From NCBI RefSeq assembly GCF_028368995.1, contig NZ_JAQNDL010000001.1, positions 640,001 to 704,000 of the forward strand: DNA of 64,000 nt. Reading direction: 5' to 3'. A program made the translations under genes and the position numbers. Source of the DNA: Nannocystis bainbridge (GTDB taxonomy: Bacteria > Myxococcota_A > Polyangia > Nannocystales > Nannocystaceae). Below are positions 1 through 64,000 of this stretch, one piece after another. Below the pieces are notes generated by a model. That model had not been told where the DNA came from. It ran no database searches and saw only the letters and a list, made by a program, of their open reading frames with translations. Every line of letters starts with the position of its first letter. Position 1 is the first letter of the stretch.

Positions 1-298
1 CCTCGGGGATCTTGCAACGAAACTCGAACTTGTTGTGGCTGCCCGGGGCGAGGTCACGATCCTGGGCGATCACGTTGCTCACCAGCACCTTGACGTCGAT
101 CGAGGGCAGCGAGCTGCCCTCCTTCGACTGCACCAACACCGAGACGATGTCGACCTTGAGCGCCGTCAGCTTGAGCGGCTTCTTGCCGCCGGTCAGCGTC
201 AGCGAGCCGGCCACGGTGCCGCCAGGCGGGACCTTGTCGAGGTCGAGCTTGAGGTCGAGCTGTGTGCCGCCACCGAAGAGTTTGTTGAGCAGTCCCAT
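1..298 (-). CDS. Spo0M-like/arrestin-fold sporulation-control family protein (3' end runs off the window)
   Basis: Manual translation from ATG at 298: MGLLNKLFGGGTQLDLKLDLDKVPPGGTVAGSLTLTGGKKPLKLTALKVDIV...FEFRCKIPE. This resembles the Spo0M N-terminus; strong GC3 codon bias. Confidence 0.6.
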   Translation of the reverse strand, partial: MGLLNKLFGGGTQLDLKLDLDKVPPGGTVAGSLTLTGGKKPLKLTALKVDIVSVLVQSKEGSSLPSIDVKVLVSNVIAQDRDLAPGSHNKFEFRCKIPE

Positions 299-470
299 GC
301 GTGGCCGGATGGTATCACCGGGTCAAGCAGCCACGAGGGCAGCGCGACGGCGGGGCACGCCCTCGCAAGGCCCCGTCGTTCGCGAAGCCCGCGACGGGCC
401 GCCAGCGAGACGCTGTTTCGCCGCGGCACGGTGAACCCCCGACCCCCACGTTCGCGGGGATCCACCGCCC

Positions 471-857
471 TCACCGGCCATCGGGCGGCAGATCGGTCCG
501 TTCGCTCAAGCACGCCGCGTGGCCGAGGATCACGTCGCCGTCGCGGGTGGCCGTCGGCGTCGGCCGCCAACCCGCGGCCACCCGGGCCGCCAGCAGCTCG
601 TCGGCCGTCGGCGCGTGGTCCCAGACGGCGACCGCCGTCACGCCCCCGAGTCACGTGGTGTCGTACACGAGGTGCAGCGCGCCCTCGTAATGCACCACGA
701 TGTCGTGGGTGTACTCGTCCTGGGTGATGACCTCGAGCAGCCGCGCCCGGCCGCCGCCGCACCAGCGAGCGACCACCGCCAGCGTGTGCTGCGACGCGAC
801 GATCGCGGCGATCTCGGCGAGCCGGGCAGGATCGAGGCCGACGCGATCGACGAGCAT
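471..857 (-). CDS. Candidate selenoprotein, 128 aa, in-frame UGA at 651-653 (..VYDTT-U-LGGV..)
   Basis: 68 codons (MLVDRVGLDPARL...HLVYDTT), then TGA, then 59 more in-frame GC3-biased codons (LGGVTAVAVWDHAPTADELLAARVAAGWRPTPT...GHAACLSERTDLPPDGR*). A SECIS-like hairpin begins 11 nt after the UGA. Confidence 0.7.
624..639 (-). promoter_or_regulatory. Putative bacterial SECIS element
   Basis: mRNA reads UGA-CUCGGGGGCGU-GACGGC-GGUC-GCCGUC: 11-nt spacer, perfect 6-bp stem and GGUC loop, matching the E. coli fdhF SECIS geometry. Confidence 0.65.
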
Positions 858-879
858 CGACAATACGGTAGCACCGCCG

Positions 880-1482
880 TCAAGACCGCGAGCCGAAGTA
901 GAACCCGACCAGCGCCGCCAGCCCCTGCTCGAGCCCGAGCCGGCCCACGCCCACGGTCGCCGCGTCCGGCAGGACATGGAAGAAAGCGTGGAGCGCCAGC
1001 GCGCCGACGGCCGCGATGCCGACGATCGCCCGCATGTCCTCGAGGACACGTGACGTGCCGCCGATGCGCCGCTGCAGCCAGCCCGTCACCCGCGTGAGCA
1101 GCAGCCCGAGCACGAACGCGAACGCCAGCACGAGCGTCACCACCCCGCGCTGCGACGCCGCGCCCTCCTGCCGCATCACGATCACGCCGACGCCGACGAG
1201 CCCGGCGATCAGCAGCAGGCGCACCGAGCCGCGCGGCAGCCACAGCGGCGGCGGGCCAGCGGACGCGTCCGCGGGCGCCTGGGCCCGGGCCGCGAAGTAA
1301 TGCCCGAGCACCACGAACAGCAGGCTCTCGAGCGCCTCCGGCGGCGCCTCGTCGGGCGCGCGCACCAGCAGCCCGCAGACCGTGCCGACCACCCCGAGCG
1401 CCAGCAGCGCCCGCACGCTGCCCGCCGGCAGCCCGAGCGCGTGCCGCCGCCGCCAATCCGCCGTCGCCGCCGTGTCGCTCAC
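880..1482 (-). CDS. Integral membrane protein with internal duplication
   Basis: 200 aa, about 6 hydrophobic segments; repeated LGLPAGSVRALL/LWLPRGSVRLLL and GHYFAAR/GFYFGSRS motifs. Confidence 0.8.
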   Translation of the reverse strand: MSDTAATADWRRRHALGLPAGSVRALLALGVVGTVCGLLVRAPDEAPPEALESLLFVVLGHYFAARAQAPADASAGPPPLWLPRGSVRLLLIAGLVGVGVIVMRQEGAASQRGVVTLVLAFAFVLGLLLTRVTGWLQRRIGGTSRVLEDMRAIVGIAAVGALALHAFFHVLPDAATVGVGRLGLEQGLAALVGFYFGSRS

Positions 1483-1676
1483 GCCCGGATTGTAGGCCGC
1501 GCGCCGGTCCGCGCGGCCCGACGATTTTCGCCCCTCGCCCGCGCGCGATCGCCAGTCGCCGACCGGATCGCCGCCGCAGCGGCGCGGCCCCGCCCTCGCC
1601 CTGCATCGCCGGCGCCGCGCCGGCGAATGTCATCACATGTCCGCAGAGACAGCTCGCCGCGATCCGGCGAATGACG

Positions 1677-2147
1677 TCACTCGAGCCGCACCGGCACCGC
1701 CTCGGGGCTGTCGATCTCGCGCGGGAGGACCCCGATCCACGAGATGCGCGCCCCCTGCGGCAGCACCGGCGGCCGGCCTTCCTCGACCTCCGCGACCGCC
1801 TCGCGCTCCTCGTCGGTCGAGAAGCACAGCCCCTCGACGCCCTCGAGCAGCAGCACCTCGTTGACCGGATCCAGCAGCAACACGCCGTCGATCTCGCCGA
1901 GCGTCACGCCGAGCCCCAGGCCCTCGGCCGTGCGCCCCGGGTGCTCGTCGTGGATCCCCACCTGCGTGACCACCTCGTCCTCGATGAACAGGGTGACGTC
2001 CCGCGAGTGGACCAGGCGCATGTCGCCGCGCTGCTCGAGCACGACCGCCCCCGCGCCCTCGAGCAGCGCCTCTTGCGGCCCCGCCGGCTCGCCCACGCGG
2101 AACGGGCCGATGCATTGTCCCGGGATGATTCGCAGCTGTTCTTCCAC
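1677..2147 (-). CDS. Hypothetical acidic protein (RIIPGQCIGPFRVG N-terminal motif)
   Basis: GTG at 2147 preceded by AGGAG; coding codon bias through to the stop at 1677. Confidence 0.7.
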   Translation of the reverse strand: MEEQLRIIPGQCIGPFRVGEPAGPQEALLEGAGAVVLEQRGDMRLVHSRDVTLFIEDEVVTQVGIHDEHPGRTAEGLGLGVTLGEIDGVLLLDPVNEVLLLEGVEGLCFSTDEEREAVAEVEEGRPPVLPQGARISWIGVLPREIDSPEAVPVRLE

Positions 2148-2407
2148 GCGCCGGCTCCTCGTCGGCGCGCACCCTAACAGCTCGCCGGGGCCGCGAGAAG
2201 CCGCGCACAGCCATCCCCCGGCGGCCAGCACTGGCCATTCGCTCGCCCATCGCCAATGTCCAGGGTCGCCGCGTCCCCAGCGCCGGCACCCCCTCATCCG
2301 GGAAATCCCGAAATCCGCCGCAGGCGGCCTCGACGGCGGCCTCCGGCGGCGAATTCGCTGCTTGCGCGGACCCGGGACCGCGATCATGCCGCCCGGACAG
2401 GAGTCGT

Positions 2408-3472
2408 ATGATGACGTCGTCCCGCGGGTTTTGGATGTGGGTGGTGGGGCTGTGTACTGTGGGCGCGTGTGACGGGCCGGCGCCCGAAGCGGACGCCGCC
2501 GTCGAGCTCCGCGAGCAGGTCGCCAACGGCCTCGAGCTGAACTCTGCCGTGCTGAACGGCATGCGCATGAACGGCATGCGCATGAACGGCGCCACGTTCA
2601 ACGGCATGCGCATGAACGGCATGCGCATGAACGGCATCAACCTCAACGGCCTCGGCTTGACCGGCAGCAGCCTGTCGGCCACGGGGATCGTGAACGGCGC
2701 GCCCAAGGTGTTCACCGGCACGCAGCTCGAGACCGCCGAGATCGACCTCGACATCGACGGCGCCGCCTGGAAGCTGCGCTTCGACGACATCTACAAGAAC
2801 CCCGCCGCCCCCCAGGGCGACGTGTGGTTCTACGAGATCTCGGTCCAGGCCCCGGGCGACACCGGTTGGGACAGCCTCTGCTACGACCACCTCGGCCAGC
2901 CGACTCAGGCGATCCCGCTCGCCAATTACTGGGACCTCACCACCGGCGCGCGGATCGTCGACCCCACCGTCGTCACCTTCGCCTGCCGCGACGCCGTGCT
3001 CGCCAAGTGCGTGGAGTGGGGCTACCGGCCGTGGGCCAAGGTCGGCTCGACCTCGCTGGCCAACCACCACCAGGCCTGCACCCGCATGACGCGCGCCGAC
3101 TACTGCGGCGACGGCACCAGCCACACCTTCACCGGCACGCCGATCGACATCTTCGACAAGCTGACCCCGCGGATCCAGAGCTCGACCACCCAGACTCGCC
3201 AGAGCTGGGGCCCCGAGGCCGAGTGGGGCCCCAACGGCGCCGTCTGCGTGGGCGACATGATGCGCCTCAAGCTGTTCGACGACGCCGGCGTCCCCTACAC
3301 CTACCCGTCCTGCCTCGACGCCATCGACGACTTCAGCTCCTGCGGCACCCTCTCGCCCAGCCGCAACGGGCTGATCGCCAACCGCTTCTGCGACAAGTGG
3401 GGCGACCAGCCGCAGCAGTGCAACAGCAAGGACAACAACGGCGACGACGACGAGGACGACGGCGACGATTGA
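2408..3472 (+). CDS. ADYC-domain lipoprotein with NGMRM pentapeptide repeats
   Basis: Signal peptide and lipobox-like VGAC; NGMRM repeats; KCVEWGYRPW and ACTRMTRADYCGDG motifs; AGGAG RBS. Confidence 0.9.
   Translation: MMTSSRGFWMWVVGLCTVGACDGPAPEADAAVELREQVANGLELNSAVLNGMRMNGMRMNGATFNGMRMNGMRMNGINLNGLGLTGSSLSATGIVNGAPKVFTGTQLETAEIDLDIDGAAWKLRFDDIYKNPAAPQGDVWFYEISVQAPGDTGWDSLCYDHLGQPTQAIPLANYWDLTTGARIVDPTVVTFACRDAVLAKCVEWGYRPWAKVGSTSLANHHQACTRMTRADYCGDGTSHTFTGTPIDIFDKLTPRIQSSTTQTRQSWGPEAEWGPNGAVCVGDMMRLKLFDDAGVPYTYPSCLDAIDDFSSCGTLSPSRNGLIANRFCDKWGDQPQQCNSKDNNGDDDEDDGDD
2554..2650 (+). repeat. 15-bp coding tandem repeat (AACGGCATGCGCATG) encoding NGMRM
   Basis: Visible tandem copies inside the ADYC gene. 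Confidence 0.9.
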
Positions 3473-3585
3473 CCCGAAGGCCAGGTCCGCAATGCTCGGA
3501 CCTGTCCCCGGGGACACCTCGCGAAAGAGGCCGCCAGCGCGACGCTGGCGGCCTCTGCCGTTTTATCGACCGCCCGCGGGCGGCC

Positions 3586-4704
3586 TCAGCGCGCCTCGGC
3601 CAGCTTGCCCGAGGTCGTCGCCAGGTACTCTTCCCACTTGCGGATCGTCAGCGCCTGGAACGCGTGCACCGCCGGGTTGAGCTCGGCGATGGGCGCCTGC
3701 CAGTGGCGGTTGTAGCCGTCCTGCTCGGCCTCGACCGCGACCCCGTCCTCCTCGAGCAGCGGCTTGAACACCACCTGCTTGGCGATCCCGAGCACCGGCT
3801 CCATCACCTGGCGCGGGATCTGCAGCGGCAGCCCCGGGACCTTGAAGCTGTCGAAGTAGAACAGGAAGAACGAGCGGGTGGTCTGCTCGTCGATCGGCAG
3901 GCAGAAGCACCAGTCCTTGATCTTCCCGTCGGTGTCCGACCACTGATACGGGTATTGATAGCAGAGCGTCATCGCATTGACGTTGGTGCGCTTGCGATCG
4001 ACGAAGTGCTTCATCAGCGGCCCGTCGGCCACCTTGGTGTCGTACGACACGTAGACGCGGTCGCCGTCGACCCGCAGGTCGGTCAGCGTCGAGTCCGTGA
4101 ACGGGCGGAACCGCCGGTGCAGGTACGCGTGGGTGAAGTCGCTGACGTTGTCGATGATCATCGAGTGGTGGGCCTTCCACGTGAAGTCCACCAGCAGCTT
4201 GGCCCACGGCTTCGGCCCGTCGAGCTCCGGGATCTCCGGCATCGGCGTCGCGTCGGCGCGCGCCGGGTCGCCGAAGAACACCCACACCAGGCCATAGCGC
4301 TCGCGCACCGGGTAGTGGCGCAGCTCGATCTTCGGCAGCGGCTTGCCGAACAGCTCGTGCGGCACCTTGCACAGCTTGCCGTCGCCGCCGTACGCCCAGC
4401 CGTGGTACGGGCACACCACGTTGCAGCCCTCGACCCGCCCGCCCGACAGCTTGAGCTGGCGGTGCGCGCAGCGGTTGTCGATCGCGCGCAGGGCCCCGTC
4501 CTCGCCGCGGAACACCGCGACCGAACGGCGCCAGAACGTCACCTCGACCACCTTGCCGACCGGCACCGCGCGCGCGTACTCGACGGCGTACCAGTGATTG
4601 GGGTCGAGCCCGGCCGCGCGGACCTTCTGCCGCTTGTTGCGCGCCTCCTCGAAGCTCGGCGGCGGCGCGCGCCCGATCGTGTGCAGCATCTCCGTCATCG
4701 TCAT
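3586..4704 (-). CDS. Rieske non-heme iron oxygenase (probable sterol-modifying enzyme)
   Basis: Rieske motifs CAH and CPYHGW; mononuclear Fe motif NVSDFTHAYLH; start overlaps the upstream stop (ATGA at 4701-4704). Confidence 0.9.
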   Translation of the reverse strand: MTMTEMLHTIGRAPPPSFEEARNKRQKVRAAGLDPNHWYAVEYARAVPVGKVVEVTFWRRSVAVFRGEDGALRAIDNRCAHRQLKLSGGRVEGCNVVCPYHGWAYGGDGKLCKVPHELFGKPLPKIELRHYPVRERYGLVWVFFGDPARADATPMPEIPELDGPKPWAKLLVDFTWKAHHSMIIDNVSDFTHAYLHRRFRPFTDSTLTDLRVDGDRVYVSYDTKVADGPLMKHFVDRKRTNVNAMTLCYQYPYQWSDTDGKIKDWCFCLPIDEQTTRSFFLFYFDSFKVPGLPLQIPRQVMEPVLGIAKQVVFKPLLEEDGVAVEAEQDGYNRHWQAPIAELNPAVHAFQALTIRKWEEYLATTSGKLAEAR

Positions 4705-5228
4705 CCTCGTCCTGTCTCGAACAGCGGGCGGACCTCGCCCGCGGGCCCGCGCCGCGGCAGCATTCGCCGCAGCAGCGCCAGCGGAAAGAGCACGTACGGC
4801 GCATACAACAGCGCCACCAGCCACGGCACCGTCGGCCGCGGCTCGCCGAAGGTGTGCACCCCGAGGAAGATCACCATCGAGTAGAGCATCACCGACGCGT
4901 AGATGATCGCGGGCCAGCGGATCCACTCGCGCCGGCGCACCAGCGCGACCGCCAGCACCGCGTAGAACGGCCCGAACACGAAGGCCGACACGCACGACGC
5001 GATCTGCAGCCACAGCGGGTTCAGCACGATCAGCGGATCGTAGGTGCTGCCCCACCAGTAGAAGAAGCCGCGCAGCCCCTCCGTCGCCGGCGCCATCGGC
5101 CCCGGCTCGAGCGCGGCCATGCGGTCGAACAGCAGCGACGTGCTGCAGAAGCTGAGCGCGAACACCAGCAGGACGCGGTCGATCCAGCGCACCTGGACAT
5201 GTCCCTCGTGACCTGTCACGTCCGCCAT
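4701..5228 (-). CDS. EXPERA/emopamil-binding-protein family membrane protein (sterol isomerase-like)
   Basis: Four TM segments; WWGSTYDPL..NPLWL and terminal YAPYVLFPL motifs; lies between CYP51 and the Rieske gene. Confidence 0.75.
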   Translation of the reverse strand: MADVTGHEGHVQVRWIDRVLLVFALSFCSTSLLFDRMAALEPGPMAPATEGLRGFFYWWGSTYDPLIVLNPLWLQIASCVSAFVFGPFYAVLAVALVRRREWIRWPAIIYASVMLYSMVIFLGVHTFGEPRPTVPWLVALLYAPYVLFPLALLRRMLPRRGPAGEVRPLFETGRG

Positions 5229-5252
5229 GTCCTCTCGCTCATGTCCCTGCGG
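5197..5252. repeat. 14-bp-period CATG palindrome array (4 units) across the CYP51/EBP junction
   Basis: acatgtccctcgtg/acctgtcacgtccg/ccatgtcctctcgc/tcatgtccctgcgg. Confidence 0.7.
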
Positions 5253-6666
5253 ACTGCTGGCCGACCCGCCGGTAGCGGACCCGGCACGGCGGGCGCGGGC
5301 CGACGATCAGGTTGGTGTAGTCGACCGGGTAGCTCGGGTCGAGCAGGTCGAACTCGAAGTTGCGCAGCAGGTGGCTCCACAGCGCGCGCAGCTGCAGCTG
5401 GGCGAACACGATGCCCATGCAGCGGTGGCGCCCGGCCCCGAACGCGATGTGGCCGTAGGGCCAGCGCTTGTCCTCCTCGCGGCCCGGCATGAAGCGGTCG
5501 GGGTCGAACCGGTGCGGCTCGGGGAACACCTCCGGCACCCGCTGACCGACCGCCGGCGAGGCGATGATCATGCTGCCCTCGGGCACCTGCTTGCCCTGGA
5601 ACTCGAACGCCTTGAGCACGCGACGCATCACCAGGATGATCGGCGGGTACAGGCGGAGGGCCTCCTTGATGGTGGCCTCGAGCAGCTTCATCTTCTGCAG
5701 GTCGTCGTAGGTGATGCGCTCGCGGTCGCCGAGGATCTCGCGCTGCTCGGCGACGAGGCGGCGGAAGATGTGCGGGTGCTGGGCCAGCAGCACCGCGATC
5801 CACGAGAACGTCACGCCGCTGGTGTGGTGGCCGGCGAACATGATCGTCAGGATGAGCCCCGTGATCTCGTCGACCGTCAGCTTGCGCCCGTCGGCGTAGC
5901 TCGACTCGACCAGCGTCTGCAGGATGTCCTCGTGGGTGTGCGCGTCGGAGCGGCGCTCGGCGACGATCTTCTCGATCAGCTCGACCATCTTGACCCGCGC
6001 CTTGTCGCGCCGGCGCATGGCCGGCAGCGGCAGGTACGGGGCGAAGAACGAGATGACGTTGATCCCGCCCTCGAGGTCGGCGTACAGCTCGGAGAACTCC
6101 TTGCTGAGCTTGAACCGCATCTTGTCGCCGAGCAGGCAGCGGGTCGACGTGTAGAGCGTCACCTCGTTGCCGACCTCGAGCATGTTGACCTCGCCGGTCT
6201 GGCCCCACTTGCCGAAGAAATGCTCCGACTCGGCGATGAAGCCGTCGGTGTAGGTCCGCAGCCGGCTCTCGCGCAGCGCCCCGTGGAAGAAGCCGAGCTG
6301 CTCCTTCATGATCTGCGGCTCGGCGTCGTAGGCGATGCCCTTGCCGAACACCGGCGTCATCAGCTGGTACGCCTCGCGCTGGCTGACCTCGTCGTCGCGG
6401 AAGCGGAAGTACTTCTCCTGCGCCGCGTGGCCGGTCATCACCACGCCGAGGGTGCCCGGCAGGCGCACGCAGAAGATGTCGCCGAACATGTCGCGCCCGC
6501 GCTGGACCATCGCCACCGGGTTCGAGCGCAGCTCGCCCGCGTGGCCGACGAACGGCAGGCCGCCCGGCAACATGGGCGGCAAGTTGGGGAGGTCGAGCGG
6601 GAGCGGGCGCAGCGTCGACAGCAACGTCGTCGCCGTCTGACGCACGTGTTCGGGGACCGTGAGCAT
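5239..6666 (-). CDS. cyp51: Cytochrome P450, sterol 14-alpha-demethylase (CYP51)
   Basis: CYP51 signatures AYQLMTPVFGKGIAYD and FAGHHTS; EALR; FDPDRF; heme motif FGAGRHRCMG. Confidence 0.92.
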   Translation of the reverse strand: MLTVPEHVRQTATTLLSTLRPLPLDLPNLPPMLPGGLPFVGHAGELRSNPVAMVQRGRDMFGDIFCVRLPGTLGVVMTGHAAQEKYFRFRDDEVSQREAYQLMTPVFGKGIAYDAEPQIMKEQLGFFHGALRESRLRTYTDGFIAESEHFFGKWGQTGEVNMLEVGNEVTLYTSTRCLLGDKMRFKLSKEFSELYADLEGGINVISFFAPYLPLPAMRRRDKARVKMVELIEKIVAERRSDAHTHEDILQTLVESSYADGRKLTVDEITGLILTIMFAGHHTSGVTFSWIAVLLAQHPHIFRRLVAEQREILGDRERITYDDLQKMKLLEATIKEALRLYPPIILVMRRVLKAFEFQGKQVPEGSMIIASPAVGQRVPEVFPEPHRFDPDRFMPGREEDKRWPYGHIAFGAGRHRCMGIVFAQLQLRALWSHLLRNFEFDLLDPSYPVDYTNLIVGPRPPCRVRYRRVGQQSAGT

Positions 6667-7100
6667 CGAGGGGCACGCTACCGCAAGCCCCCGCGCCGAC
6701 GCCCGCGCGGCGGCTGTGAGAGAACTTCACGCGTCGACGCCGCGGACGCAGGCGGTCCACAGGTCCAGATCGCCCGCTTCGGCGTCCGCGACCGCGGCCG
6801 TGTGCGCGGCGCCAGGTGACTTCGCTTCGACGCGCGTCGCCCGGGCCACGGCCGCCTACGCCCGCGTTTGTCCTGGCCCTGCGAACCGCCGCGCACACGC
6901 CCCCGGCCGCGCCCGTTCGGGGCTTTCCCCAGCCGGAAGCTCGCGGTCTGGCCCGGGCGCTGCCACGCCCCCGACAGTGATCGGCGCCACACTGCTGCGC
7001 GCCGCCCCGATCGCGTCGAGCGGCAGCAAAAATCGCGGCCTACGCGTCGGCGCCAATTTGTCCCCGGTCCGCGAGGCCGCGCCTCCACGGCGAAGGACCT

Positions 7101-7472
7101 TCAATCGCGCGTGTACCACCACGCCCACGCCAGCAGCACCAGCTGCAGCGGCACCCGCACCCACAGCGCCGTCTGCGACGCCGGCAGCCCCTCGACCTGC
7201 ACGCCCGCCACCGCGTGGTGGATGTTGGCCGGCCACATCGCCAGCAACAGCGCGAACACCCCCCAGGCCGCCGCCTTGCGCGTGCGCGGGACCAGCAGCC
7301 CGAGCCCGCCGGCGATCTCGAGCACGCCGGTGATCAGCACCAGCTCGTAGTGCCACGGCAACTGCGGCGGCATGATCGCCATGAACCGGTCCGGGATCAC
7401 GAAATGCCCGACCCCCGCCGCGATCAGCAGCGCCGCCAGCACCCCCAGGAGCACCCGCTTCGGGATCGACAT
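7101..7472 (-). CDS. DoxX-like membrane protein
   Basis: AGVGHF, TGVLEIAGGLGLL, WPANI and LWVRVPLQ motifs. Confidence 0.85.
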   Translation of the reverse strand: MSIPKRVLLGVLAALLIAAGVGHFVIPDRFMAIMPPQLPWHYELVLITGVLEIAGGLGLLVPRTRKAAAWGVFALLLAMWPANIHHAVAGVQVEGLPASQTALWVRVPLQLVLLAWAWWYTRD

Positions 7473-7531
7473 CCGGCCAGTGTGACAGATCGCCGCGCGC
7501 CTCACAGCGCCCGCGCGCTACCCTCCCGCGC

Positions 7532-8332
7532 ATGGAGCTCACCGACGTCCGCTACGACCGCGAGGGTGCGACCGCCCTCGTCACCCTCGATCGCCCCGCC
7601 GCGCGCAACGCCTACAGCGAGGCGATGGTCGAGAGCCTGGTGCACGCGATCGACCTCGCCGAGCGCGACGAGGCCGTGCGCGTCGTCATCCTCACCGGCG
7701 CCGGCCCGGCCTTCTCCGCCGGCGGCGACCTCAAGCGCATGCTCAACAAGGAGGGCATGTTCGCCGGCGGGCCAGCCGAGCTGCGCCGCCAGTACGTCGA
7801 CGGGATCCAGCGGATCTCGCGGCGCCTGGCGCTGACCGACAAGCCGATCGTGGCCGCCCTCAACGGCCCGGCGATCGGCGCGGGGCTCGACCTGGCGTGC
7901 ATGTGCGACCTGCGACTGGCCGCCCGCGGGGCCCAGTTCGGCTCGACCTTCGTCAAGGTCGGCCTGGTCCCCGGCGACGGCGGGGCCTACTTCCTGGCCC
8001 GCACGATCGGCTTCTCGCGCGCGCTCGAGCTCATGCTGACCGCCCGCGTGATCGACTGCGACGAGGCGCTGCGGATCGGCCTGGTCCACCGCGTGGTCGA
8101 GCCCGACGAGCTGCTGCCCGCCGCCCGCGCCCTGGCCTCCGAGCTGGCCGCCCTGCCCCCGGTGGCCCTGCGCCTGACCAAGCGCGCCGCCTACCGCAGC
8201 CACGAGGTCGGCCTCGACGCCGCGCTCGAGCTGGCCGCGACCTACCAGGGCGTGGCCCAGACCACCGCCGACCACCGCGAGGCCGTCGCCGCGATGCTCG
8301 AGCGCCGCCCGCCCCGCTTCACCGGCGAGTGA
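7532..8332 (+). CDS. Enoyl-CoA hydratase/isomerase (crotonase family)
   Basis: AFSAGGDL, KPIVAALNGPAIGAGLDLA, GLVPGDGG motifs. Confidence 0.95.
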   Translation: MELTDVRYDREGATALVTLDRPAARNAYSEAMVESLVHAIDLAERDEAVRVVILTGAGPAFSAGGDLKRMLNKEGMFAGGPAELRRQYVDGIQRISRRLALTDKPIVAALNGPAIGAGLDLACMCDLRLAARGAQFGSTFVKVGLVPGDGGAYFLARTIGFSRALELMLTARVIDCDEALRIGLVHRVVEPDELLPAARALASELAALPPVALRLTKRAAYRSHEVGLDAALELAATYQGVAQTTADHREAVAAMLERRPPRFTGE

Positions 8333-8346
8333 GCTGTTTCCAAGGG

Positions 8347-8402
8347 ACATGTCCTCCAGGGCATGGCCTCAAGGACATGCCCCATCGAGCATGTCCCTGC
8401 GG
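8347..8402. repeat. 14-bp-period CATG palindrome array (4 units) between convergent genes
   Basis: acatgtcctccagg/gcatggcctcaagg/acatgccccatcga/gcatgtccctgcgg. Confidence 0.85.
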
Positions 8403-8412
8403 TCCGCCGGGC

Positions 8413-8871
8413 TCACGAACCGAAGCAGTGCACCGCGCCCTCGATCTCGCCCGGGCAGTCGCTGTTGTTGCACGCGTCGACGTGATCGCCGCCGCAGAAC
8501 GGCTGGCACGCCGCGGCGCACGGATAGCCCGGCACGCACCCGTCGGGGTTGGGCAGGCACGCCGGCAGAGCGACCCCGCACTGGCCGTCGAAGCTCTGCA
8601 CGCACACCTCATCGTCGGCGCAGCCGCACGGGTTCGCGTCCTCGGTGGTCGCCTGGCCCGTCGTCGACGGCGCCCCGGTCGTGCTCGTGCTCGTGCTCGT
8701 GGTCGGCGCGTCGGCGGTGCTGCTGCTCGTGGTGCTGCTGCCCGTCGTCGTCGTCCCGGCGGCCGTCGTGCTCGTATCGGATGTCGAGGCGCTGGTGGTG
8801 TCGCTCTGCGGACCGCAGGCGGCCGTCAGCGCGAAGGCGAGGCCGATGATTGGATGTGTCGATACAGACAT
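8413..8871 (-). CDS. Lipoprotein with Thr-rich linker and Cys-rich C-terminal domain
   Basis: Lipobox LTAAC; T/S-rich stalk; multiple Cys in the C-terminal ~70 aa. Confidence 0.85.
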   Translation of the reverse strand: MSVSTHPIIGLAFALTAACGPQSDTTSASTSDTSTTAAGTTTTGSSTTSSSTADAPTTSTSTSTTGAPSTTGQATTEDANPCGCADDEVCVQSFDGQCGVALPACLPNPDGCVPGYPCAAACQPFCGGDHVDACNNSDCPGEIEGAVHCFGS

Positions 8872-8875
8872 GGCG

Positions 8876-9181
8876 TCACGGCTCGACGGCCACCAGCCGG
8901 CCGAAGATCGCGTGCCCGCCGATCCAGCCGTTGATCTTGCCGTGGTTGTTGCCGATCTGATATCGGCCGTCGCTGGCGATGGCCTTGACGATGTGGAGAT
9001 AGTCGGCGCCGCGGATCTGGCACAGCACGACGTCGCCGGTCTCGAGCTTTTCGAGGTCGATCGGCTCGACGGTGCACAGCTGACCCGACTTGATCCGCGG
9101 CGTCATCGAGTTCCCGTGGGGTCGGAACTTGACCGTCGTACCGGCGCGCAGCTTTTCGATGTGATAACGGGCCCAGCCCAT
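8876..9181 (-). CDS. Small S24/S26-family peptidase-like protein
   Basis: HGNSMTPRIKSG (catalytic Ser motif), GDVVL and YLHIVKAI; no HTH. Confidence 0.75.
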   Translation of the reverse strand: MGWARYHIEKLRAGTTVKFRPHGNSMTPRIKSGQLCTVEPIDLEKLETGDVVLCQIRGADYLHIVKAIASDGRYQIGNNHGKINGWIGGHAIFGRLVAVEP

Positions 9182-9237
9182 GATGCGGCGAGGATGCCCG
9201 CTTTCGCCGCCAGGCGCATCTGCGTATCCTTCGCGGC

Positions 9238-11256
9238 GTGCCGGTCCCCCCCGACCTCCGCGCCCTGCTCGACGCTTTCTTCGCGCCTGCCCCCGGAGCC
9301 GGGCCGCTCGCGCTCCTGCACGCCGCGGCCGAGCTGCGCGCGCGCTCGAGCGGCGCGCTCACGAGCGGCGCGATGTTCGAGCTCCAGCGCCCGCTCGTGG
9401 GCGGCCCCTGGTGCCCGCGGCTGTTCGGCCCCATCGAGTCGCTGCGCTGCGGCTGCGGCCGGCTCGTCGGCCCCGAGCACCGCGGCGAGACCTGCGAGGG
9501 CTGCCACGTGCTCTGCACCGACGAGCCCCTGCGCGACCGACGAGTCGCCCACCTCGAGGTCTCGTTCGGCCTGGTCCACCCGGCGCTCGCGCCCCGCATC
9601 GCCGACCTGCTCGGCCTCGACTTCGATGAGCTGCGCGCCGTGCTGCTCGGCGAGGCCGTGTTCCTCGCCGACGGCCAGTTGGTCGCGCACGAGCACCACG
9701 GCATCGACTGGGACGACGAGATGTCCTACGAGACAGGTGTGGCCGCGATCCGCCGGCGCCTGGCGACCGCCGTCGATCCCGAGCTCGCGGCCGCCGGCCT
9801 GTCCGCCACGGCCCTCGTGCTCACCAGCGTGCCGATCCCGCCGCCCGGCGAGCGCCCGCTGGTTCACTCGCCGCACCTCGACGAGGACCGGTGGTTCCGC
9901 GAGCTGTGGTCGGTGCAGGTCGGCCGCGACAACGAGGCGATCGCCGCGCTGGCCGCCCGCGCGCTCCGCAGCGAGCGCCTGCTCGAGCTCGGGGCCCCGA
10001 AGATCCTGCTGGACCGCGACTGCGCCGAGGCCCAGCAGGACTTCGAGGCCATGCTCGAGCTGCTGGCGCGCCCGTCCGACGACCCCGGCCGCGCCCCCGA
10101 TCCGCGGCTGTCCGGCTGGCGCCCCGCCCCGCACCTCGGCGACGACGCGGACCACGTCCCCGGCGCTCCCTATCGGTTCCGCCTCGCCGGCGCCCCGCCG
10201 GTCAGCGAAGCGGACGACCGCGACACCCACCACCGCGCCCCGCTGCGCCCCGAGGTCCCGCGCGCCTGCGTGCTCGCCGACGGCGACCGCGCCCTGATCC
10301 AGCTCGGCTACGCGCTGCTGCTCGTGCACTGGCCCACGGGACATGTCCTTTGGGTCATGCCGGCGGCCGAGGCCCGGCTGCTCGGCGCGCGCGGCGACTG
10401 GGCCCTGTTCGGCGCCAAGTACGGGCGCCAGCTCGACGCCGAGGATCCGACGCTGCTGCACGGCCTTTACGCCCTCGACCTGTCCTCCGGGACATGGCTC
10501 GAAGGCCCTTATCCGGACCACCTGCCGGCGATCTTCGTCGAGAAGGGCGAGCCCGAGGACGCGTGGCTGTCCGACTGGCGCGGCCAGCGAGGGGCCCCGG
10601 GCGCCGAGGACCTCTCGGGCGACCGCCCCGACGAGTGGGCCCGCAGCCCCGATCACCGCTTCGTGTGGATGTCGTCGAGCCCCGACGACGGCGCCGTCCT
10701 CGACAGCGAGCGCGGCGTCGCAGTGCTCATGATCAGCCAGATGCGCGAGCCGGCCGCGGACGATGTGCCGACGGTCGCGCTGACCGGCCCCGAGCGCGAC
10801 GAGAACGGGGAGATCGAGCATCAAGTCGCCCCGGGCATCGCCCTCGCCCGGGTCGGCGAGGAGTGGCGGATCCTCGTGCCGGGCGGCCTGCTGCGCCGCG
10901 ACGGCCAGGTCGCGCTCGAGTTCACCGAGGCCGCGATCGAGGGCGCCAGCTTCGACAGCGCCGGCGCGCGCCTGCTGCTGGTCAACCGCGAGGCGCTGCA
11001 CGTCGTCGAAGTCGAACGGGGGCAGCTGCTCGGGCAGCTCGACCTGCGCCCGCTGGGGCCCGCGCTGGCGCTGCCCGAGTGCGTGCCGGAGGCGCTCGCC
11101 GACCTCGTCCTGGCCCACCACGGCACCCTGGCCGCCGCCCTCACGCAGCCCGACGACGCCCTGCGCGCGCTCGGCCTCGACGACGAACAGCTGGCCGCTC
11201 TGCGCGCCGAGCGACCGCCGCCGCTGCCGGGCCAGCTCGATTCGACATGCCCTTGA
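9238..11256 (+). CDS. RNA polymerase beta-prime N-terminal (Zn-finger/clamp)-like domain fused to a probable beta-propeller domain
   Basis: WCPRLFGPIESLRCGCG..HRGETCEGCHV..RDRRVAHLEV, LTSVPIPPPGERPLV and RSERLLELGAPKILL align by eye with RpoC domain 1. No NADFDGD. Confidence 0.8.
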   Translation: MPVPPDLRALLDAFFAPAPGAGPLALLHAAAELRARSSGALTSGAMFELQRPLVGGPWCPRLFGPIESLRCGCGRLVGPEHRGETCEGCHVLCTDEPLRDRRVAHLEVSFGLVHPALAPRIADLLGLDFDELRAVLLGEAVFLADGQLVAHEHHGIDWDDEMSYETGVAAIRRRLATAVDPELAAAGLSATALVLTSVPIPPPGERPLVHSPHLDEDRWFRELWSVQVGRDNEAIAALAARALRSERLLELGAPKILLDRDCAEAQQDFEAMLELLARPSDDPGRAPDPRLSGWRPAPHLGDDADHVPGAPYRFRLAGAPPVSEADDRDTHHRAPLRPEVPRACVLADGDRALIQLGYALLLVHWPTGHVLWVMPAAEARLLGARGDWALFGAKYGRQLDAEDPTLLHGLYALDLSSGTWLEGPYPDHLPAIFVEKGEPEDAWLSDWRGQRGAPGAEDLSGDRPDEWARSPDHRFVWMSSSPDDGAVLDSERGVAVLMISQMREPAADDVPTVALTGPERDENGEIEHQVAPGIALARVGEEWRILVPGGLLRRDGQVALEFTEAAIEGASFDSAGARLLLVNREALHVVEVERGQLLGQLDLRPLGPALALPECVPEALADLVLAHHGTLAAALTQPDDALRALGLDDEQLAALRAERPPPLPGQLDSTCP

Positions 11257-11300
11257 GGCCATGTACAATTCTTCATGTCCTAAGAGACATGCCCGAAGCG
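11245..11300. repeat. 14-bp-period CATG palindrome array (4 units) overlapping the stop of the beta-prime-like gene
   Basis: acatgcccttgagg/ccatgtacaattct/tcatgtcctaagag/acatgcccgaagcg. Confidence 0.8.
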
Positions 11301-11668
11301 ACAGCTTCGCCCGCCGCTCGGTGATGGCGCCCGCAGGATCGCCGGCGGACGCGTGAAGGCGAACTGCGCCGCGCGAACCCGACCGCTCGACCGCTACGAA
11401 ATGGATCGAGACACCGCCATGCGCGCCGCGGTTTCTCTGTCGTCGCTCGTATCGACCCCTTGCTCGCGGGAGGACCTCACCACCGCGGCGACCCCCGGCG
11501 CGGCGCGGTTCGGCCTGAAACTTCGGGTCGACGGCAAGGGTCGTCATCGCCGTCGAGGGCCGCCATCGCGGCTGTTTTCGCGGGAGCGCCGCGCGGCCTC
11601 GATGCAGCGAATTCCCCATCGCGTTCGACTTGCTCGCCGGGCCACGATCGATCATTCTCCATCCCCGT

Positions 11669-12472
11669 ATGCATCGAATTACTTGTTGTCTTACCGTGAC
11701 CCTGATCGCCGCCTGCACCCCTGACAAAAACGACACCGACTCCTCGACTTCGTCGAGCACCTCGAGCTCGTCGACCGACGCCACCGGGCCAACCGACGCC
11801 ACCGTATCGACCGACGCGACTGACGCCACCGCCTCGACCGACGCCACCGACGCCACCGACGCCACCGACGCCACCGCGTCGGCCTCCAGCGCCGACCCCT
11901 CCGACACGATGCCGGGCACCACCGGCACCACCGGCGGCGAGGAGGACGAGTTCGGCTTCATCTGCGTGGAGTTGGTCAGGGCCGAGAGCGAGGAGAGCGA
12001 CCCGTTCGTGGGCACGGCCTCGATCTCCCTCACCCTCGAGCTCGATCCCTGCTTGCGCGACTTCTACACCGAGGCGCACCCCGAGTACGTGAGCGGGCCC
12101 GAGGGGCTCGCGGTGCTGGAGGAGTGGCGGGACCGGTTGTGCAGCGAGCCCGTCGTGGGTGGGCTGGTGTCCTGCGAGATCGATCAAATCGAGTTCGGTC
12201 TCGCCGATGACGCCCCGGCCACCCTGACCGTGGTCTACAAGGTGCTGGACGCGGCCCAGGTCGACGGGCGCATGCTGCTGTGGGGGCCGGCCCCGCTGGC
12301 GGAGCTCGCCGGCTGCGAGCCCAAAGCGCGGCTCACGACGCCGCTCAACCTGGTCGGCTTCCCCGAGAACGGCGGGCCGCTGTGGTCGGCGCAGAGCTGG
12401 GATAATCCGGTCGGGCTCGTCAAATCCGAGGCCAGCGGGTGCATCAAGGTCCAGGTGGCGAAGGCCCTGTGA
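11669..12472 (+). CDS. Lipoprotein with TDA-repeat linker
   Basis: ATG at 11669; lipobox LIAAC; (ACCGACGCC)n repeats; Cys-containing C-terminal domain. Confidence 0.8.
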   Translation: MHRITCCLTVTLIAACTPDKNDTDSSTSSSTSSSSTDATGPTDATVSTDATDATASTDATDATDATDATASASSADPSDTMPGTTGTTGGEEDEFGFICVELVRAESEESDPFVGTASISLTLELDPCLRDFYTEAHPEYVSGPEGLAVLEEWRDRLCSEPVVGGLVSCEIDQIEFGLADDAPATLTVVYKVLDAAQVDGRMLLWGPAPLAELAGCEPKARLTTPLNLVGFPENGGPLWSAQSWDNPVGLVKSEASGCIKVQVAKAL

Positions 12473-12614
12473 GGAGTCCATCCCCTGGCTGATGCTCGAC
12501 GGCGGCCCCCGGGTGCGCACGGCCGCGTCGGCTTCGACGCGGTCGCGCCCCGGCCCGCCAGCCCGGCCTTGACGACGCGCGGCGCGACGAGTCGGCGCCG
12601 ACCTTGCCGATCGA

Positions 12615-12669
12615 ACATGCCCGGGAGGACATGCTCTTCCAAGATGTCCTGTCAAACATGTCCGATGTG
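12615..12669. repeat. 14-bp-period CATG palindrome array (4 units, one of 13 bp) between convergent genes
   Basis: acatgcccgggagg/acatgctcttcca/agatgtcctgtcaa/acatgtccgatgtg. Confidence 0.8.
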
Positions 12670-12679
12670 ACAGCCGACG

Positions 12680-14437
12680 TCACTCGCCGCTCGGCGGCAG
12701 CACGCGCAGGTCCAACGGCTGGTGCGCCGGGTCCGTCACCGGCACGGCGCCCCCGGGCGTTGCCAGATCGACCTGGAAACCCGGATACACATAATTGTCC
12801 TCGGACACCGCCTGCACCGAGTAGAACACCCGCTGTCCGTCGGCGCTGAAGGTCCGCGTGCCTGTCCCGAGCTTCTGGCCAGCCGCCGGCGGCGCGTTCA
12901 CCTGGGTCCGCGCGCCCGGGTTCGCCAGGTCGACGAGCCACAACTGCGAGGCCGGCGTCGCCTCGTCCGGGCCGATGTAGAGCAGCTTCGAGCCCTCGCC
13001 ATCGAACCCGAGGAAGCCCGGGATCGTGCCACCTTCGGGCAGCGGCGGGTTGACGCGCACCGGCGCCGGCGCCTGATCGAGGCGCACCATCCACAGGTCG
13101 TCGCCGCCGTCGGCCGTCGCCTGCGAGAGGTAGAAGAGCAGCGCCGGATCGGGCCCGAAATAGGCCCCACGGAGCTGGCCCCCCGCCGTCGCCGAGGCCA
13201 GCTTCACCGGCGAAGACGGCATCGGCCCGCCGAGGTCGACCGCGAACAGCTCGCGCACCTCCGCCTCGGTATCGGCGTAGTACACGGCGAAGCGGCCGTC
13301 GGGCGAGAACCTGTCGTCCTTCGAGCTCACCCGACCGGGCGCGTCGTGCAGCGGCACCAGTGGCCCCGCGCTCGTGCCGTCGATGGTGAAGAACGAGAGG
13401 TCGCCCAGGCCGTCGGCGCCCTTCCACGCCAGGCCGCCGGTCATGTCGTCGCGGTAATAACCATCCGTCAGCTCCACCGGCGGCCCGGGCGGATTCATCG
13501 TCATGTCGATCGCGCGCGTGCCCGCGTGGGAGGTGAGATCGGCGCCGTAATCGTAGTAGAGCGTGGCGCCGTCCGGCGAGAACCATGCCTCGTGAATGAA
13601 CGCCTCGTCCGCCGGCACCTCGCTGGTCAGCGCAATCGCCTCGCCGGCGTCGCCGGGCCCCGCCCCGGCCAGGAACAATTGCGCGACCTCGTCGCCGTCC
13701 GGATCGCCGGAATAGACGATGCGCGAGTCGTCCGGCGACCACGCGAAGCCCCAGCCGCTGATGCCGCCGCCCGCCGCCAGCGGTGGGTTCCACACCTCGG
13801 GCACACACGATCCGTCGGCCCCCACGTCGCACAGGTAGACCTCGGCCCCGACCCCGTCCTGGGAGGTGCGGCGCAGCGCCAGCCGGCTCTCGTCCCCGCT
13901 CCACCACGTCCCCAGGACCTGAAAACCGGGCTCTCCCGCCAGCTCGACCCGCACCGGGGTGCCGGGCGCCGGCCCGGACATGTCGACCAGCCAGGCCTCC
14001 TCCCCGAGCCGCGGATGCGCCGCGACCAGCAGCATCCACCGCTGCGACGGCGACAGCGCACCGGGGAACGGCAGGTGCCAGCCGGTCGGCAGGTTGTGGT
14101 TGATGAGCACCGCCGGCCCCGGCTGCGGCCCCGTGCAATCGACGAAGTACATGTCGACCCCGACCTCGTTGTCGTCGGCATAGACCACCCGCGCGGCCCC
14201 GCCGTCCGGCGTCTCCCCGGTCGTGCCGGTCGTGGTCGGCGCCTCGCCCGTCGTGCTCGCTTCGTCCGTCGTGCTCGACTCCGCCCCCGTGGTCGGGCTC
14301 GTGCCCGGCTCCTCCGTGGTGCTCGCCGTCGCCTCCGTGGTCGCGTCCGTCGCCGGAGCCTCGCTGGTATTCGCCGTATCGCCCGGACAGCCCGCCGCAG
14401 CGGCCAGGATGCCCAGCATGGTCAAGGTTCGCGTCAT
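12680..14437 (-). CDS. Lipoprotein with TolB/PD40-like beta-propeller
   Basis: Lipobox AAGC; T/E-rich linker; repeated WSPDDSRIVY/FSPDGATLYY/FSPDGRFAVY/FSADGQRVFY blades. Confidence 0.85.
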   Translation of the reverse strand: MTRTLTMLGILAAAAGCPGDTANTSEAPATDATTEATASTTEEPGTSPTTGAESSTTDEASTTGEAPTTTGTTGETPDGGAARVVYADDNEVGVDMYFVDCTGPQPGPAVLINHNLPTGWHLPFPGALSPSQRWMLLVAAHPRLGEEAWLVDMSGPAPGTPVRVELAGEPGFQVLGTWWSGDESRLALRRTSQDGVGAEVYLCDVGADGSCVPEVWNPPLAAGGGISGWGFAWSPDDSRIVYSGDPDGDEVAQLFLAGAGPGDAGEAIALTSEVPADEAFIHEAWFSPDGATLYYDYGADLTSHAGTRAIDMTMNPPGPPVELTDGYYRDDMTGGLAWKGADGLGDLSFFTIDGTSAGPLVPLHDAPGRVSSKDDRFSPDGRFAVYYADTEAEVRELFAVDLGGPMPSSPVKLASATAGGQLRGAYFGPDPALLFYLSQATADGGDDLWMVRLDQAPAPVRVNPPLPEGGTIPGFLGFDGEGSKLLYIGPDEATPASQLWLVDLANPGARTQVNAPPAAGQKLGTGTRTFSADGQRVFYSVQAVSEDNYVYPGFQVDLATPGGAVPVTDPAHQPLDLRVLPPSGE

Positions 14438-14654
14438 CGTGTGCTCTCCGTCCGCACCTGGAGTACCCGCGCCGGTGCGGCGAATTGCGAGATGACGAAA
14501 CCCGGCCGTGCGCCGGGTCGGGGGCGCTCGGCCCTGGGCGCGCCCTCGTCCCCATACGCACATGTCCCGGGGGACAGGTCGCTCGCGCGCTCGGGACCAA
14601 CGAGAATGCGCCGCTGGACCCGGTCCAGCGGCGCACCCTCGACCAGCGCGGCCG

Positions 14655-15548
14655 TCAGTCGCGATAGCGCTTGGTGAGGTCGCCGTAGGCCTCGATCCGC
14701 CGGTCGCGCAGGAACGGCCAGATCCGTCGCACCTGCTCGCTGCGGCCGCGGTCGACCTCGACCACCAGGACCTCGGGCGACTCGCCGGCCTTGGCCAGGA
14801 ATTCGCCCTGCGGGCCGGCGACGAAGCTGTGCCCCCAGAAATTCAGGCCGGGGTTGACGCCGCTCGGGTCGGGCTCGTGGCCGACGCGGTTGGCCACGAT
14901 CACCGGCAGCCCGTTGGCGACCGCGTGGCCGCGCTGCACGGTGATCCACGCCTCGCGCTGGCGCATGCGCTCGTCCTCGGCGTCGCGCATGTCCCAGCCG
15001 ATCGCCGTCGGGTACAGCAGCAGCTCGGCCCCGGCGAGCGCCATCATGCGCGCGGCTTCGGGGTACCACTGGTCCCAGCACACCAGCACGCCGAGCTTGC
15101 CGACCGACGTCTCGATCGGGTTGAAGCCGAGGTCGCCGGGCGTGAAGTAGAACTTCTCGTAGTAGGCCGGGTCGTCGGGGATGTGCATCTTGCGGTACTT
15201 GCCGGCGATGCTGCCGTCCTTCTCGAGCACGACCGCGGTGTTGTGATAGAGGCCGGCCGCGCGGCGCTCGAACAGCGACGCGACGATGACGATCCCGAGC
15301 TCCTTGGCGAGCGCGCCGAGCTCGTTCGACGTGGGCCCCGGGATCGACTCGGCCTGGTCGAACACCGCCGTGTCCTCGGTCTGGCAGAAGTAGAGGCCCG
15401 CGTGCAGCTCCTGCAGCAGCACCAGCTCGGCCCCGCGGCGCGCGGCCTCGCGGACGCCGGCCACCGTCGTGCGGAGGTTGTGGTCGCGGTCACCGGTGTT
15501 CTGCTGCTGCACCAGCCCGATCGTCCAGGTCGCCTTGCGCGTGGTCAT
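14655..15548 (-). CDS. aguB: N-carbamoylputrescine amidase (carbon-nitrogen hydrolase)
   Basis: LQELH, YRKMHIPDDPAYYEKFYFTPGD, VCWDQWYPEAAR, YPTAIGW, WPFLRDRR. Confidence 0.9.
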   Translation of the reverse strand: MTTRKATWTIGLVQQQNTGDRDHNLRTTVAGVREAARRGAELVLLQELHAGLYFCQTEDTAVFDQAESIPGPTSNELGALAKELGIVIVASLFERRAAGLYHNTAVVLEKDGSIAGKYRKMHIPDDPAYYEKFYFTPGDLGFNPIETSVGKLGVLVCWDQWYPEAARMMALAGAELLLYPTAIGWDMRDAEDERMRQREAWITVQRGHAVANGLPVIVANRVGHEPDPSGVNPGLNFWGHSFVAGPQGEFLAKAGESPEVLVVEVDRGRSEQVRRIWPFLRDRRIEAYGDLTKRYRD

Positions 15549-15631
15549 CAGGCCGCCTCTATACGGCTTCCGGCGGCCCCGCGCCAGCACTTCGTGCGCG
15601 AGCGCGCGCCGGCTTGTGGCATGCTCGGGCC

Positions 15632-16882
15632 ATGTCTTCGCACCGCCCTGGCCCCCTCGCCCGCGCCTCCGTGGTCATCCTCACCGCGCTGGTCGCGACC
15701 CTCGCCCCCAGCGCGCCCGCGAACGCCTGCGGCGGCATGGTCTTCCCCGGCCACGAGGCCCGCGTCGGCGGCATGAGCGACCAGGAGCTCGCCGTCGTGT
15801 TCGCCGCCGACGAGACGGTGCTGGTCGCCTCGGCCCGCTACGAGGGCGTCGAAGCGGCCGAGTTCGCGTTCGTGCTGCCCCTCGCCAGCGCGCCGGCCGA
15901 CGTCCGCGACGGCGACCCGGCCCTGTTCCTGGCCCTCGACGAGCTCAGCGCCCCGCGCGTCGCGGTGTTCGAGAACCAGGACGAATCGATGGGCCTGTGC
16001 GGCAGCAGCGACAAGGCCGGCGGTGGCAACAGCCTCGGCGACCCCATGGGCGACCGCGGCGACGTCATGGTCCTCGATCGCGGCGAGACTGCCACCTACG
16101 AGTACGTCGTGATCGGCGGCGACACCGGCGTGGCGATCGCCGACTGGCTGGCCGACGCCGGCTACCCGCTGCCCGCCGACTACGCGGCCGCGCTCGAGCC
16201 GTACGTCGCGGGCGAGTGGTCGTTCTTCGCCGCCAAGGTCAAGCCCGGGGCCGACAGCGGGGTGTTGGCGCCGATCGAGCTGCACCTGCCGCCGGCCCAG
16301 CCCGCGACCTTCGAGGTCCCGCTGGCGATCGCCACCCACTCGATGAAGCCCGGCGCCGAGCTGCGGCTCACCACCTACTTCCTCGCCGGCGGCCCGGTGC
16401 TGCCCGCCAACTACGCGGCCCAGGCGGTCGACGACGACGAGCTGGTCGCGCTGTCGGAGAGCGAGACCAACTACGACGCGCTCGAGGCCGCGGTGCTCGC
16501 CAGCGACCCCGAGGGCGCGTGGGTGATCGACTTCTCCAACCCGCTCTACGCCGGCGCGCTCGGCGAGGCCTTCGACGAGGGCACCTGGGCCGGCCGCATC
16601 GACCCCGAGACCGCCAGCCGCGCGTGGCTCGACGAGTTCGCGACCCGCGCGAAGCTCGACGGCCTCCACCTCACCCGCCTGCGCACCGCCCTGAAGCCGA
16701 CGCAGGTCCGCGACCTCACCCTGCGCGCCGCCTCCGGCCCGCCGGTCGACAACGTGCACGCCGCCACCTACGACCCCGACGCCGGCGAGGGCTGCCAGAT
16801 CGACCGCACCGGCCGCCTGCCCCAGCTGCTGCTGCTGCTGCCGGTGCTGGCGTGGATCCGCCGCCGCCCCCGCCGCGCCTGA
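15632..16882 (+). CDS. DUF2330-like exported protein with MYXO-CTERM-like tail
   Basis: Signal peptide ending ANA-CGG; FAFVLP, WLADAGY and LTRLRT motifs; C-terminal GC + hydrophobic helix + RRR. Confidence 0.8.
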   Translation: MSSHRPGPLARASVVILTALVATLAPSAPANACGGMVFPGHEARVGGMSDQELAVVFAADETVLVASARYEGVEAAEFAFVLPLASAPADVRDGDPALFLALDELSAPRVAVFENQDESMGLCGSSDKAGGGNSLGDPMGDRGDVMVLDRGETATYEYVVIGGDTGVAIADWLADAGYPLPADYAAALEPYVAGEWSFFAAKVKPGADSGVLAPIELHLPPAQPATFEVPLAIATHSMKPGAELRLTTYFLAGGPVLPANYAAQAVDDDELVALSESETNYDALEAAVLASDPEGAWVIDFSNPLYAGALGEAFDEGTWAGRIDPETASRAWLDEFATRAKLDGLHLTRLRTALKPTQVRDLTLRAASGPPVDNVHAATYDPDAGEGCQIDRTGRLPQLLLLLPVLAWIRRRPRRA

Positions 16883-16906
16883 CCTGTAAGGGCAGCCGGT
16901 CGCCGC

Positions 16907-16948
16907 GCATGCCCGAAGGAGCATGTCCTTTCGGGCACGTCCCGTGCT
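16907..16948. repeat. 14-bp-period CATG palindrome array (3 units)
   Basis: gcatgcccgaagga/gcatgtcctttcgg/gcacgtcccgtgct. Confidence 0.8.
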
Positions 16949-17036
16949 GGCGTGGCTCCGCCAGCTCCCGGCTCCGCCCCCGACCGACGACGCCCGTTCG
17001 TGGATCCGCGCCGCGGCTCCTCGACTGGCCGAATGC

Positions 17037-17106
17037 GCATGTCCCTACGGACATGCCCCTTTGCGCATGCCCGATCGGGCATGCCCTCTCAGACATGCCC
17101 CTTGAG
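17037..17106. repeat. 14-bp-period CATG palindrome array (5 units)
   Basis: gcatgtccctacgg/acatgcccctttgc/gcatgcccgatcgg/gcatgccctctcag/acatgccccttgag. Confidence 0.9.
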
Positions 17107-17111
17107 ACACC

Positions 17112-20100
17112 TCACCCGAGCTGCCCCAGCAGCGCCCGGGCCTCGCGCAGGTCGGCCGTCTCCAGCCCTTCTTTAAACCACTCGTAGGCCCCGGCCACCA
17201 GCTCGCGGGCCTCGCCCGGGCTGCCGCGCAGGACCAGCAGGCGGGCCTGGCTCAGCGCCAGGCGCAGCTCCCACGCGCGCGCTTGCTGGCGGCGGGCCAC
17301 CTCGAGGCCGCGGCGGAAGCAGTCCTCGGCCGTGCGCGTGCCCGACGTCATCCCGGTCGACAGCAGCAGCTCGCCGCGCAGGCGCAGCACCTCGGCCTCG
17401 AAGAAGCGCTCGCCCGAGCGGCGCATGAACTCCTCGACCTCGTCGACCTTGCGCATCGCCTCGTCGTGGCGACCCGCGCGCCACAGGCCCCAGATCGCGG
17501 CCGCCTGGAAGAACGAGATGCCCGCCTTGGCGCCCGTGCGCGTCCACCCGGCCACGCCCTCGGCCAGCTCGCTCGCCCCGGCCTCGCGCTCGCCGCTCCC
17601 GAGCTGCGACCAGCCGCGCTGGATCTGGCACATCGCCAGCCATAGCTGCAGCTTGTGTTCGGTCGCCACCTTCTCGGCCCGGTCGGCCAGGTCGCGGGCC
17701 GTGGCGAACTCGCCGCGGTAGTTGTGGAGCGTCGCCAGGTAGTTCATCGCGAACGCGATGCTCAGCGGGTGCTCGATCTCCTGCGCCAGCCGCAGCGCCT
17801 CGCGGGCGCGTGCCACCGCCTGATCGGGATGACCGAGGAACCACAGCACCCACGCCAGGTACAGCCCATTGGTCACCCCGGGGTCCTGGCCGTAGCGCAG
17901 CGCCAGCTTGCCGTGCTCGCGGATGTCGTACAGCGCCAGGCCCTTCTCGGTCAGCTCGCGGCAGCCGGCGATCTCGCCGAGCAGCATCTGGCTGGTCCCG
18001 AGCGCGCGGTAGGCCAGCATCAGCATCGTGCGGTTGTCGGTCGTCTCGGCCTGCGCGACCAATTGCCGCCCGAGGTTGGCCGAGATCTCGGCCGCGCCGC
18101 CGACCATGTAGAACTGCCACAGGCCCAGCACCGACGGGAACAGCTGGGCGTCGTCGCCGGCGCGGCGGCACAGCTCGCGCGCGCGCGCGTAGGTGTCGTG
18201 GACCTCGGGCGCCGCGTAGCCGCGGGTCGCCATCAGCGGCGCGCCGAGGGCCAATTGCAGCGCCAGCTCCTTGCGGTCGCGCGGGTCGCCCTCGGGCCGC
18301 GCCCGCAGCAGCGCGATCGCCTGTGCGTAATGGGACACCGCGTCGGTGTTGGCCGAGCGCTGCACCGCCTTTTGTCCGGCCTTCTCGAGCCACTCGATCG
18401 CGCGCTCGTGATCGCCGGCCTCGACGAAGTGGTGCGCCAGCAGCTCGGGCTGCAGCTCGGCGAGTTCGGGGAACTGGCCGAGGATCGCCCGCGTCGCCTG
18501 CCCGTGCAGGTACTGCCGGCGCGGCCGCAGCAGCGAGCTGAGCGCCGCCTCCTGCACCAGCGCGTGGCGGAACACGTAGCGGGCCGCCTGCTCGCTGCCC
18601 TCGACGCGCACGATGCCGGCCTCCACCAATTGCATGAGCCCGGTGCGCAGCGTCTCCTCGTCGCGGTCCGACGCGTGGCGCAGCAGCGCGTACGGGAAAT
18701 CGCGCCCGAGCACCGCGCCGAGCTGCGCCACCTCGCGGCCGGCCTCCTGCAGGCGATCGAGGCGGGCCAGCAGCAGCTCCTGCAGCGTCGCCGGGATGGC
18801 CGCCAGCGCCGAGCTGGCCCGCCGCACCGCCGAAGCCTGGCCCTCGCGCTGCCACACCTCCGCCGCCGTCTGCGTGACCTCCTCGACGAACAGCGGGATG
18901 CCGTCGGCGCGGGCCACCAATTGCGCGACCAGCTCTTCTGGCAGCGCCTGGCCGCGGGCCGCCAGCGCCACCATCGCCGCCGTCTGATGCGGCGACAGCC
19001 GGCGCAGCGCGAGGCGGTGCAGGTGCGGCCGCGCCGGCCAGTTGGGCGCGAACTCCGGCCGCGAAGTCGCCACCACCATCAACGGCGCCTCGGTCATGCG
19101 CGCGACCAGCAGCTCGAGCAGCTCGAGCGTGCTCTGGTCGCTCCAGTGCAGGTCCTCGACCACCAGCAGCGTCGGTCGCTGCGCGGCCAATGCCAGCACC
19201 GTGCGGATCAGCGCCTCCTGCACCCGGTTCTTCAGCAGGTCGGGCGACAGCTGCGGCGCCGCGTAGCGCCCGTCCAGCGGGATCGCCAGGACCGCCGCGA
19301 ACAGCGGCACATGCTCGGCCAGCGGCACGCGCAGGTCGGCCAGCGCCGCCTCCACCCGCGCCAGCCGATCGCTCGCCGTCGCCTCCGGCTCGATGTCCAT
19401 CGCCCGCATCGTCGCCTCGAGCAGCGGGTGCAGGGCGCTGTTGCGGAAGTGCGGCCAGCACTGGCACACCAGCCGCTGGTGGGCCTCGCCGGCCGTGTAC
19501 GCGCGCAGCGTCTGCACCAGCCGCGACTTGCCGAGCCCCGCCTCGCCCGACAGCAACACGAACTGCCCGCGGCCCTCGCGGACCTGGGCCCACAGCCCGC
19601 GCAGCGCGTCGACCTCGGCCTCGCGCCCGACCAGCGGCGTCAGCTCGCCGCCCGCGCGGTCGAACCGGCTGACCGTGCGACTCGGCCGCAGCGCCCGCAG
19701 CACCTCGATCGTGCGGCCCCCGCCCGGCGGCCGGCGCTCGCCGCGGGCCTCGACCTCGATGGTCCCGCGGACCAGCGCGCGGGCCCGGCCGCTCAGCAGG
19801 ATCTCGTGCGGCGCGGCCTGTCCTTCGAGCCAGGTTGCGACGTGCGGCAGCTCGCCGAGCAGCCGCGGCGCCGCCTCGTGCTCGCGCTTGTCGGCGACCA
19901 CCGAGCCGCTGCAGATGCCGATGCGCGCCGCCAGGGTCGCCCCGCCGGCGCTGGCCAGCCCGCGCACCGAATCGACGACCAGGAACCCGGCCCGCAGCGC
20001 CCGCTCGGCGTCGTCCTCGTGGGCCGCCGGCCAGCCGAAGCACACCAGCGCGTGCCCGCCGTGGGCCGCCACCATCGTGCCCTCGAGCTGGCGGGCCACC

Positions 20101-21263
20101 GTCGCGCAGATGTCCAAGAAGCCATCCAGCAGGTCGGCGTAGGCGTCGGGGTCCATCACCTCGGCCAGCGCCAGCGCCTCGACCAGCGAGCACGAAAGCA
20201 GCGTCACCTGGCGCCGCTCGCTGGCGCGGCGCGGGCGTTCGACCGGCTCCTCGCCCGCGCGCCCCGGCCGCGCCAGCGCCAGCTCGAGCCCGACCAGCGC
20301 GTCGAGCAGCTCCTCCGCCGTGCCGAACCGGCGCGCCACGTCCTTGGCCAGCGCGCGCGCGGCCACCGTCTCGGCCAGCGCCGGCAGCTCGGGCCGAAAC
20401 GCCCGCAGCGCCGGCGCGGCCGCCTCGGACAGCACGTTCGCGCGCACCTCCGACAGGTGGTCGCGCCAGAACGGCGAGTGCCCGCACAGCATCTCGAACA
20501 GCATCACGCCGACCGACCACAGGTCCGTGCGCCCGTCCTGGTCCTCGCCGCGCCACTGCTCGGGCGACATGTAGCGCGGCGTGCCCGACAGCGGCGAGGT
20601 CTGCGTATCGGCGCGCCCGGCCGCGACCGACGCCAGCCCGAAATCGACGATCTTGGCCCGCCCGTCGCGGGTCACGAACACGTTGGCCGGCTTGAGGTCG
20701 CGGTGCACGATGTCGGCCCGGTGCGCGTGCGACAGCCCGCGCACGATGTCGATCACCAGCTGGACCACGCGACGGGCCTCGAGCGGGCCCTCGGCCAGCA
20801 CCGCGTCGAGCGGCCGACCCTCGAGGTACTCCATCACCAAAAACGGCACCCCGACGGCGCTGCCGAGGTCGAACACGCGGACGATGTTCTCGTGGCTGAG
20901 GCGGGCGCTGGCCCTGGCCTCGGTGCGGAAGCGATCGACGATCTCGCGGCTCGAATCGTCGGTCGGCGCCTGCAGGATGAACTTGATCGCCACCGCGCGG
21001 TCGAGCAGCGTGTCGCGGGCCAGATACACCACACCCATCCCGCCGGCCCCGAGCCGCTCGAGCAATTCGAAGCGCTGCCCGTCCTCGCCGCCGATCCGGT
21101 CGCCCTTCTTCGCCAGCGGCATGAACCCCGGCCGCTCGCCGGCGCCGTGCAGGACCGTCGTCTCCTCCGCGTCCGACAGCAGCGCCGCCCGATCGCTCCA
21201 CCGCGTCACCGTCTGCCCGAGCAGCGTCCCTTCCAGACCCGACGGCGCGAGGGTGTCTTTCAC
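17112..21263 (-). CDS. Ser/Thr kinase + class III cyclase-like domain + STAND/AAA ATPase + TPR protein
   Basis: LGAGGMGVVY, HRDLKPAN, DFG; AHEDDAERA; GEAGLGKS and VVEDLHW; C-terminal TPRs. GTG start with GGAG RBS. Confidence 0.92.
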   Translation of the reverse strand: MKDTLAPSGLEGTLLGQTVTRWSDRAALLSDAEETTVLHGAGERPGFMPLAKKGDRIGGEDGQRFELLERLGAGGMGVVYLARDTLLDRAVAIKFILQAPTDDSSREIVDRFRTEARASARLSHENIVRVFDLGSAVGVPFLVMEYLEGRPLDAVLAEGPLEARRVVQLVIDIVRGLSHAHRADIVHRDLKPANVFVTRDGRAKIVDFGLASVAAGRADTQTSPLSGTPRYMSPEQWRGEDQDGRTDLWSVGVMLFEMLCGHSPFWRDHLSEVRANVLSEAAAPALRAFRPELPALAETVAARALAKDVARRFGTAEELLDALVGLELALARPGRAGEEPVERPRRASERRQVTLLSCSLVEALALAEVMDPDAYADLLDGFLDICATVARQLEGTMVAAHGGHALVCFGWPAAHEDDAERALRAGFLVVDSVRGLASAGGATLAARIGICSGSVVADKREHEAAPRLLGELPHVATWLEGQAAPHEILLSGRARALVRGTIEVEARGERRPPGGGRTIEVLRALRPSRTVSRFDRAGGELTPLVGREAEVDALRGLWAQVREGRGQFVLLSGEAGLGKSRLVQTLRAYTAGEAHQRLVCQCWPHFRNSALHPLLEATMRAMDIEPEATASDRLARVEAALADLRVPLAEHVPLFAAVLAIPLDGRYAAPQLSPDLLKNRVQEALIRTVLALAAQRPTLLVVEDLHWSDQSTLELLELLVARMTEAPLMVVATSRPEFAPNWPARPHLHRLALRRLSPHQTAAMVALAARGQALPEELVAQLVARADGIPLFVEEVTQTAAEVWQREGQASAVRRASSALAAIPATLQELLLARLDRLQEAGREVAQLGAVLGRDFPYALLRHASDRDEETLRTGLMQLVEAGIVRVEGSEQAARYVFRHALVQEAALSSLLRPRRQYLHGQATRAILGQFPELAELQPELLAHHFVEAGDHERAIEWLEKAGQKAVQRSANTDAVSHYAQAIALLRARPEGDPRDRKELALQLALGAPLMATRGYAAPEVHDTYARARELCRRAGDDAQLFPSVLGLWQFYMVGGAAEISANLGRQLVAQAETTDNRTMLMLAYRALGTSQMLLGEIAGCRELTEKGLALYDIREHGKLALRYGQDPGVTNGLYLAWVLWFLGHPDQAVARAREALRLAQEIEHPLSIAFAMNYLATLHNYRGEFATARDLADRAEKVATEHKLQLWLAMCQIQRGWSQLGSGEREAGASELAEGVAGWTRTGAKAGISFFQAAAIWGLWRAGRHDEAMRKVDEVEEFMRRSGERFFEAEVLRLRGELLLSTGMTSGTRTAEDCFRRGLEVARRQQARAWELRLALSQARLLVLRGSPGEARELVAGAYEWFKEGLETADLREARALLGQLG

Positions 21264-21601
21264 AGCTCCGCTTCTAACACGAGGGTGCAGCCTCGCGGCC
21301 CGCACGTTCGGCGTGGGGGTCCAGGGCCGCACGGCGCGGCGGGGCGGAACCGCCCCCGGTGGCCGCTTGCGGCCGCTATCGACGATTGCCGCGGCGCTTG
21401 TCCTATCAATCACCCGCGATTCCAGGAATGCGCGGATCGCCCGGACGAATCGTCGTTCCCGGTCGCGGATCGCCCGGTCGAGTTCGCCCGGCCCGGGCCC
21501 GCGCCGCCCGACGGGCGGTCTGCGAGCGGCCTCTGCAGCCTCACGGCGCCGATGCGGGCCCCGGGTTGCCGCCGAGGCGCCTCGCGCTATCAGGACCGGT
21601 C

Positions 21602-22258
21602 ATGTCTGCACCCGTCGTCACCCCGCAGCTCACCCAGCAGTCGCCGATCAAGCTGCTCACCACGAAGAGCTATTACGCGCCGGAGCTCCGGCCGCTCGAG
21701 TTCAAATACACCGAGGTCCCCGGCACGCTGGCGGGCGAGGAGTTCGTGCTCGACCACGGCGGCCCCGCCTGTCACGTCGTGTTCGACGGCATGAAGTGCC
21801 CGCTGCGCAAGCTCCACTTCCACGCGCCGAGCGAGCACCGCATCGACGGCGTCATCTCCGAGCTCGAGCTGCACCTCGTGCACGAGATCCTCGAGTACCC
21901 CGACGCCTATCCGTCGGCGTACCTGATCGTCGGCGTGATGCTGTCGCTCGCGCCCGCCAAGGCCGGCCCGGCCCAGCCGCTCGGGCCGTGGCTGCGCGGT
22001 CACTTCGACGCCCGCGCCGGCGGTCGCCAGGAGCACCGCGTCGACCCGACGATCTACCTGCCGCAGGACCGCGCCTACTTCCGCTACGAGGGCTCGCGGA
22101 CCACCGGCGAGCACGAGGAGGTGGTGACGTGGACCCTGCTGCGCGACCCCATGCAGGTGAAGGGGCCGGCGCCGCTGCTGCTCGACCCCGAGACCGATCG
22201 CCTGGTCCAGCCGCTGATGCGCCGCTACGTGCTCCGCAACTTCGCCCTCATCGCCTGA
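21602..22258 (+). CDS. Alpha-class carbonic anhydrase
   Basis: QSPI, LHFHAPSEH, ELHLVH, YFRYEGSRTT, VTW and R..QPL motifs. Confidence 0.85.
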   Translation: MSAPVVTPQLTQQSPIKLLTTKSYYAPELRPLEFKYTEVPGTLAGEEFVLDHGGPACHVVFDGMKCPLRKLHFHAPSEHRIDGVISELELHLVHEILEYPDAYPSAYLIVGVMLSLAPAKAGPAQPLGPWLRGHFDARAGGRQEHRVDPTIYLPQDRAYFRYEGSRTTGEHEEVVTWTLLRDPMQVKGPAPLLLDPETDRLVQPLMRRYVLRNFALIA

Positions 22259-22286
22259 GCCGGCTTTCTGCTACACGGGGGCGGAC

Positions 22287-23444
22287 ATGAACGCCTATCC
22301 CTGGCTCCCGACCCTCGACGCCCTGGTCCTCCGCAAGGAGGACGCCACCGGCGGGTTGGTCGCGTCGGCCAAGGCGGACGGCACGCCGACGATCACCGTC
22401 AGCGTCACGCCGACGCGCGGGCGCCCGCGCAAGAAGGCCTACCCGACCCTCGACAAGGCCCTCTGCGCCGCCCTGGCCGACGGCTTCGTCGCCACCGTCG
22501 CCGCCACCGGCGCCCTGTTGCTGCACACCGAGGTCGGCGCGACCATGGGCTCGCGCTTCGTCGTCGACGAATCGCATCACTGCGCCTGGCTCGGCGACTG
22601 GGGTCAATTGCGGCGGGTCGACCTGCGCGACGGTCGGGTGATTTCGTTCGCGCTCGGCGATCACCCGGCGGTGCGCGGGCTCGTCGGCGACGGCGCCGGC
22701 GGGGTGTGGGCACTTGTCGACGAGGACACCGCGCCGCCGAGCGAGGGCTTTCGCGCGCCGGCGCCCGAGCTGCTGCGCTTCGCCGTCCTCCACTGCGACG
22801 GCGCAAACGTCGAAAGGCGCCACCGCATCGAGACCTCGCGCAGCGAACCACGGCCGCTGTGCCTGAGCCTCGGGCGCGCCGACGACGGGTCGCTTCTGAT
22901 CCCCCACCCCGGCGGCTTCGCCCTCGTCGACCCGGCCGGCGCCCTCGTGCGCGCCTGGGCCGTCGGCGCGACCAAATACTGGGGCCCGCGCGCGGCCCTG
23001 TCGCCCAGCGGCCGGCGCCTCGCCTACACCGCCGGCAGCGGCCGCCTCGCCCTCGTCGACCTCGACGCTGACGACGAGGTCGTGCTCGACGTCGAGATGG
23101 AAGACGCCATGGCCCTGGTCGCGTACGACGACGGCGTCGTCGACGTCTCGACCGGCACCCCGAACTGGGACTTCCAGCGCTTCGATCGCCGCGGCCGCAT
23201 CGCCCACGTCGGCCTCCGCGCCGCCAGCTACGCCGTCAGCCCCGATCGCCAGTGGGCCTACTCGGGCGAAGGCCTGTGGACGGCCACGCATGTCCTCACC
23301 GGCGAGCAGCGCAGCGGCCAGGTCCTCGGCGCCACCCGGGCGCCAGGCCTGGCCGTCACCGCCGACCATCTCTACGTCCGCACCTCGCGGGGCGTGTTTC
23401 AGCGGTACCCCCGCGCGCTCGAGCGTGCCGACGAGCCGGCCTGA
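22287..23444 (+). CDS. Hypothetical beta-propeller-like protein
   Basis: 385-aa ORF with coding bias; ALSPSGRRLAY and AVSPDRQWAY blade-like motifs. Confidence 0.7.
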   Translation: MNAYPWLPTLDALVLRKEDATGGLVASAKADGTPTITVSVTPTRGRPRKKAYPTLDKALCAALADGFVATVAATGALLLHTEVGATMGSRFVVDESHHCAWLGDWGQLRRVDLRDGRVISFALGDHPAVRGLVGDGAGGVWALVDEDTAPPSEGFRAPAPELLRFAVLHCDGANVERRHRIETSRSEPRPLCLSLGRADDGSLLIPHPGGFALVDPAGALVRAWAVGATKYWGPRAALSPSGRRLAYTAGSGRLALVDLDADDEVVLDVEMEDAMALVAYDDGVVDVSTGTPNWDFQRFDRRGRIAHVGLRAASYAVSPDRQWAYSGEGLWTATHVLTGEQRSGQVLGATRAPGLAVTADHLYVRTSRGVFQRYPRALERADEPA

Positions 23445-23551
23445 TCTCGCAAGCCCGCAGCGCGCCCGGTGTCCCCAAGGACGACACCGGCCCGCGCGCG
23501 TCGCTCCGCGACTCCCGCGGATTCACGCGAATCTCATGGAACTCGCGGCCA

Positions 23552-24517
23552 TCAGTCGCGGCTCGCCTTGACCCCGCGACGACGACGGACCGCGTGCCAG
23601 CCGACGAGCACGGCCAGCAGCGCCGCACCGAACGCGTCCGGTTCGCCGTCCAGCGCGCAGTCGCAGCCTTTGCCGCGGCAGATCGACCGCGACCAATTCG
23701 AGTCCACCGCGTCGAGGTGCGCCTCGCAGTCGCTCGCCAGCAGCGCCGCGATCGCGTCCTCCCTGGCGAGGTCCGGCACGTCGTCGCCGCAAGTCAGCTC
23801 GACCGTCCCGTCGTCGCGCAGGCCGAGCGGTCGATCGAGCCCGAACTCCTCCCCGCGCACCGCGATCAGCAGCTTCCCCTCGCCCGGCGCGGCGATATAG
23901 AGCGAGACCTCGTCCCCGACCGCCAGGCCCGTCTCGCCGTGCACCGCGTCGACCCGGACGGTGCTCTCGTCGCCGGGCCCGGCGCGGACGAACGTCGCCT
24001 CGATCACGCCGCTCGCGTCCTCGATCCCGTTGCAAAGGCAGTCCTGGGCCTTGGTCACGAAGCAGTATTCGGGCTGGATCCGCCCGGCCTCCGCCACCGA
24101 GAGGCCGTAATCGTCGAGCCAGCGCCGCAGCTCGGCGTCGCCCGCGAGCTCGTGGATCCGCGCCAGGTTGTGGCTCGCGGCCACCCGCGCGACCAGGGCC
24201 GCGTGGCCCGTCGACTCGATCAGGTGGGCCATCGCGCAGCGCGTGGCGTGGCGATCGACGAACACCGGCACGCGCCGGCCGGGCACGACATGGTTGTGCG
24301 GGAACCGCCCCGCCGCGGCGTAGCGCTCGAGCTCGGCGACGAGGCGCGCCCGCGCCGACCGCTGCGCGTCGCTGAGGCGCGAGACATCGCGCGCGCGCAG
24401 CTCGGCCGTCACCGCGCGGAAGTGGGCCCGCAGCCGCTTGCGCTCGCTCGCATGAGCGACGACGGCGCGAGGCGGACGGACAGACGGACGGGACGACGAC
24501 ATCGGTAATGTAAGCAT
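23552..24517 (-). CDS. Conserved hypothetical protein with MYXO-CTERM-like tail
   Basis: Strong AGGAGG RBS; GRFPHNH..PVFVDRHATRCAMAHLI motif; C-terminal GCDC + TM + RRRR. Confidence 0.75.
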   Translation of the reverse strand: MLTLPMSSSRPSVRPPRAVVAHASERKRLRAHFRAVTAELRARDVSRLSDAQRSARARLVAELERYAAAGRFPHNHVVPGRRVPVFVDRHATRCAMAHLIESTGHAALVARVAASHNLARIHELAGDAELRRWLDDYGLSVAEAGRIQPEYCFVTKAQDCLCNGIEDASGVIEATFVRAGPGDESTVRVDAVHGETGLAVGDEVSLYIAAPGEGKLLIAVRGEEFGLDRPLGLRDDGTVELTCGDDVPDLAREDAIAALLASDCEAHLDAVDSNWSRSICRGKGCDCALDGEPDAFGAALLAVLVGWHAVRRRRGVKASRD

Positions 24518-24982
24518 GGGAGAAGCTCCTCCTCGCATCCTATACGATCCCCGGCCCGCGCGCGCGGAGACCTGCCTGTCCGCCGGCCCACTCGACGCCG
24601 TATGCGCGCCGCCCCGAGCCTGCAATACGGTGTTCCTGGCGCGCGTATGGCGAACATTACGATCCATGAACCCGCGACGCCGGCTGTATCCGGGGCCCCG
24701 TAACATTTCTGTCGCTCACGGCCCACGCCGCGAGCGCCATGGCACCAGGGCGCTGGTGTCGTGGAAGAGGTCACCGGCTCGGCGAATCGCCGAGCGACGG
24801 CGCAGCGGTTCGCATGGCCGCTGGAGCGCCTGGAGGCCGGTGCGAGGAATGCCGCGACTCTGATGATGGCGCAGAGGTTCGCCGAACGACGGCGCTGTAG
24901 TTCGCATGGCCCCTGATGGCGCGGAGGCCCGCAGGCTCCGCGCTTCGCGGCATTGCTGCACAGCGAGGCGCGACTGGGGGGG

Positions 24983-26473
24983 TTACTTCTTCTTGGCGGG
25001 CGCCTTCTTGGCCGCGGGTTTCCTGGTCGAGCCGGCCACCGCCGCCTGTTTCGCTGCCGCCTTCTTCGCCGGAGCGGTGCTGGCCGCCTTCTTCGCCGGA
25101 GCGGCGCTCGCTGCCTTCTTCGCCACACTCTTCTTCGCGGACGCGCTGGTCTTTCTCGCCGCGGCGCTCGCCGCGATGTTCTTCGTCGATTTCTTCACCG
25201 AATCAGCGCTCACCGCATTGTTCTTCTTCGTCGATTTCTTCACCGAACCCGCACTCACCGCATTGGTCGTCTTCGCCGAATCCGCACTCGCCTTCGCCGC
25301 CTTCGCCCCCGAATCAACGCTCGCCCCCGAATCAGCTCTCTTCTTCGCCGCCGCCTTCTTCGCCGAACCAGCGCTTCCATCTCGCGTCTCCCCCACGGCC
25401 GCGCCAGCCTCCTCCGTCCCCCCGTGCGACGGCCTTTCCGCGCGCCCAGGTGACGCCTTCGCCGTGCTCGCTGCCGGCACGCGGATCACCTGCAACACCG
25501 TCCCGCCGGCCTGCCCGAGCACGCACACCTCGCCTGCCACCAGCCCCTCGCCCATGTGCAGCCCGTGGCGATTCGGCAGCTCGGCGCGGAGCGACCCGTC
25601 GGCCAGCGCGAAGGCGGCCAGCGCTCCCCCGGACTTGTTCGGCGTCAGCGTCACCACCGCGTCGGTCGTCACCAGCGGCGGCGCGAACGACTGCGACGCC
25701 ACCCGTCGGGCACGCCAGCGCAGCGCCCCGGTCGCCAGGTCGAGCAGCGCCAGGTCGCCGAGCCGCGGCTCGAGCACCGCCACCGCGTCCGCGCTCGCGT
25801 GGACCTGCACCAGGCTCCGCGCCTCCGCCCCCTTGAACGTGAACTGCCACAGGGGCGCCCCGTCCTCCGGCCGCAGCCGCGCCAGCTTGCCGCCGAGATG
25901 GGTCGCCAGCAGCGCGGACCTCGACGCCGTCACCACATGGTCGGTCGTCCACATCAACCTGCCCTTTCGGTCATGCGCTCGCGTCCGGAAATCGAGCGAG
26001 CACAAAAACCCGCCGGCGATCGCCGTCAGCCCCGTGGCGAGCCCGCCCTCCGCCACGGTCTCGAACCTCCCGCTCGCCGCGTCGGCCAGCACCAGCCGAT
26101 TGGTCGCCCCGAGCCGCTCCGAGGCCGTCAAGAACCCGAACACCCCGTCGCAATACGCCGCCTCCGCCGCATCCTCGGGCGCGGCCACCCGGCGGACCTC
26201 GCGGCCGCTGGCCGGGTCGAGGAACACCAGCGCGAGCGCGTACGGCGGGTCGAGCCGGCTGGTCAGGACGACCGGGTGCCCCTCGAAGACGCCGACCAGC
26301 CGGCTCCCGTCCTCGACCTCGACGTCCCACAGTCGATCGCCCGCCAGCGACGCCGCCGCGAACCGAAAATCATCGCTCGACCAGTAGATCGCGCCGGCGT
26401 CGAGGTAGCGCGGGGTATGCAGCGCCGAGGTCAGTTTGGCGACGGATTGGAGGCCCGACGATTGCTTCGACAT
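24983..26473 (-). CDS. PQQ-like beta-propeller protein with histone-H1-like Lys/Ala-rich tail
   Basis: LDLATGALRW/DGAPLW blades; C-terminal PAKKAA repeats. Confidence 0.8.
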   Translation of the reverse strand: MSKQSSGLQSVAKLTSALHTPRYLDAGAIYWSSDDFRFAAASLAGDRLWDVEVEDGSRLVGVFEGHPVVLTSRLDPPYALALVFLDPASGREVRRVAAPEDAAEAAYCDGVFGFLTASERLGATNRLVLADAASGRFETVAEGGLATGLTAIAGGFLCSLDFRTRAHDRKGRLMWTTDHVVTASRSALLATHLGGKLARLRPEDGAPLWQFTFKGAEARSLVQVHASADAVAVLEPRLGDLALLDLATGALRWRARRVASQSFAPPLVTTDAVVTLTPNKSGGALAAFALADGSLRAELPNRHGLHMGEGLVAGEVCVLGQAGGTVLQVIRVPAASTAKASPGRAERPSHGGTEEAGAAVGETRDGSAGSAKKAAAKKRADSGASVDSGAKAAKASADSAKTTNAVSAGSVKKSTKKNNAVSADSVKKSTKNIAASAAARKTSASAKKSVAKKAASAAPAKKAASTAPAKKAAAKQAAVAGSTRKPAAKKAPAKKK

Positions 26474-26638
26474 CGAGCCTCCAACATATCACGCGCCCCT
26501 CGTGCGAATCGAACCGAGGGCGCCGTGACGTTCCGCGTCGGGCCGAACCTCAGGAGGCCCCGCGCGCTTGCATCCGACGATCGCTCCCGGGAGCGCAGTA
26601 GCGCCGACCTGCACCCGATCGCGTGATAGATTCCGCCG

Positions 26639-28018
26639 ATGCAACGGCACCTCGCACCTCTGCTCCGGCTCGGACTCGTCGCCGCTCTCGGCGGCTGCAA
26701 CTCAGGCACGGAGACCACCGCGAACAGCGGCACCCTGACCGAAGGCGCCGCGACCGACGGCGCGAGCGACGGTTCGACGCAGGGGTCCCCGACCAACGGC
26801 AGCACCGACGCGCCGGCGACCGAGAGCGCGACGGCCAGCGAGACCGACACCACCGCCTCGGCGACCACCAGCACCGGCGAGGTCCCCACCTCCGGCGAGC
26901 TCACCACCGACGGCACCACCACGACCGACGGCACCACGACCACCGACGGCACCACCACCGACGGCACCACCACCGACGCGAGCACCACCTCCGCCGTCAG
27001 CGACAGCGACAGCACCACCACCGCCGGCACCACGACCGACGGCACCACCACGACCGGCGACGACACCACGACCGGCACCACCGGCGACGACCCGGGCGAC
27101 GTCCCCGCGTTCGTCGCCGAGTGCGACGACGACCCGGCCAACCCCGTGATCGTGACCGTCTCGGCCAACGTCTCCGCGCGCTTCCCGACGATCGTCGCCG
27201 GCCTCGCCGCTGCCAGCGACGGCTCGGTGATCGAGGTCTGCCCGGGCACCTACAGCGACAAGATCGAGGTGACCCTCGAAGTCACCCTGCGCGGCGCCGG
27301 CGCGAACAAGACGATCATCGACGGCGGCGGGTTCCACTTCAACCTCGGCGCCGGCGATGCGATCGTGGAGGGCTTCGGCTTCACCAACTGCAACGCCAAG
27401 GTCCCGAACGGCTGGAACATCCCCACCAGCGGCGCGATCAGCATGAGCGACACCTACGGCGCGCAGGAGAGCCTGACCGTCCGCGGCTGCCGCTTCTTCG
27501 ACAACAACGCCGCCTACGGCGCCGCGATGCACATCTCGGGCTCGAACAACGGCGGCAAGAACCCGGACGTCTACATCGAGGACTCGCTGTTCGAGCACAA
27601 CACCGCCACCGGCGAGGGCGGCGCGATCGCCAGCTACGGGCGCGTCCACATCACCGATTCGACCTTCGTCGAGAACACGGCCGCGACCGGCGGGGCGCTC
27701 GCGCTGTCGTACGGCTGCACCAGCGCCGGCGCCTGCGACATCACGGGCACGGTGATCAAGAAGAACCACGCCACGGGCGCCAGCCAGTACGAGGGCGGCG
27801 GCGGGATCTTCCTCGACGACTGCGGCCTGAACTGCCTCAGCGGCCTGACCGTGGTCGACTCCGACCTCGGCTTCGGCGCCGCCGAGGAGAACACCAACTA
27901 TCAAGACCTGCCGGAGGACGTGCTGATCAACGACGGCGCCGCCCCGTGGAACCGCTACGGCTGGTACTACAACGCCGTCTCGTTCGTGTGCGCGAACGGT
28001 AGCTGCGCGATGCCGTGA
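26639..28018 (+). CDS. Lipoprotein with Thr-rich stalk and right-handed beta-helix domain
   Basis: Lipobox LGGC; (TTTDG)n; IEVCPGTY; FxxN..GGAI repeats. Confidence 0.85.
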   Translation: MQRHLAPLLRLGLVAALGGCNSGTETTANSGTLTEGAATDGASDGSTQGSPTNGSTDAPATESATASETDTTASATTSTGEVPTSGELTTDGTTTTDGTTTTDGTTTDGTTTDASTTSAVSDSDSTTTAGTTTDGTTTTGDDTTTGTTGDDPGDVPAFVAECDDDPANPVIVTVSANVSARFPTIVAGLAAASDGSVIEVCPGTYSDKIEVTLEVTLRGAGANKTIIDGGGFHFNLGAGDAIVEGFGFTNCNAKVPNGWNIPTSGAISMSDTYGAQESLTVRGCRFFDNNAAYGAAMHISGSNNGGKNPDVYIEDSLFEHNTATGEGGAIASYGRVHITDSTFVENTAATGGALALSYGCTSAGACDITGTVIKKNHATGASQYEGGGGIFLDDCGLNCLSGLTVVDSDLGFGAAEENTNYQDLPEDVLINDGAAPWNRYGWYYNAVSFVCANGSCAMP

Positions 28019-28110
28019 ACCCGGCGGCGCGCCCCCGCTGCAGCGCCTCTGCGGCCGCGGGCGCGCGGCTTCGACTTGACAGCGCTCGCGGCTGCCACAA
28101 ACAACCGGGC

Positions 28111-29295
28111 GTGACCGTCCGGTTCCCGTTTCAGCAGTGGATCACGCCGCGCCAACCGCCGGAGGTCGAGCGGCTGTTGAAGTCGGCGGCGGCGCAAGAC
28201 CACGTCGTCTCGCTGGCCGGCGGTTTGCCGGCCGACGACCTGTTCCCGCGGGCCGCTCTGGCCGAGGCGCTCGAGTCGGTCATGCGCGAGCACGGCCGCG
28301 AAGCGCTGCAGTACCAGTGGAGCGAGGGCTACGGGCCGCTGCGCGAGCAGGTCGTGGCGCTGCTGCGCGGCCGCGGCGTCGAGGTCGGCCAGGACGAGCT
28401 CCTGATCACCAGCGGCGCCCAGCAGGCGCTCGACCTGCTGGCGCGGCTTCTGCTGCGCCCGGGCGACCTGCTCGGCATCGAGTCCCCGACCTACGTCGCC
28501 GCCATCGAGGTGTTCGGGCTGCAGCGGCCGCGCATGGTCCCGCTCGCGCGCGGCGAGCACGGGCTCGACCTCGAGGCCGTGCGCGCCCTGGTGCGCGGCG
28601 AGAACCAGAGCCTGCTGTACCTCGCGCCCGCCGGCCACAACCCGAGCGGCTCGTCGCTGAGCGCCGGGGCCTGCGAAGAGCTCGTCGAGCTCAGCCGTGC
28701 GCACGACGCCTTCATCATCGAGGACGACGCCTACGGACGGATCCAGTTCGACGGCCCGCGCCCGCCGCTGCGCAGCTTCCCCGGCGCCGAGGAGCGCGTG
28801 ATCCTCGTCGGCACCTTCTCCAAGATGCTCACGCCCGGGCTGCGGGTCGGCTGGCTCGTCGCGCCGGCGGCCGTCACCGCCCAGCTCATGCTGCTCAAGG
28901 GCATCGCCGATCTGCAGACCAACACCCTCGGGCAGATGGCGCTGGCGAGCTACCTCGACCGCCATGACCTGGACGCCCACGTCGACCGTTGCCTGCCCCG
29001 CTACCGCGAGCGGCGCGACGCCCTGCTGCAGTCGCTCGCGGCCCACATGCCCGCCGGCGTGCAGTGGACCCGGCCGACCTGCGGCTTCTCGGTGTGGGTG
29101 ACCCTGCCCGCCGAGCTGGCCGCCGATTCGCTGCTGGCCCGCGCCGTCGACGATGGCGTGGCGTTCGAGCCCGGCGCCGCGTTCTTCCCGGTCGAAGCGC
29201 CGCGCAACCACCTGCGCCTGTCGTTCTCGAATCAGACCCCCGAGCGCATCGCCGAGGCCGTGGCCCGGCTCGGCGCCTCGCTGCGCGCCTCGTAG
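28111..29295 (+). CDS. PLP-dependent class I aminotransferase (LysN/Aro8-like)
   Basis: SLAGGLP, SGAQQALDL, IIEDDAY, GTFSKMLTPGLRVGW, LRLSFS. Confidence 0.92.
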   Translation: MTVRFPFQQWITPRQPPEVERLLKSAAAQDHVVSLAGGLPADDLFPRAALAEALESVMREHGREALQYQWSEGYGPLREQVVALLRGRGVEVGQDELLITSGAQQALDLLARLLLRPGDLLGIESPTYVAAIEVFGLQRPRMVPLARGEHGLDLEAVRALVRGENQSLLYLAPAGHNPSGSSLSAGACEELVELSRAHDAFIIEDDAYGRIQFDGPRPPLRSFPGAEERVILVGTFSKMLTPGLRVGWLVAPAAVTAQLMLLKGIADLQTNTLGQMALASYLDRHDLDAHVDRCLPRYRERRDALLQSLAAHMPAGVQWTRPTCGFSVWVTLPAELAADSLLARAVDDGVAFEPGAAFFPVEAPRNHLRLSFSNQTPERIAEAVARLGASLRAS

Positions 29296-29773
29296 CGGCC
29301 CTCGAAACGACGTCGCTACGCCCATGAGAGAGCTGCTGTTCGGCGCGCCACCGGACGCAGGCTCCTTCTCCGTCGACGACGACGCCCGCTCCATCACGCG
29401 GCCTCGTGGACCCTCGCCGGTGAGGGTCGTTTCGACCGTTACGGCGCCGACATGAGCTGACCGGCCGCCGCCCCATGAATGCGCGCATCGTTCATTCACG
29501 GCCTCGTGTATGCCGCGACATGCGTCAGAAATGTGCTGACGTGGATCTACGGTTCGCGCCACCCAGGGGGGACGCGGCCCCGCGACGGACCCTTTTGCCC
29601 CCACCCGCCGCTGCGACACGCCATCCTTATAGAAGGATGACGCCCATCCGTCTCCGATCGCGCGCCGGTGATCGCACGCCGGGCGACCGGCCCGCGGTCC
29701 GCCCGCGGTGAAAACCCAACAGCACCCTCGCACACGGCGATTCGCGCTATTTAAGCGAATCCCGACGCCGCCG

Positions 29774-29815
29774 CTATGACCAATCGTTCATGCCCCGAAT
29801 GACATGTCCTTCCCG
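29774..29815. repeat. Degenerate 14-bp-period CATG array upstream of the giant operon
   Basis: ctatgaccaatcgt/tcatgccccgaatg/acatgtccttcccg. Confidence 0.55.
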
Positions 29816-30029
29816 CCACGAATGGCCTGTCGGCGCGGAACGGCGCCGCCGCGGAACGGCGAGAGATCTCCGGCGCGCGGATCCGCGGTGTGCACAATCA
29901 TCCGCGAATCGGGCCTTGGCCTGCGGGCCGGTCGGTTAATGTTCGAATCGGCGATCGTTATCGACCTGCGGACCCGCGATTCGCTCGCCAGCGAGCCGAT
30001 CGTCGCCCATGCAGTACGCGGATTCCCTA

Positions 30030-30058
30030 TTACGCCTCGAATCGACGTCCACTAATCT
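30030..30058 (+). promoter_or_regulatory. Putative sigma70-type promoter for a leaderless mRNA of the giant operon
   Basis: TTACGC-17 nt-TAATCT, 6 nt before the ATG at 30065; no SD sequence. Confidence 0.45.
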
Positions 30059-30064
30059 CGTTCC

Positions 30065-33000
30065 ATGGCCGTCCGTCGTGGGATCAGCATCCTCGATCTG
30101 TTGCCGCAAACCACCGGGGTCGCGTTGCAGATCCCCGATGGCATCGTCGAGCAGATCGGCATCCTCACGATCTTGGACCATCGGTCCACCACCAGCGACG
30201 ACTACTTCCTCCACGAGGGCACGCTGCAGTCGATCGCCGACGCGCTCGACCTCGACACCTCCGACTGGGCGCTGCGGATCCCCGGCCTGACGCACGGGCT
30301 CCCGTTCCGGCTGGCGATTCGCCGGCCTGGGGCCCCGCCGGCGGGCCAGCAGGAGGGCGAGCCGTCGCTGTGGACCATCGACATCCAGGTGTGGGACGTC
30401 GAGGTCTTGCTCCCGGGCGTACGGCCGGCGCGGCCGGTCGGTGGCACGGGCGTCACCCCGCTCACGCTCGAGCCGCTGGTCCGGCCCCCGCCGGCGGACC
30501 GCGTCTATTTGGTCGCGCGCGGCGTCGTACGGATCAGCGGCGGCGGGGCGGGCGGCACCCAGGTCCAGGTCGTCGATTCACCGGACCCGCTCGATCCGAC
30601 CGCCCCGACCGGCGCCGTCATTCGCCTCACCGCGCGGCCGCCGAGCTTCCTGTTCGGCAGCTCGCAATACGGCATGACGCTCGATCAATTCGTCATCGAT
30701 TTGAGCAGCACCTATACCCCCGCCGAGATCATGGCGCGCGGCCACGACGAGGCCTGGCAGGGCCTCGCCTTCAAAGAGACCACCTTTTACTTTCCGCCCG
30801 AGACCCCGCTCGTCCACAGCCTCTCGGTCAGCGCCCGCGACGTGATCCTCGGCGATCCGGGCGGCCTCCAGGGCGAGCTGCGGATCGAGTTCGGCCAGGA
30901 CTTCGCCGACGTTTACAACAGCCGGCTGGCGATCAAGCAGCAGCAGGGCACCGGCGAGGTCGAAGTCCCCGAGACCACGATCCCGCCGAAGGGCACCGCG
31001 CTCGAGTACGCGATCGCCGTCGGCCCCGGCGGCGAATCGCAGCGGCTGCGCGCCGTGTTCGAAGTCGGCGCCGGCGAGCTCATCCCCGGTCACACCGACC
31101 TCGCCGTCGTCGGCGTGTGGTGGAAGCTGCCGGACGACACCGAGGGCACCACCCCCACCACCCCATGGTTCGAGGGGCCCGCCTCCGGCCGCTTGCGCTA
31201 CCGCCTGCGGGTCGGCCATCCCAGCACCGCCGACAACACCGCGACCCCGCCGACCGCCATCCCGGCCGATCAGCGTGAGCTCGTCGAGGTGAGCGTCAGC
31301 TTCCCGCGCCAGGCCGGCGGGCCGACCGGCACCGGCCCGCTCGTCGACGCCACGATCGGCGCCGACACCCTCAACAACGTGCTGCACCTGCGCGGCCCGC
31401 GAGAGCTGCTGGCGACCGTCAACTTGCAGCTGCGCAGCGGCACCGGTGACTGGACCCTCGGCACCGGCGGCGCGCCGACCAGCCGCACCGGCGTCGCCTC
31501 GTTCGCCCTGCCGCTCTTGCCCGTCGGCACCACCACCGTCGACCTCGTCGTCAGCAACAGCGACGGCAGCCGGCGCGTGCGCATCGACGTCGTGCCGACC
31601 GGCCCGATCGCCGTCGGTCACCAGAGCACCGCCGTCAACGCCTCGCCGTCGCGGGTCACCGTGGTGGGCACCGGCCCCGCCACCCCGACCGCGGTCATCG
31701 ACACCTTCCTCGCCACCCCCTTCCACAAGCGCGCCGAGCGGCCCGCCGCGCCGAACTCGGCCACGATCGCCGCCGCCGACATCACAGTCCCGCAGGGCGC
31801 CGACGCCGAGGTCGAGGTCCCGGTCCCGACCGGCGCCACCGATCCGCCGCCGCAGCCGGTGCTGCCCAACGAGACCCCGCGGGTCGTGCAGGTCCAGTAC
31901 GCCTGGGATCAGAACACCCCGATCCGCGTGCTCTACCCCTACGCCGGCAGCTCGACCGCGGGCGCCGGACTGCACGAGCCCGACGCCCACCCGCTCGCGC
32001 TCGGCTTCACCGGCCGCCCGGGCCCCGGCGGCAACAACGTCCATCAGCAGCTCACCACCTGGATCGCCGCGCTCGGCACCGCGAACGGGCGCAAGTTCTA
32101 CGTCCTCGGCCGCACCGACGACCTCAAGCTCAACGGCAACAAGGCCGAGAACGACACCTACAACAACACCCTCGCCACCCGCCGCGCCGAGGCGGCCCGT
32201 GACGCGCTGATCGCCGCCGGCGTCGCGCTCACCGACATCACCATCGCCATCGAGTCGGCCGGCTTCGGCTCGCCGCCGGCCGGCAGCCCGCCCGCGCGGT
32301 TCTCCGGCGCCCGCCGCCTGGCCTTGCCGTGGCCGCAGTCGCCGACGTTCGCGGCCACCGCGTTCCCGGTGTGGAACCGCAAGTGGAACGCGGACAGCAC
32401 CACCGATCGCAGCGCCGCGATCAACGACTCCAACCGCCCGCCGTACCGCTGCGCCGAGATCTACGTGGTCGACACCACCGCCCCGCCGGCGCCGGGGCCC
32501 GTGATCCCGGGTCCGGGCGTGCCGACGCGGTTCCTCGTGCCCGGCCCCGACGGCGCCCCCGATCCGGGCGTCAGCTCGACCACCACCAAGCCGCCGCCGA
32601 CCGACTACCGCGTGCGCCTGCGCGTCAAGTGGGACAGCCCCACCGTCGTCAGCCCGGCCGACGCCATCCCGACCGAGGCCGAGGCGCTGGTCGCCTGGAA
32701 GGCCGCGCAGATCGAGCTGCCCGCGAGCACCAGCGGCAACCCGCCGCCGCTGCCGCCGCCGACCGGGCCCGATTACTGGGAGCTGCTGCTGCGCTGGGCC
32801 TACGACGCGCGCAGCGGCCAGACCGAGGCCAGCGGCGCCCTCAGCCTGCCTGACGGCGCGCTGACCTGGCAGAGCGACGCGCTCGCCGGGGCCCTCGCGT
32901 TCGGGCCGGTGATCACGGCCCTGGCCGACCCCGCCGACGTCGTCGACGGCGCCTTCGGTCAGTTCGTCGCGGCCGCGGCGATCCTCGCCGTCGGCGCCGC

Positions 33001-36000
33001 CATCGGCGAGCTGCTCAACACCGGCAGCGGCCCCGAGAGCAGCGTCGACATCGACAAGCTCGCCATCTCGTACAAGTGGAACGGCGCCGCCCAGGTCGCC
33101 GCCACCGTCGACTACACGATCGACCTGCGGATCAACGTCAGCGTCGCCGGCGCGGGCTCGCTGACCGGGCACCTGCGCATGCGCTACAAGGGCGTCGGCC
33201 TGCGCTTCGCCGGCAAGCCCGAGGGCGGGCTCGCCGGCGTCGCCCTGACCTACGACAGCATGAGCGTCGAGGTCGTCGACCCCGGCACGTGGAGCCTCGG
33301 CGGCCCGCTCGGCAACCTGATCCGGATCGCCGCCTCGCGCATGGGTCACGGCTCGCAGTGGATGGAGTTCGACCTCGAGTTCGCGCTCGACCTCGGCGTC
33401 GTCCGCCTCGAGGGCGCGACCATCCGCGTCAACCTGCCCGACGAGAGCGCCCCGTTCAAGGTCGAGTTCCGCGGCCTCACCGCTTCGATCGACATCCCCG
33501 GCGCGCTCAAGGGCAAGGGCTCGGTCACTCTCGGCGACGGCGGCTCGTTCCGCGCCCTGCTGTCGCTCGAGGTCATCCCGGCCAAGCTCAGCGCCTACGG
33601 GGCGCTCGCCGTCGACCAGGACTTCGTCTCGGTCGAGGTCGGCGTGCAGCTCCCGGTCGGCATCCCGCTCGGCGCCACCGGCTTCGGCATCTTCGGCTTC
33701 ATCGGCCGGTTCGTCGCCAACGGCACCCGCAACCTCGAAGGCCTCACCAACCCCGAGCCGGTGCAGCGCCAGCTCGACTGGTACACCCGCGCGCCCCAGC
33801 TCAAGTACAAGCGCAAGTCGGGCCAGTACGCCTTCGGCGTCGGCGCCGTGGTCGGCACCCTGCCCGACAGCGGCTTCACCTTCAACGCCGAGGGCTCGCT
33901 GACGATCGGCTTCCCCGACGTCTCGGTGATCTTCGGCATCGACGCCAAGCTCGTCACCCAGCGCAAGAGCGCCGCCACCGAGTCGGGCACGGCTGCCCCT
34001 CCCGGCGGCCTGCGGATCCTCGGCATGGTCCTGATCGAGCCCGACTCGATCATGATCGGCGTGCGCGGCTCGTACGACATCCCCAAGGTCCTCAAGCTCG
34101 AGATCCCGATCTCCGCCTACTTCCCGCTCGCCGGCGGCGACGCCTGGTACATCCGGATCGGCTCCGACAACCACGCGACCCGCCCGGGCAACCCGGTCTC
34201 CATCATCCTGCTGCCGACGATCCTCGACGTGCGCGCCTGGGCGTTCGTCATGATCGAGGAGCGCCAGCTCCACGGCCTCGGCGGCACGCTGGTCCCGCTC
34301 GACCTGGCCCAGCCGCTCGACTTCGACGGCTTCTCGATCGGCATGGGCGCGGGCTTCGACCTCAAGTGGTCGGCCGGCCCGTTCAAGCTCGAGATCAGCG
34401 CCTTCTTGCTGGTCGGCCTCGGCACCAAGCCGCTGCTGTTCGCCGGCGCCGCCGGCATCAAGGGCGAGCTCGACCTCGTGCTGATCTCGGTCGGCGTCGA
34501 CGGCCTCGTGCATTTCCACGTGTCGCCCGGCTACAGCTACTTCGAGGGCCACTTCTGCGGCCACGTCGACCTGTTCTTCTTCGAGATCTCCGGCTGCGTC
34601 GACATCCGGATCGGCGACGACCCGCCGTCGAACATCCCGGTGCCCGAGTCGCCGATCGCCGGCATGGACCTGTGCGACCACCTCGCGGTCGTCAAGGGCG
34701 CCGCGGCGCGCAACGGCGTCGGCGCGGCGCCGACGGTGTGGCCCGACACCATCGCCGTGCTGCGCTTCGCCCACTACGCCCAGGACGGCCTCGGCGGCAC
34801 CGCCGACTTCGAGCGCCGGCTGGCCGCTCCGGCCGCGCTGTCGCCGTGGAGCGGCTCGACCGAGCTGAAGTACGCCTTCCGGCTCAAGCAGGTCACGCTG
34901 TGGAGGCTGACCGGCGCCGACCCGAACAACGCGGCGCACTACACCCACGTGCCCGGGCCGTTCGACGCCGCCTGGTGGATGCCGTCGTGGCGCAAGTCGA
35001 TCATCGAGGGCGGCGACAACACCGGCCCCAGCACCGAGGAGGGCCGCGAGCTCGGGCTGTTCAGCTGGGACCCGCGCGCCTGGTCGCGCTGGCTCGGCGA
35101 GGGCTCGCAGGAGGTCCCCGGCAACCCCGGCAACACCGTCGAGCACCTTTGCGACGAGGTCGCCGCGGCGGGGCCCTCGTGCGCCTACGGCCGCGCCCGC
35201 GTCTACGCGTACGGGGTGCTCGGCGCCTTCACGGCCGAGCCGCCGGCCGGCGCGGTGTTCCCGAGCCGCTTCAAGCTGTTCGCCAGGTTCGCCGACGGCC
35301 TCGACGCCGGCATGCTGGCCGGCCTCGGCGCCGACGCCGGCTGGACCTGGATCCCCGGCGCCGTCGCCCCGCTGCACGGCGCCATCGACCTCCACGGCAC
35401 CGTACTCGAAGAAGGCTGGCGGTTCCCGTCGTGGCGCGCCGTCGGCAAGATCGTCGGCACCGCGCCGATCGTGCTGCCGCTGTCGAAGCCGCTGCTGGAG
35501 GGCGAGCTGGTGCTCGAGGTCTGCAGCGACAAGGAGACCGCGGTCATCACAAGCGGCGTGTGCGACCCGATGCCGAGCGGCGACGGCCTGATCGAGGGCT
35601 TCGTCGGCGCCTCGAAGACCAAATATTCCGGCAGCTCGCTGCAGCCGGTCCTCATCGGCCAGGTGTGGGCGCTGCGCCTGCTGAAGAACGTGCTCGAGGG
35701 CCAGTACCCGGGCACGATCGACGCGGTCGCGGTCGACGTCGACCCCAACGGCAGCACCGCGACCCTGACCGCCTACGGCCCCAACAACGTGGTGCTCGGC
35801 ACGGCCCAGACTGTCGGCGCCGGCCGCCAGTGGCTGCGGATCGAGGCCCCGGGGATCGTCAAGATGCGCCTGACCGGCGAGAAGCAGCCGGTTCTTTACG
35901 AGGTCTGCTGGGGCCGCAAGCGGCCGATCCTCGACCTCGTCCCGTTCAAGCCCAGCGAGTGGCCGCGGGTGATCGCCATCGACATCCACGACAAGCAGAC

Positions 36001-37585
36001 CGCGCTCGAGCCCGAGGTCCTCAAGGGCGACGGCGAGTGCCCCAAGGTCCGCTACAAGCTGCCGCAGAGCGACGGCTGGACCCGCCTCGAGGTCGCGCCG
36101 TGGAACCGCGGCGACGTCGCCCTGGTCGCCCTGTGCGGCGTGACCATGGAGGCGCGCGCCGCCCAGCAGGCCGAGGTCGACTACCGCGCCTCGCTCGTGA
36201 ACCTGCTGCAGCTCTGGGTCGCCGCGGCGCTCGACAACAAGCCGACGCACAAGACCTACCTCGAAGACGCCGCGACCTACGAGATCCGGGTCGAATGGCA
36301 GTACCAGGGCTTCCGCCCCGCGAGCCCCGGCCAGGACCCGCCGCCGCCGAGCGCCGGCGGCTGGCTCGACCCACCCGGTTTGCCCGAGCGCTACCGCTTC
36401 AAGACCGCGGCCTTCGGCCTGGCCGCCGCGCCGCCCGCGGTCCAGAGCTCGAGCCTCGAGAACCCGGCCCAGGGCGGCCCGGGCTTCGACGAGCGGACCT
36501 TCGATCCTCGCGGCGTCGCTCGCTACCTCACCCGCGCCGCGCCCTCGCACGAGGATCCGCCGCATTTCCTCGACGACCACGCCGGCTTCTGGTTCATGGT
36601 CGATCACCTCGAGTCGCTGGTCGACAAGTACGACCGCACCTTGCAGGTCAAGGTGCTTCACACGCGGCCGCCGGCCGGCTCGATCGACCCGGCCGCCTCA
36701 CATCCCTCGGGCGGCCTGCACGTGCTCGACGTGACCGTCGCCGTCGAATGGAAGGTCGACACCAGCACCTGGTTCCTCGCCGATCAGCAGCTCGTCGAGG
36801 CCGTCGTCGCCGCCCCGTGCGTCGGCGGCACCCCGGCCGTCGGCTCGTCCTCGGTGTCCGTCACCGCCGACCTCGAGCCGCGCACCGAGTACGACCTGCT
36901 GCTCAACGCCGCGCCGAAGATCGTCGACGCGTTCCCCGAGGTCCCGATCGCCCGCAGCCACTTCCGGACCTCGCGCTACCGCAACCCGACCGAGATGTTG
37001 CGCGCCCTCGGGTTCGCCACCCCGGTCGGCCTGTCCCCGCCGAACGACGCCCTGATCGTCGCCCCGCTGCCCGCTGGATCGCTGGCGATCGGCGACACCG
37101 AGCTCGACGCCGCCCTGACGGCGCTCGGCCTCGACCCGTGGCCGCTGCCGCCCGCCCCGCGCACCACCCTGCTGTGGCAGCAACCGGCCGCGCCGAACCA
37201 GCCCTGGCGCATCGCCGGTGTCTTGATCGAGGCCGACGAGCCGGTGTGGCGCGCCGGGCTGCGCACCGGCGCCCTCAATCAGCCGACCCCGCCGCCGCGG
37301 CTCGAGGTGATGAGCCTCCAGCTCCACCGCACCTTCGAGCAGCTGGTGCCCTTGCCAGCGCCGCCGCACCTCGTCACCGCGCGGGCCCTGCTGGCCTCGC
37401 TCACCGAGCGCGTCCGCAACGCCGCGGGCACCCGCTGCATCTTCACCGCCAACGCCCCGATCGCCATGACCGGCGGCCGCATCTACGACCTCGAGCTCAG
37501 GTTCCGCGAGAACGGCAGCCCGGGCGCCATCGGGGCCGCGCCGCTCGTCGACCGCCCGCTGTTCGTGCTGGAGGAGGGCGACTGA
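30065..37585 (+). CDS. 2506-aa protein with OmpA-like peptidoglycan-binding domain and DUF6603-like beta-rich region
   Basis: GRTDD...YNNTLATRRAEAARDALIAAGV..YRCAEI (OmpA-C-like); LPVGIPLGATGFGIFGFIGRF..FGVGAVVGTLPDSGFTFNA (DUF6603-like); strong GC3 bias. Confidence 0.85.
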   Translation: MAVRRGISILDLLPQTTGVALQIPDGIVEQIGILTILDHRSTTSDDYFLHEGTLQSIADALDLDTSDWALRIPGLTHGLPFRLAIRRPGAPPAGQQEGEPSLWTIDIQVWDVEVLLPGVRPARPVGGTGVTPLTLEPLVRPPPADRVYLVARGVVRISGGGAGGTQVQVVDSPDPLDPTAPTGAVIRLTARPPSFLFGSSQYGMTLDQFVIDLSSTYTPAEIMARGHDEAWQGLAFKETTFYFPPETPLVHSLSVSARDVILGDPGGLQGELRIEFGQDFADVYNSRLAIKQQQGTGEVEVPETTIPPKGTALEYAIAVGPGGESQRLRAVFEVGAGELIPGHTDLAVVGVWWKLPDDTEGTTPTTPWFEGPASGRLRYRLRVGHPSTADNTATPPTAIPADQRELVEVSVSFPRQAGGPTGTGPLVDATIGADTLNNVLHLRGPRELLATVNLQLRSGTGDWTLGTGGAPTSRTGVASFALPLLPVGTTTVDLVVSNSDGSRRVRIDVVPTGPIAVGHQSTAVNASPSRVTVVGTGPATPTAVIDTFLATPFHKRAERPAAPNSATIAAADITVPQGADAEVEVPVPTGATDPPPQPVLPNETPRVVQVQYAWDQNTPIRVLYPYAGSSTAGAGLHEPDAHPLALGFTGRPGPGGNNVHQQLTTWIAALGTANGRKFYVLGRTDDLKLNGNKAENDTYNNTLATRRAEAARDALIAAGVALTDITIAIESAGFGSPPAGSPPARFSGARRLALPWPQSPTFAATAFPVWNRKWNADSTTDRSAAINDSNRPPYRCAEIYVVDTTAPPAPGPVIPGPGVPTRFLVPGPDGAPDPGVSSTTTKPPPTDYRVRLRVKWDSPTVVSPADAIPTEAEALVAWKAAQIELPASTSGNPPPLPPPTGPDYWELLLRWAYDARSGQTEASGALSLPDGALTWQSDALAGALAFGPVITALADPADVVDGAFGQFVAAAAILAVGAAIGELLNTGSGPESSVDIDKLAISYKWNGAAQVAATVDYTIDLRINVSVAGAGSLTGHLRMRYKGVGLRFAGKPEGGLAGVALTYDSMSVEVVDPGTWSLGGPLGNLIRIAASRMGHGSQWMEFDLEFALDLGVVRLEGATIRVNLPDESAPFKVEFRGLTASIDIPGALKGKGSVTLGDGGSFRALLSLEVIPAKLSAYGALAVDQDFVSVEVGVQLPVGIPLGATGFGIFGFIGRFVANGTRNLEGLTNPEPVQRQLDWYTRAPQLKYKRKSGQYAFGVGAVVGTLPDSGFTFNAEGSLTIGFPDVSVIFGIDAKLVTQRKSAATESGTAAPPGGLRILGMVLIEPDSIMIGVRGSYDIPKVLKLEIPISAYFPLAGGDAWYIRIGSDNHATRPGNPVSIILLPTILDVRAWAFVMIEERQLHGLGGTLVPLDLAQPLDFDGFSIGMGAGFDLKWSAGPFKLEISAFLLVGLGTKPLLFAGAAGIKGELDLVLISVGVDGLVHFHVSPGYSYFEGHFCGHVDLFFFEISGCVDIRIGDDPPSNIPVPESPIAGMDLCDHLAVVKGAAARNGVGAAPTVWPDTIAVLRFAHYAQDGLGGTADFERRLAAPAALSPWSGSTELKYAFRLKQVTLWRLTGADPNNAAHYTHVPGPFDAAWWMPSWRKSIIEGGDNTGPSTEEGRELGLFSWDPRAWSRWLGEGSQEVPGNPGNTVEHLCDEVAAAGPSCAYGRARVYAYGVLGAFTAEPPAGAVFPSRFKLFARFADGLDAGMLAGLGADAGWTWIPGAVAPLHGAIDLHGTVLEEGWRFPSWRAVGKIVGTAPIVLPLSKPLLEGELVLEVCSDKETAVITSGVCDPMPSGDGLIEGFVGASKTKYSGSSLQPVLIGQVWALRLLKNVLEGQYPGTIDAVAVDVDPNGSTATLTAYGPNNVVLGTAQTVGAGRQWLRIEAPGIVKMRLTGEKQPVLYEVCWGRKRPILDLVPFKPSEWPRVIAIDIHDKQTALEPEVLKGDGECPKVRYKLPQSDGWTRLEVAPWNRGDVALVALCGVTMEARAAQQAEVDYRASLVNLLQLWVAAALDNKPTHKTYLEDAATYEIRVEWQYQGFRPASPGQDPPPPSAGGWLDPPGLPERYRFKTAAFGLAAAPPAVQSSSLENPAQGGPGFDERTFDPRGVARYLTRAAPSHEDPPHFLDDHAGFWFMVDHLESLVDKYDRTLQVKVLHTRPPAGSIDPAASHPSGGLHVLDVTVAVEWKVDTSTWFLADQQLVEAVVAAPCVGGTPAVGSSSVSVTADLEPRTEYDLLLNAAPKIVDAFPEVPIARSHFRTSRYRNPTEMLRALGFATPVGLSPPNDALIVAPLPAGSLAIGDTELDAALTALGLDPWPLPPAPRTTLLWQQPAAPNQPWRIAGVLIEADEPVWRAGLRTGALNQPTPPPRLEVMSLQLHRTFEQLVPLPAPPHLVTARALLASLTERVRNAAGTRCIFTANAPIAMTGGRIYDLELRFRENGSPGAIGAAPLVDRPLFVLEEGD

Positions 37586-37628
37586 TGCCGACGACCACGC
37601 TTCCCACCCCCACCGCGCAGGAGTCACG

Positions 37629-40600
37629 ATGAGCAGCATTCAGGCCCCCGTGTGGGCGTTCCATGCCGAGGCGATCGACGGCGTCGGCGACACGCACCTC
37701 CCGATCGGGATCCACGTCCGTGCCCTGCCGTCGGCGCGCCTCGGCCTGCCTGCCGCGCCGCTGGTCGTGTACCGCGCGGTCCTCGACCTCGACAAGTTCA
37801 AGCACCTCGTGCACGACGGCGGGGTCACCTGGATCGACAGCCACGGCGAGCCGCGCACGATCCCGTTCGAGGTCACCCCGGACAACCCGGTGTACGGCTA
37901 CTTCCCGGCGCCCGACGTGTTCTGGGCCGAGCTGCAGGCCGAGCCGGGTGACAAGCTCGACCCGCCCAAGCCGCCGCCGTTCAAGGACATCGGCGAGCTG
38001 ATCAAGGGCGAGTTCAAGGACGAGAAGGAACTCGAACATTTCGTCGCCACGATCGACCCGATCCTCGGCGACCAGCAGCAGCCCGCGGGCGTGCTGCGCT
38101 TCGAGGCGCTGACCAGCACCGGCGTCGGCTCGGCGCCGATCCTCTCGCGCTCGAGCGAGCGCTACGCCCTCGCCGCGTGGACGATCCAGCGCGTGCGCGT
38201 GGTCGGCAAGGGCAGCGTCAAGGGCATCCGCTGGCTCGACGACGCCGCGCTCAAGAAGGCCCAGATGGGCGATCAGCTGTGGCAGGTGTGGAGCCTGCCG
38301 GTCAAGCAGAAGGCCCGCTACATCCCGACCGCCAACGCCGAGTCGGAGGCCAAGGATCGGGTTCATCGCGCCGGCGCGACCCGCCTGCCCATGTACGTCG
38401 CCCACACCGCGACCGCCCCGGTGACCGCCCCGTCGGCGATCCCCGACGACGCCATGGTGCGCGTCGATCAGGTCCGCAGCGAGATCGATCGCTGGCTCGA
38501 CCTCGTGCTCGACGACACCAGCGTCGAGACCTGGCAGGTCACCGACAAGCAGGACGTCGACGGCAAGGACGGCGACATCCGCGTGCCCGTCGAACCATTC
38601 ATCCTCGCCGGCGCCGTCGACCCCGACGTCGGCCATTTCCTCGGCTTCGGCGACGTCGACACCAAGCCCCCGGCCGGCGCCGGCTCGCTGGTGTTCTACC
38701 GCGTGCGCGGGCTGTGGCGCTGGCGCGCCAAGCAGTGGAACTCGGCCCAGCAGCAGTCGTTCGCCGCGGCCGTGCGCGCCGACAGCAAGGCCGTCCAGGC
38801 CAGCTTCCCCGAGCTCACGGAGTGGGGCATCGGGCCCAAGGAGAAGGGGCCGTTCGTCGACCTCCACGCCACCGCGGTCGCGTTCGTCGGCACCCCGCCC
38901 GAGCTGCCGCCGGCGATGACCTTCGACAGCGCCGAGGACCGCGGCTGGCTCGCCGAGCCGCCGCCGCCCCACGTGCGCCGGGCCCTGCGCCTGCTCGCCA
39001 GCAAATTCCGCCCGCACGCCGTCGCTGCGCTCGCGGCCACCGACGTCCGCGGCGACCGCACCCTGCACGCGTTCCCCAAGTACGGGCGGCTCATCGTCGG
39101 CGAGCCGCTGCCGCCGGGCCTGCCGCTACCGCTGGTGGTGTCGCGCCCGATCGATCAAGGCGGCCCCGGCGAGGGCCGCTTCGAGGAGCGCGACGCCCCC
39201 GCGGGCGCCGTGTTCTACCGCCTCGCCGAGGGCGACTGGTTCGGCCGGTGGTCGCCGTGGCGCACGCTGCTGGCCCCGGCGAAGGCCCGCACGCCGCCGA
39301 TGCGCCCGGTCATCGAGATCTACCCTGAGCCGCCGACCGTCGCCGAGCCGGTGCAGACCGGCCCGCTGCACGGCACCATCACCCTGCGCATCCCGATCCC
39401 CCGCGTCTCCGAGCTGCCGCCCGGCGGCGCCCACCTGGCCAGCCTCGAGCTCGACGAGACCTTCGAGGGCAGCCCCACCACCACCGTCAGCTACATCCTC
39501 GCCAGCCCCGCGCCGGCCGTGATCGACACGGATCCGCCCACGCCTGACATGCTGCGCATCGTCCGTGACGGCCCCGACCTGCCGCGCTGCGGCTCGCGCA
39601 AGGTCACCTACACCGCCCGCTGGTTCGACGTGCTCGGCCTCGTCTCGCCCGACGCCCTGCCGGCCCAGCGCACGATCACCGACCCGCGCCCGCCGCCCCC
39701 GCCGCCCGTGATCACCGAGCTGCGCTGGACCGCCCGGCCCGACGCCGAGGGCCACGCGCGCGTCGACCTCGACTTCACCACCACCGTCGGCACCCGCTAC
39801 CGCGTGTTCGCCAGCAACGAGACCCTGCTGCTCAAGGCGCTGCAGCAGGGCGGCCACGTCACCGCCCGCAACGAGATCCTCGCCGCCGAGCCCGGCGCCC
39901 CGCGGGCCGAGAAGTTCAAGCAGTACAAGGCGCTGTTCGGCTGGGACCACTTCGAGGGCCTGACCAAGCAGCCGATCGTCGCCACCGGCACCACCACCCG
40001 CTTCGTCCACCGCGTGTCGGGCTCGCTCGAGGTGCTGGTGATCTACCGCGTGCTCGGCGAGGGCCCCTCGGGCGCGCTGTCCGAGATGTCGCAGGCCGAC
40101 CTGGTCCCGTTCGCGGTGCCGAACCTCGGCCCGCCGACGCGGCCGCAGGTCGCCGTCCTCAACGCCGGCCTCGATCCGACCACCGACGGCGTCAAGCTGC
40201 GCGTCAAGGTCCCGCGCAGCAAGGCCGCGCCGAAGGCCTGGCGCCTGCGGCGGACCAGCACGCCGACCCGCGAGTCACTCGCCATGCGGATCGTCGACAC
40301 CGGCCCGGTGAGCGGCGCCGAGGTCGACGGCGAGGGCACGAGCTTCGACATCCTCGCCGCCGCCCCGCTGAAGCCGTGGCGCATCTACAAGTTCGCGGTC
40401 GAGGTCCAGGCCGACGACCCACCCGGCGCGCCGACCGTCGGCGTGATCCTGCCCGGCGAGTGGAGCGAGGCCAGCGCCGCGGCCACGGTCTCGGCGATCC
40501 CGCCGGACCCACCCGCGGCCGCGTCCGGCATCGTGGTTCAGAACATCCCCGGCGCGCTGCAGATCACCCTCACCCACCCGCACGCCGACGCGCTGGGCGG

Positions 40601-40808
40601 CACCCCGCTCGGGCCGCACCGCTTCGAGCTGTGGCGGGTCCAGCCCGACGCGCGCCCCGAGCGACGCGAGGTCGCGTTCATCCGCGGCGCCGGCGACACG
40701 TGGATCGGCACCGACCCCGGCGAAGCGCCCGCCGGCACCTACGTCACCGTCTCCATCCTCGACCCCGTCGGCCGCCGCAGCGACGCCGCGCTCTCCAACC
40801 AGATCTGA
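37629..40808 (+). CDS. 1059-aa hypothetical protein, probable FN3/Ig-like beta-sandwich repeats
   Basis: AGGAG RBS; FN3-like strand motifs YRLAEGDWFGRWSPW, YTARWFDVLGLVS, YRVLGEGPSGALS, VSILDPVGRRS. Confidence 0.8.
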   Translation: MSSIQAPVWAFHAEAIDGVGDTHLPIGIHVRALPSARLGLPAAPLVVYRAVLDLDKFKHLVHDGGVTWIDSHGEPRTIPFEVTPDNPVYGYFPAPDVFWAELQAEPGDKLDPPKPPPFKDIGELIKGEFKDEKELEHFVATIDPILGDQQQPAGVLRFEALTSTGVGSAPILSRSSERYALAAWTIQRVRVVGKGSVKGIRWLDDAALKKAQMGDQLWQVWSLPVKQKARYIPTANAESEAKDRVHRAGATRLPMYVAHTATAPVTAPSAIPDDAMVRVDQVRSEIDRWLDLVLDDTSVETWQVTDKQDVDGKDGDIRVPVEPFILAGAVDPDVGHFLGFGDVDTKPPAGAGSLVFYRVRGLWRWRAKQWNSAQQQSFAAAVRADSKAVQASFPELTEWGIGPKEKGPFVDLHATAVAFVGTPPELPPAMTFDSAEDRGWLAEPPPPHVRRALRLLASKFRPHAVAALAATDVRGDRTLHAFPKYGRLIVGEPLPPGLPLPLVVSRPIDQGGPGEGRFEERDAPAGAVFYRLAEGDWFGRWSPWRTLLAPAKARTPPMRPVIEIYPEPPTVAEPVQTGPLHGTITLRIPIPRVSELPPGGAHLASLELDETFEGSPTTTVSYILASPAPAVIDTDPPTPDMLRIVRDGPDLPRCGSRKVTYTARWFDVLGLVSPDALPAQRTITDPRPPPPPPVITELRWTARPDAEGHARVDLDFTTTVGTRYRVFASNETLLLKALQQGGHVTARNEILAAEPGAPRAEKFKQYKALFGWDHFEGLTKQPIVATGTTTRFVHRVSGSLEVLVIYRVLGEGPSGALSEMSQADLVPFAVPNLGPPTRPQVAVLNAGLDPTTDGVKLRVKVPRSKAAPKAWRLRRTSTPTRESLAMRIVDTGPVSGAEVDGEGTSFDILAAAPLKPWRIYKFAVEVQADDPPGAPTVGVILPGEWSEASAAATVSAIPPDPPAAASGIVVQNIPGALQITLTHPHADALGGTPLGPHRFELWRVQPDARPERREVAFIRGAGDTWIGTDPGEAPAGTYVTVSILDPVGRRSDAALSNQI

Positions 40809-40815
40809 GGTCCCG

Positions 40816-43800
40816 ATGGCCATCACGCTGAATCCTCCGATCGACAACCTCGGCATCATGGCCCCCGTCCTCGGGCCATGGTTCTCCGCGGCCGACGTCA
40901 ACCTCGGCGTCCCCGACCCCGCGCAGCGGCTCGGGCTGACCGTCGATTTCGCCGCCGACACCGACTGGTTCGCGCCGGCGACCGGCACGCTCAGCCTGTT
41001 CGTCACCGGCGGCGCCACCCCGGCGACCCTCGACGCGCTGCAGGACAGCAGCGGCGCGTTCCCCTTCCCGGCCGGCCGGATCGTCGCCTACTTCCGCCTG
41101 CTGCCCGAGGTCGAGGCCCGGCTGCACGCGCTGGTCGGCCTCGTGCCCGCCGCGACCGCCAACCCCGTCACCGATCCACCGACCGCCGCCGCCGCGCCGA
41201 CCCGCCCGCAGGTCCGCAGCCTGGCGATCGTGCTGCCCGCCGCGACCCCGCTGACGCCCGCCGGCCTCTACCCGTTCTTCGGCGGCGAAGGCGACATCCC
41301 CGGCGGCGACCCGGCCGAGAAGATGGCCGCGATCGGCCTCGCCCTCAATGGCGGCAACCTCGTCAACGCGGCCCTGCCGATGACGTGGTTGCGCCGGCCC
41401 GGCGGCGCCGCGGGCGACCGCGACGTCCTGCTGCAGGACCTCAACGGCGAGGTCCAATTGTGGGCCTTCGATCGCCGCGGCCGCGCCATCGATCCCGGCG
41501 CCGTCGCTTGCTGGTGGTCGTGGTTGCTGGCGACCGCCGTCGGCGACGACCCGGCCACCGGCGACGCCGACATCCAGCTGCTCGCGCCCGACATCGAGGC
41601 CAATGATTATCCGCAGCAGGGCGGCGGACCGGTGGTCGTGCAGTTCGCCGCCCAGCGGACCGCCCACCTCGTCGACGCCCACGAGGGTCCGCTCGCCGCC
41701 CCGTTCCTCGGCGGTCGCCTGCAGGTCGACGGCGCGGTCGCCAACGACGCGCTCGTGCTGGTCGCCGACAACGACGACATCGCCTTGACCTTCGCCGCCC
41801 TGCCCGCGCCGGGCACCCCGCCGACGGCCGACAACCCGCAGGTCGACGACGCCCCGCGGGCCCGCATGGCGGTGCTGCCGACCGGCAACTACGGGACCAC
41901 CGCGACGCTGTGGCCCGGCGGACCGGTGCACGCCGGCCTCACGCGAGACTTCGTGCGCGTGGCCGTGGTCGACGAGGAGCGCCACCTGGTCGGCCTGGCC
42001 CGCCGCGACAGCCGCGAGGACGCCACCACCACCGAGGAGCGCCTGCGGTCGGCCCAGAACCGCCCGAGCACGCGCATCGAGGTCCACCGCACCAGCACCC
42101 CCGACGGCGTGCTGCTGACGCACTCGCAGGCCGCCGCCGACGCCCTGCTCGCGGTGCCCAACACCGACGACCCGTCGCGCCTGGTGCTCGGCCTCGGCGA
42201 TTTCGCGTGGGGCGGGGCCCCGAGCGCCGCGGCCCCGACCCCCGGCGCGGGCCCGCTGCCGACGACCCTCGCCGACAGCGGCGCCGCGGTCCCGACGGCC
42301 GGCCAGTACCGCGTGCGCGCGCTGACCGGCGGCGGCGCGCTGGCCCAGGATCAGCAGACCGTGCTCGTCGAGGTCAACCTCGGCACCGCCTGCGCCGGCG
42401 CGTGGGTGCGGGCCTGGCCGCTCGGCTTCAACCTCGAGGTCGGCCTGCATTTCCGCACCACCGGCGGGGCCGGGCGCGTCAATGCGGCCGGCGTGGCCCA
42501 GTTCACGATGGTGCTGCTCAACGGCACGCTCGGCGCCAGCGGCCTGCTCGGCATGGACACCCTGGTCCTGCTGCCCGACAGCACCGGCGCCGTCGCGGCC
42601 CAGCGCCGCTACGCCGACCGTCGCTTCGCCCGCCCCGCGCCGGTCGGCGGCATCGCGGCGACCACGATCGCCGGCGACTGGGTGGTGTGCGAGACCGGGG
42701 CCACCGGCTCCGGCGCCCTGCCGAACGGCGCGGTGCCCCCGGGCGGCCACGTGGTGCTGCTGACGGCCACGCCGACGATCGTCGATCGCACCGCGATCCC
42801 GGCCGCCGCGTGGGACGCCGACACCTTGCGCAACCGCCTGCAGGCGACCGACATCGTGTCGCTGACGTCGCCCGCGTTCGGCTCGACCCCCGATCGCGCC
42901 GACGTGCTCGGGCGCCCGCTGCCACGCACCCCGACGGCCGGCGGCAACCCGCGCGGCGGCCTCGACACGATCGTCGGCAACCGCCTGCACTACTTCGATC
43001 GCCTGGCCGTCGGCCTGACCTCCGCGTCGTCGACCCCGTACTCGCTGCTCGACCGCCTCGAGGTCGCAGCGGCCACTGTCGGCGACGACGCGGCGACCGC
43101 CGTCATCGGCACCGCGCCGCCGGTTCCGTGGGCGCTCGAGTCGGCCCGCGAGTTCTTCCTCGGTCACCCCGGCGTGCCGGCGGCGATCGAGCTCCACGGC
43201 ACCGGCGTGCGCCTCACCGGCGCGCCGGCGGTCGCGGTCGCCGAGTACGTGCGCGAGCGGACCGCGGGGCTGTCGTTCGCCGAGGTCCAGGCGCTGGTCG
43301 AGCCCGACCGTTCGGCGACGATCCAGAGCGAGCTCGCGGTGGCGGCCGAGGCCGTCACGGCGCTGCCGACGATCGCCGACGGCGCCGATCCGGGCCCGGT
43401 GGTCGCGGTGCTGCGCACCACGGCGCTCGGCATGGAGGGCCGCCCGGGCGTCGGCTACGATGCGGTCGACGACGAGCAGTTCCCCTTCAGCGAGCATGAG
43501 GACGAGCTCGCAGACTGGCTCGACGACAACATCCCGGTCGAGGGCGCCGCCGGCACCGCCCTGCGCGACGCCGTCACCGGCCCCACCGCCTCGATCACCC
43601 GCGCCCTCGACCGCCGGATCCAGACCGCGGCCTCCGGCGCCCGCGAGACCCTCCAGGCCCTGCTCGCGGCGATCGATCGCGCCCAGGACTTCGTCTACGT
43701 CGAGACCCCCGCCGTCGACGCCATGCCCATCGATCACGGCGGCGACAACGTCGAATGGTGGACGCGGCTGGTCGCCCGCATGGGCGCGCGCCCCGGCCTG

Positions 43801-44397
43801 CGCGTGATCCTGTGCGTGCCGAGCCTGCTCGGGCCCGGCACGCCGAAGCGGCTGCAGGAGGTCCGCGACCACTGCCTGCTCACCGCCGTCGACGCCATGC
43901 GGGCCACCCGCGGCGATCGCTTCGCGCTGTTCTCCCCGGGCGCCGGCGCCGACCGGGCCGTGCGGTTCACCAGCACCTCGGTGGTGATCGACGACGCGTT
44001 CGCGCTGACCGGCACGACCCACCTGTGGCGCCGCGGCCTGTCGTGGGACTCGTCGCTGGCGGCCGCGGTGTTCGACGAGCGGGTGATCGACGGCCGCCCG
44101 CAGGATGTCCGCGCGTTCCGGATCCAGCTGCTGGCCGACCGCCTGGGGATCCCGACATCACGCGTGCCCGACGACCCGGCCGAGCTGGTGCGGGCGATCC
44201 GCGAGCTCGACGCCCGCGGCAGCAACCGCCTGTCGGCGATCCCGATCGCGCGCCCGAGCGACACGCCGCAGAACGCCGACATCGACGCGTGGAACGCCGA
44301 CGGCAGCAAGGACGACCTGGACCTCGCCAGCGTCGCGGCCCTGCTGATGGCGTTCATCGCCCTCACCGACGTCGACCACGCGATCGTCGAGGGCTGA
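40816..44397 (+). CDS. 1193-aa protein with a C-terminal degenerate phospholipase D-like domain
   Basis: LLAAIDRAQDFVYVE and FTSTSVVIDDAFALTGTTHLWRRGLSWDSSL follow PLD second-half architecture, but HxK is absent. Confidence 0.8.
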   Translation: MAITLNPPIDNLGIMAPVLGPWFSAADVNLGVPDPAQRLGLTVDFAADTDWFAPATGTLSLFVTGGATPATLDALQDSSGAFPFPAGRIVAYFRLLPEVEARLHALVGLVPAATANPVTDPPTAAAAPTRPQVRSLAIVLPAATPLTPAGLYPFFGGEGDIPGGDPAEKMAAIGLALNGGNLVNAALPMTWLRRPGGAAGDRDVLLQDLNGEVQLWAFDRRGRAIDPGAVACWWSWLLATAVGDDPATGDADIQLLAPDIEANDYPQQGGGPVVVQFAAQRTAHLVDAHEGPLAAPFLGGRLQVDGAVANDALVLVADNDDIALTFAALPAPGTPPTADNPQVDDAPRARMAVLPTGNYGTTATLWPGGPVHAGLTRDFVRVAVVDEERHLVGLARRDSREDATTTEERLRSAQNRPSTRIEVHRTSTPDGVLLTHSQAAADALLAVPNTDDPSRLVLGLGDFAWGGAPSAAAPTPGAGPLPTTLADSGAAVPTAGQYRVRALTGGGALAQDQQTVLVEVNLGTACAGAWVRAWPLGFNLEVGLHFRTTGGAGRVNAAGVAQFTMVLLNGTLGASGLLGMDTLVLLPDSTGAVAAQRRYADRRFARPAPVGGIAATTIAGDWVVCETGATGSGALPNGAVPPGGHVVLLTATPTIVDRTAIPAAAWDADTLRNRLQATDIVSLTSPAFGSTPDRADVLGRPLPRTPTAGGNPRGGLDTIVGNRLHYFDRLAVGLTSASSTPYSLLDRLEVAAATVGDDAATAVIGTAPPVPWALESAREFFLGHPGVPAAIELHGTGVRLTGAPAVAVAEYVRERTAGLSFAEVQALVEPDRSATIQSELAVAAEAVTALPTIADGADPGPVVAVLRTTALGMEGRPGVGYDAVDDEQFPFSEHEDELADWLDDNIPVEGAAGTALRDAVTGPTASITRALDRRIQTAASGARETLQALLAAIDRAQDFVYVETPAVDAMPIDHGGDNVEWWTRLVARMGARPGLRVILCVPSLLGPGTPKRLQEVRDHCLLTAVDAMRATRGDRFALFSPGAGADRAVRFTSTSVVIDDAFALTGTTHLWRRGLSWDSSLAAAVFDERVIDGRPQDVRAFRIQLLADRLGIPTSRVPDDPAELVRAIRELDARGSNRLSAIPIARPSDTPQNADIDAWNADGSKDDLDLASVAALLMAFIALTDVDHAIVEG

Positions 44398-44783
44398 TAC
44401 GCGGAGCTCCGGGCGAGGCCTGACCGAAAGGACAGGTCTCGCCCCGCGCCGTCACGACTCGCACTCGAGCTCCGCCTCGAAGCGGCGAGTCGACATGGGC
44501 AGAACGTCTACTACGACCGCGCCTCCCGCCTCTCGGTGACCCACGGTCGGTCCCGCCCGGACATGCGCGCCGGCAGCCTGCCGTTCACGCCTGAGCCGGC
44601 ACCTGCGCAGGCGCCCCTGCGCGCATGTCCGCGTGCGAGTCCGAAGTGAGCCTCGATCCCGACCCCACGCCGCCCGTTCGCGCGCGGCGCAGGCCCGGTT
44701 CCGAGCCGATCCTGCGGCGAGCACCGCACGTTGATCGCCGCCGACCGCGAATGTAAAGATCGTCGGCGACGGAGGGTAGAGGG

Positions 44784-45215
44784 GTGAGTACATCGAGTGT
44801 GGCATCCAAGGCGCAGAGCGACAGCGGCTACAGCGCGGACTCGTGGATCGACGTTCGGCTCGAGCCGATGACCAAGCTGTGGCAGGGCATCGGCGGGGAG
44901 AGCAACTTCTTCCTCAGCGAGAACGACGCCCGCGAGGCGCGGGGGGCTTACCAGGACGCGCGCGGCTACAAGTTCGCCGAGACGCTGTGGCGGCTGGCCC
45001 AGGTCCAGCCCAACGCCGTGCACGGCTATCGCCTCGGGATCCGCGAATTCGTGGTCGACCTGCCGACCCCGGCCGCCTGTGCGGTCTGCGTCGCCAACAC
45101 CAACCTGGGCAGCGGCGGCGTCTTCCAGTACTACATCGTCGACTGGAAGAACTACCTGTTCGAGACCGGTCGTCACTTCCACTTCGGCAGCGCGAGCTGG
45201 CGCGGCACGATCTGA
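44784..45215 (+). CDS. Hypothetical protein, possible toxin-like domain
   Basis: 143 aa with GGAGG RBS; AQVQP..GYR..ANTNLGSGGVFQYYI motif. Confidence 0.7.
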   Translation: MSTSSVASKAQSDSGYSADSWIDVRLEPMTKLWQGIGGESNFFLSENDAREARGAYQDARGYKFAETLWRLAQVQPNAVHGYRLGIREFVVDLPTPAACAVCVANTNLGSGGVFQYYIVDWKNYLFETGRHFHFGSASWRGTI

Positions 45216-45468
45216 CGCCAGCGCTCGCGCCATCGGAGCAGGGCGCGTCGCTCCGGCGCGAGCATCCGGGCGCGCGCCGCATCGCCGGCGTGCGCACCCT
45301 GACGCGGCACGTGCGGCGCATCGCGGCGCGTCGCTCCCATGCGAGCATCCGGGCCCGCGCCGCGTCGCCGACCTGCACGACCTGGCGCATCGCGGCGACC
45401 GCTCGAGCGCGCGACGGCGAGGCGCCGTCGACACGCATCGAGCTCCATGAGACTCGCTCTGCCGCGAC

Positions 45469-46569
45469 TCAGGGCGAGAAGCCGCAGCCGTCAAGGTTGT
45501 CGTAGAGCGCCATGCTGCCCTTGAAGCCGTTCGCCTTCATCAGCGCGTGCGCCATCTCGGCGTTGCCGCACCACAGCTTCTTGTTGTGGCCGAAGTACGC
45601 CGTGCTCTTCGGCAGGAACGCCGCCACGTCGAGGACGTCGACCAGCTCGCCGTTGTATTCGAAGCGGATCTCGCCGTCGATGGTCGCCGCGCCGAGCCCC
45701 ACGAGCGACTCGATCCCGTTGCCGGAGACCTTCACGCTGCCGCCGACGAAGCTCAGCGCCCCGAGCCCTTGCAGATCTTTTAATGAAGGGTGGCCGATCA
45801 GCTCGAAGCGGCCGAACCCCTGCGGCGTGGCCCCGATCGAGGTCAACTTGGCGAGCGCGTGCAGGCTCGCCAGCGGCGCGTTGGCCTCGATGACGAGCTG
45901 ACCGCCGACCTCCTCGAGGCTGTCCAGGCCGTCGAGGCTCGCAAGCGCCGTTTGCACGATCTCGAGATCGCCGCCGACCCGCCGCAAGCACTGCAGCCCG
46001 GCCAGGCTCGTCAAGCCGGGCGCGTGGATCGTCAGGTCGCCCGTGATCTCCCCGTAGGCCGCGAGCGCCGCGACGTCGAGCGAGTTCTCGATCGAGAACG
46101 ATCCGCCCAGCACCTCGAGGTCGGGCGCGCAGTCGATCGGTTCGCCGGTCGAGCCCTCACCCGTCGAGCTGTCCTCGCTCGTCGAGCCCGTCGTGCTGTC
46201 CTCGCCCGTCGAGCTCTCGCCCGTCGCGCTCTCGCTCGTCTCCCCCGTCGAGCTCACCTCGCTCGTCGAGCTCTCGCTCGTCTCCCCGCTCGAGCTGCCC
46301 TCGCTCGTCTCGCCGCCCGAGCTGCCCTCGCTCGATTCGGAGTCCGGCGTGAGCGGGGCGGTCGACTCCTCGGTGGTCGAGGTCGTCGGCCCGGTGGCGT
46401 CGGAGCCCTGCGAGCTCGTGCTCGCGTCAGTCGCCTCCGTGGACGCCGTCTCGGTCCCGGTCCCGCTCTCGCCGGGGCAGGCCGCGAAAAGACTCAAGCC
46501 GGCGGTCAGCACGAGCGAGTCGAGCGCGAGGGCGCGGTGCGACGATGACGATAGGGTCAGCCTGGTCAT
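45469..46569 (-). CDS. Lipoprotein with S/T/E-rich stalk and receptor-L/LRR-like domain
   Basis: Lipobox FAAC; repeats LTSLAGLQCLRRVGGDLEI and LASLDGLDSLEEVGGQLVI. Confidence 0.85.
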   Translation of the reverse strand: MTRLTLSSSSHRALALDSLVLTAGLSLFAACPGESGTGTETASTEATDASTSSQGSDATGPTTSTTEESTAPLTPDSESSEGSSGGETSEGSSSGETSESSTSEVSSTGETSESATGESSTGEDSTTGSTSEDSSTGEGSTGEPIDCAPDLEVLGGSFSIENSLDVAALAAYGEITGDLTIHAPGLTSLAGLQCLRRVGGDLEIVQTALASLDGLDSLEEVGGQLVIEANAPLASLHALAKLTSIGATPQGFGRFELIGHPSLKDLQGLGALSFVGGSVKVSGNGIESLVGLGAATIDGEIRFEYNGELVDVLDVAAFLPKSTAYFGHNKKLWCGNAEMAHALMKANGFKGSMALYDNLDGCGFSP

Positions 46570-46972
46570 AGGATTCTCCTGAGCGCGGAAATAGTGGGTG
46601 CGGCGGCGCCTCGCTCGAGGCGACCGCGCGCGGCCGGTGGGTTTTAAAAAGTAAGTCGCCGCCTCCCGGCCGTTCCGTCACGGCCGCGCCGGAGCCGGCC
46701 AAAACGGCGCCACAGCCCGCAGGAGCCCCCCCTGCGACGTCAAGCGGGCCAGGACCGCCGCGCCGCGGGTCCGAACCGAGACGGATGCCACCTGCATCCG
46801 TCGCTCCCGCAATGACGCGAACTCGGCGGGTGGCTGCACGCCGCGGCCGCTGCCAGCAATGGCGCGACGGCTCGCGGCCCGGGCGACGCACCCCGCACGC
46901 GGTGGATCGGCCGCCCGCGCTTCAACTTTGCCCGGCGCCCTGCTATGCAGGCGCGATGCTCGGAGGCCTCCG

Positions 46973-48364
46973 GTGAGCTACAGCGGCGCCCAGGTGTACT
47001 TGCCTCGCGGCCCCACCGCGGCCGCGATCGCCAGGTGGCTCGCGGAGCGGCTGCCGGACGCCGAGGTCGAGCGCTCCAGCAGCCGGATCGTGCTGCGCCT
47101 GCTGGGCGCCGAGCTCGCGCTGGCGATCGACCGCGCGCCGCACGTGCGGGTGGAGGCGCAGGAGCTCGCGGAGCGGGCACCCGCGGGCGCCGCCAGGCTG
47201 CTGCGCCGCGCGACGCGACGGATCGAGATTTTGCCCCGCGATCCCCGGGCCGACGTCGACGACCTTTACGACGCGTTGCTGCTCGTCTTCGAGACCCTGC
47301 GCGGCATGCCGGAGGTCGTCGGCTTCGACCCGTTCGACGGCGCGTTTTATTGCGCCGACGCGCTCGCTACCGGCGCGGAGCCCATGATCGTGTATCGCGT
47401 CGCCGACCTGCCCGAGGGCCTCGCGCTGGACCTGCCGGCGGACGCAGGACCTCGCGGGTGCTTGTTCTGGATCCACCCGCCCGGCGGCGCCGCGTGCGAG
47501 GCCTTGATGGCGGCGCTGCCCGAGCCGGAGCTCGATCATGTCGACGAGGGCCTGGCGCTCGCCACCCTCGTCATGAGGCTCGGCGGCCGCGGGGGCCGCC
47601 TCGCGGCGATCGTGCCGCCCAGGCTCACCGACGGCGAACCGACGTGGGGCCTCGGCTTCCACACCGGACCCGCCGACGTCACCGAGCAGTTCCTGCGGGC
47701 CGCCGGCCACGACCTGCGCCCGGCCTCGCAGATCCTCGACGGGCTCGCCATCGTCGAGGTGCGGGCCGCCGACGACTCGCCGTGCTCGCAGCTCGTCGAA
47801 CGCACCGTGTGCGACGGCCGATTGCGCCTCGGTGTGCTCCGCACGGCCGGCCGCGGGCTGTTCACCGTCGAGGGGCCGGCGCAGCGCTGGGCGCTGCTCG
47901 ACCGCGAGCGCCGCGAAATGATCGAGCGCGAACTGCCGCCCGCGGGCGTCGTGACGGACATCAAGCTGCGCCCGGTCGCCCCGCGCCGGGCAGCGCGGAC
48001 CCGCGACGCGCTGGAGCGTCTGTGCCGCGAGCACGACCTCGCCGCGCCGGAGCCGGAGATCGGCGCCACAGTGCTGCGCCTGCTGCCGCACGCGGTGCTC
48101 ACCGCGGGCAGCTGGGACGGCCCCGCGGCGGACATCAAGGCCCTCGCCCGTCGCAAGCTCGGCGGCGAGTGGCTGGCGGTGATCGCCGGCGCGTGGGTCG
48201 AGCGGATGTTCCACGACGGCCCCGTCGCGGCGAACCACATCGATCTGTTCACCGCGATCGACGGTTGGCTCGAGCAGGCGATCGGCCGCGAGGCGCTCCG
48301 CGAGGCGACCGTTCGCGCCCTCGAGCGCATCGATCACAGACCACCGGCGCGGGCCAGGACCTGA
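46973..48364 (+). CDS. Hypothetical protein
   Basis: GTG start after GGAGG; consistent coding bias. Confidence 0.65.
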   Translation: MSYSGAQVYLPRGPTAAAIARWLAERLPDAEVERSSSRIVLRLLGAELALAIDRAPHVRVEAQELAERAPAGAARLLRRATRRIEILPRDPRADVDDLYDALLLVFETLRGMPEVVGFDPFDGAFYCADALATGAEPMIVYRVADLPEGLALDLPADAGPRGCLFWIHPPGGAACEALMAALPEPELDHVDEGLALATLVMRLGGRGGRLAAIVPPRLTDGEPTWGLGFHTGPADVTEQFLRAAGHDLRPASQILDGLAIVEVRAADDSPCSQLVERTVCDGRLRLGVLRTAGRGLFTVEGPAQRWALLDRERREMIERELPPAGVVTDIKLRPVAPRRAARTRDALERLCREHDLAAPEPEIGATVLRLLPHAVLTAGSWDGPAADIKALARRKLGGEWLAVIAGAWVERMFHDGPVAANHIDLFTAIDGWLEQAIGREALREATVRALERIDHRPPARART

Positions 48365-48437
48365 AGGCCCGCGCCGTCGCGCCTCCCATGGCGCGACGCG
48401 ATCGGTCGTCGAAGCCCACGTGCGCCGCCGCCGAAGG

Positions 48438-50417
48438 TCAGCCGGGCACCGGCAGCGTCACCTCGTTGATCTTCGAGATGTCGCTGCCGGCCGGATAGCC
48501 GTACGACGCCGCCGAATCGGTGCCCCAGACCACCACCCCGAACGGCCCGTCGCTCTCGGCCAGGTGGCGGCTCGTGCCGCAGCCCGCGGCCGGGACGTTG
48601 CCGCGCTCGAGATCGACGTGGGCCACCTCGAACTCCCCCTGCCCGCCGACCGGCATCCAGCCGCCGACAGTGCCGAGGCACTCGACTTTCACGTCGGCGA
48701 ACACGCCGCCCTCGCTGGCGCGCACGATCACGAGGTTGGTCGTCGCATAGGTCGGATCGGTGAAGAAGATGTAGCGGTTCTGGAACTGCCTGGCGCTGAG
48801 CAGGCTGACCCACTCCTCGTCGCCGAGGCCGCACGACTGGTTGGGCGAGCAGCCCGGGCGCGTCACCCCGCCGGTGCCGCTCATGTACTGCGAGAACAGG
48901 AACGGGTGCTCGGGGTCCTGCGAGCGCACCGAGAAGAAGCTGGTGGTCTCGAACTGCACCACCTGCCCGGCCGCCAGCGCCGTGGGGGCCCCGGGCGGCG
49001 CCGACGGGTCCCACGTGAGGGCCGTATCGTCGACCACGCCCACCATGCGATAGGGGACGCTCTCGGGCGCCAGATCGATCAGGCGCGTCACGACGCCGGC
49101 GCCGACGTAAGCGTTGCCCAGCGCCCGGACCGGCGCGATCTGCTGGTGGGCCGAATCACGCCCGCCCGGCCCCAGCGTCGCGCTTGCGACCGCGATATAC
49201 GTGTTGCCCGTCCACAGGCCGATCGGCTTGTCGCTGTCGAGGATCGTCCCGCTCGAATCGAGGTTGTTGCCCTGCTTCGACCATTGAAGGATCTGGCCGG
49301 CGCTCAGCGTGTACTCGGTGGTCACCCCGGCGGGCGCCTCCGCCTGGCCGCCGCCGCCCGGCAGCGTCACCGTCGGCGCGACCTTGACGACCGTGTCGTC
49401 CTCGCGCGCGACCACCATCGTGAACATCCCGCCCTCGCCCGGGGCCGGGGTGATCGACATGTGATTGGTCCCCCACGAGGTCGCCGGGAACAGCAGCGAC
49501 GCGCTCGGCAGGTAGCTGGCCGCGCCGCCGTACGGGTTGATGTCGTAGGCGCTGACCGGGACATCGGTCGTGACGTGGAACGCCTCGCCGACGCCGGTGC
49601 CGGGCACCGCGGTGTCCTGCAGCAGCGCCGGCGGGACCGGGCACTCGAGCGAGGTGCCGTTCTTCACACCTGGCTTGTGGGACAGGAACAGGATCGCGAC
49701 CTCGTCCGGCGGCAAGCCCTCGGGCGGCAGCAGCTCGTAGGTCGTGACGGCGCCGTCGGACTTGGGGATCCGCGCGTGCTGGGTGATGTCGAACGATTGC
49801 CCGCCGCGGCTGACGGTGATGTGGGCCGGGCCGCTCCACGCATTGGCGAGGAACACGGCGAAGCACGGACCGTCGAAGTACTGGCCCAGGCCGTTGGCGT
49901 AAAACGGCGGCGTCGGGGCCCAGAAGTCGCAGCCCGCCGTGCCCTGGAGCGCGCCGAACACGTCGCACACCGGCTGGCACGCGCCGTCGAGGCAGGCCTC
50001 GTCGCTGCCGCAGGTCTCGACGACCGCGTCGAACGGGTCGAGCACGTCGTGTAGGTCGCCCGAGCAATGCAGCACGAGCGGCCCGCCGGTCGTGCCCTCG
50101 CTGGTGCCCTCGCTGGTGCCCGGCGCGGTCGAGGTCCCGGTCGGCTCGCCCGTGGTGGTCGTGCCCGGCTCGGTGGTCGCTGCGGCCTGCGTCTCGCTGC
50201 CCGAGACCGGGTCTTCGGTGGTCGAGCCGGTGGTGGTCGGGGCGTCCGCGGTGGTGCTCGTGCCCTGCGTGGTGACGCCCGAGACAGAGGCCTGGGTCGC
50301 GCCGGACAGCTCGCCCCCGTCATCGCCGCAGGCGAGCACGAACAGCGGCAACAGGGCCCACAGACGGCTCAAAGCGGCGACGTGGACCGTGACGGAGGAC
50401 TGGTTGATTTTGCGCAT
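48438..50417 (-). CDS. Lipoprotein with IgGFc-binding-protein N-terminal-like domain
   Basis: Lipobox VLAC; Thr-rich stalk; SASLLFPATSWG, SDKPIGL, HQQIAP, GTDSAASYGYPAG motifs. Confidence 0.85.
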   Translation of the reverse strand: MRKINQSSVTVHVAALSRLWALLPLFVLACGDDGGELSGATQASVSGVTTQGTSTTADAPTTTGSTTEDPVSGSETQAAATTEPGTTTTGEPTGTSTAPGTSEGTSEGTTGGPLVLHCSGDLHDVLDPFDAVVETCGSDEACLDGACQPVCDVFGALQGTAGCDFWAPTPPFYANGLGQYFDGPCFAVFLANAWSGPAHITVSRGGQSFDITQHARIPKSDGAVTTYELLPPEGLPPDEVAILFLSHKPGVKNGTSLECPVPPALLQDTAVPGTGVGEAFHVTTDVPVSAYDINPYGGAASYLPSASLLFPATSWGTNHMSITPAPGEGGMFTMVVAREDDTVVKVAPTVTLPGGGGQAEAPAGVTTEYTLSAGQILQWSKQGNNLDSSGTILDSDKPIGLWTGNTYIAVASATLGPGGRDSAHQQIAPVRALGNAYVGAGVVTRLIDLAPESVPYRMVGVVDDTALTWDPSAPPGAPTALAAGQVVQFETTSFFSVRSQDPEHPFLFSQYMSGTGGVTRPGCSPNQSCGLGDEEWVSLLSARQFQNRYIFFTDPTYATTNLVIVRASEGGVFADVKVECLGTVGGWMPVGGQGEFEVAHVDLERGNVPAAGCGTSRHLAESDGPFGVVVWGTDSAASYGYPAGSDISKINEVTLPVPG

Positions 50418-50610
50418 CGCGTCGACTCGTGGCGTCGAGGATGCCACCCCGCGCCAGCGCGAGGCTCGCGTGCCCCGGATCCGCGGCGCAACGGTTCGCA
50501 CGCGCGGGCGCGACCGCTCGGCCGCGCCCCGAGAGCGCGTGCGAGCGCACGCGGCCTGGCGCCGCGTCCACCCGCGAGCGCCTCCGCCTGAGCCCGGCTC
50601 TCTCCGCGCG

Positions 50611-50880
50611 TCAGACCTGAAAGTAGTTCTGCCAGGCCTGATACAGCAAATCACGGATCGCCTGCGGGACAGCGCCTCCGCCGCGGTGGCTGAAGACCCC
50701 GGTGTACCCGTAGTAGTAGTATTCGTTGTCGTTCGTCGCCATGTGATCGTCGCCCGGATTGTCGACGTGGCGGCTGAAGTGGATGTTGGCGAAGGTGGCG
50801 ATGACGTTGCAGACGTAATAGACCCAGTTCCCGGTGAGGTTCTCCAGGGAGTTCGTGATCTTCCAGTCGGTCATGCTCAT
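50611..50880 (-). CDS. Small aromatic/Asn-rich hypothetical protein
   Basis: 89 aa; GGAG RBS; GC3-biased codons. Confidence 0.75.
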   Translation of the reverse strand: MSMTDWKITNSLENLTGNWVYYVCNVIATFANIHFSRHVDNPGDDHMATNDNEYYYYGYTGVFSHRGGGAVPQAIRDLLYQAWQNYFQV

Positions 50881-50916
50881 GGCTGCTGCTCCAAGCGCGG
50901 GCTCGCGTCGGCCCGG

Positions 50917-51237
50917 TCAGGTCTCGGCGAGGGAGATGTTGCCCGTGGGATCGACGGTCATCTTGTAGTCCTGCGGGCTGCTGTTCACGTTGGCGAGGAT
51001 GACCTCGCCCGAGCCATCGTCCCACTCCGCCTTGATCTTCCAGTCGTCGTCCCAGAGGATGCAGCGGCCCCGCCCGGTCTGGACGCTGAGCGGGACGTTC
51101 TTGTGCTGGGAGATCCAGGCGTAGACCTCGGAGTACGACCGCGGGGACACCGTCTGGCTGTCCCCCGGGTGCTCCATGTTCACGATCGAGATGTGGGCGT
51201 TCGATTGATTGTCACAGCCGCGAATGCCTGTCGTCAT
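50917..51237 (-). CDS. Small beta-rich hypothetical protein
   Basis: 106 aa from the ATG at 51237 with GAGGA RBS; co-oriented with 50611-50880. Confidence 0.75.
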   Translation of the reverse strand: MTTGIRGCDNQSNAHISIVNMEHPGDSQTVSPRSYSEVYAWISQHKNVPLSVQTGRGRCILWDDDWKIKAEWDDGSGEVILANVNSSPQDYKMTVDPTGNISLAET

Positions 51238-51536
51238 TGTTCCTCGTGGTTGGCAGCAATATGTACCCGCGGCCGACCAGGCGCCGCTGGCGGAAACAGC
51301 CTGTCGTGCGCCCGACGACACCGCCCGCGCGCAGCCGCCCGCGCCACCGCAGCCGTGCTGCAGCGCGCCCCGTTCGTGACGATCGCGGCGAAACTCCCGC
51401 TCCGGAGCGGAATGCGACCCCCGCCGACGCTTGATTCGCCGCGTCGCCCGATTGGCGACACCGACCGCGAACCTTCGAGCAACCGAGGCCCACGCCTCCG
51501 TCGCCGAGGGCTCTGCAGCCCTCGACTGTCACATCC

Positions 51537-54152
51537 TCACGGCCGCTTGCGCGCCGCCAGCCACGCGTCGATCTCGACCACCGACGCGGCCGTCCTCGCG
51601 TCCGCGGCGAGGGCCTGTCGCGCCTCGCGGGCCAGCGCGACCGCGCGACGCGACTGCCCCAGATCTGCGAGCACCCTGGCCAGCTCGAACTGCACCTCGC
51701 CCAGCCAGGCCGGATCGCCGTCCGCGCCGCGGTTCAGCGCCTCCGCCAGCGCGACGCGGGCCGGCCCTGGCTCGCCGCGGGCGTAGTGCGCCGCGCCGAG
51801 CAGCCGCAGCGGCTCCGCCAGCGGCGGGCTGTCTTCGCCGTACGCTCGCCGCGACACCGCGAGCGCCTGCTCGCACACCGCGATCGCGCGGTCGAGCTCT
51901 GCCAGCAGGTTCAGCGTGCGGCAGCGAATGATATGAGCCTGGGCGCTCTCCGGATTGTCGACCCCGAGCGCCGCGTCGAGGTCAGCCGCGGCGCGGTCGG
52001 CTCTGGCGAGCGCGAGCCGCCCGAGCCGCTCGCGCTCGTCGGGCGCCTCGGTCGCCTCGGCCTGATTGAGGACGCAGATCGCCCAGTCGCGCAGGCACGA
52101 CGCGGTCGTCGGGTGCTGCTCGCCGTGCAGTCGGCTCGCCATCTCGTGCGCGCGCCGCAACGCATCGTCGGCGGCCGCCCACGCGCCCGTCTGCTGCGCG
52201 GTCGCGCCGAGGAAGATCAGCGTCGCCATGACCGCGTCGTGATCGCCGACCAGAGTCCGATCCCACACCGCCAGCGCGCTCTCGAGGCGCGCCAGCGCCT
52301 GCACCGCGTCGCCCTTGTAGAGCAGCGCCTGGCCCTCGACGCGCGCCAGCTCGCCGGCGAGCAGCGGCGTCTGCAGCCGCTCGGCCAGCGGTCGGGCCCG
52401 CGCGGCGTAGGCCAGCGCCGCCTCCGGGTCTTGCAGACCGACGCCGACGATGACGACCAGGTTGACGAGCACCATGGCCCGCCGCGTATCGTCACCGGAC
52501 GCCTCCGCGAGCTCGGCCGCGACCTCGAAGCGGGCCCGCGCGCCCGCCAGATCGCCGGACCTCATGAGCAGGTCGGCCTCGTCGCTCGCCGCCGCCGCCG
52601 CGAGCGGCAAGTAACCCATCTCCCGCGCCCTCGCCTCGATCGCCCGCACCGACTGCAGCGCCTCGTCGACGCGCCCCTCGTCGGCCTTCGCCACCGCCTC
52701 GCGCAGCTCCCGGCGCGCGCGCGCGACCTCCTCGCGCACCGCCGGCTCGGGGCTCGGCAGCAGCGACAGCGGAGCATCGGCCGCGCATCGATCCGGCGCC
52801 GTGAGCCCGTACGACAGCCACTCGACCTGCTGCAGCGCCGCCCGATCGGCGGGGTCGACGGCGCCGAGGAACCCTTCGAGCTCGCCGAAGCCCTCCTCGA
52901 GGCACGCGATCCGGCGCGCCGCGATCGCCCGATCCGCGCCCGCGTCGCGACACACCTCGGTGCGCAGATCGACCCACCGTTGCGCCTGCGCGTCGAGGCG
53001 CGCCTCCAGGCGCTCGCTCAGCAGCTCGCCGCGCGCCAGGCCCCCGCCGGTGATCGCCGCGCGCAGCCGTTGCTTCTGCGCCGCGTTCCACAGCCCGTCC
53101 ATGCGCGCCCGCGGCTCGTCGCACGGATCGGCCGCGACCGCGACGACCGCCGGTGCCTCGCGCAGCGCCCACGCCAGCGCCAGCGCCACCAGGGCCCCGA
53201 ACGCCAGCAGCCCGCCGACCCGCGCCCACCGGGGCTCGATCGCGTTCGCCAGCGCCACCACCAGCGCATCCATCGACGCATAGCGATCGCCTGGCCGCTC
53301 GGCGAGCCCACGACGAACGATCCGCTCGAGCCGCCGCGGCACCCGACCGAGGCACTCCTTCAACGTCAGACACAGCGCGTACTGATCGCTCGCCGCGGTC
53401 GGCTCGCCGCCCGCGCGCAGCTCGGGCGCCAGGTACCCCGGCGTGCCCGCCCTGCCGCTCTCGGGGCTGGTCGGCCAGAGCGGCGCGCCCGGGTCCGTGG
53501 TCGCGCGGGCCAGTCCGAAGTCGGTGACCTGCACGCTGCCGTCCTCACCGACGAGGATGTTGTCCGGCTTGACGTCGCGGTGGAGCACGCCCGCTTTGTG
53601 CGACGCCGCCAGCCCACGCGCCGCGCCCAGACACAGCGCCGCGACCTCGCGCCACGCCGGCCGCGCGCGCGCGCAGTGCTCGCGCAGCGTGCTGCCGCGG
53701 ATCAGCGCCATCGCCACGAACAGCTCCTCGCCCGACTCGCCGGCGTCGAACACGGTGAGGACATTCGGGTGCGCCAGCCGGGCCATCGCCCGCGCCTCAC
53801 GCAGCAGCCGCTCGCGATCGGCCGGGCGGACGTCGAGCGCGTGGATGAGCTTGACCGCGACGTCGCGGTCGAGCACCGGATCGTGCGCGCGATAGACCAG
53901 CCCCATCCCGCCCGAGCCGAGCAGATCGGCGAGCGTGTAACGACCGATCACCACCCCGGTCATCGGATCCGCGCCGCGGTCGTCCTCGCTGCGGACGCCG
54001 ACCTGCCCGCGCGCGAGGCCGGCGACCAGCACGCGACAATCGGTGCACGCCTCGAGGTGACCGTCGAGCGCGGCGCGCTCGTCCGCACCCAGCGCGCCCT
54101 CGAGATACGCGAAGACCGTCTCTTCTTCCGGACAGACGTCCAACGCGCGCAA
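51537..54152 (-). CDS. Membrane Ser/Thr kinase with N-terminal zf-HC2 (anti-sigma-type) zinc finger and C-terminal TPRs
   Basis: HLEACTDC; LGSGGMG; HRDVKPDN; DFGLA; TM segment; GEQHPTT-type TPRs. Exact start uncertain. Confidence 0.9.
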   Translation of the reverse strand: MRALDVCPEEETVFAYLEGALGADERAALDGHLEACTDCRVLVAGLARGQVGVRSEDDRGADPMTGVVIGRYTLADLLGSGGMGLVYRAHDPVLDRDVAVKLIHALDVRPADRERLLREARAMARLAHPNVLTVFDAGESGEELFVAMALIRGSTLREHCARARPAWREVAALCLGAARGLAASHKAGVLHRDVKPDNILVGEDGSVQVTDFGLARATTDPGAPLWPTSPESGRAGTPGYLAPELRAGGEPTAASDQYALCLTLKECLGRVPRRLERIVRRGLAERPGDRYASMDALVVALANAIEPRWARVGGLLAFGALVALALAWALREAPAVVAVAADPCDEPRARMDGLWNAAQKQRLRAAITGGGLARGELLSERLEARLDAQAQRWVDLRTEVCRDAGADRAIAARRIACLEEGFGELEGFLGAVDPADRAALQQVEWLSYGLTAPDRCAADAPLSLLPSPEPAVREEVARARRELREAVAKADEGRVDEALQSVRAIEARAREMGYLPLAAAAASDEADLLMRSGDLAGARARFEVAAELAEASGDDTRRAMVLVNLVVIVGVGLQDPEAALAYAARARPLAERLQTPLLAGELARVEGQALLYKGDAVQALARLESALAVWDRTLVGDHDAVMATLIFLGATAQQTGAWAAADDALRRAHEMASRLHGEQHPTTASCLRDWAICVLNQAEATEAPDERERLGRLALARADRAAADLDAALGVDNPESAQAHIIRCRTLNLLAELDRAIAVCEQALAVSRRAYGEDSPPLAEPLRLLGAAHYARGEPGPARVALAEALNRGADGDPAWLGEVQFELARVLADLGQSRRAVALAREARQALAADARTAASVVEIDAWLAARKRP

Positions 54153-54240
54153 TGTCGTCGAGATCGCCGCGACGCGTCAACCGCCGCCGACGCCGCAGTG
54201 TTGACCCGCGAGAAGTCGCAGATCTAGCATCGCCGCGCCG

Positions 54241-55044
54241 GTGCACGACCTCGCCGAATCGGTCCTCGAGCAAGCGCGCGTCGCGTGGCCCGCGGCGCCG
54301 TGGCAGCGCGAGGACATCGCGCGGCGACTGACCGGCGTGGACCCGCAGCTATGGTCCGAGCCGGCGGCCGCCGACCGCCGCGCCGAGCTCCTGCTCGCCT
54401 GGGCCTGTCTGCTCGGCGACCGCGACGCCGTCCGCCACGTCGAGGCCCGCTACGTCCGCGACGTGCTGCCGAACCTCCGCGCGCTCGACCTCGCGGGGGC
54501 CGAGCTCGACGAGGTGGTGCAGACCCTGCGCGTCGCGCTGCTGATCGGCGCGCCCGGTGGCGAGCCGAAATTCACCCGCTACGCCGGCCGCGGCGCGCTG
54601 GGCGGCTTCGTGCGGACCGTCGCGGTAAGGCTGGCGCTCGATCGCAAGCGTGCGCGCCGCCCTCCGGATCTCGGCGAGCTGGCCCGCCGCCTCATCACCC
54701 CGCTCAGCGATCCGGACGTCGACTATCAAAAGCAGCTCTACACCACGCGCTTCACCGAGGCGCTCGAGGCCGCGTGGGCGCGCCTGCCGATGGCCGAGCG
54801 CCTGCTCCTCCGCTACCACTTGCTCGATCAGGTCGGCATCGACGAGCTCGCGGTCATCTACCGGATCCACCGCTCGACCGCGGCGCGCCGCTGCGCCTCC
54901 GCGCGCCAGCGCCTGGTCACCGGCACCCGCGCCGAACTCGGTCGCGCCATTGGGGTGAGCACCCGCACGGTCGAGAGCATCCTCCGACTGATCGCCACCC
55001 GGCTGGACGCCGGACCCGAGCCGCTGCCCGTAGAACCGGCCTGA
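54241..55044 (+). CDS. Sigma-70/ECF-like sigma factor, Myxococcales family
   Basis: LLLAWACLLGD, YAGRGALGGFVRTVAVRLAL, region-4-like IDELAVIYRIHRSTAAR; divergent from the zf-HC2 kinase. Confidence 0.8.
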   Translation: MHDLAESVLEQARVAWPAAPWQREDIARRLTGVDPQLWSEPAAADRRAELLLAWACLLGDRDAVRHVEARYVRDVLPNLRALDLAGAELDEVVQTLRVALLIGAPGGEPKFTRYAGRGALGGFVRTVAVRLALDRKRARRPPDLGELARRLITPLSDPDVDYQKQLYTTRFTEALEAAWARLPMAERLLLRYHLLDQVGIDELAVIYRIHRSTAARRCASARQRLVTGTRAELGRAIGVSTRTVESILRLIATRLDAGPEPLPVEPA

Positions 55045-55145
55045 AGGGGCCGTGCGAGCCGAATTGCTCGCGCGTGTCGTTTTCGCCGCGACCTCGGAGC
55101 CCGGGCTCCGTCTGGTCGGCGAACCAGTCCCAAGAAGGCCTCCTC

Positions 55146-55568
55146 ATGCGAATCACTCTGCTCTCGGCGCTCGCCCTCTCCCTCCTCGGCTCCCTCCCGG
55201 CCTGCAACGACGACGGCGGCGCCGACACCGACACCGCCGGCGACAGCGACGGCGACGCCTGCTCCGGCCCGATCACCGACTGCCGCCTCGCCGACCTCTC
55301 GGAGGAGCAGCAGGCCACCTACTGCGAGACGCTGCTCGCCGCCATCGACGACGAGCCCGGCACGCAATACACCTGCGACGCCGACGGCGCTTACTTGACG
55401 GTCACCACCTCCGCCGAGTGCATCGCCAACGAGGTCTCGCAGGATTGCGCCATCACCGTCGGCGACCTCATCGACTGCTACAAGGCGGCCAAGGTCGACG
55501 CCTGCGCCGCCTTCGCCGAGGACGGCGCCTGCGGGCCCGTGTTCAGCCAGGGCGCAGCCTGCGTCTGA
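55146..55568 (+). CDS. Small Cys-rich lipoprotein
   Basis: Lipobox LPAC; about 10 further Cys; acidic. Confidence 0.8.
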   Translation: MRITLLSALALSLLGSLPACNDDGGADTDTAGDSDGDACSGPITDCRLADLSEEQQATYCETLLAAIDDEPGTQYTCDADGAYLTVTTSAECIANEVSQDCAITVGDLIDCYKAAKVDACAAFAEDGACGPVFSQGAACV

Positions 55569-55830
55569 TCGCGCCGCCTCGCAGCGACGATCCGCGGGCC
55601 GCGGATCGTCCGGCCCCGCGCCAGCTCGCGTCGTCCACGCTCTCCGACCTCCGCGAGATCGAAGGACCCATCACGACCTGCGACGCCCGCTTCGCGGCAC
55701 GATCGCGCGACGTGCTCGCGGTCTCGAGCCGTGAGAAATGACAGCGCCCGCGCGGGACCTCCTCACCGCGGTGAAGCCTCGGCGGGGCCCAGATTGACCC
55801 CGCCCGGCCTGCCATGCTCAGGTGGGCCGC

Positions 55831-57777
55831 ATGCAATGGAAGAGGTTCTCGCTCGGGGTGTTGTGGATGGCGGCGTGCGGCGACAGCGGCGTGCGCGACG
55901 ACTCGGCGACGGGCAGCGCTGCCACGTCCACCGTCACCGACAGCACCGGCGCTTCGACGCTGCCGACCACCACCATCGGCGAGACCGACTCGGAGGCCGG
56001 CACCGCGACCGCCAGCGCCACCGAGGTCCCGACCAGCAGCACCACCGACGACCCTGGCGAGACCGGCACCACCGGCCTCGACATGACCTGCGTCGACACG
56101 CCGCCGCCCGGCTTCACCGGCCCGACCGATCCGGCGTGCGCCGCCGCCCCGCAGGTCGGGACCTTCGAGCCGATGCTCGAGTGGAACCGCGCCACCTGGA
56201 CCACCGCGCCCACCTCGGACCAGGTGCTGATGTCGCCGATCGTCGCCTCGCTCGACGGTGACGCGGTGCCCGACGTCGCGTTCGTCACCTACGTCGCCGG
56301 CAACCACTACGGCCCCGGGGTCCTGCGCGCGATGTCAGGCGACGGCCAACAGGAGCTCCTCAACGTCGAGGGCCAGGACGTGTGCGGCCACTCCGGGCTC
56401 GCGGCCGGCGACATCGACGGCGACGGCCAGGTCGAGCTGGTCGTCGTCACCATCGACGGCGCGATCAAGGTGTTCGAGCACGACGGCGCGCCCAAGTGGA
56501 CCAGCGAAGTGTACGGCCTGCACTGCTCGACCTCGCCGGGCATCGCCGACTTCGACGGCGACGGCACGCCCGAGGTCTACGCCGGCGCGGTGATCCTCGA
56601 CGCCGACGGCAACGAGCGCGGCGTCGGCCCGCACGGCAACGGCTTCCGGATCTCGGTCGCCGCCGACATCGACGAGGACGGCCAGCAGGAGCTCGTGGTC
56701 GGCAACGCCGTCTACGACGGCCTCGGCGAGCCCGAGTGGTTCAACATGGAGGCCGACGGGATCCCCGGCGTCGCCGACTTCACGGGCGACTCCAAGCCCG
56801 AGATCGTGGTCAGCGCGTCCGGGACCGTGCGCCTGCAGGACAACCAGGGCGTGGTGCTGTGGACCGCCATGGTCCCCGGCGGAGGCGGCGGCGCGCCGAC
56901 GATCGCCGACTACGACGGCGACGGCGAGCCCGAGGTCGGCGTCGCCGGCAGCGAGTATTACGTGGTGTTCGACACCGACGGTACCCTGATGTGGCAAGCG
57001 CCGATCTCCGAGACCGAGTCGGCCACCGGCTCGATCGTCTACGACTTCGAGGGCGACGGGATCGCCGACGTGATCCACGCCGACGAGAACCGCGTGTGGG
57101 TGTTCTCCGGCCTCGACGGCGCGGTCAAGCTCGAGTTCGGCGGCCACGGCAGCGCGACCCAGCTCGAGTCGCCCGTGGTCGTCGACGTCGACGGCGACGG
57201 CCAGGTCGAGATCGTGTTCGGCAACAATCAATACTACGACCCCGCGGCCCCGAAGGGCATCTCGGTGATCGGCGACGCGGCGATGTCCTGGCGGCCCGGG
57301 CGGAAGATCTGGAACCAGTTCCAGTACTCGATCACCAACGTCGCCGACGACGGCACCATCCCGGCGATGCCGGCCTACAACTGGACCACCCACAACAACT
57401 ACCGCTCGGGCGACGACTCCCCGCCCGACGGCCTGGCCGCGCCCGACCTCGTGCTCGAGGCCAACATCTGCCAGTACCTGTGCCAGGACACCGACCTGCA
57501 GCTATGGGTCAACGTCGGCAACGCGGGCGCCTCGGCGCTCACCGCCGGCGCCACGATCGAGGTCTACGGCGAGCTCGACGGCCAGGAGACGCTGCTCGCC
57601 TCGCAGCCCTTTTTGAAGGTCTTGCCGGCCGGCGAGTACGCGACCGCGATCGGCTTCGACATCGACGCCGCCGGCTACGACGCCCTGCTCGTCCGCGCCG
57701 TCGCCGGCGAGCAGGAGTGCAAGCTCGACAACAACGTCGCCGCGCTGCCGACCCCGTTCTGCAACCCGCCCGAGTGA
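55831..57777 (+). CDS. FG-GAP repeat lipoprotein with C-terminal CARDB-like domain
   Basis: Lipobox MAAC; repeated DxDGDGxxE Ca-binding motifs; IWNQFQYSITNV; VNVGNAG..ECKLDNN. Confidence 0.9.
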   Translation: MQWKRFSLGVLWMAACGDSGVRDDSATGSAATSTVTDSTGASTLPTTTIGETDSEAGTATASATEVPTSSTTDDPGETGTTGLDMTCVDTPPPGFTGPTDPACAAAPQVGTFEPMLEWNRATWTTAPTSDQVLMSPIVASLDGDAVPDVAFVTYVAGNHYGPGVLRAMSGDGQQELLNVEGQDVCGHSGLAAGDIDGDGQVELVVVTIDGAIKVFEHDGAPKWTSEVYGLHCSTSPGIADFDGDGTPEVYAGAVILDADGNERGVGPHGNGFRISVAADIDEDGQQELVVGNAVYDGLGEPEWFNMEADGIPGVADFTGDSKPEIVVSASGTVRLQDNQGVVLWTAMVPGGGGGAPTIADYDGDGEPEVGVAGSEYYVVFDTDGTLMWQAPISETESATGSIVYDFEGDGIADVIHADENRVWVFSGLDGAVKLEFGGHGSATQLESPVVVDVDGDGQVEIVFGNNQYYDPAAPKGISVIGDAAMSWRPGRKIWNQFQYSITNVADDGTIPAMPAYNWTTHNNYRSGDDSPPDGLAAPDLVLEANICQYLCQDTDLQLWVNVGNAGASALTAGATIEVYGELDGQETLLASQPFLKVLPAGEYATAIGFDIDAAGYDALLVRAVAGEQECKLDNNVAALPTPFCNPPE

Positions 57778-57940
57778 CAGCCCGCGTCGGCTCCGCGGCC
57801 GCGCATGCGACCCCGACCGCCGCGAGCACGGCCGGGGTCGCTAGCTTCCCGGCGTCGCCGCCCGGCCACGCATCAACCTGTCCCATGGGCCATCTGTCAC
57901 GATTTCGTCCCTCCTGTAGGGACCGCCGCCCGACGCCCGC

Positions 57941-58705
57941 TCAACCCCGCCGAAGCGCCCGCTCGTGCCGGCGGTCCGACACCGCGCGGCCGATCAGGAT
58001 CAGCGTCCCGAGGCCCAGCCAGCTCAGGCCGATGACCCGCAGCGCCCTCACCCACCTTGCCCACAGCGCCTCGACGTGGCTCCCGGGCCGGTCCCAGACC
58101 ACGAACGCCACCGCGTCGAGGTTCGTCCCGGCCGGCACCAGCTCGCGGTAGCACGCCGCCTGATCGGCCGGCACGCGCACCAGCTCGTCGCTCGCCACGC
58201 TCCACGCGTCGCTGCAGCCGCGATCGATCGCCACGTTGTAGCAGGCGGCGAACACCTGCACCGGCTCGCCGGGCTGCCACGACGCCGGCACCACCGGTGC
58301 CACCGCGTGGTCCCGCCGGGGCGACGCTTTGCCGTTGTCGTGGCGATGCGACACCTTGACCGCGCGCGACCCGTCGACCCGCGCCGCCTCCGTCAAGGTC
58401 GCGCGCTCGACCTCCGGGCGCCCGGCGAACTCGGCCAGCGACAGCGCGACCGGCTCGCCGCCGGTGATCCGACCGTACTCCGCCAGCGGCATCCCGCCGA
58501 GGAACACCAGCAGCCCCGCCCCGGCCAGCCCGAACCCGCCCCAGACGCCGCGCAGCACCAGCGGCAGCCCGAGCACCAGCGTGGCGCCGGTCCCGGCGGC
58601 CAGCGAGCAGCTCTGGTACGTCACGGCCACCCCGAGCCCGACCAGCGCCGCCGCGGCCGCGGTGACCAGCACGAACTCGCGCACCTGCTGGGACGTCCCC
58701 GACAC
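57941..58705 (-). CDS. Membrane protein (start uncertain)
   Basis: N-terminal TM segments, soluble middle (VAPVVPASW) and C-terminal TM; GTG at 58705 chosen. Confidence 0.65.
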   Translation of the reverse strand: MSGTSQQVREFVLVTAAAAALVGLGVAVTYQSCSLAAGTGATLVLGLPLVLRGVWGGFGLAGAGLLVFLGGMPLAEYGRITGGEPVALSLAEFAGRPEVERATLTEAARVDGSRAVKVSHRHDNGKASPRRDHAVAPVVPASWQPGEPVQVFAACYNVAIDRGCSDAWSVASDELVRVPADQAACYRELVPAGTNLDAVAFVVWDRPGSHVEALWARWVRALRVIGLSWLGLGTLILIGRAVSDRRHERALRRG

Positions 58706-58772
58706 CTCGCGCCGAGGATATCGACCGACTCGCCGGTCGACAACCGCGCGCGAGCGATCGACGCCTCCCACC

Positions 58773-58828
58773 ACATGTCCTGTTGGCCCTGTCGTAGCAG
58801 CCATGTTCTATGGAACATGTCCCACGCG
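58773..58828. repeat. 14-bp-period CATG palindrome array (4 units)
   Basis: acatgtcctgttgg/ccctgtcgtagcag/ccatgttctatgga/acatgtcccacgcg. Confidence 0.7.
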
Positions 58829-59118
58829 TCGGCGATCCAAGCTTGCGCGCCTGCAACGTTCCGTCTCCGGTCCGGCGATCGTCGCACTGCCGCGAATGCA
58901 CCCACCCGGTGCGGCCAATCGCGTCCCTTCCCACGCCCCCGGCGCTGGCCCCACGAATTCACCGCCCGGGCCGCCGACTGTCGCCGGCGTCATGTTCCTC
59001 GCCCGCCTCGTTCGAATGCGAGCGTCTCATGTCAATACCGCGGCGCGCCTGCGCCCGGCACCGCGCAATCGGGCCCACGATTCCCGAATCACAGGTGCTG
59101 CGGTGCCGCCACCTCGCA

Positions 59119-59148
59119 TTGACACGGCGCTGCGGCGCCTCGTAAGGT
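59119..59148 (+). promoter_or_regulatory. Putative sigma70 promoter of vgrG
   Basis: TTGACA-18 nt-TAAGGT, 37 nt upstream of the ATG at 59186. Confidence 0.55.
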
Positions 59149-59185
59149 GCCCGGTCGAAGAGCCACCATCGGCTCCGGCCTATCG

Positions 59186-61108
59186 ATGAGCGACAACGAA
59201 CTCGTAGCACTCTCGTCCGTGCTGGCCAGCGGCAAGCCTGTCTTCGAGCTCACCGTCGGCAGCACGCCGATGCGGGTCGTCAGCTTCTCGGGCACCGAGG
59301 AGCTGTCGGCGCTGTTCGACTTCAAGGTCGAGGTCGCCGGCCTCGACTTCGACCCCGAGGCCCTGCTCGGCCAGCCCGCGCTGCTCACCCTCCACGGCGC
59401 CGAGCTGCCGCGCCTGGTCCACGGCCTCGTCGCCGAGGCCGAGTACGTCGGCTACACGCGCAGCCTCCAGCTCTACGAGCTGCGGATCGTGCCCTGGGCC
59501 CACCGCCTGGCCCACCGCGAGGACTGCCGCGTGTTCCAGGACAAGACCACCGAGCAGATCGTCACCGAGGTCCTGACCGGCGCCGGCCTGGCCCGCGACT
59601 GGTTCCGCTTCGCCCTCGCCGAGTCGTACGCCCCGCGCAACTACTGCGTGCAATACCGCGAGACCGACCTCGACTTCGTCACCCGGCTGCTCGAGGAGGA
59701 CGGCGTGTTCTATTTCTTCGAGCACGACGAGCAGAAGCACGTGTGGGTCATGGCGGACAACGCCCAGGCCCACACCCCGATCAAGGGCACCTCGACGCTG
59801 TGGTTCAACCCGCCGCGCGGCACCGTGCAGGACCGCGAGCACATCCGCACCTTCCGCTTCGGCGGCCGCGTGCGCCCCGGCAAGGTGACCCTGCGCGACT
59901 ACAACATCCACAAGCCCGACCTCGACCTCGAGGTGCGCGAGGCCGCCAAGGTCGACGCCGACCTCGAGATCTACGAGTTCCCGGGCGAATACCAGGACCC
60001 CGGGCGCGGCGGCCCGCACCAGGGCCAATCGCTGGCCAAGATCCGGCTCGAATCGTTGCAGGCGACCCGCCGCGCCGGCACCGGCGACAGCGACTGCTCG
60101 CGCCTCACCCCCGGGCTGACCCTGCAGATCGCCGGCCACCCCAAGCACGAGCTCAACGCCGAGTACCGCCTGGTCCAGGTCCGCCACACCGGCAGCCAGC
60201 CGCAGGTGCTCGACCAGGACGGCGAGGACGAGAGCAGCTACACCAACGTCTTCAGCGTCACCGAGCTCAAGGTCCCGTTCCGGCCCATGCGCCGCACCTC
60301 GCGGCCGGTGATGCGCGGCGTCCAGACGGCCACGGTCGTCGGGCCCGAGGGCGAAGAGGTGCACACCGACGCCCACGGCCGCGTGCGCGTGCAGTTCCAC
60401 TGGGACCGCGCCGGTGGCCACGACGAGAACAGCGCGACGTGGGTCCGCGTCAGCCAGATGTGGGCCGGCAACGGCTACGGCACGATGTTCCTGCCGCGCA
60501 TCGGCCACGAGGTGCTGATCGACTTCATCGAGGGCGACCCCGACCGGCCGATCATCATCGGCCGCATCTACCACGGCAACAACCAGACCCCGTACCCGCT
60601 GCCCGACGAGAAGACCAAGAGCACCATCAAGTCCGAGAGCTCGCTCGGCGGCGGCGGCTTCAACGAGCTGCGCTTCGAGGATCGCAAGGGCTCGGAGGAG
60701 ATCTTCCTCCACGCCCAAAAGGACTGGAACACCGAGATCCTCAACAACCTCACCGAGAGCGTCGGCGCCGACCGCAACGCCACGATCGGCGCCAGCGACT
60801 CGACCCTGGTCGGCACCGTCCACACTGTCACGATCGCCCAGGCCTCCTCGCCGCCGCCGGCGGTCCCGCCGACGGGCACGAAGATGCAGGACACCTTCTT
60901 CAGCGTCACCACCGGCTCCGCGAAGATCACCATCAACGGCGCCGACGTGTTCGTCGAGGCGGAGGGCAACATCACCCTCGCCGCCGGCGGCGACATCACG
61001 ATCGCCGCGGGCGGCACGATCAACGTCGTCAGCGGCGGGCCGACGTCTGTCCAGGCGAGCGCCGAGGCCCTGAACCTCAAGGGCCCGCTGGTGAAGATCA
61101 ACTGCTGA
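59186..61108 (+). CDS. vgrG: Type VI secretion spike protein VgrG
   Basis: YCVQYRETDLDFVTRLLEEDG, QTATVVGP, GRVRVQFHWD, PRIGHEVLIDFIEGDPDRPII, FNELRFEDRKGSEEIFLHAQKD. Confidence 0.96.
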   Translation: MSDNELVALSSVLASGKPVFELTVGSTPMRVVSFSGTEELSALFDFKVEVAGLDFDPEALLGQPALLTLHGAELPRLVHGLVAEAEYVGYTRSLQLYELRIVPWAHRLAHREDCRVFQDKTTEQIVTEVLTGAGLARDWFRFALAESYAPRNYCVQYRETDLDFVTRLLEEDGVFYFFEHDEQKHVWVMADNAQAHTPIKGTSTLWFNPPRGTVQDREHIRTFRFGGRVRPGKVTLRDYNIHKPDLDLEVREAAKVDADLEIYEFPGEYQDPGRGGPHQGQSLAKIRLESLQATRRAGTGDSDCSRLTPGLTLQIAGHPKHELNAEYRLVQVRHTGSQPQVLDQDGEDESSYTNVFSVTELKVPFRPMRRTSRPVMRGVQTATVVGPEGEEVHTDAHGRVRVQFHWDRAGGHDENSATWVRVSQMWAGNGYGTMFLPRIGHEVLIDFIEGDPDRPIIIGRIYHGNNQTPYPLPDEKTKSTIKSESSLGGGGFNELRFEDRKGSEEIFLHAQKDWNTEILNNLTESVGADRNATIGASDSTLVGTVHTVTIAQASSPPPAVPPTGTKMQDTFFSVTTGSAKITINGADVFVEAEGNITLAAGGDITIAAGGTINVVSGGPTSVQASAEALNLKGPLVKINC

Positions 61109-61124
61109 GGCGACCGGGCCGATC

Positions 61125-63242
61125 GTGCGGACCTCGCTCGCAGCACCGCTCCCCGGACCCGACCGCGACGCGCCGCCACCCGGCGAGCGCGGCTCGCCGC
61201 AGCCCGGCGACCGACTCGCGGGCCGCTACAAGCTGCTCACGCGCGTGCGGGGCGAGGGCGCCGCGCACGTCTACCTCGCCCACGACGGGCACGCCGAGGT
61301 CGGGCTCCTGGCCGTCGATCCCGCGCGCTGCGACCCGCGCGACTGGGTCGTCTTCACCGACGTCGTCGCCTTCGCCAGCGCTGCGCGGATCCCCGGCCTC
61401 GCCCTGTTCCACGGCCTCTCCGCCGCCCCCGCCCCGCCGTTCTGCCTCGCCCACGCGTCCGGCCGGACCCTCGCGCACCTGCTGCGCGAAGAGGGCCCGA
61501 TCGCCTGGCAGCGCGCCCTCGCGCTCGGCGAGCGCCTCGCCACGATCCTCGCCGCCGTCGAATCGACGCTGGGGATCGCCCACCGGGCATTGACGCCCGA
61601 CCGCTGCGTCCTCACCAGCGATCACGACCTCCACATCCTCGACTACGGCGTCGCCGAGATCGAGCCCTTCGCCAGCCCGGACGACGCCACCCACCGCGCC
61701 CCCGAGCAGCGCCGCGGCCCTGGCGATCACCGCAGCGATGTCTACTCGCTCGCCGCGATCCTGTTCGAGCTCATCGCCGGCGAGCGCCCCTCGGGCCGGC
61801 TCACGCCGCGCCTGCGCTCGTCGGTCCGCGACGCGCCGCAGCACGTCGACGACCTGTTCGCCCGGGCTCTCGCCCCCGATCCCGAGCGGCGCTACCCCGA
61901 CCTCGAGTCCCTGCGCGTCGCGCTTCACGCAGCGCTCGCGCAGGCCCCAGTCGCCCGCGTCGTCACGCCGGCGAGCCCGATCCTCGCGCGACCGACCGAG
62001 CCTGCCACCCTTCGCCCCGCGCCCGCGATCGTCCCCGCCGCGGCTGCCATGCTCGACCTGCGCACCGGCCCGGCGCCGCTCGCCGCGCCCGCCCCCGCGG
62101 CCTCGGTCCGCATCCTCGCTCCCGGCGTCACTCCTGCTCCCATGGTCGACCCCGGCCCAGCGCCCACCGCAGCTCCTGCTGCCATTCGCGCGACCGACCG
62201 CGGGGTCCAGGCTCCTGCTGTCATTCCCGCGCCCGACCGCCGGATGCAGGCTCCTGCTGTCATTCCCGCGCCCGCCCGCCGGGTCCAGGCTCCTGCTGTC
62301 ATTCCCGCCCCCAGGCCCACCGCGGCCCCTGCTGCCATTCGCCAGCCCGACCGCGCTCCGGCGATCGCCGCCGACCCCCGGTTCGCCGCTCCTGCCGCCA
62401 TTCGCAGCCCTGCCGCCGCCTCTGCCCCCCTCTTCGCCGCTCGCCCGGCGGCAGCCGTCACTCCCGCCGCTGCGACCCTGCGCGACCCGTCGCCCGCGGT
62501 CGCGCGCCTGAACCCGCCGCGCGCCACTGTGTCGGCGGCGCTGACAGAGATTATCCCGCCCGCCACCCCTGTCCGGGTCCAAGAGTCACCTGTCCGTCGG
62601 GACATCCTGTCTTCCCTCGCTCCCGCGTTCATCAGCCCGCCGTCCCCCGAGCTGCCTGCCCGCGACGGCACCACCCTCATCGATCCGCCCAGCCTGCGCC
62701 CCGTCGTCCGGGCCGCTCCGAAGCCCGACGCGACCGAGCTTTTGCCCGACCTCCCGGCCCGCCTCGCCTCCGCCAGCTCGCAGCTCCGCGCCGACGCCCG
62801 CCTCGCCCAGCCCGCCGCCTCCATCAGCTCGCAGCAGCTCCGCGCCGACGCCCGGGACCCTGCCGCCGCCATCAGCTCGCAGCAGCTCCGCGCCGCCGCC
62901 CGGGTCCCTGCCGCCGCCATCCGCTCGCAGCAGCTCCGCGCCGACGCCCGGGTCCCTGCCGCCGCCATCAGCTCGCAGCAGCTCCGCGCCGCCGCCTCGC
63001 GCCCCAATCCTCCTGCCCCGCTCGAGCCCGAGCCCCTGGCGCCCTCGCCCGCGCCTGTGCGTCCCACTCAGCTGGCCGCACGCCCGGCCAGCCCGCCTCC
63101 GCAGCCCCGCGTCGCCTCCTCTGCCGCGACCTCCGACCCGCACCCGAAATCCGGCCCTCCCGATCGGCGGCTCCTGATCGCCGCCGTCTTCGTCATCAAC
63201 CTCTCGCTCGCGCTGATCGTCCTGTACCTGTTCATGCGCTGA
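61125..63242 (+). CDS. Degenerate Ser/Thr kinase with Pro/Ala-rich repeats and C-terminal TM
   Basis: Kinase-like motifs HRALTPDRC, LDYG, APEQ, RSDVYSL; tandem repeats QAPAVIPAP and SSQQLRADAR; C-terminal hydrophobic helix. Confidence 0.8.
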   Translation: MRTSLAAPLPGPDRDAPPPGERGSPQPGDRLAGRYKLLTRVRGEGAAHVYLAHDGHAEVGLLAVDPARCDPRDWVVFTDVVAFASAARIPGLALFHGLSAAPAPPFCLAHASGRTLAHLLREEGPIAWQRALALGERLATILAAVESTLGIAHRALTPDRCVLTSDHDLHILDYGVAEIEPFASPDDATHRAPEQRRGPGDHRSDVYSLAAILFELIAGERPSGRLTPRLRSSVRDAPQHVDDLFARALAPDPERRYPDLESLRVALHAALAQAPVARVVTPASPILARPTEPATLRPAPAIVPAAAAMLDLRTGPAPLAAPAPAASVRILAPGVTPAPMVDPGPAPTAAPAAIRATDRGVQAPAVIPAPDRRMQAPAVIPAPARRVQAPAVIPAPRPTAAPAAIRQPDRAPAIAADPRFAAPAAIRSPAAASAPLFAARPAAAVTPAAATLRDPSPAVARLNPPRATVSAALTEIIPPATPVRVQESPVRRDILSSLAPAFISPPSPELPARDGTTLIDPPSLRPVVRAAPKPDATELLPDLPARLASASSQLRADARLAQPAASISSQQLRADARDPAAAISSQQLRAAARVPAAAIRSQQLRADARVPAAAISSQQLRAAASRPNPPAPLEPEPLAPSPAPVRPTQLAARPASPPPQPRVASSAATSDPHPKSGPPDRRLLIAAVFVINLSLALIVLYLFMR
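62775..63000 (+). repeat. ~48-bp coding tandem repeat (SSQQLRADARVPAAAI)
   Basis: About 4-5 copies of gcagcagctccgcgccg. Confidence 0.8.
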
Positions 63243-63290
63243 GCCCCGCCGAGCTCGCGCGAATCAGGCGAGCGCGAGCGCACGCCCCAT

Positions 63291-63749
63291 TCACCGCAAT
63301 CGCAGCGGCGGCAGCGAGCCCTCGATCGCCCGATCGAACCATGCCACGAACACCTCGCGCTCGCGACCCTGCCGCTCGCACGCCGTCACCCGCCACGCCT
63401 CGAGCACCTCCGGGATGTCGACGTGGAGCGCTTCGCCGTCGCCGCGCTCCACCCGGATCCCGATTCGCTTGTCCGGGCGTCGCTCCCAGCGCGCCCGCGC
63501 ATGCTCGCAGATCGTCTCACCGAAATACTGCCCCGCCGTCGCGATCATGTCTTTGAGCGACTGCGCCGACTCGCCGCGCGCTGCCATCATCAGCCAGTCC
63601 GACAGCCGCAGCAGCGACGCCCGCGAGAAATCGAGGCACGGCTCGGTGAAGTCCCAGCGCGCCCCCCAGATCCCCGTCTGCAGCACCGACCAGGCGCTCT
63701 GCGCCCGGATCTCGAACCCCTCGAGCGCGTCGTCGACAACCTCGCTCAT
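63291..63749 (-). CDS. Hypothetical protein, DUF3806-like
   Basis: LDFSRASLLRLSDWL...AGQYFGETI...ARW motif; GGAG RBS. Confidence 0.65.
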   Translation of the reverse strand: MSEVVDDALEGFEIRAQSAWSVLQTGIWGARWDFTEPCLDFSRASLLRLSDWLMMAARGESAQSLKDMIATAGQYFGETICEHARARWERRPDKRIGIRVERGDGEALHVDIPEVLEAWRVTACERQGREREVFVAWFDRAIEGSLPPLRLR

Positions 63750-63765
63750 GCTCGCTCCGTCCGCC

Positions 63766-63999
63766 TCACGCCGGCTCGAGCCACGAAGTATCGTCGCACG
63801 ACGGGTGCTCCGGGATCGCCGCCTCGCGCTCCGCCTCGCGCCAGCCTCGCCACACGTCGACCGTCAGCTGCGCCAGGATCCCCGCGCCCGCCATCTTCCA
63901 CGACGGCGGCTGCGCCAGCCTCGGCGCCACCGCCGGGGCCCGCCGCGCGACCGCCTGGCCGACCAGGTTGTTGCTCAGGTACCGGGCCCGCGACCACGG
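63766..63999 (-). CDS. C-terminal part of a hypothetical protein (5' end outside the window)
   Basis: GC3-biased frame ...YLSNNLVGQAVARR...GILAQLTVDVWRGW...WLEPA* with stop at 63766. Confidence 0.5.
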   Translation of the reverse strand, partial: PWSRARYLSNNLVGQAVARRAPAVAPRLAQPPSWKMAGAGILAQLTVDVWRGWREAEREAAIPEHPSCDDTSWLEPA

Positions 64000-64000
64000 C

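Follow-up and report, generated by a model that had tools for sequence, protein, structure and literature searches.

The genome carries 954 arrays of a 14-nt module, which consists of the 10-base palindrome GGRCATGYCC and four free bases, and most of these arrays lie just past the stop codons of genes. We read them as a lineage-specific RNA 3'-end hairpin array that acts on both strands and is REP-like in behaviour, and put the probability of this at about one half. The reading draws on the observed lattice, abundance, placement, conservation, foldability and strand asymmetry of the arrays. The phenomenon is real, and it is far larger than the window (the 64,000-nucleotide stretch analysed here) shows on its own. 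The original prediction, which had described the palindromes in the window, is partly supported in its interpretation.

In-phase units are present at every position where arrays had been predicted. GGRCATGYCC with at most one mismatch has 28 matches in the window against 12.0 +/- 3.3 in shuffles, none of which (0/100) reaches 28. The arrays are given below with their unit starts in brackets (G numbers denote related genomes; G000 is this genome).

3498..3521 (3498, 3512): weak two-unit copy, GGACCTGTCC ccgg GGACACCTCG, in the convergent gap 3473-3585, adjoined by a canonical hairpin plus T-run at 3526-3556; two in-phase CATG units in the orthologous gap of two relatives.
5195..5255 (5195, 5209, 5223, 5237): four-unit array with a terminal half unit, second core CCTG, filling the 46-nt gap of a minus-strand operon (P450 gene 5239-6666, then EBP-family gene 4701-5192); three in-phase CATG in 5/5 relatives.
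8345..8405 (8345, 8359, 8373, 8387): four-unit array plus half unit, filling the convergent gap between an enoyl-CoA hydratase gene, 7532-8332 (+), and an ORF, 8413-8871 (-); four units in the ortholog in G007, G005, G001 and G010, every spacer different.
10339..10362 (10339, 10353): two-unit copy inside or between ORFs, the gene model 9238-11256 being uncertain here; three units at the orthologous place in G010.
11243..11303 (11243, 11257, 11271, 11285): four-unit array plus half unit, with the stop TGA of ORF 9238-11256 in its first spacer; three to four units in G007, G005 and G001.
12613..12663 (12613, 12627, 12640, 12654): four units, with one 13-nt step between the second and third, in the convergent gap 12473-12679; three units there in G001.
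14558..14581 (14558, 14572): weak two-unit copy, second core CAGG; two units in G010 and three in G001.
16905..16942 (16905, 16919, 16933): three-unit array, third core CACG, beginning 22 nt past the stop (ends 16882) of the DUF2330 gene 15671-16882 (+).
17035..17109 (17035, 17049, 17063, 17077, 17091): five full units, the last ending 11 nt short of the stop of the kinase/AAA gene 17112-21263 (-), and a half unit that ends 2 nt short of it; arrays at the orthologous gap in 5/5 relatives.
29772..29809 (29772, 29786, 29800): degenerate three-unit array, cores TATG, CATG and CATG.
44416..44439 (44416, 44430): two units, their variant cores complementary to each other, AGGCCTGACC gaaa GGACAGGTCT; the first begins 18 nt past the stop of ORF 40816-44397.
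57874..57897 (57874, 57888): weak two-unit copy in the convergent gap 57778-57940.
58771..58822 (58771, 58785, 58799, 58813): four-unit array, second core CCTG, in a divergent gap by the gene calls used, upstream of the VgrG-like gene 59219-61108.

Several of the weak two-unit copies carry CCTG or CAGG cores.

The spacing of the units is exact. On contig C1 (4.5 Mb), CATG-CATG distances peak at 14 (1546), 28 (825), 42 (608), 56 (257) and 70 (127) over a background of about 30-120. The counts off phase are 25 at 13, 113 at 15 and 32 at 16, with no excess at 13 or 15. The peaks at 14, 28 and 42, which the original prediction had named as a check, stand far above their neighbours. In the whole genome (11 Mb) there are 2074 in-phase CATG chains of at least two units; the 954 chains of at least three are the arrays counted throughout. 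There are 1771 exact copies of GGRCATGYCC, where base composition predicts 117, and 29 of the reversed control CCYGTACRGG. The commonest 8-mer between genes genome-wide is GGACATGT, with 76 occurrences in 200 kb of this genome versus 1.9.

Arrays mostly have 3-6 modules, with a maximum of 21. The numbers with 3, 4, 5 and 6 units are 170, 263, 258 and 173; the preference for even numbers that strictly paired hairpins would predict is not seen. Position frequencies over 30 nt beyond both ends show a half unit (GGRCA) closing the arrays on each side and then background, and the module is therefore equally readable as TGYCC-N4-GGRCA. Since GGRCATGYCC is its own reverse complement, the orientation of copies within clusters cannot be defined. 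The predicted conservation of the CATG core is confirmed at 92-94% per position, versus 67-74% in the arms. Variant cores are mostly transversions (CCTG 70, CAGG 62); the G.U-compatible transitions are scarce (CGTG 4, CACG 7). Watson-Crick complementarity between unit positions 3 and 8 falls short of expectation (0.366 vs 0.433), which we attribute to the mixing of two sense orientations.

The spacers vary, as had been noted: neighbouring ones are identical in 4.0% of cases within arrays versus 1.2% between arrays. Recent slippage as the sole origin is rejected because spacers within one array are nearly independent. Some arrays are clear recent expansions, and there are signs of local duplication of 14, 28 and 42 bp, including in G007.

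The arrays belong to a narrow lineage of soil myxobacteria. A strict three-unit pattern scan returned 80 loci, 76 of them from records titled Nannocystis. Two of the others (L053 and L078), from myxobacterial MAGs, look like true arrays; L042 and L064 are chance look-alikes, plain tandem repeats with identical spacers. Arrays occur in 8/10 genomes of the same genus vs 0/30 of other genera in the same family or class, and in 200 kb of the sister genus G024 no 8-mer is enriched comparably to GGACATGT in G000. The three-unit pattern had 0 matches in viral contigs, and carriage by phage is rejected on that ground.

The same array positions are found in five related species. From these, 26/45 arrays (about 9 distinct loci) could be mapped to an orthologous interval of G000; 24 of the 26 intervals have at least three units, 2 have two and none lacks units. 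Identity in orthologous arrays is 48% in the spacers and 71% in the arms, and the neighbouring gaps range from 81 to 332 nt. That the palindromes are kept across five species with their 4-nt spacers scrambled indicates that the arrays are under selection.

Placement relative to genes is strongly uneven. Convergent gaps, where several arrays had been predicted to lie, hold 488/954 (35% of 1414 gaps; 1.61 per kb). Tandem gaps hold 337 (7.8% of gaps; 0.33 per kb) and divergent gaps 34 (2.4%; 0.064 per kb). Called genes contain 95 arrays, and 859 lie outside them; the density is 10 arrays per Mb of coding DNA versus 1614 per Mb of convergent gap, about 150 times lower. The location is not of a promoter type, given the 34/954 in divergent gaps and the position of tandem-gap arrays by the upstream stop.

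The arrays hug the stop codon. The median distance from the stop to the first unit is 11 nt in convergent gaps (nearer stop) and 21 nt in tandem gaps, where the next start codon is a median of 189 nt from the array. Where convergent gaps leave 80 nt or more free, single arrays (n=273) lie at relative position 0.2 or less in 104 cases, at 0.8 or more in 87 and at 0.4-0.6 in 18. In 31/83 long convergent gaps with two arrays, each array lies within 30 nt of its own stop. Among stop-to-unit distances, 6 nt stands out with 84 cases and is echoed at -8 and -22, which fits a stop TGA that supplies the TG of a terminal half unit. This arrangement is seen at the orthologous gap of window positions 16883-17111; the predicted overlap with stop codons is confirmed for some arrays. 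An array lies within 40 nt of the stop in 1266/7944 called genes. Of 102 tRNAs, 5 are followed by an array within 150 nt, and 1 is preceded by one.

As RNA, the window arrays fold at -21 to -46 kcal/mol (z -1.8 to -4.9 vs shuffles); for 17035..17109 the minus strand gives -46.3 and the plus strand -34.8 kcal/mol. Strand tests were carried out on 482 arrays oriented by the upstream gene. Sense RNA is the stabler in 264 arrays and antisense in 216 (means -31.6 vs -29.8 kcal/mol; Wilcoxon p 1.7e-4), and G.U pairings number 1883 against 1273 A.C. On the sense strand, the arms of inner units have 2798 G vs 2498 C (z 4.1) and 1498 T vs 1210 A (z 5.5). G+T exceeds A+C in the arms of 243 arrays and falls below it in 183. 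The spacers have no such skew, and the stretch from stop to array has a small, non-significant one (z 0.9 and 1.4). A small general transcription-linked skew may contribute to the asymmetry. Adjacent units carry complementary non-CATG cores 158 times vs 67 expected (CCTG/CAGG 65 vs 24). The stop-proximal units 1 and 2 are more complementary than permuted partners, with Watson-Crick-only z of 1.3, 2.9 and 3.1 in 4-, 5- and 6-unit arrays.

We infer from these properties that transcripts end at the arrays, with stabilisation or termination as the effect. Transcribed just past the stop, neighbouring modules would pair into 10-bp stems with 4-nt loops, or alternatively nest as one long hairpin with 4x4 internal loops. 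A very stable structure would thereby be placed at the mRNA 3' end. It would define that end or shield it from 3' exonucleases and, helped by a factor, may make the polymerase pause or stop. As the module is its own reverse complement, a single array would serve both convergent genes. If arrays do define mRNA 3' ends, the ends of transcription units could be read off directly in a group whose very large, G+C-rich genomes are mined for natural products, and the arrays would be compact bidirectional parts for myxobacterial engineering. Canonical terminators look scarce in this group, with 5 found over 20 kb vs 4.0 in shuffles.

Several observations stand against the hairpin reading. The phase is stricter than hairpin energetics demand. 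About 72 arrays lie in frame deep within genes, where ribosomes would unfold them. Arm covariation with a specific partner is weak or absent for most unit pairs, the core variants are transversions, and stable tetraloops show no clear preference for the sense strand (GNRA 123 vs 102, UNCG 55 vs 46; not significant). No U-tract follows the arrays: over the 30 nt downstream, T stands at its background level, 2095/14460 (14.5%). The same organism ends 3/3 rRNA operons with canonical terminators, a hairpin plus TTTTTTATTT.

Both the strictness of the 14-nt phase and the sequence specificity of the core speak for a reader, and a DNA-bound protein lattice therefore stays a serious, if tentative, rival to the RNA hairpin array. 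A dimeric protein would occupy each TGYCC-N4-GGRCA (or GGRCATGYCC) site and polymerise along abutting 14-bp steps, and so mark or insulate gene ends, possibly as a roadblock between converging polymerases or a topological barrier. At 10.5 bp per turn, a step of 14 bp corresponds to a rotation of about 120 degrees per site. Such a lattice fits a phase that is exact (1546 vs 25 and 113) despite scrambled spacers and variable neighbouring gaps, a core more constant than the arms with specific transversions as its common variants, and half sites at the array ends. Units are conserved towards the consensus and not towards the partner; palindromic spacers make up 10.1% vs about 7.3% expected by arithmetic from position frequencies; and in the 21-unit array the CATG phase persists where the arms have decayed.

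The arrays inside genes bear on the same question. Two of them, in an Lhr-like helicase and in a kinase/AAA protein, were compared across species. Both are conserved in 5/5 relatives; the DNA units persist there even as the peptide they encode changes, as a DNA lattice would allow. The helicase array encodes 25-30 extra residues in G000 and 4 relatives by protein alignment (5/5 relatives by DNA alignment), and the segment is absent from the sister-genus orthologs G013, G011, G043 and G016. However, a symmetric duplex site predicts no strand asymmetry, and the arms have a sense G/T excess that the spacers lack. Nor does a lattice predict that arrays hug the stop, each its own in 31/83 two-array gaps, or that adjacent units are enriched in complementary core changes, and no candidate protein can be named. 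The polymerising-protein array of the original prediction thus keeps the strict phase and the CATG core in its favour; the tie to stop codons, the arm-only sense skew and some compensatory changes favour the transcript.

Structure alone hardly accounts for the constant sequence, the exact phase and the conservation of in-frame copies, which point to a new reader protein. Under the hairpin reading, a dedicated protein would probably recognise the constant CAUG-centred stem and the fixed phase. It is also conceivable, at odds clearly below even, that the arrays form the cis component of a system for marking gene ends, so far undescribed, in which a lineage-specific protein polymerises on exactly 14-nt-phased CATG palindromes in duplex DNA or in the folded transcript. 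Such a system would tag about one gene in six at its end, plus some intragenic sites. Structure-only terminators and REPs would then have a sequence-specified counterpart, one that would arise in its own way, by in-frame insertion and 14-nt expansion.

Selfish or neutral repeats, relics of a once-mobile or slippage-prone palindrome that survive at 3' ends and in protein surface loops, are an improbable explanation. The in-frame intragenic arrays, with the clade-only helicase segment, and the signs of local duplication agree with it, and tolerance alone would give depletion from divergent gaps and coding DNA. However, 0/26 orthologous intervals (about 9 loci) lost their arrays. Units stay near the consensus and in exact phase while the spacers turned over, where uniform decay is expected without selection, and arrays hug the stops instead of spreading over the free gap. 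No Y1 transposase was found in the genome, and the three-unit pattern has no match in viral contigs. The arrays are a clean natural case for the origin of short palindromic repeats without RAYT and their settling at stop codons, and for how DNA- or RNA-level selection overrides protein-level selection within genes.

A DNA mark for another purpose, either a CATG methylation-linked signal or a lineage-specific uptake or self-recognition sequence, is very improbable: the motif is lineage-specific and strongly over-represented (531 solitary units vs about 117 expected for all units), and Neisseria uptake sequences also form inverted pairs at gene ends, but neither idea accounts for the 14-nt phase or the stop-codon tie, coding DNA is poor in arrays, and CATG is not depleted (3.6 vs about 2.6 per kb expected from composition). 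The methylation-linked mark of the original prediction found no support. A clade-specific CATG methylase was sought in the D12 adenine methylase family PF02086, the sole family examined; it occurs in 34/41 relatives and is uninformative because array-free genera carry it too.

Literature searches found no description of a phased gene-end palindrome array, in agreement with the original prediction. A search of the whole window against Rfam at the gathering score gave 0 matches, as did one of 16800-17200 at E<=1. A textbook p53 half site has the sequence of the 10-mer GGACATGTCC; this is a coincidence, and the top literature matches are all eukaryotic p53 work.

REP elements have a role in mRNA stabilisation. 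Proposals for REPs also include functions in transcription termination and in organising the chromosome (PMC2817692). The predicted REP-like nature holds for behaviour: the arrays are abundant (1771 units, 954 arrays), lineage-specific, palindromic, mostly extragenic, and clustered after stops and between convergent genes. They are not REPs: no RAYT gene was found in the genome, and a GTAG head is missing from the arrays. The conserved GT(A/G)G head adjoining the palindrome is described as a REP feature (PMC2817692), and neither it nor another conserved flank is seen in the 30 nt beyond both array ends. A profile search of G000 (90.5% complete) for the RAYT/Y1 transposase PF01797, whose presence nearby had been suggested as a check, gave 0 matches (3 candidates scored; control genomes positive). 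REPs are 20-40-nt imperfect palindromes in alternating orientation, whereas here a perfect 10-bp dyad recurs head to tail every 14 nt exactly, with free spacers in between. The positions of the arrays are stable across species, in contrast to BIMEs, which are described as very dynamic (PMC2817692).

Intrinsic terminators, including proposed tandem-hairpin and bidirectional G+C-rich forms, share with the arrays stable G+C-rich hairpins directly after genes (here a mean of -31.6 kcal/mol in the 482 arrays, a median of 11-21 nt from the stop) and service to convergent genes. The arrays are not canonical terminators because no U-tract follows; in addition, their sequence is constant at about 1000 sites, and terminators need structure only. 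For hairpins without U-tracts, one study describes purified mycobacterial RNA polymerase as not stopped in vitro (PMC3993855).

The in-frame arrays, of which the helicase segment is absent from out-of-lineage orthologs, are similar, in behaviour only, to the Rickettsia palindromic elements (RPE). RPEs are palindromic repeats that lie in frame within coding genes and add a peptide segment. They are single, unphased elements of about 100-150 bp; the arrays are mostly extragenic and tied to stops. The uptake sequences of Neisseria (DUS) and Haemophilus (USS) are genus-specific 10-12-mers with thousands of copies, often inverted pairs that form gene-end hairpins. They are unphased and common inside genes, whereas the arrays keep an exact 14-nt phase and strongly avoid coding DNA (10 vs 1614 per Mb) instead of being evenly spread. 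MetJ met-boxes, Fur hexamer arrays and plasmid partition-site repeats are short dyad boxes, 2-5 or more at a fixed step, on which a protein polymerises. Those tandem operators lie at promoters or partition sites and number few to tens per genome, whereas the arrays described here stand at about 1000 gene ends.

The gene-end element is real, very abundant and conserved. Its unit is the 10-bp palindrome GGRCATGYCC, repeated at a step of 14 nt with four-base spacers between units; in-phase runs, mostly of at least three units, are called arrays here. One window array reads as follows.

17035-17100: five palindrome copies with four free bases between them, then a further half copy

Every coordinate named in the original prediction has units in a common 14-nt register. 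At up to one mismatch, the motif matches the window 28 times, against 12.0 ± 3.3 in dinucleotide-preserving shuffles, and 0 of 100 shuffles reached 28. The predicted peaks in CATG-to-CATG distance at 14, 28 and 42 nt were also seen on contig C1 of the genome (1546, 825 and 608 counts), with further peaks at 56 (257) and 70 nt (127), while off-phase distances of 13, 15 and 16 nt number 25, 113 and 32. The whole genome (11.05 Mb, 5 contigs, 71.5% G+C), of which the window is C1:640001-704000, holds 2074 in-phase CATG chains of at least two units and 954 of at least three. The exact palindrome occurs 1771 times, compared with 117 expected by composition and 29 for the reversed control. The commonest 8-mer of all intergenic DNA is GGACATGT (2728 copies).

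For an unbiased estimate, unit composition was measured on units flanked by CATGs at a 28-nt distance (n = 2073). The CATG core is kept at 92–94% per position and is exact in 81% of units; position 3 is a purine and position 8 a pyrimidine in 86–88%, and conservation of the outer G, G, C and C is 67–74%. The spacers, about half A+T, vary as had been claimed, with no consensus at any of the four positions; the first position avoids A and the last avoids T. Counted after weight-matrix extension, array length ranges from 3 to 21 units (3, 170 arrays; 4, 263; 5, 258; 6, 173; 7, 66), and even unit numbers are not preferred genome-wide. Past the last full unit and its spacer lies a half unit (G.52, G.50, n, C.63, A.41), followed by background. 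Since arrays end in this half unit, the module may equally be written TGYCC-N4-GGRCA. The spacers of one array are nearly independent of each other, neighbours being identical in 4.0% of cases within arrays versus 1.2% between arrays. This agrees with the view that the units are too divergent for recent slippage, except in a few arrays, where duplications of 14, 28 or 42 bp look fresh.

Several individual repeats deserve mention. The 21-unit array at C3:1237899-1238188 has decayed arms, with CATG still in phase. All spacers of the 8-unit array at C3:1085840-1085947 are ctga, which points to recent expansion. The 10-unit array at C1:638596-638731, just upstream of the window, forms a 42-bp higher-order repeat with each third unit replaced. 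Four-base palindromes are over-represented among spacers genome-wide (GATC 79, TCGA 61, CCGG 41, CATG 39), at 10.1% against about 7.3% expected by our own arithmetic from position frequencies. The window tandem repeats at 2553-2666 (15/45 bp), 26902-27089 (15/33), 46142-46334 (27/57), 62172-62312 (39) and 62765-63004 (48) have periods that are multiples of 3; they are probably coding repeats unrelated to the 14-nt lattice.

Placement was scored against 7944 genes called by a purpose-made codon-usage scorer, in which stops are exact and starts approximate. The claim that several arrays lie between convergent genes extends to the whole genome.

Table. Placement of the 954 arrays relative to called genes
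Convergent gaps: 488 of 954 arrays; 35% of 1414 gaps; 1.61 per kb
Tandem gaps: 337 of 954 arrays; 7.8% of 4322 gaps; 0.33 per kb
Divergent gaps: 34 of 954 arrays; 2.4% of 1444 gaps; 0.064 per kb
Called genes: 95 of 954 arrays; about 10 per Mb

In convergent gaps, the array starts a median of 11 nt from the nearer stop. The corresponding distance in tandem gaps is 21 nt, and the next start codon is a median of 189 nt away. Arrays of at least two units are present in 653 of 1291 convergent gaps. Where the gap is roomy, single arrays hug one stop (relative position ≤0.2 in 104 of 273, ≥0.8 in 87 and 0.4–0.6 in 18), and of the 83 convergent gaps holding exactly two arrays, 31 have each one less than about 30 nt from its own stop. 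Overall, an array lies no more than 40 nt from the stop in 1266 of the 7944 genes. The stop-to-unit distance spikes at 6 nt (84 cases), with echoes at −8 and −22. The spike fits an arrangement in which the stop codon TGA supplies the TG of the terminal half unit (TGACC-N4-unit), as observed in an ortholog of the gap 16883-17111. An array lies within 150 nt downstream of 5 of 102 tRNA genes and upstream of 1. At the ends of the three rRNA operons there is, instead of an array, a classical hairpin with TTTTTTATTT behind it. Within the window, a hairpin at 3526-3556 (14-bp stem, then GCCGTTTTAT) adjoins the weak array at 3498 and looks like a canonical terminator. Downstream, the array at 58771-58822 is followed by a VgrG-like gene (59219-61108) with Phage_GPD, Gp5 trimerisation and OB domains. 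The region 30065-44397 contains three very long plus-strand ORFs (2506, 1052 and 1193 aa), the first with no Pfam match at E ≤ 1e-5.

The strict three-unit pattern occurs in this genome and in 8 of the 10 others from its genus (completeness is 88% and 64% for the two without it); it matched in none of 30 genomes from other genera of the same family and class. A public genome collection yielded at least 80 loci. Among the 80 listed, 76 are in records titled Nannocystis and two look like true arrays in myxobacterial MAGs; the other two, in unrelated bacteria, were set aside as chance tandem repeats. Six genomes of the genus, the present one included, are array-rich. Five small fragmented same-genus genomes have 0–2 matches each, and about 16 kb of DNA from these contained no in-phase chain. 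No comparable over-represented word was found in a 200-kb sister-genus sample.

Array positions are conserved among five relatives. Over the first 22 kb of the window, where synteny holds, gaps with an array also carry one in each relative in which the gap is identifiable, and array-free divergent gaps are array-free there too. From 80 kb of each relative (45 arrays), 26 arrays could be mapped to an orthologous interval, which holds at least three units for 24 and two units for 2, with 0 lost; these 26 are non-independent and represent only about nine loci. Nineteen equal-length orthologous pairs are 71% identical in the arms and 48% in the spacers, the latter figure being raised by a single conserved operon gap; the surrounding gaps range from 81 to 332 nt. 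Stable positions, arms more alike than spacers and variable gap lengths together suggest purifying selection on units and phase, with the spacers free. On the minus strand at 4701-6666, a two-gene unit suggestive of sterol-type chemistry combines a cytochrome P450 gene (5239-6666) with an EBP/EXPERA-family gene (4701-5192). An array fills the 46-nt gap separating them, and this gap, spacers included, is nearly identical in the five relatives. Synteny with the relatives' stretches stops near 22 kb, and from about 22000 to 64000 the arrays are fewer and more degenerate. Judged from mapped array positions, our genome has about 36 kb more than the relative G010 between C1:656857 and C1:713259.

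Arrays also occur within coding sequence: 72 are located in frame at a depth of over 100 nt within called genes, and third-position G+C is high to either side of them. Two were traced across species: the first belongs to an Lhr-like helicase, the second to a kinase/AAA protein. In 5 of 5 relatives these two arrays keep their position, with the DNA units kept and the spacers, and hence the peptide, variable. The 25–30-residue segment is absent from helicase orthologs of sister genera (G013, G011, G043 and G016; 53–56% identical). Absence there and presence in all five relatives indicate an in-frame gain in the clade ancestor, and the array has since been kept at the nucleotide level. Two Lhr-like helicase paralogues, C1:2589822-2591435 (L099) and C1:1405501-1407000 (L097), each have an array in about the same loop after an ARFLxG motif; alignment of L097 with its homologs in other genera also breaks at that loop.

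We put the probability that these are RNA 3′-end hairpin arrays at about 0.5. Strand tests used 482 arrays oriented by the gene whose stop precedes them. Pairings between neighbouring units comprise 1883 G·U versus 1273 A·C, and the sense-strand arms of inner units have 2798 G versus 2498 C (z 4.1) and 1498 T versus 1210 A (z 5.5). Arm G+T is in excess in 243 arrays and in deficit in 183; the spacers have no G/T skew, and the skew in the transcribed stretch from stop to array is small and non-significant. Predicted folding favours the sense RNA over the antisense by a mean of 1.8 kcal/mol (264 vs 216 arrays, p 1.7e-4), and the five-unit window array folds at −46.3 kcal/mol on the adjacent gene's strand versus −34.8 on the other. 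Adjacent units have complementary non-CATG cores 158 times against 67 expected (CCTG with CAGG, 65 vs 24), and the two stop-proximal units exceed permuted partners in complementarity (z 1.3, 2.9, 3.1). No U-tract was found 3′ of the arrays, which rules out a canonical terminator. The likeliest role of a hairpin array would be protecting or defining the mRNA 3′ end, perhaps after factor-dependent termination, suggested because, in PMC3993855, hairpins without U-tracts did not stop purified actinobacterial polymerase.

Partner-specific covariation was not found in other unit pairs, core variants are transversions and not wobble-compatible transitions, and the sense strand shows no clear tetraloop preference. 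These points, the missing U-tract, a 14-nt phase far stricter than loop energetics demand and the persistence of arrays in translated regions speak for a factor recognising both sequence and spacing. The RNA-structure and reader views can both hold where the protein acts on the folded transcript; a reader on duplex DNA would set them against each other. We hold such a DNA-bound protein lattice to be possible, though the less probable account. Alongside the apparent selection on units and phase, relic repeats without function seem improbable. A methylation or uptake mark is the least credible reading, with very little chance of being right.

The element is apparently undescribed, as originally supposed: no description was found in the searched literature, which covered few subscription journals, and no Rfam family matches. 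REP/BIME is the closest system in behaviour, and to that extent the proposed REP-like nature stands. However, the GT(A/G)G head and dynamic positions that define REP/BIME in PMC2817692 are not shared, the head being absent next to the arrays and array positions being stable. The suggested RAYT-type transposase (PF01797), a third defining feature given there, was not found in this genome either. Other known systems each share one trait with the arrays and differ in placement or architecture: Rickettsia palindromic elements have in-frame copies, uptake sequences have genus-specific abundance, and MetJ- or Fur-type operator arrays have phased dyads. In kind, the element belongs with dispersed palindromic gene-end repeats, as a variant set apart by its exact 14-nt lattice, sequence-specific core and conserved in-frame copies.
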